Assembly (NCBI GenBank): GCA_015680685.1
Contig: MNCI01002615.1
Location: forward strand, 104,524 to 168,523
DNA: 64,000 bases
Reading direction: 5' to 3'
DNA from: Gnetum montanum
Taxonomy: Eukaryota; Plantae; Gnetophyta
Part shown: piece after piece, positions 1-64,000 of the stretch
Layout: every line of letters starts with the position of its first letter
Numbering within the stretch: the stretch's first letter is position 1
Notes under the pieces: generated by a model
What the model saw: the letters and a program-made list of their open reading frames with translations, nothing else
Told to the model about the DNA's origin: nothing
Databases searched by the model: none
Translations under genes and position numbers: made by a program

Positions 1-429
1 GAAAACTAGAGTGACCAATCTTATGAAGGGGTTTTATATGTTCATGATCACACTGACAACACTCAAGGACTACATTAACCTAAAATAGATAACCCTAGAG
101 GTAATGAAGTAAGTCCTAGACCAAAGGAGACCTCAAGGCCTAAGACCTCCTCAAAACATAGAAAGGATAAATCAAGGGACCTTGGGGAACACCATAGAAG
201 CCATGGCAATCCTTCTAGTTCCTCATCTTCCTCTTCCTCTTCCACATCTAGTTCTAATGAAGATTAATGTAGATATAGAAACCAAGCTTATTATTAATTC
301 CAAAATCAAACCCATGGGATAAATCAAAGACATCAAAATGAACATAGACAAAATCATCATAATCAAATGAAAATACATAGACATTTTCACAACATGTCTA
401 ATGATGATGAACCCTTATTGGCCATTAAG

Positions 430-2420
430 AGCCTAATATAGATCACACAAGTTGTTAAGATACCTCATAGGCATTTTAGGGCAAGTTTCTTACCTAGGTT
501 TGATATAAACAATATCCCTAAATTCATGGGAGGCTACGATATAGATCCACAACATCATGTACAAGCCTTCTAAGATGCTTGTGCCTTATAAAACATTAAA
601 AGTGGATGTAAAAGTGTAAGCTATTTCCTAAGATACTAATAGATAGATCTAAAGTGTGGTATAGATTATTAAAATCAAATTCAATCTAACGGTGGTTGAC
701 AATGTTGGAACTCTTCAATGAGAAATACCAAACCTATGCGAGGATGTCCAACCTAAGGAGACAAATCCAAGGATGGAAATAGGAATAATATAAACCCTTG
801 AACATGACCTTGGATAGATATTATTCTCTATTGGATAGATGCCCAAGCCATGATTTTTCAATGGGAAAGGCAAATTTTCCACATCATAGATGGGCTTTGT
901 AACGAAATAAGGGAGATCCTTGGGATGTATGCCCAAGTTAATTATACAAGCTAAAAATCCATCATAACTAAGAGTTTATTGAGTGCATGGTAAAAGAAGA
1001 AGGGAATATATGCAAATGGGAGAATGTTGAGAAATCCCATTGAGACCCAACTCTCCAAAAGAAATAGGTCCATTTCTATGGTAAGGAGAAGGAGGTAGCT
1101 CTTGATACAGTGATTCCATAACAAACCTTGTCAATACAGAAGTCTATTAAAGAACCTAAAGCAAAGTTTAATAGGATGTTAGAGTGAATATACACAAATG
1201 TTACAACTCTAGTAGAGATAGTAGAGGAGAAAGTAGTCTAGAATGAATAAAGTGATCACAACAAAAGGAGGAAGTAGAACCAAGAAATAGCTAGGAACAC
1301 TTTTCGATAGCTAGGGAAAATGATTGAAGAAAGTGAGGCTATAGACTCAACCATAGATGAAGATAACGGATGTGACATTTTCATATATGATCATGCAAAA
1401 GGTCATTGCCTAGTCTTGTTGCATCTACATGAGTATTTCACAGATGCATTAAATCTAAAGTTTATACAGAAGAACATGCCCAAGAGATTTTCTTTTTCAC
1501 ATGGTAATGAAAGCTAGTTCCATAACCAATCTTACTATCCTAGGGGGACTTATCACTAGCCTCAACACTATCATCAACCGCAGTGGAAAAACCCATATTC
1601 ATGGGGAAGGCCACCACCAAACTAGCCTTATCCTTCTTATTAGCAAAAACTATATGGATACTATGTTCAACATCCTATTTCTCCAACTAGTTCTACATCT
1701 TCTACTTCAAATCACTACTATTACTCTCTTGAGTACCATCAATCTATGGCAACTCCTGAAAGATCACCACCTCACATCTCTTACCATCAACCCTATCCTC
1801 AATATTCTCATACTCCACCTCATCACATGCCACTGCAAATGACACAAGAAGGTTCAGTGTCACAACATTAACAAACAAATTCCACTTGTACTACATACAT
1901 GCATAAACATATTGCTACGAGTAGGTCCTCATCACAAACTCTAAAACATCCTTTCTTTAGGATAGGCCATAGGCAAAAGTACAATACTCATGGACCTACC
2001 AGATTATCCAAACTAGCACAATGCCAATCTAGTGCAACACCTCCATTTTCATAGCCAATGTCCTCTAATCCTATGCAAGGGCCACCATCCATTGTTACTC
2101 CAACACCCAACTATAGCAATGAATCTAGCAGTGTGGAAAGACAAACAAATACATGCATACCAAATCATAATCAAGGGTGCAATCATGGGCCAAACATCTA
2201 CAGCATTAACAAACCTCATACCCTGACCCACCATACATTCAACAACGAAGTGTGTAAACAACAATTTGTCTACATAGCCACCACTACACCAAGAGACACC
2301 TAGTGGCTTGAAAATGGAAGATCACCAATGTTTTATGCATGCATGGATCCAAGCTATCTACTTATTAATTCTTACCATGGCCAACCATTTAGTCATGGGG
2401 AAACTCCCCATTCTAACCAT
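430..2420 (+). pseudogene. retrotransposon gag, degenerate
   Basis: DINNIPKFMGGYD.DPQHHVQAF*DACAL aligns to DMNNIPRFEGGYNANPQNNLQAFHDACAL (ORF 61792). It has many stops and a Pro/His/Gln-rich C-terminal part. Confidence 0.75.
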
Positions 2421-4399
2421 TAGATTTAATAGGTGTTTTTCATCTTTTTGTTTTATAATTTTTTTATCATTTTCATACTTCTTGATACAATTTTTTCTAC
2501 TCTTTTTCAACTTTTTCCATTTTTTTTATTTTCAATTTCTTTGTTAAGTAATCTCGCTTGTGAATGGAAAAATCATGTAGCCCATTGAGGTGCAGGTTCC
2601 TCTATGTTATCAAGTCATGAAGGACTAATTATTTAGATAGTAAACCATGTCATCCATCCACTCATTCCATCAATAAGAGGTTCTTATCTTTGGTCATAAT
2701 GATATTCTTCTACATCAACAAAACCAATAATAAATTCATAATCATTGTGCCTGGATAGAAAAGTAAAGAACCAAGGGGGAATGTGAAGGGTGTGAGATCA
2801 AGGGGACCTATGGATACTCTTTGGCCACTTCTATAGGTTCTATCATGTTGCTTCGGTTGTAATGCTCTCCTTGTAGATCTACTGAAAAATGGAAGTAAGA
2901 GCAACATAACAAGGCATTGAATAATTTTTTGTGGATTTCATTGGAAAGAAATGTACCCATGCCTAAAGGTTGATGGCTTCTAAGATTACTTTCACAACAA
3001 AAAAACAACAAAGTGCCATCAATAAACTCGTCCCTTGGACAAAATGCCAAGTGATGTTACTTCCTATAACTATGATACTCTTATGGTTGTCAGCTAATGT
3101 GATGAAATGATGTGATGCCACTAAAATGTGGTTTGGACTTGGTTTGAATCTTAGATAGATGGGCTAATGATTACTTAACCATGAATAACACATAAGGATT
3201 CATTGTGCCGATGGTACAACACCTCATGTCCCAATTTCTGCAATCCTTTCTATAGTCCCTCTCATCTCACTATCCATGTGATCTTACCTTGTGGTTTTGT
3301 GTAACATAGAGGTATTTCCTTATATTGGTGGTTTTTACATGTGTATTTTTTCTTCCAAATGTGCATTTCATTCAACCCCTTTAGTGCCTATAAACATCTT
3401 TAGGTGTGATTATATAAGGACATTATAAGCTAGAGCCTACTTTTGGAAGGACCCACTTGTGTAACTATTGTGACTTGTACTTGTTTGAATGACCACATTA
3501 TTCTTAACCTTCCAAGAGCTTCATTGTTAAATGTCATGCTTTCCCTTATCATGTAAATTGATTCATTCCACATCATTGATATAACACCTCCTTTTTTCTT
3601 GCATCTTCCTAAGCTTTTAACATCGACAACTCCATCTTCTAACAGTTCTGGTGCCTAAAACTAATTTCGTACTTACCCTAGAACTATGGACCTAACCTTA
3701 ACTCTTCCAACCAATCATAGAGCTTTCTTTCCATGCTCAATTACCCCATTTAATGCATATTCATGGACCCTAATATCAACTACCCAATATTGGGTTGTCC
3801 TTGACATTGGATACCCGATATCGGGTCTTACAAAACCTATATATATGACCCTTGTAATGTCCAAACTGCATTCTCTTTGTTTGCAACTAGGGGAGTTTTT
3901 CAAATTTTATCTTGTGACTCAGAGCTTTGCACAACCAAATTCTACTTACGAGATTTGACTCTCTACCACTCCAATTTTCATGCCATTTAAACCTAGTTGA
4001 ATCAGAGTGTTCAAGTTAGCCATGGGCAGGTGCTTGCATAGAAAATTTGTGCTGATTTTCCAAAAATTGCTATCCACTAGAAGATATTATAAGGGTAAGA
4101 GTATTAAAAAATTTAAAGGTTATAATGAAAAATCAATTGTATTAATGCTAGAAACCTTAAAATTTTTGTCCAAAGGACCATAACCTACATAATACCCATA
4201 CATAAGCAAAAAAGAAGCAATTACAAAGGGTCATAAACAAGATAAACACTTTTTGGGCATTTTTTTTTAAAAAAATATTTCTAACTCTACAATCATATGA
4301 AATAAAGAACCTAATGGACCAAAGATCATGACTAAGGTATATATCTATTAACAATGAATAACAACACCTTAGTAACATCTGATCCTTGATTGATTGCAA

Positions 4400-7110
4400 A
4401 TGGCCCCAAAAAGAGGAGCTCAAGTAGGACCTTCGTAGGGAGCATTCAAACACCCAAGGGGTGACAAAGGCCAAACATCAAGAGAAAAAATCCCAATAAT
4501 TTAGTATCCATCAAGAGGATCCTATCATAGGATAGTCAATCTAAAAAGAGGCTACATAACTATAAGTCTCCATGTAGGGACAATGCCTGATGTTGTCCCT
4601 AGAATGCCTTGAGGCCATTCAAGAAAAATCCATGTTAACCATGGTCATTGTGGAGATGAACTTTGGCCCATTTATGGAGTTTGCTCTAGAGGCAGTTCAG
4701 ATGCAACTTTAGGCATCACCTTTGTGGTCTATCCTTTTAGACATTGGTGAATGGTACCTTGGCAAAACCTACCAATTTTGGCACAACAAAGAAGAAGGTA
4801 CCACTACCAAGATTTGCAAAGTTAATGTTTCATTCTTAGTCAAAGTAGGTATATGAGGGGGCTAAGTTAGCCCATCTATCAACAAGATCAAACCCCAATA
4901 CTAGAAAACTATGGCTGAGGCAGGTGTATGGCAAGGATGACAAAACATATAATGAATTGACTCTACAAGAGACGACCTACTTCAAGATATTCACATATCA
5001 TCTCTTCCCAACTAAAGGGCTCAATAGGATTTCAACATATTTGGATAGGGAAAGTGCCATACTAATGGGCAAGTATATGGTCAACCTTCCCCTACTATAT
5101 TACATAGAACTTTAGAGGTGGTTTGAAGAAAAGATGGTAGGAAAGCCAATAGTTCCATTTCCCTACCTCATCAAGAAGCTATGTAAGCATGCTGGAATCC
5201 TAGGATACAAAAATGACATTTCCAAGAAGGCTTAGAATGCTTCCTTCACTTAATTTCTTAAATTGGAAGCACCAAGGAAAGACCTTGGTGAGGAACAAGA
5301 ACAAGAGAAGGGAGCAAAACCTGAAAAGGAAGTAGAACAAGAGCCTAAACAACATCATGAGCCACAAATTCCACCTTTACTACCACAAGACTACAAGCTA
5401 GCAATGAGCCACTTACAAAAAATTAATAAACACTCAACTAGGGGAGCAGAGAGGAGTGAAGCCTCTTTAGAGTCATTAATGATGTTTTGTAGTCCACTGT
5501 GTCAATAAATCCAACAAGGGGATAGATCTCACTAGAATTAGAAGGAGAATCCCAACATTCACAACAATCTTTGGTAACACTGCATCCTTTTATGTGATCC
5601 TTCAAATAGGAGAAGGTACCATAGCAGTGATCATGCAACATCATGATGTAGCAGGTGGAGTAGAAGTAATAACAAATCACATCAAAGAATCATTCAATGT
5701 GCCTATTGTGCCTCTAGTCAATTTGATTGGATCCAGAGATGTGCAAATGCTTGTTGGAACTTTGATGACTCCTACAACAAATGAGGATGTATTGGATCAA
5801 CTACTACAGAGAGGAAAAATGATGAACACCCTATTTGACATCCCCAATGATGCCATTGTAGTACAATTAGACCTCATCACCACCAAGGAAAAGCTAGTTA
5901 TGGTAGAGACTAGGGTGGAGCACATGGAAAAAAAGGGCAACATTTGCAATAAGAGCTAGCCACCCTAAGAGTTGAAAGACAAGAATTTGCCTAGTTTTTT
6001 GCACTTGATCAGCTAGATTAATTCAAAACAGAGTAGTTAGACAAATTTCTTGAAGGGAACAAAGCTATAGAGCAAGAAAAGGAGAAGGTAGTCTAGAATT
6101 CCTCCACTGTAGAAGCACAATCCTATGTGCATAAAAAGGCGCTGACTACTTTCCAAGAAGAGAATAAATAGCTTGCTACCAAAAATTCAAGGTTGAACAC
6201 CATAGAGAAACAAAAGAATGTTTTGGATGAAAGTGTCCATCATTTGAAAGAATAATTGATGAGCATCAACCAAGATATCAAAGAATTAACTAGAGAAAAT
6301 AGAACCCTCTCAATGGAGGAGGTCTACAGCATTCGACAAAAGTCTGTAATTGAAATAAGTGCATGGAAGAATGAGGCCAAGAAACATAAAAAGCTAAAAG
6401 AACACTTCTAGGACCAAGTAGGCATGTACAAGAAAATTAATGAAAAGGAAATCCAAATCGCCAAAGTGTGCATTAGATCCATGTCAATGCAAAATCCTAA
6501 TTGGTAGCCCATCTTGGATAGCTATGCGTTGGTCCAATAAGTAGAAGTAAAGAATAAAGACATGAAAATTGAGGATTTAAAGGAACACATGGCATTGGCT
6601 AACCTTATATATGCCAACCTTACCATGTTAACAATAGGTTGGTTAAGAAATAAATTAGGGTAATAGGTAGCGACTACCTATGCATTATACGAGAAAAGTC
6701 ACTTTATAGAAACTTCATGTAGCAAACTCAGAACTAGAGGTAATCAAATCTTGCTACCACAAACAAAAGGATGTTATCTCAAACCTAACCTAGAGATTAA
6801 CAAATCATCATGACTTGAAAGAAAAGGCCAAGGCCTTTGAGGAGGAATTATAGTAGTTTGTGACTTGGTATATAAAGGCCAACAAAATGTTTCTATAGCT
6901 ACCATGCCCTTGGGATGTACCAATGCCAACACACATCAACTTAGTACCCTAGATGGTACATAATCCAAGGATAGAAGAAGAAAATTTGTAAGCATTTCTC
7001 AACTGCTACAAATTTCAAAAGCCTGGTGACAAAGGAAAGCAATCAATGGAGGAGCCACCACCTTCAAGAACTACATGAGCTTCCCAATTTTGTGTCTTGT
7101 AATATTATGT
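4400..7110 (+). pseudogene. env-like/accessory ORF of the Athila-like element, degenerate, coiled-coil rich
   Basis: ORF fragments 4924, 5263 and 5594 lie between gag and the PPT, with a PFPYLIKKLC motif (~5150-5190) typical of plant transposon accessory proteins and E/K/Q-rich stretches. Confidence 0.55.
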
Positions 7111-7267
7111 CCAAATTTTTTATAAACACCACTGCAGCATGTAAGAGTCCATTTTTTTGTTTAATTGTTTGAGTTAGTCAATGGTTTCATACCTTTCCAA
7201 TATTTTGTAAAGCACTCGCTCATCATTTTGTAACTTGAGGATGAGTTTTCATTTAGTCATGGGGGTA

Positions 7268-8162
7268 TGATAAGTCATGATTGGGTTAGCTTTGGTATTG
7301 GATATTCAATATCGGAACCTTGATATTGGATATGTAATATCAAATCCTAGGAAACAATGTTGGATATCCGATATCATATCTTTCATGCTAGCCTATAAAT
7401 ACAACACTTGGGTGCATGGTTGGGGAATAGTTTTAATTTTAGATTTTAGTTAGATTGTTCCTAGCTTCTTGATTTTTCATTCTGTTTCTTCCCAATGCAT
7501 GCCTACAATGTGATGTTTGTAATTATATAGCATCCTTATTTGAATGTGATGTACTTAGACATGTTACATGACCAGAAATAAAGACCGACATTACTTGCAT
7601 CATTGCAGCATCTACTTAGATTTATTATTACTTTCAATTATTTATCTATTTAATTATTTATTATTTTCCTTAGTTAATGTTTCCATATATTGTGCTTTAC
7701 AATTCCTATCATTAAGCGTAATGATTATGACTATTCACAAGCACTTAAGTGTAATTACTTGATAACCTAGTAGTGTATTGTTTGGAAAGCTAGTGACATA
7801 CGCTTGGTAATTTTAGTGGTAGTTACATGAAGTCCAAGGTGTGTATGGACAGTTAGAAATAGATACTCATTGCATCTAGGCTAGTTTAAAATTTACTTTC
7901 CATTGGTTATTATCTTAATTAACTTATCTCTTTATTGTCAATAGGAGTAGCTTAGGATTAGGAACACATCAATCATATGCCTGACTTTGGACTAAACCAT
8001 ACATGACAAAGCTACCATTAGTCTAAGTGGGAAGATAGTGAACTACGATCAAAGCATAACAATTTAGATGCACAACTAATCCCATCTATAGAATTTGATT
8101 GGATCATGCATGAACACTTGTGATTCGTATGGTTGGACATAGAGGTATCATGCCACTCATCA
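7268..8162 (+). repeat. 3' LTR of the Athila-like element
   Basis: TG...CA ends and TATA (CCTATAAATA ~7392). The terminal ~70 bp align with 60665-60735. Confidence 0.8.
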
Positions 8163-9188
8163 CTTTTGAAATTGAATTACCAAATGATGTGGGTATGTCT
8201 TTTATTTGTAATGTTGTAGATTTTGCACATTATCATGGATAAGTTGAAGGGGAGTACTAACAAGTACAATCCTTCACATGAGAGGAAGAAAATTATACTC
8301 AAGAAGAGTGAAGCTTCCATCACTCATGGAGTAAAGAGGCATGAGTATCTAATCCATTGGAAGGATCAAACTATTGATGATACTGTATGGGTCCATGAGA
8401 TCAAACTTGTTTAGTGGGAATCACTTCTATCCTTACTCCCTTATTGACTTGAGTTTACTTTTTAAAGGGTGGAATAGTTGGTATAGGAAAATCTCTTACA
8501 AGCCCTTTTTCATTCCTATAGGAAGTTGATTTATAGGTTTGGAAAGCTAGCAAGATATCTTTAATGAAAATTGTAAAGCTATAAAAAGAAGAAGAAAAAA
8601 ATAAATAGTGATGTCTTTATTATTAGTAGAAAATTGAAAAAGAGAAAAAATTATTAAAAGACATTCCAAGATAAACTTTCACATGGCAAATTCAACAATA
8701 AAGATCAATTTGAAAAAATTATTTCTAGATTTTTTATCTCTCTATTTGGAAGAAATGTAGTAGTTGGATTATCTATGGTGACTACATGCAAGAGGAGCAG
8801 CCTAGAAGCTAGAATAATAGATAAAAAAGGAAAGAGTTTGGAGAGAGAGATTGCATGAGAGTGATGTGCATCTTTCAAATTAGATCTATGTGTATGATCT
8901 TGGTCATATATCTTTATATATGAGTTGGATCTTAGTTTTGTGTTATGAGATCTAGTTTGATTGAGCCTTTCATTAAGACAATCATTGTGAGATTATAAAG
9001 CCTCATGCTTTTCAATATTGTTGAGCATGTAAGTTTGTGATTTTTTATTTGGATTATGTGGATTGATTATATTTTTAGTTTTCTTTAATTTAATAGAAGA
9101 TTGCTAGTTTTTTGTTTTCTAACAATTCTTTATCCTGCATATTTTCTAGATTTGACGTATTTGAAGAGTTAAAGAAAATCAAAGTGAT
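8163..9188 (+). mobile_element. chromovirus-type gypsy remnant: integrase C-terminus/chromodomain, PPT and partial 3' LTR (from 8479)
   Basis: FEIELPNDVGMS..NV and HEYLIHWKDQTIDDTVWVHE (chromodomain-like), followed by the purine tract AAAGGGTGGAA. The LTR resembles 20955-21866/45182-45238. Confidence 0.7.
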
Positions 9189-10260
9189 TTTGATGTCCCT
9201 ATTTACAAATGATGCTACTGTATAACAAAGATGGAGCCTCTTCATAACAAGTGTTATTATTATTATAACAAGACTTGAAAGGGAAGTTTTCATCAAGACT
9301 TGAAAGGGCATGTTGTAATAACTGATGTATCTTTTGAGGTGACCTTCGTGGTTTTGACCTAAGGTATTTATACATGAACTTAGAGGCCATATCAGCATGA
9401 AGTTATAGAGCTAGTAAAGGTGAGTAATAGGTGTTAGGTGAATTAGGATAGAAAGAGGAGTAGCCATCCCTTCTAGTTAGTTGTAGGGTTAACTGTGATG
9501 GTAGTGCTAGATTGCCTCTAAGGGATAGTTGCCAAAAGAAGACAATCCCCAGGAACCTTTACACTTAAGGTCAAATATTATATATATTTGACATTTATTA
9601 CATTATCATTGTCTACCTAATGTCTAATATAACATATATTTGATGTTTACCATGACATTTTGAAATAGGATGCCACATTTGGTATCAGAGAAAACCATGA
9701 CCCAAGGGCCAATTAGAACCATGGGTTCACTACAACCTTATGATTAATCATGAAGCCAAGATCTAGGAAGAGCCATGGATCATGACCAGATGTGTCATAT
9801 GTTTGAGATGACCTAGACATCTACAAAAGAGCCATGAAGTGTATCATGTTCAACATAAACCCCATCAACCAAGATTCATTCAAGGATATTAACGATCAGG
9901 AGATCTTAATATGCCTAAGGTACATCAACTGCAAAGAACATTGTTAAAACACTGATCCAAGTAACTCTTACCCATCTTATATTATTGTTAAAAATGTAAT
10001 GGATTTAGGCCATTGTTAAGTTCCTTCTAAAAAGTTAGTAACTATGAACTGAGTTGATTTGGTCTCGTTTAAAAATTAGCATCTTAAATACCTTACTCTT
10101 ATAAACTTGGTAATACTCATACTACCTAGGACCTATGTATTGGTAAATTTTAGGGATTCAACCTAGCCATAAGATTTTCTAATTCCTACTTAAATAATAA
10201 GGTTCATTGCTATGAGATTCATACAAAAACTAGTACTTAAGGGGTAATGTTGTGATGTCT
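9189..10260 (+). mobile_element. small or deleted copia-like LTR element (LTR 9189-9677, PBS-Met 9680-9690, PPT ~10238-10250)
   Basis: The LTR ends GGATGCCACA and is followed by TGGTATCAGAG. About 560 bp of non-coding internal sequence precede TAAGGGGTAATGT|TGTGATGTC. The second LTR matches only at its first bases. Confidence 0.5.
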
Positions 10261-11559
10261 TGCTTATCCTTAACACCTAGGACATAATCTTGATGCAAGA
10301 GGATAAAGTAATATCATACTTACCAAATTTTAAGGTAAAAGTATTATGTTTTGCATTTAAGAGTTGGGATATCATTTATAATTATCAAAGTCATCTAGAA
10401 GTCATCATTTCATCTATGTATCAACCTAGGAATTTCAATTTGACAAAATAAGCAATCTTATTCCTTTAAAAAATTGAAAATTAAAATTATTTTTTAGATC
10501 TTAAAACCATATCCAACTCATAGTATTTATCAAGATGATTCCAATGATATAAATTTTGTTCCAATCAAACCTCCAGTTTGAGAAATATTGTTGTTTAAAG
10601 TTTCTGTTATGTGTCCAAATAAAATAATAATAATAAATTAAAAAAGAGAGGTTGCAGGTTCAAACCCTAGCTGCAAATGATTTAAAATATATATATATAT
10701 AATATAAAAAATATATTTTACAAAAGAAATTCATGAGGATCACGCTGGCTTGTAAGGGTTGCACTACCCTGCAGGACCGTGCAGCCCATAGCATTGGACC
10801 TGTTGAAAGAACATCATGCGACCTCCGAGACCACGAGTACGGTCATCAATGGACAACCAAAGTTAAAGTGATCTATGGATCTGGGTGTAGCTGGTAGCCT
10901 GCAACACCTGCAACACCATGATGCATGGACTTGGCCACATTGATGACACCACCGACGGTTGTCTCTGTATGGTGGTGGTCATGGTAGCCTTGTGGAGATG
11001 GAGAATCTTACGACCATGACAACCACTGAGATCATTGTAAAATGCAACATTAGTGAGTTTGTTACTCATGCCCTCGGTCTTTGCTATTGCTGACAATGCC
11101 AAAATGTCTCAGGCATGGTCTTAAGCTTGATGCAGCAGTGCTGCGCTATTCACCTGTGGTGGGTTTCGAGGTAACAATAGCATGACCTGGATCACGACTA
11201 GCGGCATGTTTGTGATGCTGTCGTTGCCAGGCAATGCATGAATGAGGTCCTGCCAGCCATCGTCGCCATAGCTGTAACTACTACTGTCCATGGCGCTGCC
11301 TCTCCTGCTTACTACCACCACTGCCATCGCAGCTAACGTTGCCCCTGCTTTTGCCACCAATTTTGCTGAAAAATGTGTCAGAAATTTCGACATTTTACAA
11401 TGTCTATAAGCATCACTGGAAATACTATGAAATCCTACCTCCCATAAAGTTATAAAAGCTATCAATATAATTAGAAATAAATGTAAGGTATTAAAAGTTT
11501 GGGCTTAGAAGATTAGAAAACTAATCTTTCAAATAGTCATTTATCTTATTGTGTTATAT

Positions 11560-12310
11560 GAATACACAATTTAAGGACTAGGTCTTAACGCAAAAACTTT
11601 TAAGGTCATTGAAAGATTACAAAAGATGCTTTTACTTGATGAATTAAAGATGAAAGTTCAAACATCTAATTTCATATTTTTATTAGAGTGTAATCTACTT
11701 CCATTAGAAGTAGAAGCTATTTGTTTGTTTATTTATTATATTAAAAAAATAACAAAAATAAAACTAGTCAAATTTTCTAAGATAGTTCTTGAAGACATAA
11801 AAAATAGGAATTGTATTTTCAAGGAACATAGCAGTTAAAGGCTTCAAATATCTTATTAGAAAACATACAAAGCAATCTACAGAATATTTCTAGGTTGGTT
11901 TGATAATAAGTTCTAACAAAGTTATGGTTAAATGTAAAAGATAAAAAATATATTATTTATAATGCATAAAAAGGAATAAGTTATATGTAGAAGTTCACTA
12001 TTTGTCAAATTAGATGTTACATTTTTAATTGAAATCTTTGTTTAAGTTTATATTATCTTAGAATAGGAAGGTAGAAGATGGATGCAAATTTCTAGAGAAG
12101 AATGCACACATAGACTATTTGATTCAAGAGATCTTAAGGTTGAGTAGCATGTTTTTCTTAGTTTTCTTACATAATTTTTTAAAAAATATATATAATAATA
12201 TAGCAAAGGATATATATGACATTTTTTTCTTACATCCAATGTTAGTTAGCCACTTTGTTGAGTTGATATTTAATTTTCATGATGCAAATATAATATTTGT
12301 TCAATAAAAC
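11560..12310 (+). mobile_element. LINE (non-LTR retrotransposon) 3' fragment, degenerate
   Basis: IERLQK...IFLLECNLLPLEVEA (RT C-terminal region), then a frameshifted LRI..GRWMQISREE.T.RL.DS.DL..E.HVFL resembling the Cys/His knuckle at the end of LINE ORF2. AATAAA at ~12303. Confidence 0.55.
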
Positions 12311-13503
12311 TTTTAGGTCTTCAAATGTAATAAAATCTTAGTTTTAGTTTTAGTATTTACTTTGTAGTTTTCTTTTTTTTTCTTTTTTATTCTTCAATTC
12401 TAGCTTGTGATTTTTTCTTTTGGCATTATGTTTAATGTATTTAATATCCTATAATTTTCTTAATATACTTAAGAAATTACTTTGCATTTTTCACTTATTA
12501 GTATTATAGTTATTAGAGTAGTCAAAAAATTACAGGTGAAACATGTAACGTAACGAATGTGTAAGTAATTATAAAAATTATTTTATTAAAAAATTATTTT
12601 ATAACATACATTAATTTTCATAAAAATTTTTAGAAAAGGATGTTTTATTAATGTACAGATGTAAAAATCTACAAAAAGATAATAAAGTATTGGCCTAGGG
12701 TAGACCTGAAGGCTTAAGGTCTATTCTTAAGTTTTGAATCATGTTATCCAAAAATGAAACACTAAAATACACACTACCCCCAAATAATGGATTGTGTAAC
12801 ATCATCCTTCCTAACCTTAAGAACATTATGTAAGGTATAAAACCCCTAACTAACAATTGGCATGATAGGAAACAAAATCAAAATGAGTAACATAATAGAA
12901 AGAAAACTTACAATGAAGTCATGATAGAAAGGAAAGAAGAAACTAAATAGCAAATAAGAGGTATATAACTATTTAATACACATTAATTAAATGAGCTGAA
13001 AATTAAATGAATTGATAGAAATTAACTATCTTAAACTCAAAATTCAAAATAGATTGAAAAGACATATCATCATGAATCTAGAAATATGAAGCTCTCATCA
13101 AATATCTAGCATAAATCATGGTAGGTCTAGTCATACATAAACCATCATCCAATACATGAAATATAGAGAGAAATATCTAAAGATATTTATTAAAATAGTT
13201 CCCATAATAACTAAATTTGGAAAAAATAACATGACATGAAATATCCTAGTGAGGTCCCAACTTAAATAACTCAAAATTGAAGCTAACCTCTTCAAATTTG
13301 CACAAACAATTGGAAATAAGAAAGGAACAACTCTTTATTCTTACTAGAAAATGAAAGAGAAATACAAATTTTTGGAAGCAAATGCTAAGAATCAACATGT
13401 GCTCAAGATCCAATATAACACACACATACACAAAATGGCTATGAAGCCTTATTATAATGGATGTTGAAATGGAGCTCAACAGCACTTTCTCCTAACTTCT
13501 CTT

Positions 13504-16500
13504 TGTGGACCTTTTGGTGTGTTTTTTTATGCTCAAAACATTAAGTAAAATGGAGAAAAAATTTGTTTGTATGGTTGTATGGTTATTATGTTTGTAGTAC
13601 TACATACACGGGAAATCAAGATGAGCTAAAGAGGACAAGGAGAAAACTATCCTAGATCTCAAAGAAGGATGTCATCACATGTCTTCAAATGAACATCCAA
13701 AGAATGTGGACAAGGACCTAATATTGAATAAGCAAAGTTATCATCATCTAAGCATGCGGAAGGTCAAGACTATGGACAAGGAATGATACATTCAAAATAC
13801 AAGGGAAAAGTAAAGAAAGATGTCTATGGGAAGCAGTAGATGTCTTGGAAAATTTGGAGTGGATTCAAACAAAGATGTCTTTAGAAACAATAAGATGTCT
13901 TTCTCACACAAAGACATCTTTGCATATTGTAGATCAAGTCCAAAAAAATGTCTTCCACAAGATAAAGACATCTTCCAAATTAGAGACTTCAAAAAGACGT
14001 CTTTCAAGAAATAAAGATGTCTTTCTAGAATTGAAGGATAATTTAGAAAGACATCTTAGGTGTGGAAAAGATGTCTTGCATGACTGTTAGTAACTTTTAG
14101 CTATCTGTTGCATGATTTTTAAGAAGGATTTAGTAACACGACAGCTATAAGAAGACTTCATGTGCATTGGGAAAAGTGCAATAATTATTGTATTTATTGT
14201 ATAATCATTTGTAATCATTGAATTCTCTATTTCTCCTCATTGTCTAATCATTTTGGATTTGTAAAGTGTGCTATACCTAACTTTGCAAGCATAAATAAAT
14301 CAAGATGTAATTATTCCTTGAAATTCTTGTTATTGTTGCCCTGTAGGGTTGATGTGATTGAGCTTGTTAGGATCTTGAGAGATTGAGTTGTTGGTGTTGT
14401 AGTACAATACTCTAGTGCAAATCTTAATATTTTAAAGGATTTGGAAGCCTTGAAACCACATTTCCAAGCTTGATGAGACCTTTCAGGGCTGAGTGATTTA
14501 TGCTACAGTACAACACTCCAGAGCAAGGCTTGACAACTATACAAGGTATGAACCCTTCAACCACATTTAAGTGCAACAAATTTCTGAGGTGTGCTTGCAA
14601 TCTATCCTTCGAGTGTAGAGTACCCAAGTTGGGGAACCATGTAAATTTATGTGTGTGATTTTTTTTTAGATTTCTATTTGGGAAACTTATTCATCCCCCC
14701 TTCTAAGTTCAACGATCCACAAGTGGTATCAGAGCTTAGTACCCTTTGTTTTATCATCAACTTTCAAGAGTGAACAATGGAGGGAACTTTTTGCACAAAT
14801 CCACCCATGTTTAAAAATTTTACTTTGCCTATTGAAAATCCAAAATGCAAGTATTCTTTGAATCCATGGAGTTTGATGTCTAGAAACCAATCTTGAAAGG
14901 CTATACTCCATCCATTGATGGCACCACTAGCATGATCAAGCCTCACTCCAAATGGTCTCAATAGGAAAAGGATAAGTTCATGTTTTATCTAAAAGTAAAA
15001 AATTATTTATAGTATGAATTGAATAAATATAAATTCAATAGGGTAGCAAGATGTAAAACAACCAAAGAAATTTGGCAAACTTTAGAAGCTAGTTATGAAG
15101 GAACCTCTATTGTTAAGCAATCAAAATTGTTAGTTCTACAACGTGAATATGTTAAACTCAAAATGCAAGAAGGTGAGAAAATCAAGGATTATTCTTGTAG
15201 AGCTAACAATCTTGTTGTAGCTATTAGAAGAATAGGGAAAGACTTGCCCAAAAGTGATGTCATCATCAAAATGATCAAAACTCTTCAATTGGAGTTCAGA
15301 CCTAAAGTCATAGCCATGGAGAAAATCAAAGATTCCTCACTCTAAGATTTGAGGAACCTCAAAGTGCTCTCATTGCCTATGAAATGAATATAATAAGCAA
15401 AGGAGTGATTCAAGAAAAACCTATTGTCCTAAAGACTACCTCTAAGGAGAAGGAGGTCAATGAGCATGATGAGGGCAATGAAGATAAGATTGCTTTTCTC
15501 TCAAGAAGACTACTATGATTTCTTACAAGAATAAAAAAAGGGACATCCTAGCAACAATAAAGACCAAATTTCTTCAAAATTAGAGAAAAAGGTAGAAATT
15601 TTTTAAATTCTTCTAATCTAGATTTTTCTTTCATAGAGTGTTGGGTTTGTGGAGGAAGAGGCCATATGGCCTTCAAATGTTCTAGTGATCCAAATGATAG
15701 CAAAGTTTAGCCAAATAATAGATCCAATGATGAGGAATCGAAAAAGACCAACTTTTATACAAGTTGGGATGACAATGAGAAAATTGAGGTAGAAGCATGC
15801 AGTTCTCCTAACGATTCTCATCTCATTTGCATGGTGCTTACTGATGAACTTTCCACACATATGATTGAACAACATGGTAACTATGATGAGAGGTATAGTG
15901 AATTTAAGGAAGAAAATTTTCTCCTACATCATTTGATTAGGAAGGAAAAGAAACTAGTTCTTTCTAAGTTAAATACTATTCATGCTGAAATGAAAGAAGA
16001 GATCTCAGATCTAAAAGCTGAGATTCAACCACTAATCTCTTGTAGCAAGGAATGTAGCAAAATTCAAGATGAGGAAGTTCTTCGAAATCAACCAAAAAAT
16101 TTAGAGGAAGAAACACTTGAAGTTTCAAGCTCAAAGTCAAGCATAGTAAGGTTTGATAATTCTGATCATAAGAATGAAACTACTTTTATATGTAAAAATT
16201 ATGGTTTTATGCAAACTCCTAATTATGATGATCAAAATAAGATTAATTCTTAGTCTTGTTAAAAGGGATTTGGTAAGGAAATTGTGTAGGTACCAATCAG
16301 TGAGAATGAGGTGAAGTGGAGCTTTTTGAAAATAATGCAAAAATTGGTTCAAAGTTCTATCACAAAGAAAATGAATAGATAGAGACATCACATACACAAT
16401 CTAATGAAAGAGAACCTAAGGATAAGGAGGTACTTCATGATAGGGGACCTTATCTCAAACTCCATTAATCTTCTCAATTTATCAACAAGCAAGGTAAGTC

Positions 16501-19500
16501 AAGGTAAGTCTCTAGCTCTTTGCTTGCTAATTAATGAAGATAGGGTATGAGAAGTTCTAAATTATTTATGTCTTAGATTAAATATGTGGAATAAGAGTCT
16601 AGAGAAATTATTATATTGATTAATTCATTTTGTGAAGACTTATAATAGCAATTATAATAATTTCCCTTAGTTTGATTTATCATCTTACTCAATCTAAAAT
16701 TCTTGTGATGATCTGCTTTTATGTTCATGGTCTTTGGAATGATTTTTGAGACAAACCTCTATCAATATTACTGGTTAAAGATCTAGATCTTCATAAATAA
16801 GCTTAATGTTGATCTACAATTTTAGTATGTTTGTGATTTTTGCACATTGCTCTTAAAAGCCTAGATAAGTAACACATATGTGGGGTGGGGGGGAGGGGGG
16901 TGAGTTGGGTCCATGGAGACTTCAACCAAATGCACATTGAACAAGAAAATAACTTCAAGAGGTATTTATTGGGATGGCACAGTCTTGAATGGTTGTGTAT
17001 TAAGACTTTAAAAAATACTTAACTATATATGAATCCTTAGTTTCTTATTAGCATCTATTGTTTGCAAATGATTTTGGTTGTGGTATTGACTTGTACTAAA
17101 ATCAAAACATGCATGAATTTCATATTCTCTTGATAAATTATTTTTGGTTGAATTTATAATTTCATGATGCTATTAGTTTTCTTTTATCTATGATCTTTAG
17201 CATCAATTTACGCGGTGGCCCCCATTGTTTTGAATTGATAGCCCACCTATCCAATGTTCAATCATAAGCTTAAGAATGAAGTATCTAGTTTTATATAGCA
17301 AGTAGTTGATATTATGAGCAAGGCCATGATCATTTTTAAGTATCTATACTTTTCATTGAGTTATCCATTGAATAATTTGCTTTGAGATTCAAATTTTAGG
17401 AATTCAGCATGGCTAGTTTCAAGTTGTAGATTACTATATGCTCATTTACCAAGATGAAAGATCCATACTAATTTATTTTGAAAATAGATTGCTTGCTTCT
17501 TAATGTTCACACTTTACTTCAAGATCAAATATTGGTTGGAAAGCTTGGATCAATTCTTGATATATGTGTGGCAACACTTGTAATATTCTTGCTTTCCTAT
17601 TTGTATGATACTTGATAAAATACCTATCTCTGCATGCTCAATCTTTGACTATTTTCTACATGACCATATTTACCTTAGTAGAAAATTTAAGTGTATGAAT
17701 GTATATTTATCAAGCATGTTTTATCTTTAATCCATGGTTTTGTATGTTGCATTGCCTTGAACAAACAATGGAATATGCATATCTCACTCATAGCATTGAT
17801 CTTTAAAATTGAATGTTGATGATTCTAATTAAATTAATTTAAGCTCTTGTTTTGACCTCAAAAGTGTAGTTCTCAACTTTTACAAGAACACCTTAAGTGA
17901 AGGATGCAGTAAATTACCTACTACGTTATGAGCATTAACATGATTACTCTATGGGAATCCATTGTGAAGTTGTATGGCTATATTTACCTCACCATAAAGG
18001 TATGCCCATTTGCTAATGTTGTATAAAAATGAAGATTATCTAAATTTCAAGCACCTTGCACTACTAATGACTTATTATTTTAGAGACAAGTTAATTAAGC
18101 CTTTGCTTCACTTCAAGGTTGCATTTTACTTGGAAGGTTTGTTATGCTCATGTAAAATTTGGGGCACCTATTCATGGACCTAATAAATGCATACTGCCTA
18201 TATATTTCTAGGATCATGAGTGATTCTGAACTATCCATATTATATTTCTCTTTTATCTCTTTTCTATCCAAGTTTGTGCATGTTATCCTTTTTGTTGCTA
18301 TTTAAAAAGGGGAATAGTAGTATGGTTATATTTGTATGATCACTAACTCATTTTCTTAAGTTTTAAACATTACCAAAAATGGGGAGATTGTGGACCTTTT
18401 GGTGTGCTTGGTGTGCTCAAAACATTAAGAAAAATGGAGACAAAAGTTATTTTTATGGTTGTATGGTTGTTGTGTTTCTAGGACTATGTACACGAGAAAC
18501 CAAGATGAGCTAAAGAGGACCAGGAACACACTATCCTAGAGTTCAAAGGAGGATTTCACCCACATGTCTTTAAATGAACATCCAAAGAATGTGGACAAGG
18601 ACCTAATATTGAACAAGCAAAGTTATCATCATCTAAGCATATAGAAGGTCAAGACTATGGACAAGGAATGATGCATTCAAAAGACAAAGGGAAAGTGAAG
18701 AAAGATATCTCTGGGAAGTAGTAGATGCCTTAGTAGATTTGGAGTGGATTTAGACAAAGACACCTTTAGAAATAGTAAGATTCCTTTCTCAGACAAAGAC
18801 ATCTTTCATGAGATAATGACATCTTTACAGATTGTAGACCAAGTCTAGAAAGATGTCTTCCACAAGACAAAAATGTCTTCTAGAGTAGAGACTTCAAAAA
18901 GACGTCTTTCAAGAAACAAAGGTCTCTTCCCAAATTTGAAGGCCAATTTAGAAAGACATCTCAAGTGTAAGAAAGGTGTCTCCAATGATCATTAGTGACT
19001 GTTAGTTAGCCATTGCATGAGTTTCAAGAAGGATTTAGCAACATGACAGCTATAAAAAGACTTCATGTGCATTGGGAAAAGTGTAAGCATTGTTGTATTC
19101 TTGTACAATCATTTGTAATCATTTAATTCTCTATTGCTCATCATTGTCTAATAATTTTGGCTTTGTAAAGTGTGATATACCTAACTATGCAAGGATTAAC
19201 AAATTGAGTTGCAATTATTCCTTGTAATTCTTGTTCTTGTAATGTTGTGAGGTTGATGTGATTGAGCTTGTTAGGATCTTATGGGATTGAGTTGTTGGTG
19301 CTACTGTACAACACTTCAATGTAGAGTTTAATATTGTAAAGGTTTTGAAAGCCTTGAAATCACATTTCCAAGCTTGACGAGACCTTCAATGTTGAGTGAT
19401 TTGTGCTATGATAGACACCAGAGTGGGGCTTGATAACTATGCAGGATGTGGACCCTTCAACCACATTTGAGAGCAACAAAGTCTAGAGGTGTGATTATGA

Positions 19501-19624
19501 TCTACCCTCTAATTGTGGATTACCCAAGTTAGGGAACCACATAAAATTTTGTGTGTGCTTTGTTTGTTTAAGTTTTTATTTTGGAAACTTATTCATCCCT
19601 TCCTTCTAAGTTCAACAATCCACA
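13504..19624 (+). mobile_element. SIRE-like Ty1/copia element, structurally complete, non-autonomous (gag only)
   Basis: LTRs 13504-14721 and 18389-19624 (TGTGGA...TCCACA). Perfect TSD CTCTT (13499-13503 / 19625-19629). PBS TGGTATCAGAGC 14724-14735 and PPT AAAAATGGGGAGAT 18375-18388. Confidence 0.9.
14777..16253 (+). pseudogene. copia gag (UBN2-type domain + CCHC zinc knuckle), frameshifted
   Basis: CKTTKEIWQTLEASYEGTSIVKQSKL...LKMQEGEKIKDY, and CWVCGGRGHMAFKC at ~15638-15680. Confidence 0.85.
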
Positions 19625-22600
19625 CTCTTGACCTCTCTGGGATATTTTTTATTCCACAAACTCTCTCCTATAATGGAAGTCTTTGATATCTATTTATAGC
19701 TTTTGGAGTCACTTGGCACCTAAATTATAAAATTATGAATGTTTTTCCTATTAAAAAAAATGTCTTGGAAGTAGAAGAGATGTCCTACCCAGGAGACATA
19801 GTTCATAGAGGAGACATCTTCTTCTAGGCATGATAGATGTCTTGGATTTAGAGGAGACATCTTGCATATGTTGTAGAAATGTTTTTACATTTGTAGATCG
19901 TTACAAGAGATGCTAGCTTATATAGTAGACATATATCTTCCAAATAAGATGTCTTGTCTAATGGGGAGATATCTATCTTCAAGACAAGATATATTGTTTG
20001 ATGGGAAGGTGTCTTCTTGAATAATAATTTTAGATAAGACACCTTCTTTGAAGTCTTAATAAGCCAAATACAACTCCAATCATCTTCTCTTGTCTCCAAA
20101 ACTTGTAAAAATAATAAAATAATACAAAACACAACATACACACATAAAAATATAGAAAATACATAATCAAAATCCATTTATGATGATACATGGGATGGGA
20201 AATATTCTTTAGATCTTTTTGATTCTTAAAAACAAAACTTGTTTTTAAGTTTTCTCTACACTTTGGATAACATAAAGCCCCCACAAAGCCAAATCCTTCT
20301 CATGAATTCAAATTACATTTTTGGATTCCTCATCATTCCAACACATTAAGCACTCATGTATCTTTTGGATTCTTATGCTTCTAGCTTTCCTTGATTGCAA
20401 CATAATTCATTTTCTTGATGGCTTAGATGACTTTGGATCTTCAAGTACACCTTTGAGTATCTAAAGACTCTCCTCGAAGTTAGATGCAAGCACTTTGCTA
20501 GAGAAATAACTTAAATCTAAGACACGAAACACATAAGAAAATGGAAAATGATTAGGAAGATCATTCATCTTTTCTTTGATCTAAAATGCATCAATCTTCT
20601 TGAACTTGATCTTGGGGAAGTTTATATTCTTCAACTTCTCCTTGCCCAAATGGGGCCACACATAATCATCAATATTAAATATCATCATCTTCTATCTTAA
20701 GTTCTTGATAGTAATAATTTATTTTACATATTTTTCATGTTTTTTCTTTCCTTAATTATGAAAATATTGCATGCTTTTCACAAAATCCAAACTAACATGG
20801 GCACAATAATCAAATTTCCTAAAATCATCTATCATCTTGGTAGTATAATCATAGTTTTTCTCAAGTGAACTTTTCCTAATGATAGAATGATAAGAATTAT
20901 TATAACTAACTTAGCATGTGATAAAATATTTTTCCATATATTGAACTAATCCTCTCATGTAGGAACATCTCTTTTGATTCCCTTATTCTTTCTTATGTGT
21001 GTGTTTTGTAGGTTTCAAACACTAAAGAGACATTTGGAGGGATAGAAGATGTCTTAGCTAAGGCCTAAGAGTGACAACAGATATCTGGAGATCAAAGTAG
21101 ACATGTTGTTATTTGAATTAATGTCTCAAGCAAGACCTCTTAACTGAAAAGAAGATGTCTTTGGGAAGATTTCTTAAAGGAGATTTCTTCACTACAAACG
21201 AAATGTCTTAAGCAATATTTCTTGCTAGTTTTGAAGATGTTTAGGAAAAATAGTAGACATCTTTCCTGAGAGTTGGGTTGACACAGAGACATCTTCCCAA
21301 GGTTAGAGATGACCAATATAGATGGGAAAACTTTTAAAAACACCTATTCCAATTTGAGAAATAGCTAGAATATGATGAAAAAGGATGAAAATAGCTAAGG
21401 AGAAGGTGAGAAAATTTGGAAAACATATAAAGAGTCTTTAGTTAAGTTGGGAAAAGGTTTCTGGATTTTGTATCTTCTAGTTTATTTTAAATATTACTAT
21501 ATTCACCATTGTTGAGATGATGAGTAAGAGGAGAGAGATCTTAAGAGTGGATAGCTAAGTAAGAGAGAGTAGGTGAGCACACTGAGTGAGTGTGATTGGT
21601 GATTGCAACTTTAAGATCAATTTGTGATGTGTGTTCTATGCATCTATTCTTTTATGTCTTACTTATGAGTTGAGATTTTAGTTCCAAGTTGTGGGAGACA
21701 TTCTCTATTGGTCATGTCTTACATTGAGAACAACCATTATGTGGTATGATAGGTTTTGGATGCATGTGTGTTTTGAGAAATCTATTATAATCTTCTAATA
21801 AAATTAATTAAAGATAGCTAGTTTTCTTATTTTCTAATAAAAAGTTCTATCTTTATATAATATATATGAAACACCACCAAATTTATGTGTTGTAACCTTT
21901 GTAACCCCATCCCATGAAAACCGAGGCAAAATTTCATTGTTAATATGAAGGTTGTAATCCATTAGAAGAAATCTCACATATTTCATACTTTTGGGCCTAA
22001 AAATGCCTCATAAGTGGTGAAGGCCTCATTCACTAAGTAAAAGGAGTCACCTAGTATCTATATTTGGGCTTGGGAGAGTCAAAAATTCCTTTGGGAATGC
22101 CAAAAATGGTATTTTTATGAGTTTTATGAGGGATATACATTTTTCTATGTTGAGACATCCTTGTAGAGGGTAAGCCAGCAAGGAGACATCAAAACTAGTG
22201 TGTAGGAGTTTAGGGGAATGTAACTCATCTACTCCCAACTGGAGATGGGGTTAACTTAGCCTAGAGGGGTTGACCTTCATCCCCCATCATTGATCTCTCA
22301 TCTCCCTTAATGTTGGCACTCTTCCGTTAATGTGAAGGGATTAGCCAGTATGGAGGGGTCAATCAACTAGGATGCATGGGGGTGGATCTCACCTACCCCC
22401 TAAACATGGTAGCAATTTGGCAACCAATTTATAGCCAATTTTTTAGCCATTTGCAACCTAAATGATGGCCAAAACCCTATAAAAACCAAACCTTGATATA
22501 ATTTCAAGGTTTCACACTTTTGCAATTACACACCCTTGGCATTTTGCATACTTTGAGCATTCGGCATCCAAGAGCTCTTACTTTCTAGCAAAAGCATAGC

Positions 22601-23629
22601 TTCTTGGGACCTATCAATGTAGAACCTTCTTACTCTATTACCCTTGTTACCACCCTTGGAATCTGTGATCTTTGGGTATCAACGTTACCTCATTGGGATC
22701 CTCAAATCCCAACGTGGAGCTTCTTGGAAGCCCCAATTCTTCACATTTCCCAGCCCTAGCACTGACCAACATTTCAGATCTTAATTCATAACAAAGGAGA
22801 TTAAAAAACATCAAGAGTGACCAAGAATCCAAATCATGGAGTAGATTCTATCTTCTTTAACAAGCTTAGAACCCCCACAAAAGTGAACCTCCCTTTACTC
22901 TCCTATCAGTACTTTTGTACAAACCTCGAAACTCATTCTTTAATTATTTAATAAAGTTTGTAGTTTATTTTGTATGTAATTGTTATTCTTTTGAATTTCA
23001 TATCTACAAATTTTTACATTTTTATATTCCCTTTTGCATCCCCCTAAGTTCCTTAGTGATCTACCAGATCATCCAGAGCACCTTGAATCCCATTTTTTGT
23101 CAACAGCCTTTGGGATTTGAGGTTGAGGTTGTTTGTGGCTAAGAATCCATAGTTTTCTAATGATCAAAATTTTCTATTGCAATAGTTTTCTTGGTGTTAG
23201 AAGGAAGGCCTCTACCTAATTTTTGTGGCCAAATCTATCTCCCTCAATGCCAATGTTACCTACCCTTTGAAATTTTTTGATTTTACAGTAGAAACATTGA
23301 AATCCCCTTGAAAACTGAACACTACCCCTCATCCCCCTTGTGATAGAAACTCAAGCATGAAAGTTGCAGGTGGTTGGGTGTTGAGTTTTCACACCATCTA
23401 TTGTAAATTCTAAAGACAAAACTAGCATTGAACACCCACATGCAAACATTCCCTCTCATTGCCATTTCCATAATAAAACCAATGTTGGTTTGATACCAAC
23501 CAAAAATACTTTTCCCCTCCCTTGTTATGGAATTTGGTAGCTTGCAAAATCCATTTTGAGAAAGTTTAGGTTTCTATATTGGCTACCAAACTTGACCTCC
23601 GCACCCCCACCCCCCCACCCCCTCCCTTC

Positions 23630-24400
23630 ACCAATGTTGGTTTTAGAAGCTATGAAATCACTCCATCTCATCCCCTTCATTTTCCCTTGCCACACCTAGT
23701 GGTGTGACAGCTAGGAGGCCAACGTAGGTGAAGCTTAGTGCCAATGTTCTCAACATTTCATTTTTGGAAAAGGAGTGTACCCCTCTTTTGGCCTCTGCTT
23801 ACCACTTATAGTAAGTGATCTATTTTTGGTTGTTTTTTTCTTTTTTTTTGCTTCTTGTCACTAGATTTAAAGTTTTTGACAATTCCAATTACTAGAATTT
23901 GCATTCTTTTCTCCACCTTTCTAACATATTTCACCCTCCTTTTTCCAACTTTGATTTTGGAAGGTGTGAGATCCTCCTATCTCATCCCTCCTTTTTCCCC
24001 CTATCACACTTGAGGGGTGTAATAGCTAGGAAGCCAGTGTGGGTGAAGCTTGGTGCCAAGATTCTTAACTTTCCATTTTTAACAAAAGGGATGTACCTCT
24101 CTTTTGGCCCCCGCTAACCACTTATAGTAAGTGATCTATTTTTGGCTATTTTTGCCTCTTTTCACTAGATTTAAAATTTTTGACAATTCTAATTACTAGA
24201 ATTTACATTCTTTTCTCCACATTTCTAATAGTTTTCACCCTTCTTTTACCAACATTAGTTTTGGAAGGTATGAGATCCTCCTATCTCGCCCTTTCCTTTT
24301 CCCCCCTATCACACATGAGGGGTGTGATAGCTAGAAAGCCAACGTGGGTGAAGTTTTCTACCCCCTTTTCACCTTTCCATTTTAATAAAGGGGTATACAC
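23630..24400 (+). repeat. ~310-bp degenerate direct repeats in the 5' UTR of the Tat-like element
   Basis: The motif GGTGTGA.AGCTAG.AAGCCA..GT.GGTGAAG recurs at ~23700, ~24015 and ~24320 with conserved flanks. Confidence 0.75.
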
Positions 24401-25559
24401 CCCATTAATTTCCCACATTCTATTTATAACAAGGACTTTGTTTTTAGCCATTTTTACCTCTTTTGATCATTTTTGAATTCTACTTGCTAGGGTTGACTTA
24501 TTTTTTCCTTTTATAGCCTCTCTTAATCCATTTTTAGTAGAAGAGCCATGTCTCTTCCCTAATTGACCAAGTTTCCTTACAACTACATTGACAATGGGTT
24601 AGATCAACAAGCCATGAGGATCTATAATCCTAAAGACCTTGCTATCATTGAATGTATGCAATCCTTGAGACTTAGAGGAAAAATTCCTAGCTTTACAGTA
24701 ATAAATGAAGAACACTATAACTTTATTTGTGCCAATATCTAGATATGGATGTTGATCCCATGAGCGGAAGTAGAGATCAAGAGGGAATTCAAGCTCATCC
24801 ATCCTAATGGGAAGGAGTACATTCCCTTTCCTTATGACTGAATACCCCTTTAATGATATCTATGCAAGTGTTTTAGCCCTCCTCATTAAGGTTGACAAAG
24901 ATAATTGGAAGGTTACCTCTGAAGGGTAGCTAGAGGAGGAAGATGAATCTAGGGAAAAGTTCAAGCCTACCTTTTAGAGCAACGTTTCCAACAAGGAACC
25001 CCCAAGGCCATAGTGCCTACCTCTACCCCCTTCACCTCTTCCTCTAGATAGGTCCCACCACCTTTGTCCCCACCATACCTAACAATGTTTAGGCCCATGC
25101 CAATCATCACTACACACCAAGCACAATCAGTGTCATAGCCAACTACCTTTCACTTCTCCATGCCACTGGCTATCCAACCTCCATTAGCTTGACTAATGAT
25201 GGTGGAAGCTATTACTGCTAACTCGTTGACTAGCCATGTGGGGCTCACCATGGGACCCCAAGAAAATCATGGATCTCATACCTTCTTTGTCTTATATGTG
25301 CCACAAATATTGACATAAACCTCTTTTTCCTTATTTAGCCCATAGACTATGACCATGACACAACCTTTGCCTTCCATCTTGCAATCAATAGTAAGGCCAC
25401 AAGCCTTATAACAAATGCCACAACCAGATGTGCAAGCACCATAATCAATAGGGTCACTACATGGCTTGGATCAGGCCTTCCAAGTGATCTAGGGCCTAAT
25501 AGAAAAGTTGAATATGCCTAAAGGCTCTACTTCCCAAAGTTTTAAGATTGTGAATTTTT

Positions 25560-27880
25560 ACCAAGATGACCCCATCAGTCATGTGATCCCACCCTTGACA
25601 CTTCCTCTTGGTGTCCCTATTTCCCAATTCAGTAAGTATAATAGAGAAGGTGATCCCAACGCTCATCTTATAACCTTCTGATCCAAGTGCTTAGTATTGA
25701 AATTATGGCCTCATACCATCATGAGGATTTCTCATATGTCCTTGACTAGGAAAGCACTTGATTGATACCATGCCTTACCTAGAGGATCCATATCCTCTCT
25801 TGAGGACTTGATAGATTAGTTTGTTAATAGCTTCAAGTATAACTTGAAGCTTGACACCATGCTTGACCAACTCATGAAGCTTAAGCAAGAACTCCTTGAG
25901 CCCATACAGAAGTTCATCCAATGATGGAATGAACTAATGAATAAAATATTAGAGCCTATAGCCAAAACCCACCTTTTAACCATATTTAAGAGGATGGTTA
26001 ATGACTTTATCAAGTCCAAACTTTACTACTTTGACTCATGAACCCTTATCCAAGCATTCTCCTAGACCAAAAATATAGATGTTGTGGAGGCTATTCATGA
26101 CCTAGCCTACGTAGCATACAAAAACCAACATACATGGAGGGACAACAAGAAGAGTAATCACAACATGGTCATAGCAACTATGAATGAAGAGGTAAAGACC
26201 ACTAACCAAGGGCTAACAACATATCCATCAAAGGCCCCTACTAATAATAACTGTGATAAGCAACCATCAACCTCTAGGGCCACTACATCAATAATAACTA
26301 GATCCAACTTTGAAAGGAAGGATAGGTCTAAATACACTAGGGTACCATTAAAACCATTAGAGTTTCTAGACTAACTTTTGAAAAGTGAACATATTCAATA
26401 TAAACAAATGTTTGAAGCTTCTTGAAAGAAGCATGATATGCTCTATGAAATAGCCAAAGATCCCACCATAGTAATAAAAGATGACCCATAGATGCCTAAG
26501 TACTTCAATATAGACTGCTTTTGCCACCATAACCAACTACTTCGTCATGACATAGAATTTTTCCTTATGCTGAAGGATGACTTGCATAAGATGATAGATA
26601 GGGAAGAGTTGGTTTTAGATGCAACTAACCCTATCTAACCTTAGCACAAGGACCCATCAAATGCCAACAATGTTGCATATATCATATCAACATTCAACAT
26701 TGATGATAAGTGGAGATCCACAAGAGAACCATTTGTGATCCATGTATCGCCTCATGATGAAAGGGCTTCTTTAGCTTCCACTACTTCAAGATCCTTGTTT
26801 GTCATGAGAGTACTATCATGAGTACCTCTAAGGAAACTATTTGTTATTAGGGTTTCCCAACCCCCTATGACCTAATTAGCCATAACCCAACCAGCTAACA
26901 TAACCTTTGAACAACCTCCTATGATGGCCAATGCTATAGCATCTTCCTTATAAGCAATGACTAACAACCAAAAGGCTTCAACCAAGTAGAGGAAGAGACA
27001 AAAGCAAAAGCCTGATAACCAGGGCAACAAGTAGACTGAGTCATGGAAGGAAGTAGGCCTATAGAATTCCACTCCCATATTGACTATACTTATAACCTCA
27101 TCTATTCAACCCACTTCAACCAACAAGCCATTGGAGGATCCCAAAACCCATAGCCAAAAGAACAAGGGAAAGCCCCAAGAACAACAACCTAAGGCCAAAG
27201 TTCATATTTTGGGGTGCATGAAGGAAGTAAAGCCTAATTATGGTGACAAGCCCACAGCCAATGATAAGAGCTTCCTTAGTGCAATGGATCAAGTTAGATA
27301 ATCCCTCAAACAAAAGAATACAACTCTAAGCTTGTATGACCTAATCATAACTTATACCACACATCATGAGGCATTATTCAAGATGTTGACTTCCATCCCC
27401 ATTAGTGAGGATATCTCCAATAACAAGGAATCCATTCATGTAGTGATGGTTCCTCCCTCATCAAGAAAGGAAAAGTCAATCCCCCAAATGTTGAAGTAAC
27501 TAGGGTTTCTCTATTCAAACGCATATGCATAGGATAGTTTAAGGTTCATCAAGTGCATGTAAACAATGGGGCTATGGCTAATGTTATCCCATGCACCATT
27601 ATTGAATAATTAGGCTTGACCAAGTAAATACAACACACATTAATAGCCACTCTCAAGTCTTTTAAAGGATTGAGGGTAACTATCAAGGGGTCTATCTCCT
27701 TGAATTTTCTAATAGGGGAGAAATTTCCCACAAACATGAATTTCTTAGTGATGAAGGAGACATCAAGATTTAACCTTATCTTGGGAAGACCTTGGTTGGG
27801 TCAATTATGAGCTATGTCTTTACCCATCCAAAATGAAATCCACATTATTTATAAGGGATGTGAAATCATCATGCATGGTG
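25560..27880 (+). pseudogene. gag and aspartic protease of the Tat-like element, degenerate
   Basis: FSKYNREGDPNAHLITF...SLTRKALD*YHALPRGSISSLEDLID*FVNSF (gag). VHVNNGAMANVIP...FNLILGRPWL (protease). Confidence 0.8.
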
Positions 27881-28408
27881 ATAACATGGTGAATTTGGCT
27901 ATTAACAATGTGAACATAGAATAGGGGTTTTAAATGGAACTTCAAGAAGAAGCTCCCAACCATGAAGAGAGTATAAATCCAAGGATGGCAATGATGGGTA
28001 GCAAGATAAATTATGGGATGAACTCCCATTTAACAATATTAGCAAAGGGGATGACACATAAAAACTTGTGCAAAATAGACCTTACACATTTCCTAATCTT
28101 TCAAAGATTAGGATGATTCTACCTAACTGAAATACACTCTAACCTTTCCACCCCATGTCCTTGTAACTAGATATAACCAATAGCCATGTAGTCTAACATT
28201 TCTTTGTTAACTTGTTATGCATTTTTATGTACTTTATTTTACTCTTTATGCATGTATCCTAAGTTTCTACTTTCATTTGCATTTTTACTTAGTTATTACA
28301 ACCTTTCTCTTTCTTTACTTTTATGCATGTTATAAGCATCAAAAACCTCATAAAAATTTCAAAACTAGAAAAAACCATAAAAAATTTGCCAAAAAATATA
28401 ATCTTACA

Positions 28409-28640
28409 GGGCCTACTATGGCCTAACACTAGCACACCTATGGCTTGTTGAGATCTTAAACTGGCATCATGGCTTACTAAGACCTTAAACTAGCATTGTG
28501 GCCTATCAAGGCCTTAAACTAGCATTGTGTCCTATCGAGGCCTTAAACTGTCATCATAGCCCACTAAGACTTTAAATTGGTATTACAGGCCACTAAGACT
28601 TTAAACTAGCATCACAACCCATCATGACCTTAAACTTGCA
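28409..28640 (+). repeat. 29-bp tandem array (~8 units)
   Basis: Consensus ~TGGCCTACTAAGACCTTAAACTAGCATCA. The same unit occurs at 40605-40710 and 42757-43000. Confidence 0.85.
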
Positions 28641-31600
28641 ATAAACGTGTGGCTCTCCATGGCTCAAAACTAGTAAGTAATCCTTATCCTATGGTCGTTC
28701 ATAATCTTATAACCTAACTAATTCTAACATAGCTAATGTAGCCATTCTCCACATAGTTATTTTCAACATTTTTAACTTTAAAACCTTGAAATAATAAAGC
28801 AATCAACAACATATATAGCCAAAAAAAAAACCAAAACTTAAAATTTAAAACATCTTAAAATAAAATAATACAACCATGGCCACACTATGTGGCATAAATT
28901 TCAAAACCATAAATCATAAATGTTAAAATGTCTCCAACTCAAGTATTGGCCAACATAGGCCATACAACATCAAAAATAAAATGAAATAAATTAAAAATTG
29001 TCAACAAAGGCTATCACATCATGCATCTGATGGTGTTGAAGAGGCATCTAGAGTCATAGGAGGTGGTACATCATCATCATCATTGCCTGCACCACTGGGA
29101 CCACCAATATCATAAGGTGCCTGTGACATAACAACACATGACCTGTTAGTAAACATAACCAAAACCATAACATGAATCATGTAAGAATAAACTTAAAATA
29201 TAAAACATAAATGTCATCAAACTTGTGGAGAATCAAGCTCTACAAACTCTTAGAGAAGACGATAAAGGCCAATCTTCAAACATTGGAGAATCTGGTCTTC
29301 CATTGTGTTTGCCCAATCAATGTTTTCAAAATTGATGCTTATGAAGATGTTGGTCCTATCTACACTTTTCCATGATGGTGACTCCCATGAGATCATATTT
29401 GTAGAGATCTCATCTATATCTGCAGTAATCTATGTAGTAGGAGACTCAACCACTGTTAGAGTGCTTTCAAAGAGGTTGAAAGCACTCTTAGCTTTAATTG
29501 CATGGATAAAAAGATCTCTCTTCTATTGTTCTATTGTCTCCCTCTTCAACCACTTTAAGTATGCCTCCTGATTGGCCTTGTACTTATGCTTATGATCCTT
29601 TTATGTCTTACCCCATGCCAAGACCCAAGCATTGTAATCTTTCCAGTCTTGTGCCTTTTGGGAGATCAAGTCTATCCGCATCTACTACTTATGCAACTCT
29701 TAGGAGAGGGAAACCTTATCATGAATGGTATGCCAGTAATGGGCCCACATGATCTCTTTGGCTCGTAAGGCCCCCAAGTTCTCACTTGAGCCTCTAAAAA
29801 GGCTTTACATTTCTCAAGATCCTAGATCCATTTAGGTTATCTATTATTTTCCTTCTTTAAGACCATAACCTATTCCCATATGGATTTGTTGGACCTTTAA
29901 ATCTCCCACAAAGATTTTGTGCATGAAATCACTTGATCAATGGTAGTTTAGTATAACTTTAGGGGGACATGTGGAGTATTAGGAGGAAACTTAGGCAAGG
30001 AGTGAAACTCCATGTCTTGGGCCAGGTTCAATGTAACTGATGGCACTAAAAACAACAACAAAAATATAACTATAAACATGACATACAACCTAAGGTAGCC
30101 ATAGCACAAAATATAACTCATAGAAAAATGAATAAGACATATCAAAACATAGTTCCTAACAATCTTGGATGCAACTTGTTGCAACCAAAAAATGATGTCC
30201 TTTGTCATCTCGTGCATGAATTCTATCTTGTTTGGGACTTCTACCCATGGTTTCATGTGAAACATGGGTGTAGGGGCCTCTATGGCTAGCTTAGGAACTA
30301 CAATAAGCATAACAATTTTTAGATAAGTAAGAACTCAAAAACCAAACATAAAACTATAGGAAATAGCAAGTAGAGCATAGGTATACCTACTTTCTCATTC
30401 TCATTCTCATTTCCATACTCATCATCATCATTGGGGATTTCAATCAAAGGCTCCCTAGGTAGTTTCTCACCAAACAAAGAATTAAGATCCTCCATATCTT
30501 GTTGAACATGCCTTTGTTCTTCCTCTACTACAATAGCTATATAGCTCTACTCCTCCTATTTGGAATGTTTATGTGCCTCCTCTGCTTACCTTTGATCTTC
30601 TTCCACAATGGTAGCTTGAGCTGCCAAGTTCCACCACTAACCTATACCCATAACCTATATAGACATAGAACATGACATAGCCAAAAACATAGTTAAAGTG
30701 TACCTATGAGTTCTTGATCTAAGCATGGGATCTTAAAGATGATCCTTTGCTTCAAGGGTGTCTCCACTATTGGTGGTGCTTCCTTTATAGGCCATTTCAA
30801 ACTAGCCTTGGCACCTCAATGGCCTCAGCACACAACCATTAGGTCCTCTTGATGTTCACTAGGAATGTAAGAGATGCCTCCCCCATGCTATTAAGGGATT
30901 CACACTGACTAACATCAAGGTTCTTGGTGGTCACAAATAGCAAATCTCCCATATCCTTTGATGGGTTTTGAGCCTCCATAGTTGGATAAAGATTCTTTAT
31001 TCAAGGCTTTGAGAGTTGGTTTGGATCCTAGCACACACATGACCCACTTCTCTTCACCACCAAAAATTTTGGGGACCTCTATAGATAGCCTACAAAAAAT
31101 GCATAGTGCATGTGGACTACTATAGAGGAATCCATGCAGAGTTTGAAGATTTCCTCTTTGAGGCCTATATCCAAGGAAGAAGCCCAGTTGAAATAAGTTC
31201 CCTCTTTCAAGACCTTCTTGAGGGTCCATCTCAAAGTAATGCTGACTATCTTCTTTTGCAATAACAATTTAGGAAATGTCCAAGAACTAAATAAGGGATA
31301 GGACCCCCTTACATCAAAGTTCGTGAAGCTATTGAGAGCAAGTATGGAGTGGCCTTTTCTAGCAGCAAACCACTCCTTGACTTTTCCATGATGGCAAGAA
31401 TTCTTCATTAGTTTGGTGGCAACTATTATCCTATCAACAAGAACATCAAAAAATTCATGAAATGTAGCCTCACTAATATCAATGGAAATCAATATTCCTT
31501 GCATCATGCTGGGGAATATATTGGCTCCTTTATTAAAGAACTCAATGATGTTCAACATCTTTGCAAAAGGAATGATAGGATTAGGCATCATAAAGACCTT

Positions 31601-32511
31601 GAGCAAACTTGCTTGTGTAATGTTTACTTGAATGTTCTCAGGTGCCTTCCCCCTCAACCACTCTTGTGCTAGTTCCACTTGACTAAACATTAGAATGAGA
31701 GTTTCTACAGAATGTCTAGTGAGGGAGATAGGAACATTGGTGGAAATAGAAGTGTTGGCACATTTTGGCCATTTCATGGAACAGCAAGAGTAGATACTAG
31801 AAAAAGACAACTTGTAAAAGAATGTATGGTTGAAAATTTGAAAATAAAAATGTGGCTTTAAGGTTATGGATTGAAAAATTTTTAAAACAAAGGGAAGACT
31901 CTAACTGATGCAATTGATAAATCATCATCAGAAGAATACATTTGGACTTATGTGTCACCAGAATATGCCATGCTTTAGGAGGAAAAGTTGCAGTCTTTCA
32001 CACTTCCTCACCCGATGTTATGCATTGGAAACATACTGCAAATTGAACTCATGGGAAGGGTTCAAGTTCAGGAATTTGACGGACTACATTATATCTCTGC
32101 ATATGCCATGTGCATGTTGTTGGGAGACCCATTTCAACCTTGGACTTTGCTTCACTAAGAATCCAAGAAAGTATGTCTTAACAAATTCTAAAGAGCAACA
32201 TCCTCTTGCGGATTTTGAGAATGCATCTTTCGTTGACATGGATGAAGATGCAGATAATTCTATCGAACAGAACACCCAAATCAGAGCTAGGAGGATATAA
32301 CAACAGTAGATTTAAATGGTGATTATGAGTTGGAATCGGACAATGAAGATTTTCTCCTTTAAGTTCATACGAGATTCATTCAGCCTTGGTTATGTGAAGG
32401 TTGATATATTTGACCTGTTCCTGTTATCAAATGTCATCAACAACATCAACATCATTTATGGAAGCATTATTGTGCTGTCCAAACAACAATGAAAACCCAA
32501 GCAGGGCATTG

Positions 32512-33180
32512 GACTGTCTAGATATAATGGCCAAATATACAACTTGGATTGAGGCTGATAAGGCATTGCATCCAGTTCTCTTGTCGAATGGTAATTTGAA
32601 GGAACATAGAGACTTAGAGGGTGGTAGGCACTATGCAGTATGGGAGGATCCTTTTAAGAAGCCTTCCTATCTTTTTGCTTTGGTTGCAGGCCGGTTAGTT
32701 AGCAAGGATGACACTTTTGTAACAAAATTGGGACGCACTATTAACCTCCGCATTTGGACTCCTACAGAGCACTTTTCAAAGACTTCTTATGCTATGTATT
32801 CCCTTAAAGCAGCAATGAAATGGGATGAGGATGTGTTTGGTTTAGAATATGATCTTGATCTATTTAATATCGTTGTTGTACCTGATTTTAACATGGGTGC
32901 AATGGAAAACAAAAGCCTTAATATATTCAATTCAAGACTTGTCTTAGCATCCCCAGAGACAGCAACTGATAGTGACTACGCTGCTATCCTAGGGGTCATT
33001 GGGCATGAGTATTTCCACAACTAGACTAGAAATAGGGTTACATGTAGAGATTGGTTTCAATTAAGTTTAAAGGAAGGTCTTACTGTTTTTTGAGATCAAG
33101 AGTTTTCATCTGACATGGGAAGCCATGCTGTGAAGCGTATTTCCGATGTTTCTAAGCTTCATAATTACCAATTTCCATAG
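32512..33180 (+). pseudogene. intronless fragment of M1 family alanyl aminopeptidase (PepN/puromycin-sensitive type)
   Basis: [90 protein letters not shown] and HEXXH(X18)E motifs are present, with three in-frame stops and no frameshifts or introns. Confidence 0.93.
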
Positions 33181-33866
33181 CAATTCCAGAACTAGAATCA
33201 GACATGACATTGTTCAACACGTCCAATTACGGTGATTTCAAGTATCAAGGCAACAGCTACCTACACTCCTTCAACTGCGCGGAAAATACAATTACCTTAT
33301 CATGCATCGGCGGATTCACACCAAGATTTGAACCAAGAGCTCTGGGACATCATTTCATTATGTAAGTCCAAGGCTACCGATACATAGCACCATCGATCAA
33401 AAACTGTGCTATTTTGTTCCACTGCCGTTGCTTGGGAGCTACGCCGCTTCAAGAGGAAACCCGGGCTCTTTCTGGTGTGTAGAGCTAGACAGAAAGCACT
33501 CAATGATGTAGTTAGATACGTGATTTCTCTGTGTTATCTCAGTCGATCGCCATAATTCTGTCACTATCGGTAGTTACCCTTAAAAAAGAAAAAAACCATA
33601 CAACATTTATTTTTGGTTTTGATATAAATTATTTAATTGCTGATGCCCTTGGTTGTGTATCAAGTAAAGTATTAATATTGATTTAAAAATGGAATTTGTG
33701 CAACAATTTTTCAAAGTCCTATGTGAATTGAACACTTGTCAATGGAAATAGTGGTTATAACCACCACAAAGGCCACTTGTCAACTACAACCTCTTTTTCT
33801 CCACAAAGGCCACTTGTCAACTAAATGGGACATGTGTCAACTGCAACTTGTTTGTCTCCATGGTGA

Positions 33867-33983
33867 ACACTTGGCAACTGAAGGAAGACACTTGGCAACT
33901 AAAGGAAGACACTTGGCAACTGAATGAAGACACTTGGCAACTACATGAAGACACTTGGCAACTATATGGAACACTTGTCAACT
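33867..33983 (+). repeat. 21-bp tandem repeat upstream of the LTR TATA box
   Basis: ACACTTGGCAACT at 33867, 33888, 33909, 33930 and 33951, with a variant at 33971. Confidence 0.9.
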
Positions 33984-36900
33984 GTAGCCTTTTTATCTCT
34001 ATGGTGGTTAAAACCACCCAAGATATTTTGTAACTTCCATACCTATCTTTGAACCCTATAAAAAGGCTTCAGGGGTCAAGGGGGAAGGGGGAACATCACA
34101 CTTGAGGTCTCACACATCACACTTGGGATCTTGGAAGATTTGTAAAGAAGATTGCTTGTAAGATGGCTTGCTAGAATAAAGATTTCAGCCTCTTTGTCAT
34201 AGTCCTGTGAGTTATGCATTTCATTTTTTGTTTTGTTTAAATTGTTTAGCTAGTGGTTTAGATAGTATCATCCTTGGCAAGTAATTTTGGGATTTTTAGA
34301 TTGCTCTTATTGTTCTTGTTGCCCGATAGAAATTTCTATTAAAATTTTGCCATAGAAGCGCTTGTGTTTAAAAGCCTTAAGAGCATTTTAGTAGTAAATT
34401 TCATTATTGTGCAACGTGTGGGAACTGCTATTGGGATTGTTGTAAGAGAGCCTCTGTTTGTAGTCACGCCGTTGAACAATTCAGTAGTCGAGAGGGTTCA
34501 GAAAATCTTTGGTATTTTGATGGGACCAGAATAGCTTCTTTTTATCTTTAAAGTGAATTCTCGTGGTATTTCAATCAGAAATTGTCAAGTCTTTTAAAGG
34601 TTCTGTTTGAATGCAATCGTTGACATCTATTATCTAGTCAAAATGGAGTCTCGTACGTGGTAGTTTACGCAGCAATTTTTGGTAGCATAGTAGGATTGTC
34701 TTGAAGATATTGCTTGTTTGAGCCTTGGAAGTTTGAACAATTCGTAGATATTGAATTTGGGATAGCTTTATTGCGAAGTGTTTACTCGTGTCATTTTACC
34801 TTGTTTAAATATTTGAGGTTTACACAAATCGGCTTTCTTTTCTTTTCTGTTTATTTCCATCAAATCTTGCTCTATTTCTAGTTTTCTTGTGGAACTATCT
34901 CTTTCTCTAGGGAAAATTAGGAGTAGATTGCGGAGTTGTGCTCAAATGTTTTTGCAAAATTTTATTTGTTACAAGTAGGTATTATAAGGACCGCGTAGAC
35001 TAGGCAGTTGAACAAAATAGGAAATTTTCAACAACTCACAGTACTTGGCAAAGTTGGCTGAATCTCTTTAAAGTAAGTCATTTGTAGTTTACATACAACG
35101 TAATCATTACATTTCTCACAACTGCACACCGCAACAGCACACACACATACTCACATTAACTACTGAGTTTATTTGGAGGTATTTGGGCCTTAGTGTTGCC
35201 AGAGACCAGCAGGCACCTAAATCCTGTTCGAGGACACTCGTTGGCAGTCACGTCCCAAACGGTCGCCAACAAGAAGGACCTGTAAGTAAAAGAAAAATGG
35301 CTAGCATCAGTATAGTTATGTTTAGACCATTGAATACTTAAGACCCAAATAGCCATAAAACCTTAGTTACAACATAGAAAACCATTCCTTTTCTCACCTT
35401 TCTTCTTATTACTTGGTGAAGCTCATGTGGGGATCTNGAAGGACCTATAAGTAAAAGAAAAATGGCTAGCATCAGTATAGTTATGTTTAGACCATTGAAT
35501 ACTTAAGACCCAAATAGCCATAAAACCTTAGTTACAACATAGAAAACCATTCCTTTTCTCACCTTTCTTCTTATTACTTGGTGAAGCTCATGTGGGGATC
35601 TTAGTAGTGATACCCATATCTCTGATAACCTTGGGATCTGTCCACTAGCTATGTGCTATTTTGGTAGCCACACACCTCTTTTAAATAGAGTCAAATCTGG
35701 TGGGTTATTCATCAAATTCCCCTCTTATCTATTCAAAAATGACATGTCTAATATTGTAACCTTTGATGAATTCATTCAATGGGGTGTGAATTCATTCACT
35801 TTTGATCAAACCTTGCTCATTAATCCTGTACCTACAATATGTGCATAAAATTAAAAAGTTAGGAAAGAATACTAAATTAGATAAGGCCAAAACATTAAAA
35901 CATATAGTAGCCATGCTTACCCTTGTAATTGGTACATGGTGCCAAGAGGATTTTCGAATATAGAGTGGGCTCTTTGTGCTACCATCAGAGTATTATTCAT
36001 GTTGTATCATGAATACTTTGGCATCATCCAAATATATGAGAGGTATTGTGCACTAAGGTTATCTATCGACTCTCTTGCTACTCGAGTCTTTGGATAATTA
36101 GTTATAAATAGAGAAATTAGATGTGTAGATCTAGGTAGTAGAGTTTCCACTATGATTTTTGCCACCTCCTCAAATAAGTATGACCACATTATCATACTAA
36201 AATTCTAAAGAGTGTCCTCAAGAAAAACCATAGTGACAGCTTATCCAATTCCATGTTAGGAAGGGGGGTGAGGACCATAGGTTGACTTAGATAGCATAAA
36301 ATGCTGACCAACTCCACGATGATGAGGAATGGCTTAAGTAGGATCCTACAGGGGGAAAACATGAACATCATTAGAACCACATTTCAACACTTATAATTTC
36401 TTGACAAGATTTATAAAATCCTAGTCAAGGGTGAGATTAGCCTCTGTAAAAAGCTTTAAGGTGTTTATTCAAGTTTTCTTAAGAAATTCTACAAAAAAAT
36501 TATTATAAACTTTCATAGCCTTTTACTTCATAGCAAAAACATACTAGCTAGAATTATGCCTTAGTTCAAATCATGCATCAACTTAGGAAATGCATCAATA
36601 CATAGAAAAAACAACCATAGTAAAAAAACTTACTAAAAATAGTAAAAATATCTTTTTCTCATGAAACCAAATTTGAAACATAGTGTGCATTTTTAGTTCT
36701 CCCCAAGGGCATGGAAATTAACAAGAGAAATATCTAAGTATGTTAACCATATCCATCCCCAAAGGGATAAAGTGCGATAACTGAATTAAGATTAATTAAC
36801 ATAGCCTTGAAAAAAAATTCATCCTAACTTTGATTTTAGTGATTCCACCACAAAAGGAACTCTAAAATCCTAAGCTTTTCAACCATGTCCATTACAACCA

Positions 36901-37989
36901 ACAACACATTACCATTTTTTTTTATCAAACATAGCCAAAATAAGTAAACCATAGTCATCAACCTTATTCCCCTTTTGCATAAGGTTGGAAAAAATTCATT
37001 AAAAATCATTTGAGCTTCAAATAGAGTGATTCCACCACTATTTGAAATCTTGAATCAAGCCCTATTCACCCACACTTAGCAAAAATTTAAAATCCCATCC
37101 ATTTATTCAAAAAAAATTCATTACTTTGGATGAAAATCTAAAAAATGACACAAACCTTTGATTACACAATTGAGTTAAAATAGCCATAACTTAATCATTT
37201 TACATTCAAATTAGATGAAACAATAGCCATTAAAAATATTAAACATAAAAATAAAAACCCATATCATTAAAATTTGCAAAAATTAAGTCATTTCCTTAAC
37301 AAAAAATACATAACATTGCTTGCTTTTTGTATCAAAAAGCATAAAAAAACACAGAACCTATAAAACCTAACTTGATTTAGCCATAGATTACAACAAAAAT
37401 AGTTAAACCAACCTATACCCATCAGAAACACACATCAAAATAAGTAGGTAGGATTTCATTAAGGTTTAATTTGACAAGTCCTTCATCCTAGATCTAAGAA
37501 GAATGGCCCCATGATAAAATTTTTAGAAAAAGCACAAAAAATGCAAGCCTATTTTTAAAAATTGAATCTACCAAGGTAAAAATAGAAAAATAACCCTAGA
37601 TCTACATGAAAATAGCCAAAATATGACACAATATTTCATTGGAATTCAATTTTATCAATCTCTTTTGAGTAGATCTAACAAAAATAACCTTTTCCTCATT
37701 AGGAAAACACAAAAACATCTAGGAAATCATGAAAAAGCAAAGAATGATCTACCTTAGAGAAAATGAGGAAGATCCTTGAATGGAAACAACCTTGGGAAAC
37801 TTGAAGATCTTCTTGGAGGCCTCATTTGATGCATGGATCTTGGGATTTTTCCTACTACATTTCTTCATCATGGTTGCACAACGTTGAGAAGACTTGGAAA
37901 CTGAGGGAGTTAAAGCTTCCATGCTGGGTAGGAGAGCATTTGATGCTTCAATGCTAAAAGTTAATGAAATTTATTGTAACAATTGGTGT

Positions 37990-40230
37990 CATTCTAGGCA
38001 CCCCCTCTTCCACATTGGCCAATGTGGAGCTAGCATGGATGGAGGGGTGGGTTGATCAAAAATCTCCAAGTTTTACCTCAAGATGAACTTTGGTTGACAT
38101 CTTAGCCTTCCCAAGGACTTTGGCAATCATGATTTTTGTCATAAATGATCCTTTTTCATGATTTCCAAGGTCCTCCTAGCTAGCTTCCCCTTGCCTAGTA
38201 TGGAACAAGGGGACTAGCTTACAAAATCATCCAAAAACCTTAAGAACTACCAAATTTTGAACTTGGACATTCACTATTGACTCTTGCATCCTTATAAATA
38301 TCCATACATAATCAAAAATAGCCAAAGAAATAAAACCCTTTGAATGCTCCTAGTTGGCTTCCTTCTACCCCATGTGGAACAAGGAGGGTAACTCTAAAGA
38401 TCATCAAAAAGCCTTAGAAATCATCAAGTTTTGACCCTAGGCAATGACCTTTGAGATCAGCAACCCCAAAAATGCACATGTATGTTTAAAACTAATCAAA
38501 ATAGCTAAAAAAATAAATCCCTTAAAATCCTCCTAGTTGGCTTCCCCCTGTCCAATGTAGAACCAAGGGGGTAATCCAAAATACCATAGAAAAATCCTTA
38601 AAATTCACAAATTTTAACCTTAGGTCTTGAGTATCAATGCCAACAACCTTGGAATTGCACATTCATAACAAGAAGTGACCAGCATGGAGCTAGTGTGAAG
38701 CTAGATGGTTCACTCCTAAAACCATCTTAAAAACCTCCAAATTAACCAATTTTGAGCTTGAACCCTACCTTTCAACCTTGGTAGCTCTAGGAGCACACAT
38801 GCATGGCTGATTTAGGTTAAAATTAGTCTAGATCTGAGATTTGTGACTCTTCCATGTTGAGCAGTTCCTCCTCTACATTGGCCAGCATGGATACTTAATG
38901 GGGAACTTATTTGAAGTTTAACAACACCTTATAATGACATCAAATAACCTTACATGCACCTAGGAACCCTGTTAACATCCTTTAGAGCATTCAAACCTTT
39001 AGAAATTGACCAAATAGAGACAAAAGTTGATCCCTTTTGATCCTCCTAGTTGGCTTTCCCTTGCCCAACATAGAGCAAAGGAGGTAACCTCTAAACCCCT
39101 CATAATCCTTCAAAACTACCAAATTTTCATTCTAGAAACTTGTTGACACCTCTAGGCGTCATGGGACCTAACGAAACAAGCCTAAAATGACTATAAATCA
39201 ATATTCTAGGTTCTTCCATGCTAAGCCCCCCTCTTCCAACATGGAGCCAATGTAAAGACAAGGAGGAACTTAAAAACCACTAGAAAATCCACCAAACTAC
39301 TAAATTTTGATCATAAACCCTAGTATTCAGTACTAGCAACCTTGGGAAGTAACATGCATGAATGATTTTCATCAAAACTAGTCTAGATATGAATCATTTG
39401 ATTCTTTCACATTTCGTACCCCATCCTCCATGTTGGCCAATGTGGACCTAGCATGGAGGACCCTTCTTTTGACTTAGACAATAAATTGACACTTCAAAAA
39501 ATCAAGAATCTACATTGAGGAATCCTAAGACCTCATAGCCTAAAGATGGTACTTGTTTAACCTAGTTTTAATCCTCAAATCTAATCCAATCCCTTCTTCC
39601 ATGATGAAGAAAACTCCTCAATGTGGAACAATGGGGTGTAACTTTTCATAGCCTTAAACAACCTTCAAACATTATCAGAATTAGTCAAAAACTTGATAAA
39701 TCTAAGACTGTAGTCCTAGGAGCCTAGAAACCTAGTCAATATGCTTGCAAACCATTCCAAAATAATAGAACAAGTGCACCCTCATTCTTCCACACTAGGG
39801 CCACTACACTCATAATGGAAGAAGAGGGAGACCATTTTAACTTTTTCTAACACTCAAAACCAACTCAAATGGCCTCAAAATAAAGCTAGGAGATGAACAA
39901 CTCCCTGATCTAGGTTTTGACTACTAGTTTGACCTTGTTTAATCTTATTTTTTCTTAAATCATAATCTTTCACATTGAGCCCTCTCCCTTCCATGTTGGC
40001 TATAATGGAAATAATGGGGTTAAACTCTAAAACCTACTTCTTGGCCTTTACCAACCTCTGGAATATCCAATTTTAATAGATTTGATCCTACACTACTTTG
40101 GGAAGGCCCTGAAACCTCAATTTTGGACCTCTAGATGATCCAAAGCCTACTTTCCTTGGTTTCCACACTAAGACCCCTACTCTCCACATTGGCCAACATG
40201 AAAACAAGGGGTTCTAGTGTGGAAGTCTTT
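37990..40230. repeat. dispersed degenerate ~180-200-bp repeats inside the Tat-like element
   Basis: TCCTCCTAGTTGGCTTCCCC..CCAATGTGGAACAAGGGG variants at ~38171, 38345, 38528, 39040 and more decayed copies. Confidence 0.65.
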
Positions 40231-41169
40231 AAACTATTGATTTTTAGGTCCAAATAGCATAGAAATAACCCTGATTAATGTCAAAACTCATCCATAACCC
40301 TTATAGCCCTAAATCATGGCCTACTAAGGCCTAAAATTGGTACAGCCTAAGCCTTTTTTACCTATATTAACCAAATTTCATAATATGTAGCTTGTTTTGC
40401 TTGATTCAAACTCATCACATGATGTTTCAACTTATTTTTTCTATTGTGTTGCATTATTGGCCTTGTTGACCCTCCTATAACCTTTACATAGCCTTATATT
40501 TTCTTTATCTACCTGATTATAGCCTTACTTGCCCTTGTTTAGTACTTGAATAGTATCAAATGGTGGGGTTTGACCTTCCCTAATCACCATTTAGCACCAT
40601 GTGACCATGGCCTTAAACTGCCATCTTGGCCTGCTATGGCCTTAAACTCACATCATAGTCCACTAAGACTCTAAATTGGCATCATGGCTCACTAAAGTCT
40701 AAAACTGGCAAAACTGTGATCCTTGTTAATTATTTGTAGCCTTATTCCTCATACTTCCCTTTTCTTGACCTTTCTTTGGTCCTTATTGCACTTTTTTTAC
40801 TTGTTTTTACTCTAATTAGAGCCTTGGATGACCTTGTTTGCATTAGAATAGCATATATTTGCATGGTTTTATGCCATTTTAGCATTATTTACTCACTCTT
40901 ATCAAAGTGCCACTTAATATACTTATGGTTGATATGTAGGACTAAAGTATGAGTACTTTGAAGTAGATTAGTCTACCTTTAAGCCTAAATGGACCTCATG
41001 GTGATGTAAAATAGTATATCGACCTGATTGCCTAGAACTTGAGCACTGGTTTTCTAGCTACTTGGCTTTGATTATTAAGTGTCTAATTCCAACATAGTGG
41101 GAGTATATCGACCTGATTGCCTAGAACTTGAGCACTGGTTTCATGCTAATGATGGTACCTTGTAACCTA

Positions 41170-42725
41170 GGAATTAGACACTTAATAATCAAAGGAAATT
41201 CTCAACTTATGGTTAACCAAGTTATTGTTGCATGTAAAGCCAAACAATTACAACCGTACTATGATCTAGGGAAGTAATTATTACAACAATTCTAGACATT
41301 GATATCCAACACATACCTTGAAATTAGAATTCCATATCCAATGCAATTACAACACCAGGCCTCAATGTTATGCCAAATGTGTTTAGTAAATTATTCATCT
41401 TAACCATGGATTGTGATATTTCCATCATGCAAAATTCTAAGGCTAGCTTTGTTGCTATTGTTCATACATCTTCTGCCAACGAGTGGTATGACGATATCAG
41501 GTTTTACCTTATGTATGGTGAATCCTCATAAGGCTTGACTACCACTCAAAAGAATTCTATACATAAATAATCAAAGTAGTATGTCATCGTAGGTGATAAC
41601 ACATTATGTCAACAATCCTATGATGACATATTACTAAAGTGCTTAGGTAAAACCAAAGCCAAAATAGTCCTAGAGGGGGTTCATGAGGGTGTATGTGGAG
41701 GACATATAGGACCTAGAGCTATAATCACTAAGAATATATGGTTAGGCTATTTTTTGCCTTATATGAAAAGCAAGTTCCTGTATAAGGTTAAACGTTGTGA
41801 TACATGCCAATGGCATAGCAACTTGATACACATACCACCTACTAAGTTGCATACAACTTAGATCACTTGGTTGTTTTAAAGATGGGAGTTGCATATCATT
41901 TGACCTATAATTTCTAAGTCTTCCATAGGAAATAGCTTCATCATCACCGCAACCAAATACTTTACAAAGTGGATTGAAGATATTTCTTTAAGGAATATTA
42001 CATCTAAGGAAGTCTGTAAATTTATCTTGGATAACATTGTAGCCTATTTTTGGCATACCCATGACCATAGTTAGATACAATGGACCATATTTTAGTAGCC
42101 AAGAGACAAAATATTTCTGTCATGACTAAGGCATTAACCATTCCTTCTTGTCATCTTATTACCTCAAGCTAATGGACAAGTGGAGGCAAGCAATAAGGCC
42201 ATCATCAAATAGCTCAAGAAAATGCTTGATAATAGCAAGAAAAAATTGCATGAGTGACTTGTCCATGTACTTTGGGCCTATCATACAACTTACCATATAA
42301 CAACTGGTGTAACAACTTATAGCTTGGTTTATGATTCTAGAGTTTTTTTACCTTTTGAATTACATGTACCATTACTTTAGCTATCCTTGACTGACTTCAT
42401 TAATGATGAGCAAAGCGAGGAGTTGCAAATAGTGGACCTAGACTTACTAGAGGATCGACAAATGCAAGTGCTTGCTCACATTGAACACTATCAAGAGAGA
42501 AAAAAGTGGCAGCACCACCATAACTTGACCAAGTGTAAGATCAAGGAGGATGACTTAGTACTCAACTTCATCTATGAGCATGGAGATCAATTCTTAGCCA
42601 ACTGAGAAGGGTCCTTCCTTGTCACCAAAGCCTATGATAATAAACCATTAAGGATAGCTGAAATGGATGGAAATAAGTTTGCCAATCTATTCAATCATTC
42701 TTATCTAAAGCCTTATTACATATAG
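41170..42725 (+). pseudogene. archaeal-type RNase H (C-terminal part) and integrase, degenerate
   Basis: GIRHLIIKGNSQLMVNQV. WYDDIRFYL..VHEGVCGGHIG..CDTCQ. IITATKYFTKWIE, QANGQVEASNK, VLWAYHTT. Confidence 0.9.
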
Positions 42726-42756
42726 CTAACAATCATCAACAAGTGATCATGCTTCA

Positions 42757-43000
42757 CCATAGCCTATCGAGACCTTAAACTAGCAACATGACCTATAGAG
42801 GCCTAAAACTAGTAACACCACTATCTGTTGAGGCCTTAAATTGGTAATAAATCATACCAATGCCTAACACTAGTGATGCTATGGCCTACTAAGGTCTTAA
42901 ATTAGTACCATGATCTACTATGACCTTAAACTAGCACCATAGCCTACCAAGGCCTTAGACTAGTACAATGACTTGCCATGATCCTAAACTAGCAACATGG
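42757..43000 (+). repeat. 29-bp tandem array, third cluster
   Basis: Same GGCCTTAAACTAGCA unit as 28409-28640. Confidence 0.8.
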
Positions 43001-45316
43001 TAACCTAGGTAGCTTAGTTTGATCATTTTGTATGACCTATATGCATTGTAACATTATAACATGTTCTATTTTCTTTCTTTTCTTGTCCTCTTGGAGTTGT
43101 GTTTGTAGGATCAAGCTTAGGACCATCACAAGGACGCAACGCATTATAGTAGCAAGTCACCACATGATCTCAATGTGCAAGATTTTGTGAGTTTGTCCTA
43201 CTATGTCAAGATCTCTTATACCATTTCCCTCCATCTAACTCCACTCCTTAAGCCTAATCCCATAACCTCATTATGACCTTCCATACCTTAGAAAAAATGT
43301 TAACCTATGTTTGCCACTCATGCATTATAGTTTTGTGATATCCCTTCATCATGCTTCATCCTCAATTTCACTCATTTAGTGGAAAAAACTATTAAGTTCA
43401 TCAAGTATAACACACCTCGCTTTGATGGAAAAACCAAGTTCATTGAGTGTCACACAACACTCAATGGAAAAACCATAGCAAAACAACCTTGGTAATGAGA
43501 CCTAATGAAGGCCTCACCCCAAATAGAAAAATGTGGGGAGTAGAAAATTACCAAGGGGCTAAATGGCCAATAAAACCTCAAAACCCAATGGCCAAAGAAA
43601 TATTACACTAAATTGATTAAGTCCTCAAATGCATTTGTCAAGCAACCAACACTTTAAAACATTCAGTATCATGATATAGCCATGATGACAACACTTAGAC
43701 TACATTGTTAGCCTCCATGACCATCTTCCTAATTACCATTACCACTCCTTCATCATAGCCTTATCCCATCATCATAAGCACTCTTCAACATGGTTTGACA
43801 TGACTAGATCAAGCACGATGAGGAAACACTAGTGCTAGTCCTATAGTGGTGTTTTGTATTCTTTGTCAATGCCTCTCAGGTCAATCCTCTAAACACCAAC
43901 AAAGAGGAGCCAATGAAACACCACCAAATTTGCATGTTGTAACCTTTGTGATCCCATCCCATGAAACTAGAGGTAAAACTTCATTGTAAATGTGAAGGTT
44001 GTAACCCATGAGGAGCAATCTAACATATTTCATACTTTTGGGGCTAAAAATACCTCATAAGTGGTCAAAGCCTTATTCCTTGAGTAAAAAGAGTCATCTA
44101 GTATCTATATTTGGACTTGGGGAAGTCAAAAATGCCTTTTGGAATGCCAAAATGGTATTTTAATGGATTTTACCTTATAGGAGGATAAGCCAGCTAGGAG
44201 ACATCAAAACTAGTGTGGAGGAGTGTACGTGGATGAAACTCACTTATCCCTAGCATGGCCAAGGGGGTAACTTAGCCTGGAGGAGTTAACCTTCATGCCT
44301 AGTGTTAATCACTCATCTCCCTCAACATTGACACTCTTCCCCTAGCATGGCAGAGTTAGCAACTAGGATGCATGAGGGTAGATCTTACCTACCCTTCTTG
44401 AATGTGGTAGTAATTTGGTAGCCAATTTTTTAGCTATTTATAGCCAATTTGTAGCCCAAATCATGGCTAAAACCTTATAAAAACTAAATATTGATATCAT
44501 TTCAACGTTCCACACTTTTGCAATTACACATCCTTGGCATTTTTCATACTTTGATCATTTGACACCTAAGAGGTCTTGTTTCTAGTAAAAACAATGCTTC
44601 TTAAGGCTTCTCATTTTGGAACCTTCCTAGCTCTATTACCCCTATTACCCCCCTTGGGATCTATGAGCTTTAGGTGTCAACATTACCCCCTGGGATCCCC
44701 AAATCCCAACATGAAGCTTATTTGTTGTTCCAATCCTTCACATTTCTCAGCATTTTCAATGATAAACATTTCATATCTTGATTTACAATAGAGGAGGTTC
44801 AAAAACATCAAGAGTGGCCAAGAATCCAAATCGTGAAGTCGATTCTATCTTCTTTAATGGGCTTGGAATCCCTGCCCAAGTGGACCCCCATTTGATCTCC
44901 CACAAGCACTTTTATACACACCTCTAAACTCATTCTTTATTTATTTAATAAATTTTATATTTTATTTTGTGTGCAATTGGTATTCATTTGAATTTTAAAT
45001 TTTCAAATTTTTACATTTTTACACCACCATTTTGCACCTAGTAAGTCCCTGGGTGATCTACCAAATTGGCCAAAGCATCATAAATCCCATTTTTTCTTGA
45101 AAGCCCTAGGGAATTGAGGTTGAGGCTATTTGTGGCTAAGAATCCTTGGTTTTCCAACAATCAAGATTTTTTGTTGCAACAATCTAGATTTAGTATTTAA
45201 AGGTGCTTAATTAGTGGAGAGAACCTACTACAACATTATTGATATCAGAGCTTTGTGATTGAAACATAGAGTTTATTATTTCTTGGAAATATGTTAATGA
45301 TTTTTTCAATTTCAGA

Positions 45317-47886
45317 TGGCACCCAAGAAGAAATAGGTGAAAGCCCTAAATTGAAACATGGAAAGCATGCCTTTTAAATAATGGTTGCTTAGTTAGATGA
45401 AATCAACACAAAGGTAGATAGAAATGCCAATCCTAGCCATATCTAAATACACAAATGTGAAGAGCATGAACATTCATATGAAGTTCCATAGCTAGGTAGA
45501 GATAAAGCAGATGAAGAGAAAGGAAAATCTACCTATGGAAGTGTTTGAAATCATTAGCCAAGGATTCATATGGAAGAGAATCCTATTCCTTAGGTAAAAA
45601 CTTCAAGGGCTCCAGTGGTGTTTAATACTTATCTAAGCAAGCTTGACTAGGAAGATGTGGCAAGGCTTGCTAGAACATTTAGAAATGCTACAAGACATCT
45701 ATACATGGAGTTGATTACTTTTAATGATACTGATGGCACCAATGCTTTTGCAAGCTATCTGAAGATACTTGAGAAGGATTTTTAATTGGAAGGGTTACCA
45801 AATAACTTAAGGGTATCCATTGATGAATCCATATTAAAAGGTATGACTTTGACTTGGTGGGAAAAGGAGTTCTAAGTTTATGAAATATGAAATCATCAAC
45901 CCATCAAAAATTAGGATATGATAAAATACAGGTTAAAAAGAAAGCTATAATTATCTTGTCAGAGGTAAGAAATCATTATGATGTTAAAATTCCTAAGGTA
46001 AGGTGACAAGGATGTCAAAGAAATCTACATCGAATTTTAGGATCTATTTAATCAAACTAGGGTAAACTGGGAAGACTTTGAATAGACTTCAATCTTTTTA
46101 GAAAATTTCAAAATGATGTAATAGTAGAAGTTATCTTTTTATGAGCTGTAAATGCTTGATGAGGCTTATGATTTGGCACTCAAAGCTAAGAAGAAATTAG
46201 GTGGATTTGGAAATAGGAGCAAACAAAATTTCAAGGAAAGGAAGAAAGGATCCATTTTCAAATCTAAAGATAAGGAGGGTAGTCAAGATAAGAAGAAAGA
46301 AAGAGAAGATGAGAAGGAGAAGGCTAAGAAGGACCAAAGCAAGGAAGACAAGGATTAAGGTAGAAATGCATAAAAAAAATTCAATGCTTCAAGTATGGAG
46401 AATGGTGACACAAGCAATGAAAATGTCAAATTCACAAGGTAGCAAGGGCAAAGATGTATAAACCATGGAGGTGAGGGAGACATCAAACCAAGGTCTTCAA
46501 AGAGGCAATCCTAATGCTCCAAAAATTGAGGATTTTTCTAAATTATATTCTTATGCATTCATAGGGAATGTGAATAGAGAAGATCACTATAATAGAAAAT
46601 TGTTATTTTAGATTAGGGCTAGATGTTTACTTAGTGCGAAATGGATTCATGTTTTGAGTGATGGGGGAGCTGAAGAAAATATTATTTCTTCTAAGGTAAT
46701 TGCTAGATTGGGTTTGGTAACTAATCCTTATCCTAAGTCTTATAAAGTACATTGGTTTTCTTGAAATGTTTCCCAAGAGATGAAGGAACAATGTATTTTG
46801 AGATTTAAAATTGGAGGCTTTCATGATGTTTTGAAGTCTGATGTGCTTCCAATAGATTGTACTGATGTAATTTTTGATAGACCTTGGAATTTCAATAATG
46901 GTGGTTAGTTTGATGAAGCAAGAAATATGTGGAGTTTAGCTAGATGTGATGAAATTCATGATTTCATTCCTACGATGGTGGAACAAGTGAGATAGCAAAG
47001 CTTACTTAATGATTTCTTAATCCTTATAGGAGAGAGAGAATACATTAAGAAATGTGATGAAACCAGTTTTGGTTTTATTATTATGACAACAATTGCTACT
47101 AATCATGATAATGTGTAGGTTCAACTTCCTATAGGTGTGTCAGGCTTAAATAAGAAATTTTTCAAGGTGTTTAAAGAAGAATTAGATGATCTAACACTAA
47201 TGAGGAATGTATAGCATCAGAGTGACTTCATTCCTAGTGCTACCATTCCAAATGAGAGAGCCTACCAGATGGTACCAAATTAGAGGGCTAAATTGCAAAG
47301 GCAAGTAGAGAAGTTACTTACAGAGGGAATTCATTTCACCTTGTGTAATTCTAGCAATACTAGTGTCAAACAAGGATAATGATGAATGGAGAATATGCTT
47401 TAATTTCAAGATAGTTAACAAGATAATAGTGAGGTACATGTTTCCTATTCTAAGGATGAATGATACCCTTGATGTCCTTACCAATGAAAATATTTTTAGC
47501 AAAATTGATTTAAAGAGTGGATGCCATCAAACTAGAATTAGGTTTAATAATGAGTGGAAGATAGCTTTCGAGATACTAGATAGATTATTTGAATGATTAG
47601 TGATGTCATTTGGACTCCCAAATGCACCTACTACATTCATGAAGTGGATGCATGATGTAATGAATGACTTGATTGGTAAGTGATGTATTGTCTTTTTTGA
47701 CAATATTTTGGTATATATCTGTAATGAGGAATAGCACTTGGATCACTTAAGGATGGTGTGTCTTAAATTGAAGGAGGCACAACTAGTGATCAATGTGAAG
47801 AAAAGTCATTTCTTCAAGAGGAAAATCACATATTTGAGGTATGTGGTTTCTAGAAATTATATTTGAATGGAAGTTACCAAGGTGAA
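45317..47886 (+). pseudogene. gypsy gag-protease-reverse transcriptase, degenerate
   Basis: VLSDGGAEENII (PR). WRICFNFKIVNKIIVRYMFPILRMNDTLDVL..IFSKIDLKSGCHQTRI and FGLPNAPTTFM..FFDNILVY (RT). Confidence 0.9.
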
Positions 47887-49289
47887 TGTGGATTGAGAAC
47901 TTAGAAGGAGGGTTGAATAAGTTCCCCAATTTAAATTGCACCTATCACACAAAGACACCATATTTTACATGGTTTCCTAACTTGGGTACATCCACACTCA
48001 AAGGGTAGAATCTATGCACACCTTCTGACTTTGTTTCTAAATAAAATGTGATTTAAAGGATACCACACCCTCTATAAGGTTAGAGCTCTACACTAGAGTG
48101 TTTTATTGCTACAAAACCACTCAATCCCACAAGGTTTCAACAATCTCAAAATGTGATTTCAAGCATCCCACAACCTTTACAAGATTGAGCTCCACTTTGA
48201 AGTGTTTTGATGCTACAAAACCATTCAACTATGCAAGATCCTAACAACCTCAATGTGGATGCCTTCTCACAAGAAGTACATCAACCATGTAGGGCTACAA
48301 GGAAAAGAGAAAGACACAAGAAAAGAATGTAACTAAATTTACAAGTCCTTGATGTTGAAGCTCAATACAATATACAACCAAGCAAATGATGTTACAATGA
48401 AGAACAAGAATACAATAACATAGATTAGATAATGATTGATCTTGTGTGTATAGTACTTGCACAATTTCCAAGATTTTGGTATCTTCTTATAGCCTCAAAG
48501 TTTCCAAAAACTCCTCAAAATTTATGCAACATCTACCAAACAGCTAGTGTAGATGTATCCTTCAAAGTTGAGATGTCTAACTAAGATTTGTCTCAATTTA
48601 GGAGAGATGTCTCATTGGAAAATGGGATGTCTCTATGGAGACATCTACTATTTTGGGATACATCTTCTCAAATTTGGTTTCTATCTTCTAAGGCTTTCTC
48701 TTGTTAATTTGCCCTCTTGCCAATCCTTGAAGCATCTTCATTTGATTTGTAGCCTTCATTTTCAACCATGCTCATTCATGCTCTCATCTTGGCCTATGTA
48801 ATCTTCACTTTATCATTTCATTGTAAATCTTATTTTTTTGAGTTCTTAGATTTCATGTGAAGTTCTTATTCATGTCTTGCAAACACATTATCCATAATAA
48901 ACATTTTATGTTCTCCATTTTCCTTAAGGTTTTGACATATCAAAAGGTCAACAATCTACCCTTTTGGTGATATCAAAAACTTAAGAAAATATGTTAGTAG
49001 ATATAAGATTTAAATAACAATAAATAATAGAAATACTTAAGATCTATAAATTCCAATGATATCCAAAGGGAATCATGGAGGTGAAACATAAGAACTTAAG
49101 CTAATAAATTTGAGACTATAGATTTCCACAAACTGTCCAAAGGCCAACCTATCTATAAGGCATAAGCATAAAGTTTACAAGCATCACAACCATCATACAT
49201 AGTGTTGTTCCATAATGTGCAAATGTACAGCCCAAAAATTCTCCCTCTTTTTGGACGTCGTTCAAAAGGAGGAACCACCCAAGGACTCT

Positions 49290-50920
49290 AGTCGCTTATC
49301 TTAGTGGCATCATGAAATTCCTCATTAGAAGCAACTACAACATGAGAAGGTCTATAGGTCTCCTCATCATCATCATCACTACTAGTACTAGTGCTAGAGA
49401 CATGCTACTCATTGTTATCATTCGAAGAAGGCATATGAACTAGAGCCCTCTATGGATGAAGCTTCACTCAAAATTGAGATGAAGCAAGTAGATTCTGCTG
49501 GGTGGATCCTACTAGGATGGATCCTACTTAGAGGAGGAGGAAGAACCCTTCCTCTAATAGGTGATAGGATTGATAGGTCTCCACTGAGAAGAGGTCCTAA
49601 AGATGCACTCCATGTCCTACTACTCAAAAGTCCTTAGAGCATCAACCTAATGATATGAACAAGGTCCAAGCTACATGGGATTAGGATGTTGCCCTTGGAC
49701 ATGTACTAATGGTGCATTAGGCTTCTCTAAATCCAATGTGTTTCCTAAGTCATAGGTCTAACAAGGTCTAGCTACTACTTAATATCTCAGTGGGACTAGG
49801 AAGTCTTCCTCACTGTCTAAAATGGGAGGAATGGTAATATCCTCAAATTGATGCTTATCAAGAGGAAGAGGTACCCTAGCTACATCCATTCTCTTATGAA
49901 GGTAAGAGAGATTCCTGCCAATATTCACAATAGCATGAGTAAAGGGTTTCAACAGCTTCTTCATAGAATATGTCATCTAATTACCAATAGATTTAGACCT
50001 TCTAAATTGAGAAGAGGCCTAAGATGGTGATTTTATTTCTAGATTTGTGAGGTTTGGTGCTAATTTTTAGTTTGTTATTGTGGGTGAAGCTCCTATTTTA
50101 TGAAGATTCACCAAGGCTCCTCTTTCCTTTAAGTAATGCATGTCAAGAATGGAAACACCTCTCTATCAGATTAGCGAATTGATGAGATGAGGATGCCCAT
50201 AGATTCTCTCCTTGGTGAATAAGCCCAACATGTCTTGGTAAAGAGTGTGACCCAAGTCTAAGGATTATCCTTTGAGAAGGCAATAGAGAACAAATGTTTG
50301 GACAGGCAACAAATAATTATAGATTTCTCCTTTTATAATGATATTGTAAAAAACAAGGAGAGAGAGGATGGAAGCATATGGGCCCATTTTATTCCTATAA
50401 ATTATCCCAATATGAAGAGACATTGACTCCCCAAAAAAAGCATCAAAAAATTCATCTTGGGAGATAGGAATCACACCATTTGTGAAGATGTCATTCCTAG
50501 AATGAATGATGATCCTAAACACATAAGCACTAGAAATCCTAAGAATTTCATTAACTACTTGGGGAGAAATATCAATTAACATACCCCAAACCATAGTAGT
50601 AAAAGCCCCAACAGAAGCATTTATAATCACAATGTTGCTATAGAATTCTCTTATGAGAATTGCAAGTGCATAAAAATTCATGGAAATGAATGTAACCTAG
50701 TTCAAAACTTAAAAGAATTCCTTCTGTTGATGCTACTAGAAACAAAGAGAATGCTTAAAGATAATAGAGATGGTTTGAGTTACATCAAACCAATGTTAGG
50801 CATCAATGGACTTGAATTATGGAGTGTAAGCACTAGCAGTGCTAGAGAAATATTCCTTTGACTTCTTGCTCTTCCTTGGCAATGTCCTTGACATTGCAAC
50901 CTTCTTGTAGGCCATGGCTT
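49290..50920 (-). pseudogene. env-like/accessory ORF of the SIRE-like element
   Basis: LIREFYSN..TTMVWGMLIDISPQVVNEILRI motif, located immediately upstream of multiple PPT-like tracts and the 3' LTR. Confidence 0.65.
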
Positions 50921-51329
50921 TGAAGAAAAGTGCTCAACTCATTGTAGTTGGTGAAACCCTATTTGTCTCCCCTTGGACATTTATGCTTAGATGTGGATAA
51001 ATGAATAAAAAATGAAGCTTTGAATTTATATAATCATGCTTAATGATGGTTTTTTACAAAACGATATATGTCTTCTTTGAGACATAGATGTCTATGTTGC
51101 ACTTATAATCAACAAGTAGATGTCTCATTGGAAAATTAGATATCTTAGCCACATCGAATAGAAACAAAGGTAGACATCTCTTTTCAAAAGTAGATGTCTT
51201 TGAGTAGACAATTCCTCAGTCATGAAGATGGAAGATGTCTTTAGGTAGACATCTCAGCAAGAAAGGATTTAGGGATGGCTATCATGAATTATAGTCTTTA
51301 GAGATATTCACAATGAACTGAAAACTTAC

Positions 51330-53300
51330 CTCTACTTACCTTTCTTGCTAAAGAGAATGAAGGTGCCTAAGTAGCTTGAGAATGAGATCCTTGTTTTGGG
51401 GTTCTTCTCACATAAATTTCTTCTATTTCCAAAGATTAGCTTCCTCTTAAATATTTTTTTTGGAGAGGATTCTCTCACTATCATTTTTTTTCTTCTTGAT
51501 TCTCCATACCTTCTTAACTCCCTTGTCCTTTTGATTTTTTCCCATTCTCTTATTGTCCTACATACTTTCCTTTCTAAAAACATTTGGATAAGACCAAGGA
51601 GTTCTATGATATGTCTAGGTCTTAATATGATAATGCTTGAAATTGCAAATCCATTATTTATGCCCAAATCTATTACAATAATAACACCTAACCCTTTTTT
51701 TTAGATTAATTCAAATACATTTTGCGAAGATGCTTGTTCTTGTTGATAGCAACCAAGTCCACTTTTATCATTTGGACTTCTTCCTTGACCAAGAACTATT
51801 CAAAGTAATTCTTTTCCTTTGAGTTGTCCCTATTCTCTTATTGTCCTACATACTTTCCTTTTAAAAGACATTTGGATAAGACCAAGGAGTTCTAAGATAT
51901 GTCTAGGTGCTCATATGATAATGCTTTAAATTGCAAACCCAGTTTATGCCCAAATCTATTACAGTAATAACACCTAACCTTTTTGTTTAGATTAAAGTTA
52001 TTAGACCTTGAAGTTTCTCTTTGGTTAAATGTAGTGCCAATAGTTACATCAATCTTTGAAGGGGCTTCTTATTCGAATACATTTTGTGGAGATGCTTCTT
52101 CTTGTTGACAATAACCAAGTCCACTTTTATCATTTGGACTTCTTCCTTGTCCAGTAACTATTCAAAGTGATTCTTTTCCTTTGACTAGCCCCTCATTTAC
52201 AAGCTTAGCATCTACAAGTTCTTCCTTAATTTGCTCATAGGACATGGTTATTTTTTATTCTCAGGACTTGGGTCTAAGGTTTTTTTTTTTTTTTTTGTGA
52301 GATCTAAAATGTTCATATTTAATAAAGAAACATCTTGATCTTTATTCTTTAATTTTATACAAATATTTTGAAGAGATAAAAGTTCATTGAGCAAGAGGTC
52401 ATACCTATCTTCTTTAGGTTCCATTTGATGATCATCATCTAACAAGCTAGTATCATCATCTGTGAGAGACATACAGATGAGATATGAATCTTTTGAAGTG
52501 TCATCCACTTCTTCTTTACTTTGTTGTCCATCATCCCAACTTGAGTAGAGGTTGATCTTTTTCATGTTCATGTTAGTCTTATCCTTTTGTTGTAACTATC
52601 ATTGATAGAATATTCAAGGGTCACATGGCCTCTTCCACCACATACCCAACATTCTATTGACAAAGCATTAAAATTAGAATTTGAAAAGTTCTTACTTCTA
52701 TCCCTACCTTTAAAGTTGGATTGGTTGGGTCATGGTTGATTAAGGCTTCTTTCCTTCCTTGCTAGAAGCCTTTGAACTCTACTTGATAAAAGAGTTATTT
52801 CTTCTTTGTTGTTCAATTCTTATTCAACCGGTTCCTTCTCTTTGGATGCTAATTTCAATGCAATGGGCTTTTCTTTTATTACTCCTTTTCTTATAAGAAT
52901 CCTTTCATAAGCAATGAGAGCACTTTGGAGTCCTTCAAATTTTAAGATTGAAAAATCCCTAATTTCTTCCATAGCTATAACCTTAGGTCTAAGTCTATGT
53001 TGTAGTGTTCTAATCATTTTAATGATTACATCACCTTTGGGTAAGTCATTGTCTATATCCCTAATTTCTATAACTAGATCATTTGCCCTAGAAAAATAAT
53101 CTTTTATCTTTTCACCTTCTCTCATTTTAAGTTTGTCATACTCACTTTGCAAAATCAAGAGTTTTGATTATTTAACTATGGATGTGCCGTCATTGGTAGC
53201 TTCTAAGGTTTTCCAAATTTGTTTAGTAGTTCTACTTTTAGATACTCTATTAAATTCAAACTTCTTTAATGCACAATATAAATAATTTTTTTCTTTAGCA
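51330..53300 (-). pseudogene. copia gag with zinc knuckle and internally duplicated C-terminal region
   Basis: LQSEYDKLKMREGEKIKDYF and CWVCGGRGHV. Duplicated blocks at 51542-51693/51830-51978 and 51714-51822/52076-52184. Confidence 0.8.
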
Positions 53301-53319
53301 CTATGTCATGACTTATGTT

Positions 53320-53590
53320 TTCTTTGTTGAAGAAAAATAAGGATTTAAAGTGGGATAATGAAACCCAAGGTAGCTTTAACTTGTTAAAAGAAAAAATTAC
53401 CAATGAACCAATACTTACAATTCTAGATTTTTAGAAGCTTTTTCAAGTGGAGTTGAATGAAAGTAGACTTTCCATTTGTGGGGTACTTTCACAAGAACGT
53501 AGGCCTATTGCTTTCTTTTCTAAAAAGTTGAATGAGCTAATGAAAAAATATAGCATATATGAGAAGGAGTTGTACACTATTCTGCAATTT
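53320..53590 (+). pseudogene. gypsy RT-RNase H fragment
   Basis: LLKKNKDLKWD..LKEKITNEPIL..GVLSQERRPIAFFSKKLNE..YSIYEKELY. Confidence 0.85.
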
Positions 53591-56500
53591 TCACTTTGGT
53601 TTTCTTCACTTAAACAAGTTTTTTACATATGGACAATGGCATAATAATAGAGGTAGCTCCAAAATCAACCAAACAGCTGTGAAGATATTTGTCTTTTAAC
53701 TTCATTGTCAAAAGAAAATGAGGAGCTTCCTTGTCAAGAGTACAATCATAACTAGCTTTTGTTATCTTATCAACATTAGATACATAGCTTAACTCTAACT
53801 CTGCAACTTTCTTTTTACCTTTAATAAACTCTAAACCATTTCTTTGCTAATCCCCCATCTGTAACAATTGATATATACTAATATTGGCCTTAACATGTTT
53901 AATATCTTCAATCAAACTCTATACTTCATATCCATAAAAGCCTAGTTCCTTAATTCATTTGTTAAAAGACTGATTTTGAGTACATTTCTCTACTTGATCT
54001 TCTTTACTTTTATTCTTTTCTCTTCTACTTGGTTCAAAAACCTTTCTCTTTGTGGATGGATTAGAAATGGTGTTTGAAGACCTAGAAGTAGTTAATGTTT
54101 CTTCTGATTGTAGATTATACCCATTTTCTTCATTGTTATTATAGTCTTCATCTAACATTATATCCTCTTCAAAACTTGATGGGGAAGAGATATCACTAGA
54201 TCCATTAATAGAATATTTTCTTGCATAATGAACACTAGATATCTCATTATTAAATTCAATATCAAGGAAGTTAGAGGTAAGTTTTCTATCCTCAGATTCA
54301 ATATCAGATCACTTTCATCATCATCTTATACTAATTTAGTATCTTGATGTTTATGTTTTCTATTTTTCTTTTCCTCCTTTATTTTAACTTTCTCCAAAGC
54401 TTTTTCTAGTTTTACTATGTTGCTGGATAAATCTTTCATTAACTATCCCTTATCAAATTCTTTGTTTTCTAACTCTTGCTCTATCTTAATACAAGATGGC
54501 CCTAGTAATGCCTTAAGTTGAGAAAAATCTTGCATAAGAATCATCATTTTCTCTTCTCTTTTTTGAGTTGCAAAAATTTTTTCATAATTCAAGTTCAATT
54601 GTTTTTCTAACTATATAGCTTCACTAAAATAGTCATTTAGTGTTATCAATTTTAGAGTTCTCCTTAACCAAATTGAAATATTGGGATTCACAGCCTTAAG
54701 ATAAGTATCTCTAAGCATTTCATCTGATGGTCTATACTATCTTTGAAAGAGCCCACAAATGTGTTGAAATTTAATGTTGAAATCTCTAATTGACTCTTTA
54801 ACTCCTTACTTAGCTTGTACTAGTCCATAGTATAATTGTTGTTGATCCAATTGATTACTAAACTGGCCCAAGGTTATACTTTTAATGTCATCCCAACTTG
54901 TGATATTGTTGCTTGGCAAGTTTGAATATCAAATCTAAGCCATATCCTTTAAATTTGCTACAAACAATCTACAAGTTTGATCTTAATGTTGAAAATTTGC
55001 ATAAGATAAAGCTAACTCAAATAGGTAAATATATTCTTCAACCAAGTAAGCTTTTTTGAGAATAAAAGGTTTAGGAAAATATTTGTAAACTACCTTAGGA
55101 ATATCATTGTAGTTTTGAAACCTGAATGATGTAACTCTTTGGTAAGGATTTTCCATCTTGTTAGAACTCCTTTTGATCATTGAACCATTATATTTCTTTG
55201 ACTTTCTCTTATAGACTAATAAGCCTGACAAAAGGGGTGATCTTCTTATCCTTCTGGTTTTTACTCCACTACTTGTCCCAAACTCAAAAACCTTTTTATG
55301 TTATTCTTCTGATAAATAATCAATCTTATAATCAAAAAATTCTAAATCTTTCAAAGTACCAATCTATTCAATAATTAACTTAAAATAGTATCTAATTTTC
55401 AAGCTCTCCTAGCAACAAAAGAATTGTTAGTGCACTAGGACTATCAAACTATTTTGAATGTAATGTACTTAGGTAACAAAGTTTCTTACCCTCCTTCTAG
55501 CACTGAAAGAACTATTGGCAACTATTTGGGACTACCAACGTTGGGGGACTTTGGTCTCATGATTGGGGTCATGGAAAATGAAGGTGTTCTTCAAATAGGG
55601 TTTAGGTGCTTACTAGTATCTATCAACACCAAGCCCCATATATCTCTAAATAGACTCAGTGGTTATGAAACAAACTAAATTTGAATATGTGTTTGTTGTT
55701 GTAAATGTTGAAATGGTTTGATTGTGTATAAAACTATAACTAGCTATCATAAAAGAAATTCAACCAGCTTTATCAAATACTGTGAGTTGTTGAAGGTTCC
55801 AATTTTGTCAAGTCACTTAGTCCATATAGTCCCTATAGTACATTACCTATAACAAATAAAATTTCACAAAAGCATTTGAGCATAATTCTTCCAATCTACT
55901 CTTAATTTTCCCCAAAGAGAAAATTTCAAAAGAAAACTAGAAATAGAATTAAATTTAATGGATTTTAGAAAGAGAAAAGAAAAGAAAGCAAATTTGTGTG
56001 GGATCTCAAACATTTAAGCAAGATAAATTGACATGAGGAAACACTTCACAATAAAGCTACTCCAATTCAATCTATTATGAATTGTCTAAACCCTTTGAGC
56101 TCAACATGTAATTTCATAATAGACACATTTATTTAACTACGAAAACGCTTTATAAATGACAAAGTACAAGCTTCTATTGAACTAGTCAATATTGGTCAAG
56201 AATTGCAAATGATAGAACTTCTAATAAAATTTGACAATTTCAAGATTGCAATATTAAGGCAATAAACTTTAAAAATAAAGAAGCTATTTCAATCATTTCA
56301 AAGTATAAAAGATTTTCTAGATTCCCTAAACTCAAATAGGTAATTTCTATAAGACATTATTATTAAATTGCTCAAAATGCATTTCTAATACAACATAAGC
56401 TCTTATTTGGAAAACCTTAATAGAAGTCTAATATTACGCAAAAATAGAGCTATAAGGGCAACCTAGAAAAATATCAAAATTAAATGCCAAGCATGATACT

Positions 56501-57854
56501 ATTTAAAAGATTAGCTAAGTAACTAAAACAAAATGGGAAGAAATCAACTCACATGATTAAAACAAAGTAGCTGAATTAATGTCTTTAGTAAGACATGCTT
56601 AACAAAGTATCTTTTTTCAATCCTCCTCCTTTCTCAATTCTATCTTTAAAGGCCCTTTTATAGTAACCTTAGGGTAGTTACAATAATCATGAGAAGTTAA
56701 GGGTATTACAAATATCCAAGGAATTAATTCATAACCACTCTAAGATGTTATAGCTTTCATGAAAAATTTAAGCTATATTTAGCAAATGTCTTCTTGAGAT
56801 TAAAATTAGCTAAAAATATCATGCAACTATCACAGGACAACTTCCATAGGAATAAAAGGAATAATAGCTAAATGTCTTCTTCATACAGGATGTTATACAA
56901 ATATCCCATAAATCTCTTTTCTCCGTGAATAAAAATACCCCCTTTTTAAAGTGAATAAAGGAAAAGATGTTAAAGTGAAATCACAGGTTTTAATAAATTA
57001 TAGCAAAATTAACAATACTGGAGCCACACGAATGATAAAACAAATACCAACAATTGGGTAGGCATATTTCGCGACTTAATTCAACAATCCAAACTGCTGA
57101 TGTATTTTTAGCTAATCTGTGAACGATCGATTATCATTACAGATGTAGCGATATCTTCTCAAAATCTAGAGCTTAACGTCACAGCTAAGCAGCAGACGCA
57201 TAAAAAAAAAACAAAACAAATACTTGCATCGCCATGGGTGATGCCACGGCAAAATCCAACAGTAGGTTTTGTTACAGTCTCTACTTCAGACCAAACTGCA
57301 AGCAGTTCTGGCCAACTGCCTGGTATGCTAGTGGCGTCTCCTTTTTAGCATCTTCAAAGGTGAGAACCTATAAATTTTCTACGGGAATTCAAATGTTACC
57401 CTAACAAAACTCCTGAGGGTTTTGTTGGAATTCCCACAAACTGCAGAACCTCCTCCAGAACTGTAATGGTGATAATTTCGGTACCATGGGGGAATTGGAC
57501 CATGTGCATCGTAGTAGAACTGCATCTTACTAGGAGCCATATTCATTTTTCTGATCCTGCTGCCCCTGTAATCATGCCTTACAGGAATCATTGAGAGCTT
57601 TTACCAGAATGATGGTGTCTCTTATAGCGATTGCCACTTCTCTATGCCATTTAACGCTAAGGTCGTTGTGGCTATTACCACCACCGACGACGATGAACGC
57701 CTGGAGACGTGTGTGCTGCCTGTCTCACGTTGGCTTCTAGATATGCCGCTTGTGTTCCTACTGCTTGCTTGCTACCATGCAAACCGAATTTTCGATCTGC
57801 CCATCTTCAGGTACCTTCTTTCAAACCCTGCATTGATGAAATCATCGGTCTCTA

Positions 57855-58095
57855 CGTTTTGGTTTACATCTGATGGAAATCGTTGTGTGTGTAGTGATGG
57901 GATTGATCGACTTACATCGAAAATGTGGTAACATGGAAGATGCATGGCAGGTGTTTAATCAAATGTTTGCACTGTAACGTACAACACCATGCTTGCCGCC
58001 TATGCTAAAGTGACTCGATTCAACGACACCTTTGGCTTAATCAGAATAATGAAATTACAGGAACTTAGTGTAAATGCTACCAGTTTTGTGAATTT
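57855..58095 (+). pseudogene. PLS-type pentatricopeptide repeat gene fragment
   Basis: GLIDLHRKCGNMEDAWQVFNQM / VTYNTMLAAYAK..DTFGLIRIMKLQELSVNATSFVNL, with a frameshift. Confidence 0.8.
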
Positions 58096-58189
58096 GATCC
58101 AGGTCTGTCGTTGCTATGAAGAAGATTCAGCAGCCATCATCATGTCTGCAACTCCTCTTGTGTGGTTCTACAGGAATGTACTTTTTATC

Positions 58190-58345
58190 CAGGTTTTTTA
58201 GAATCCTAGTGCAGGCAACACACCCTTGGAATTCATCTTTAGAGAAATTAACCCCCACAAAGTTAGGAAACTTAGTTAATGACTCGGGAATTAGGCCCGC
58301 GAAATTGCTGTGAGAAGTATCAATGTACTAAATCTCTGTAAGCTT
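58190..58345 (-). pseudogene. plant extracellular LRR fragment (LRR-RLK/RLP type)
   Basis: Manual minus-strand translation I*YIDTSHSNFAGLIPESLTKFPNFVGVNFSKDEFQGCV fits LxxLDLSxNxFxGxIPxxLxxLxxLxxLNFSxNxFxG. Confidence 0.65.
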
Positions 58346-58424
58346 TTGATTTACGTTAGATCTTAAACAATTGTATTATTGTTATGGATCGTTTATTTTG
58401 CTGCTATTTCTTTAGTTCCATTCT

Positions 58425-58570
58425 GAGAACGGAAGAATGAACGAGGCACAGAAGCTACTTCAGAGGACGCAGAATCGTTCTATCATAGGTTGTAACGTTA
58501 TGATTGCCGGCTACGTTCAGAATAGGCTATTAGATAAGGCAAGAAAATTGTTTGAAAGCCTTCCCATCCC
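58425..58570 (+). pseudogene. second PPR gene fragment
   Basis: NGRMNEAQKLLQRTQNRSIIGCNVMIAGYVQNRLLDKARKLFESLP. Confidence 0.8.
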
Positions 58571-59570
58571 AATGATATTTCGTGGCGTCTGTGATAACGG
58601 CTCCTCATCTCTGATTCAGAGTTTGCTTTTGTCTTTTTGGGTGATTTTTTATGGTTATCCCTGTACCTCATCCTATCTATACCTTGCCATATATCAAGCC
58701 TGTTCTGCCTCTTCCCTGCTGCACGTAATTTATGGCCTCTCGGTAAAAATTGTAAAACACAGTGTAACAGCTACTGATGATAGCTCTTTGCTGCACATCG
58801 TTCTAACAAGAATGATTACATTTCATCTTGGAGAGGGTGACTGATGAGCCGCGATATCGTGTACGCGATATCACATCCACTACGTGATATAAATAAGAGG
58901 CAGCGCCCTTGGTCCCAAAGTAGTTAGACTTAGACCCTTGGCCAGATTCTTGCAGTTTAGTCATTCAGAGTTAGAATTATTTGTGTGTGCCCATAGTAGG
59001 AGTCATAAGAGTGAACGGATCTTTATTCAAACAATTTGTACCTAAACACAATTTTGTGTACGGCAACAAAGACAAACTTTATGATAAACCTTGCAGCATA
59101 CAAAATTAAGCTAATTAGTAATTAATTATTGTGTAATGCTTTTCTAGCTAATTAATATCTCTCTCAACCTTCAACCCCCTTAGTTAAATACACTCAGTAC
59201 GACTACTTCGAGCATGCGTGTAGCACTTGGTAACCCAGTAACGATTAGCATTTGATAATCCCAACAGTGTTGCACTGGTTCAGGATGTGTATGGCAAGTA
59301 GAAACGAATACTGGTGTTAGGAACATTTAGCAACTAGTTAATGAATAGTTAATGTAAGTTAGCCACTTAGTTCTCTCTCCCTCTCCTTTATTAGCGGAAA
59401 ACATAAAAAAAGATAAAAGCTATTGTTGATGCATAAATTTTGGTCATGCCAACACCGGAAAAACTCGTTTGAGGAGACTATAGCCTAGGGCACCTCCTGT
59501 ATGGGTACGGAAACCTAGGAATAGTCTCAGCTGAAAAGAGCCATGTGACCAAGTGATAGAAAGATAGAGA

Positions 59571-59742
59571 NNNNNNNNNNNNNNNNNNNNNNNNNNNNNN
59601 NNNNNNNNNNNNNNNNNNNNNNNNNNNNNNNNNNNNNNNNNNNNNNNNNNNNNNNNNNNNNNNNNNNNNNNNNNNNNNNNNNNNNNNNNNNNNNNNNNNN
59701 NNNNNNNNNNNNNNNNNNNNNNNNNNNNNNNNNNNNNNNNNN
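59571..59742. other. assembly gap (172 N)
   Basis: N run adjoining a tandem array. Confidence 1.
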
Positions 59743-60262
59743 AATCATGTGTAGTTGCGATCAAACATCACCAATGCCCTGCGGACTGCCAACTGCATAA
59801 ACATCATGCACAAATCCACCGTCCACCACATGCCATTTACTGAAATAAAGAGAGAAGATCCACCGACAAGATGCATGGTTGTGTTGCCGCAAAAATCATG
59901 TGTAGTTGCGATCAAACATCACCAATGCCCTACGGACCACCAACTGCATAAATATCATGCACAAATCCATCGTCCACCACATGCCATTTGCTAAAATAAA
60001 AGAAGATAGAAAGAAGATCCACCGACAGGATGCATGGTTGTGTTGCCACAAAAATCATATGTAGTTGCGATCAAACATCACCAATGCCCTACGGACCACC
60101 AACTGCATAAATATCATGCACAAATCCATCGTCCACCACATGCCATTTGCTAAAATAAAAGAAGATAGAAAGAAGATCCACCGACAGGATGCATGGTTGT
60201 GTTGCCACAAGAATCATGTGTAGTTGCTATCAAACATCACTAATGCCCTACGAACCACCAAC
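59743..60262. repeat. ~159-bp tandem repeat, at least 3.3 copies
   Basis: The unit start AATCAT.TGTAGTTGC.ATCAAACATCAC occurs at 59743, 59894, 60053 and 60212. Confidence 0.9.
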
Positions 60263-60858
60263 CGTTATTGCCGCACACACTACCAACCACCCAGAGAAAG
60301 AGGAGGTTCAGTCCATGGCTTCATGGCCTTGGCCTCACTAGCCTAGGGCTTCCTGGCCTGACTTCTCCTCCTCTCCTCCCTCCAACTCCATCACCTTGAT
60401 GGCTTTTTATAGCCAATTTTAGGGTTAGGGTAACCCATCTTTTTTTTCTAATTTTTTATTTTTTTTATTCTTCTTTCTTTTTTTATTTTTTAAATAAATA
60501 AAGGCCCCATGCCAAGCATGGGCATGTTGGTACCAACAGCTATAAAAATAATATACCTCAAGCTTACTTAACCATACAACCGTGACAATACAAGTGAGTT
60601 TGGGAAGACAATGATTGATTAACCCTGAGTGTTCCATTAAGGAATATAAGCACTTAGTCCTTAGAGTTCGACCGGATCGTGCGTGAAATGCTTGTATTCA
60701 TATGATTGAGTGTAGGGGTACCTCACCACTCATCATTAGCGTCGTTGCTGAGGACTTAGTTGTTTGTGTGCTGAGTAGAACATAGAAAATCACTCATATC
60801 GTTGGAATGTTAGAACAAACCCTTAGGGTTAATCAAAAAAAGACAAGACAATGGTACA

Positions 60859-62613
60859 TTGCACACCGAAAAAGACAAGATGTCTTCTTTTTCACATAAG
60901 AGCACTTCACCACCTAGGACTAACACAAGAGGCAGTCGGCAGCATAATATATGTAACCAAGATCCGCCAATGCCTCAACAGTTTCGTGTCGTATATACTC
61001 ATTCCGATGAGTATGTACCTGATTTCATCTTTATTCTCCACCAAGATGAACAACTGCATTGGAGAGAGTTGGAGGGTAACATAGTGTTGCCTCCAGACCA
61101 AACAGTCCCCAACATGCTCCTTCATGCTCTCACACAAATAGGCATGCCACTTTTATATGCAGAATATGTTGCATGCAATCATGACACAAGGGACTATCAT
61201 CTCACATAAGTGCAACGTCAAAGGGACTTGCGACAGGAGAGATACCATACATCCTTGAAGGGTAAATGGCCCCATGACGCTCTGCACGTGTTGAGTGAAA
61301 TTAAGGATGGTGAACCTACTTCAACAAGTTCTCCACAAAACGATGTTCCTCCTCCTAAAAATGGTCAGGAGGTGGTGTATCAGAACCCCTACTCCACTAT
61401 TCACAACCCTGGTTCTGATACCCACAAACACAAAGTGTTCAACGAGGGAACACAAGCACACGATAAGGGCAGACGTGCTATTCGTGATCATGATCAAGGC
61501 CAAGACCACTGAAGAGAAGGTAGAAAACACTGTCATGGTGATGGTTCTCCTTCTTCTTCACCTTCATCATCACCTTCACCCTCTCCTTCAGTGTCCAGAC
61601 ATAGTCATAGGAAAACCAATCATGAGGATAAGGGAAAACAAAGTGAAAAACATCGATGAGACAGTTCAGAATGAGGACGAGGGCACTCTAAGGAATCAAG
61701 GCATAGAAGAAGATAGAGTAGAGAACCACGTAGACACCATAGACGCTATGAACGAGACGATCACGAAAATCCCCTACTTGCAACTAGAAGCATGCTAGAT
61801 ATAACAGAGGTTATAAGAGTTCCAACAAGGCACCAAAAGGATAGTAGGATCAAGAGGTTAGACATGAACAACATCCCACGGTTTGAAGGGGGATACAACG
61901 CTAATCCTCAAAATAATTTACAAGCATTCCACGATGCATGTGCCTTGCAAAATATAGAAAACGAATGGCAAAAACTGAAGTTGTTCTCAAGGACACTAGT
62001 AAAAGAAGCTAAAAGCTGGTACCGATTCTTAGAATTGGAATCCATCCGGAGGTGGAGTACAATGTTAGAACTGTTCAATGATAAGTACCAAATGTATTCT
62101 CGAGTGTCTAACCTGCGGAAGCAAATCTAAGGATGGAAGCAAGAAAATCATGAACCCTTGGATGTTGCCATGGACCACTATTATGTACTATTGCATCATT
62201 GCCCTGGCCATGATTATTCACAATAGGATCAACTACGTCATCTCGTGCATGGACTTAGGCATGAAACAAGAAGAACCCTTGGGACATATTTCCAAGGAAG
62301 GTTATTGGAGCTTAGGTCTCATCAAATTCATAGATTGCTAGAGCAAGTAGCCAAAGAAGAAGGTGAGCTACAAAAGAGAGAAAGTGTGGAAGAATACAAC
62401 CAAGATCCTTCCCTCCAGAAAAGAAGAGTGAGATTTTGTGAGGAGGAAGAAGAATCACCACTCGAAGAGATGGTGAATAGGAAAACTTTGCCTCTCCAAA
62501 AGTTAACAACAGAAGTATCAGTAAAGGTAGACCAAATGTGGAACTCCCTAGATAGTAGGCTTGAAACTATTCTCAAAATTGTAGAGGAGCCTAGGGAGCG
62601 AGGTAGTGACCGT
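60859..62613 (+). pseudogene. gag of the Athila-like element, few stops
   Basis: Consecutive ORFs 60859, 61210, 61792 and 62245. LKLFSRTLVKEAKSWYRFLELESIRRWSTMLELFNDKY is the retrotransposon gag core. Confidence 0.85.
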
Positions 62614-64000
62614 TGTACCGCCTGAAATCGTCGATCCCCGGCTAGAAGGAAAAAAAACAGAGACCGCAGGATCGCAGGACGAGCACAGATGACCCTACCT
62701 TCACCTGAGGGCGAGCTAGAATGCACGAAGATAGGGTACCTTGGGTGGTCCGCACGCGGATCAAACAAGGATTTCCCCAAGCGCCACCGAAGTGTTATAC
62801 GCTGGGTTAAGCGTAAACTGTGTAACGGGCGTAAAACGGGCGAACAGTGAAAACAGGGCGTAAACAAAGTGTGGACAGCATAACAGCATAAACGAGGCGT
62901 ATACAGCATAAACAGTGTGAACAGGGCGTAGAAAGCGTAAAGCGTAAACAGGGCGTGTACAGCGTAAACAGTGTAAACAGGGTGTAGACAGCGTAAACAG
63001 GGTTTAAACAGGGCGTAAAGCATAAACAGCGCAAACAGAGCGTAGACAGCGTAAAGCGTAAACAGGGCTTAGACAGCGTAAAGTGTAAGTGCAGCGTAAA
63101 CAGCGTAAACAAGTTTAAACAGCGTAGACAAATGTAAACAGCGTAAACAATGTGAGCGTAAACAGAAAGTAAACTGTAACAATGACGCTGTAAGAACACA
63201 GTTTTCGAGGTACCGATCTTAACGCAGTTGTGCATGTACACAAGGCGGACGTAAAGCCCCGGTGGGTGCAGGGAGGCGGCTGGTTCGCACGGTAGGTAGA
63301 GCGTAGAGACTGTGCTCAGCGTATAGGACTTCCAGGGTGTGAGGGTTTCAAGCTCTGGTTTTACAGCGTAATTGCTTTGGGTCTGCTCTAGTAAATTTTT
63401 GCCGACCCTTGAAAACGCGGACAACTGGGCTTTTTATAGGGGAAGGGTTACCGGTAAAATTGGGTTGGGAGACACGTGGCGTGTCAACCGGGCGTGTACA
63501 TTTTAGAAATATGGTATACGCTGGGTGTATACGCTACATCAGGCCAGCCTATACGCTGGACTTGCTGGGCCTGTGAACTTGGATGTACGCTGATGGATGC
63601 TGGCGTCGACTTACTTCAATTCTTGCTCCTGTTGCACCTGCTGTGTACATGAGGCGTGTATGCTGGGCGTCGGGCGTATACGCCGGGCGTAGACGTTGGC
63701 GCAACACTTGATAAAAACCAAGTGTTTCGATCCTCAAAATTGCCATGTGTGACTCCAAATGTAGGCAAGGTTGTCTGAGGGTCACGAGGACCTACTTCTT
63801 GCTGGACAAGTGCCAAACTCGAAATTTTTGTGGTGTTTCATTGGCCCCTCTTTGTTGACGCTTGGAGGAATCGACCCGAGAAGCGTCGACAAAGAAGCGC
63901 AAAACACCACAAGCAATTTGATAAAAGCTTTGTCCCTTGCCACTTGACTAGACATCATCGTACCGTGTTTAGTAGTGTATGGGATTGAACAAGGTGAGAT
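62614..64000 (-). mobile_element. young Tat-like element, 3' LTR 62614-63840 plus PPT; continues beyond the window
   Basis: The reverse complement at 63830-63856 reads AACAAAGAGGGGCCAA|TGAAACACCAC, nearly the same PPT/LTR junction as 43898-43924. Minus-strand TATA ~63432. CpG-rich. Confidence 0.8.
62810..63180. repeat. degenerate short-period CAGCGTAAA/GGCGTAAAC array within the LTR
   Basis: Dozens of (A/G)GCGTAAAC variants. Confidence 0.85.

Follow-up and report, generated by a model that had tools for sequence, protein, structure and literature searches.

Gene capture by LTR retrotransposons is already known, and is usually described as involving a single gene held in the internal region of the element. 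The locus considered here raises the question of whether such an element may carry host gene fragments inside the LTR itself, a position that is unusual. The DNA analysed, referred to below as the window, is a stretch of 64,000 nucleotides from Gnetum montanum (contig MNCI01002615.1), and all coordinates are positions within it. A preliminary description of the window had proposed that two related LTRs bear different mosaics of captured host genes in their U3 regions. These LTRs are termed here copy 1 and copy 2.

Boundaries of copy 1

The unit and its target-site duplication (TSD) are delimited as follows.

31753 to 35271, plus strand: copy 1, a 3,519-bp solo LTR whose ends, TGTTGGC...GCCAACA, form a 7-bp inverted repeat
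31748 to 31752: left copy of the TSD, AGAAG, read from the sequence
35272 to 35276: right copy of the TSD, AGAAG, read from the sequence
31753 to 31785, plus strand: conserved 5' tip of the LTR family, ~33 bp, recognised by contig depth

The TSD is 5 bp long and perfect, with AGAAG directly on both sides of the unit. AGAAG with at most one mismatch, followed by TG, occurs at a single site within 30500-34200, the ~3.7 kb searched upstream, and by our own estimate the chance expectation for AGAAG followed by TGTTGGC is ~1e-4. At the right edge, 140-154 contigs per run depart exactly at 35271 into unrelated continuations, with an agreement of 0.37-0.39. At the left, the tip has a summed depth of 1.3e5-4.1e5 at 31763 in public Logan contigs, where depth figures, here and below, are sums over contigs and not copy numbers. 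The mean/peak ratio of the bin 31585-31781 is 0.148-0.151 in four of four runs; this implies that ~29.5 bp of the bin is deep, which places the start of the tip at ~31752-31753. The tip would be the end of the element that is recognised by integrase.

An empty site is also found. In runs X5 and X6, which represent two related species, contigs connect 31725 with 35438, the insert being absent; they are 80-85% like the window, and on the left the joint falls 27 bp before 31752. On the right, 35438 is equivalent to 35273, because 35273-35436 is repeated as 35438-35601. In the reconstructed empty site a minus-strand ORF runs just 61 nt beyond the junction, too short to inform.

The identification of copy 1 as a solo LTR is thus borne out by the termini, the AGAAG TSD, the contig edge at 35271 and the contigs that join the two flanks. 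Its start had previously been placed at 31823, with TGTATGGTTGAAAA as the 5' terminus, and has to be moved 70 bp further left, to the TGTTGGC at 31753. At 31823, TGTATGGTTGAAAA lacks a fitting TSD, and its pairing with a 9-bp inverted partner at 33594 is no better than chance. The window contains neither a second direct copy of the unit nor a PBS beside copy 1 or copy 2, and no full-length element with paired cargo-bearing LTRs, PBS or PPT is seen. Taken together, the termini, TSD, TATA box and abundance make an LTR the most likely identity of the copy 1 unit.

Promoter, core and abundance of the family

Three further features lie in the right-hand part of copy 1.

33846 to 33971, plus strand: tandem repeats of 21 bp (ACACTTGGCAACT...), in the part of the presumed U3 nearest the promoter (repeat family D6)
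34057 to 34064, plus strand: TATA box (TATAAAAA), with a counterpart in copy 2 at 56655-56662 on the minus strand
34133 to 35271, plus strand: highly conserved core, presumed R-U5, common to copy 2 by alignment and depth

Four runs, representing four species, give the core a summed depth of 0.5e6-1.7e6. The promoter region stands at ~1e5, and the 5' tip is similarly abundant in public contigs. The family of copy 1 is dispersed and very high in copy number, and its copies end sharply against unrelated flanks. Within it the copy number of the 21-bp repeat varies, as many contig joints fall within 33792-33990. The TATA box is conserved in both copies and sits at the border between variable and conserved sequence; an AATAAA at 34175 in copy 1 is not conserved in copy 2. 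The depth profile as a whole, falling from ~1e5 in the tip to 1e2-1e3 in the cargo and rising again to ~1e5 in the promoter and ~1e6 in the core, fits a fixed tip and a fixed R-U5 core separated by a variable middle.

Two conserved 21-mers gave 0 matches in the metagenome contigs and viral contigs collections, and a protein search with the ORF spanning the tip gave no match. Rfam returned nothing at E <= 0.1 for 31000-36000, with no 5S, tRNA or snRNA-like sequence. A small-RNA gene of the Cassandra type within the copy 1 LTR, which was considered as a candidate, was rejected for want of an Rfam match.

Family-atypical DNA within the presumed U3

Between the tip and the promoter region lies DNA that is atypical of the family.

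31786 to 33700, plus strand: cargo block in the presumed U3, ~1.9 kb of family-atypical DNA, defined by depth and by the lack of similarity to copy 2
31944 to 32093, plus strand: piece weakly similar to a hypothetical plant protein (phmmer)
32171 to 32253, plus strand: 83-bp GT..AG segment, intron-like and absent from some contigs (joint 32170->32254, runs X5 and X8)
32512 to 33177, plus strand: fragment of an M1 (PepN-type) aminopeptidase, intron-free, covering the GAMEN and HEXXH region (Pfam, tblastn)
33583 to 33596, plus strand: A-rich run (AAAAAAGAAAAAAA) by the right cargo edge, noted from sequence only

The summed depth of the cargo is 18-2200, which is flank-like and ~1000-fold below that of the R-U5 core, and the cargo has no similarity to copy 2 (z -0.3). 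The position of the cargo within the LTR, as originally proposed, stands for copy 1: it lies between LTR-type termini with a perfect 5-bp TSD, and upstream of the TATA box.

The presence of an M1 aminopeptidase segment is also upheld. The Pfam Peptidase_M1 match has an E value of 4e-18, and tblastn gives one collinear HSP at 32512-33177, in which ~220 codons align without interruption at 79-82% identity to five plant proteins. The ORF has 3,095 homologues, all of them true aminopeptidases and the best at 82%, and no near-identical paralogue is found among these 3,095. The corresponding region of the aminopeptidase gene would be expected to carry introns in plants. The fragment is in sense orientation to the LTR and contains in-frame stops at 33022-33024 and 33091-33093. 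A 445-nt contig that is 97% identical to it reaches a depth of 247 in run X5, where the flank contigs listed stand at ~8. This depth, and the absence of the 83-bp GT..AG segment from other contigs, indicate that the cargo is multi-copy.

The remainder of the block is less readily assigned. In a phmmer search of 1.84 billion representative sequences, 31944-32093 matches P0122 (E 4.7e-5), a hypothetical protein of Dendrobium thyrsiflorum that has no Pfam domain; identity is 50% along 50 aa. A 131-aa ORF at 31905-32297 matches solely a repetitive protein and one domain-less hypothetical orchid protein. ORFs in 33165-33552 have no Pfam match at E <= 1, and the kinase motif that had been read in copy 1 likewise finds no Pfam support even at that threshold. 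Of the host-gene mosaic described for copy 1, one piece is therefore securely a host gene, whereas a mosaic of several genes is doubtful.

Helitron or MULE ends of its own would mark the cargo as an independent insertion. These were looked for in copy 1 and none was found: no TIR, TSD or Helitron ends accompany the block, and the 9-bp inverted repeat TGTATGGTT/AACCATACA around it is at the chance level, with 29 such pairs per 2 kb. A nested Pack-MULE, Helitron or other DNA transposon was accordingly rejected as the cargo, the only inverted repeats being of 9-10 bp and at chance level, with no flanking repeats. The A-rich run at 33583-33596 is possibly a remnant of a poly(A) tract. A LINE-mediated processed pseudogene was rejected as well: similarity to aminopeptidases stops at 33177, 400 bp short of the closest A-run, and direct repeats flank neither the cargo nor the aminopeptidase piece. 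Among the contigs shown, none bridges the tip/cargo or the cargo/promoter junction.

A second, diverged LTR

Copy 2 lies on the opposite strand and comprises or adjoins the following features.

55513 to 56626, minus strand: core (presumed R-U5) of copy 2, a second and diverged LTR of the family, placed by alignment, with its 3' terminus at 55513
56627 to 57261, minus strand: promoter region of copy 2; TGTTGG occurs at 57052 and 57261, without significance at either site
57840 to 58570, plus strand: PPR-repeat fragments, antisense to copy 2 (Pfam PPR_2/PPR)

To judge from the homology of the R-U5 core and TATA box, copy 2 is a diverged relative of copy 1. Positions 34133-35234 (plus strand) align with 56626-55588 (minus strand) at 67% identity over 1122 columns, and the best block, 34500-35234 against 56318-55588, reaches 71% (E 2e-85). 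The 3' termini are homologous, ending ...GGTCGCCAACA at 35271 and ...AGTTGCCAATA at 55513; the 3' end of copy 2 is GCCAATA, giving a shared form ...GCCAAYA. A part common to both copies is thus upheld, with similarity of 67-71% running from ~75 bp past the TATA box to the 3' end. The weaker similarity said to extend about 600 bp upstream of the TATA box was not confirmed; local alignments there give z 1.8-3.0 against dinucleotide shuffles. The sole common feature visible in that region is a short motif (AAGACAYTTG...).

The PPR pieces reported near copy 2 are supported by Pfam, at 57840-58198 (frameshifted) and 58416-58570 on the plus strand. The LRR piece reported beside them is not, the ORF at 58130-58327 having no Pfam match at E <= 1. 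Within the window, copy 2 has no recognisable 5' tip and no TSD matching its 3' flank, GTTCT. Minus-strand tip candidates at 57261, 57052, 59454 and 58808 were discarded: against the copy 1 tip they score no better than shuffled sequence, and none has a matching TSD. An insertion that begins at 58841/58842, on the upstream side of copy 2, extends past the window edge. Element A2 (47884-53330, minus strand) was considered as the owner of copy 2 and rejected, because its 3' LTR resembles the LTR of element A and not copy 2.

Proposed origin of the cargo-bearing LTR

Copy 1 is probably a solo LTR of its family with ~1.9 kb of foreign DNA, including a fragment of a host M1 aminopeptidase mRNA, within U3. 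Its layout runs from the ~33-bp tip through the foreign DNA and the 21-bp repeats to the TATA box at 34057 and the core. Such a structure could arise if reverse transcriptase switched template from element RNA to co-packaged host RNAs and back again, within U3 at the 3' end of the genomic RNA. The cargo would then have been doubled to both ends, because U3 templates both LTRs, and integration would have produced the AGAAG duplication that is observed. Recombination between the LTRs would later have left the solo LTR. Acquisition of the cargo is placed before integration because the cargo is multi-copy. Cargo held in U3 would therefore be copied to both LTRs in each cycle and, at this locus, would have persisted through solo-LTR formation.

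It had been claimed that the family repeatedly captures and swaps its cargo. This may be so, and one cargo-bearing LTR is established here. A bolder form of the idea is that a permissive cargo slot lies behind the ~33-bp tip, in which pieces of spliced host mRNA are repeatedly inserted and exchanged by template switching, each being doubled per cycle and kept in solo LTRs. This is offered tentatively, and we consider it somewhat more likely to be wrong than right.

Alternative explanations

For copy 1, the main competing account is that the cargo arrived after integration, so that a canonical LTR of ~1.6 kb, with the tip joined to the promoter, was split by a repeat fragment or by break-repair filler. 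The ~1000-fold rarity of the cargo relative to tip and core is in keeping with this, as are the differing depths of its segments (18 to 2200, as though from different repeats) and the lack of a junction-bridging contig among those shown. Neither the block nor the aminopeptidase piece, however, is surrounded by termini, a TSD or a poly(A)+TSD signature, and the aminopeptidase piece is in sense orientation and intron-free, as capture at the RNA level predicts. Late arrival is regarded as unlikely. An assembly chimera, in which the ends of copy 1 derive from one insertion and its interior was mis-joined from another locus, is less probable again. Defects of the assembly lie nearby, with a single N at 35437 that separates 164-bp duplicates of 99% identity and an N gap at 59568-59740, and the repetitiveness of the core is extreme; but 31753-35271 contains no N at all and is continuous from tip to cargo to promoter. 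Finally, it is highly improbable that copy 1, instead of being an LTR, is a non-autonomous DNA transposon whose mobility depends on an integrase-like transposase of the Ginger type. Although the window shows solitary units only, and TG...CA ends are common to Ginger elements (PMC6839031), copy 1 has a 5-bp duplication and a 7-bp TIR, its TATA box stands ahead of a long conserved downstream part, and its abundance is typical of LTR families.

The position is more evenly balanced for copy 2. The chances are about equal that its LTR begins near 57052-57261, leaving the PPR block (57300-58841) outside as ordinary flanking pseudogene DNA. An LTR of 1.5-1.75 kb would equal tip, promoter and core without cargo; TGTTGG words are present at both 57052 and 57261; the LTR and the PPR pieces point in opposite directions; and the two copies are without similarity upstream of the promoter. 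On the other hand, the two TGTTGG sites score z 1.1 and -0.06 against the copy 1 tip, which is not significant, neither has a TSD matching the 3' flank, and no polypurine tract lies ahead of them.

Possible significance of cargo within U3

Cargo in U3 differs in its prospects from other captured sequence: it is doubled in each replication cycle, adjoins a promoter, and outlives the element in the solo LTR. In an abundant family, cargo of this kind could give rise to numerous scattered exon-fragment copies, from which chimeric transcripts, or small RNAs that target the donor genes, could be made. If the whole family has a slot behind its tip, little of U3 would be required for integrase and promoter functions. 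Should the proposal of a cargo slot be true, the family would be a retrotransposon counterpart of Pack-MULEs, active genome-wide. The locus itself provides a cleanly bounded example, with a perfect TSD and an empty site in related copies.

Comparison with known systems

In Bs1-type elements the captured sequence appears to occupy the internal region between the LTRs. Bs1 and other gene-transducing LTR retrotransposons have been described in maize, rice, sorghum and gymnosperms (PMC2774510, PMC13317346, PMC13477047), and a maize survey found no element with fragments from more than one gene (PMC2774510). Copy 1 resembles them in that a host gene fragment that has passed through RNA would be carried and amplified by an LTR retrotransposon. 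It departs from them in that its cargo is part of the LTR, with the 5' tip on one side and the promoter on the other.

Foreign sequence inside the LTR is found in BARE-2 and Veju, where aberrant template switching by reverse transcriptase gave rise to a new LTR subfamily; the foreign part is a piece of another retrotransposon in BARE-2 and of unknown origin in Veju (review PMC13317346). Copy 1 shares the location of the foreign sequence with these elements, but in neither of them does it come from the spliced mRNA of a host protein-coding gene. The LTRs of Cassandra, Helenus/Ajax and the retrozymes contain 5S rRNA-like, small-RNA-gene-like or hammerhead sequences (PMC7215508, PMC10886601, PMC9695139). 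A cellular or functional RNA sequence lies within these LTRs, as the cargo does in copy 1, and hence occurs twice per element. Their inserts are small, appear fixed per family and are probably functional for the element; that of copy 1, in contrast, is long, derived from a protein gene, apparently copy-specific and without an Rfam match.

Pack-MULEs, Pack-CACTA and gene-carrying Helitrons likewise hold gene fragments between conserved element ends. These elements work on DNA and retain introns, and they have either TIRs with duplications of 9-11 bp or 3 bp, or Helitron ends. The copy 1 cargo has no such ends, and its aminopeptidase piece is intron-free. The tolerance of U3 for cargo is familiar from double-copy retroviral vectors and from MMTV sag, in which sequence placed in the U3 of the 3' LTR reaches both LTRs during reverse transcription. 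Unlike copy 1, however, the vectors are engineered and sag is a viral gene, so that neither represents the natural capture of host mRNA by a plant retrotransposon.

Ends of the solo LTR

Intron-free DNA derived from a host gene is enclosed, upstream of the TATA box, in a unit that has LTR-type ends and is flanked by a 5-bp duplication. This unit, a plus-strand solo LTR (copy 1), finishes with GCCAACA followed by AGAAG, and AGAAG|TGTTGGC is read upstream at 31748-31759; it carries a 7-bp terminal inverted repeat and sits within a perfect target-site duplication of 5 bp. When 30500-34200 was scanned for AGAAG (at most one mismatch) followed by TG, a single site emerged, that at 31748, and the chance of AGAAG plus TGTTGGC arising in 3 kb is about 1e-4, as estimated from base composition. 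The duplication, the inverted repeat and the unique scan site together place the LTR at 31753-35271 (3,519 bp). The preliminary description had made it too short on the left, where the duplication and inverted repeat move the start outwards by 70 bp.

Logan contigs from four runs of four species were placed on 30600-36500 at a likeness of at least 80%; their summed depth is not a copy number, and only large contrasts are used. In each run 140-154 contigs diverge at 35271 into unrelated sequence (agreement 0.37-0.39), which marks this position as a true repeat terminus. At the opposite end, a short block around 31763 is 1.3e5-4.1e5 deep. The ratio of the mean of bin 31585-31781 to the 31763 peak is 0.148-0.151 in all four runs, corresponding to about 29.5 deep bp, so that the block starts at about 31752-31753, matching exactly the LTR start inferred from the duplication; in the next bin it stops within a few bases of 31785. 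Summed depth is 0.5e6-1.7e6 over the core (34146-35327), about 0.7e5-2.6e5 over the promoter region (33752-34145), about 1e4 in bin 33555-33751 and 18-2200 over 31979-33554, the last being flank-like (left flank 170-3000, right flank 110-7900). These contrasts indicate that the family has a 5' tip of about 33 bp and the promoter-to-end part in common, and not the middle of copy 1. Presumably the conserved tip serves integrase as its recognition end, and the conserved core corresponds to R-U5.

Three contigs, from two of the runs (X5 and X6), connect 31725 straight to 35438 and are 80-85% like the window. Position 35438 is equivalent to 35273, since 35273-35436 recurs as 35438-35601 around a single N. 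The flanks of copy 1 are themselves a moderately repeated older element, and the contigs probably come from paralogues or orthologues of this host element that lack the insert. For the entire 3.5-kb unit they provide an empty site, with the left breakpoint 27 bp short and the intervening letters of the joint not reported.

The recurring 164-bp segment (35273-35601, 99% identical, N at 35437) begins at the second base past the LTR end and is apparently no real duplication; it resembles a contig overlap left unmerged at the boundary of a repeat. On the minus strand, an open frame at 31082-31752 has about 223 codons in the host element (273 including its run into the LTR) and no Pfam match; it probably encodes a protein of the older repeat that received the LTR. 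A tRNA primer-binding-site-like word, TGGCGACCGT, read on the minus strand in the last LTR bases (35259-35271), may be coincidence.

Content of the cargo

Between the tip and the promoter lie about 1.9 kb of family-atypical DNA, the cargo. An M1 aminopeptidase segment had been recognised here from the sequence, and database searches bear this out. ORF 32398-33021 hits Peptidase_M1 at E 4e-18, together with the end of Peptidase_M1_N, and has 3,095 aminopeptidase N relatives in a homologue search; five plant proteins from this search each align in one collinear tblastn HSP at 32512-33177 (77-82% identity; 79-82% for the two that cover the full interval). The fragment is sense relative to the LTR and lies in one reading frame, with about 220 codons free of interruption and stop codons in frame at 33022 and 33091. 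Since introns are numerous in plant M1 aminopeptidase genes, the uninterrupted codons indicate passage through spliced RNA. The piece occurs in multiple copies: one contig of 445 nt with 97% identity to it reaches a depth of 247, whereas the flank contigs listed for that run are at about 8. For a 131-codon ORF to its left (31905-32297), the sole relative is a weak one (E 4.7e-5), a hypothetical orchid protein that has no domains. Some contigs lack an 83-bp GT..AG segment (32171-32253), as though splicing had removed it in part of the copies. No support was found for the kinase piece also proposed for copy 1.

Relationship to the second LTR

Copy 2 is a diverged relative on the minus strand. 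In the self-comparison of the window, the sole significant match between the proposed LTRs joins 34500-35234 (+) to 56318-55588 (-), with 71% identity (E 2e-85); softer scoring widens it to 34133-35234 and 56626-55588, at 67% over 1122 columns. MAFFT alignment puts a TATA box at the same place in both copies (34057-34064 and 56655-56662) and shows homologous 3' termini, ...GGTCGCCAACA at 35271 and ...AGTTGCCAATA at 55513, beyond which similarity ceases. This match, with the common TATA position and 3' ends, upholds the claimed LTR relationship. The weaker similarity said to extend about 600 bp upstream of the TATA box was not confirmed: in local alignments the 600 bp or their halves reach only z 1.8-3.0 against dinucleotide shuffles, and the same comparison of the cargo regions finds no similarity (z -0.3). 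Upstream of the TATA box, only the short motif AAGACAYTTG... is common to both, as a 21-bp-period tandem repeat in copy 1 (33846-33971) and as two occurrences in copy 2.

Of the host-gene pieces described beside copy 2, PPR repeats are present at 57840-58198 and 58416-58570 (+), and the LRR piece found no support. A 5' start of copy 2 was not found within the window, nor a tip candidate with a duplication matching the 3' flank GTTCT, nor a primer-binding site after 55513. Minus-strand TGTTGG at 57052, 57261 and 59454 and TGTTAG at 58808 were compared with the tip of copy 1, and none aligned to it better than shuffled controls. A plus-strand element, with a weak Retrotrans_gag match at 61717-62127, appears to start at 58842 and exit the window. 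A start of copy 2 near 57052-57261 would make it an LTR of about 1.5-1.75 kb free of cargo, with the PPR block flanking it; if its tip lies beyond the 58842 insertion, that block is U3 cargo. The two readings are about evenly balanced.

An assembly gap of Ns (59568-59740) adjoins 159-bp tandem repeats (59693-60320, up to 96% identical) in the presumed LTR of the 58842 element. A G+C-richer minisatellite at 62829-63165 (period 20-31 bp, …CAGCGTAAA…) is in the region of the window's G+C maximum (47%).

Neighbouring elements

The window is AT-rich plant DNA (G+C 31-40% over most of its length), crowded with decayed retrotransposons.

Retrotransposon features of the window
13503-19624: small copia-like element; 1.2-kb direct repeats 13503-14721 and 18388-19624, 82% identical
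15013-15342 and 52823-53167: copia-type gag
41580-41858: integrase zinc-binding domain
47309-47593: reverse-transcriptase fragment
47884-53330, minus strand: relative of the 13503-19624 element; gag 53330-52316, 3' LTR 49013-47884

At 14724 the copia-like element has TGGTATCAGAGC, a primer-binding site for tRNA-iMet, and its gag is recognised at E 9e-17; no pol was recognised among the ORFs scanned. Its relative has no matching 5' LTR and is separated from copy 2 by 2 kb (53330-55512). On the minus strand, ORF 50268-50696 has a weak hit to Pfam Transposase_32 ('putative plant transposon protein'; E 4e-6, under the curated cut-off). At 21866-23182 and 43913-45179, 22 kb from each other, are direct repeats of 1.3 kb with 77.5% identity, perhaps two LTRs from a different family, perhaps an old pair that nested insertions have driven apart. 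At 9680 stands TGGTATCAGAG, again resembling a primer-binding site, which suggests the end of a further LTR near 9678.

Origin of the cargo

The cargo could have been inserted after integration. Around neither the block nor its pieces did a search reveal terminal inverted repeats, direct repeats at the flanks or ends of Helitron type; the cargo is framed by a 9-bp inverted repeat, one among 29 such pairs in 2 kb. The aminopeptidase piece is without the poly(A) and target-site duplication of a LINE-made retrocopy, and a scan of the LTR region found no small-RNA gene. The lack of transposon, retrocopy and small-RNA signatures, with the sense orientation, intron-free state and multiple copies, favours RNA-level acquisition, at a time when the LTR belonged to a mobile element. 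Later insertion is unlikely, and an interior of copy 1 that is an assembly chimera very improbable; both keep this much weight because no contig bridging the junctions is shown.

Acquisition at the RNA level could proceed as follows. Both LTRs would be templated by the U3 that lies 3'-terminally in the genomic RNA. Just behind the attachment tip, reverse transcriptase would switch template into a co-packaged host mRNA and back, and by such a switch in U3 each LTR would come to contain the cargo. Once the LTRs recombined with each other, the cargo would persist in the solo LTR. By the right edge of the cargo is an A-rich run, 33583-33596, which may conjecturally be the poly(A) remnant of a captured RNA.

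Comparison with known systems

Integrase-type DNA transposons also end in TG...CA; their duplications, however, are of 4 bp or 6 bp (PMC6839031), and that of copy 1 is 5 bp, so this reading fits poorly. Gene transduction by plant LTR retrotransposons is established, for example in Bs1 and among 425 maize elements, none with fragments of more than one gene (PMC2774510), and also in rice and sorghum and, from surveys, in gymnosperms (PMC13477047). Foreign sequence lies inside the LTRs of BARE-2 and Veju (PMC13317346), and small-RNA-derived inserts are likewise known inside the LTRs of Cassandra, Helenus/Ajax and retrozymes (PMC7215508, PMC10886601, PMC9695139). Long, copy-specific U3 cargo derived from protein genes was not met as a described class in the literature searched.
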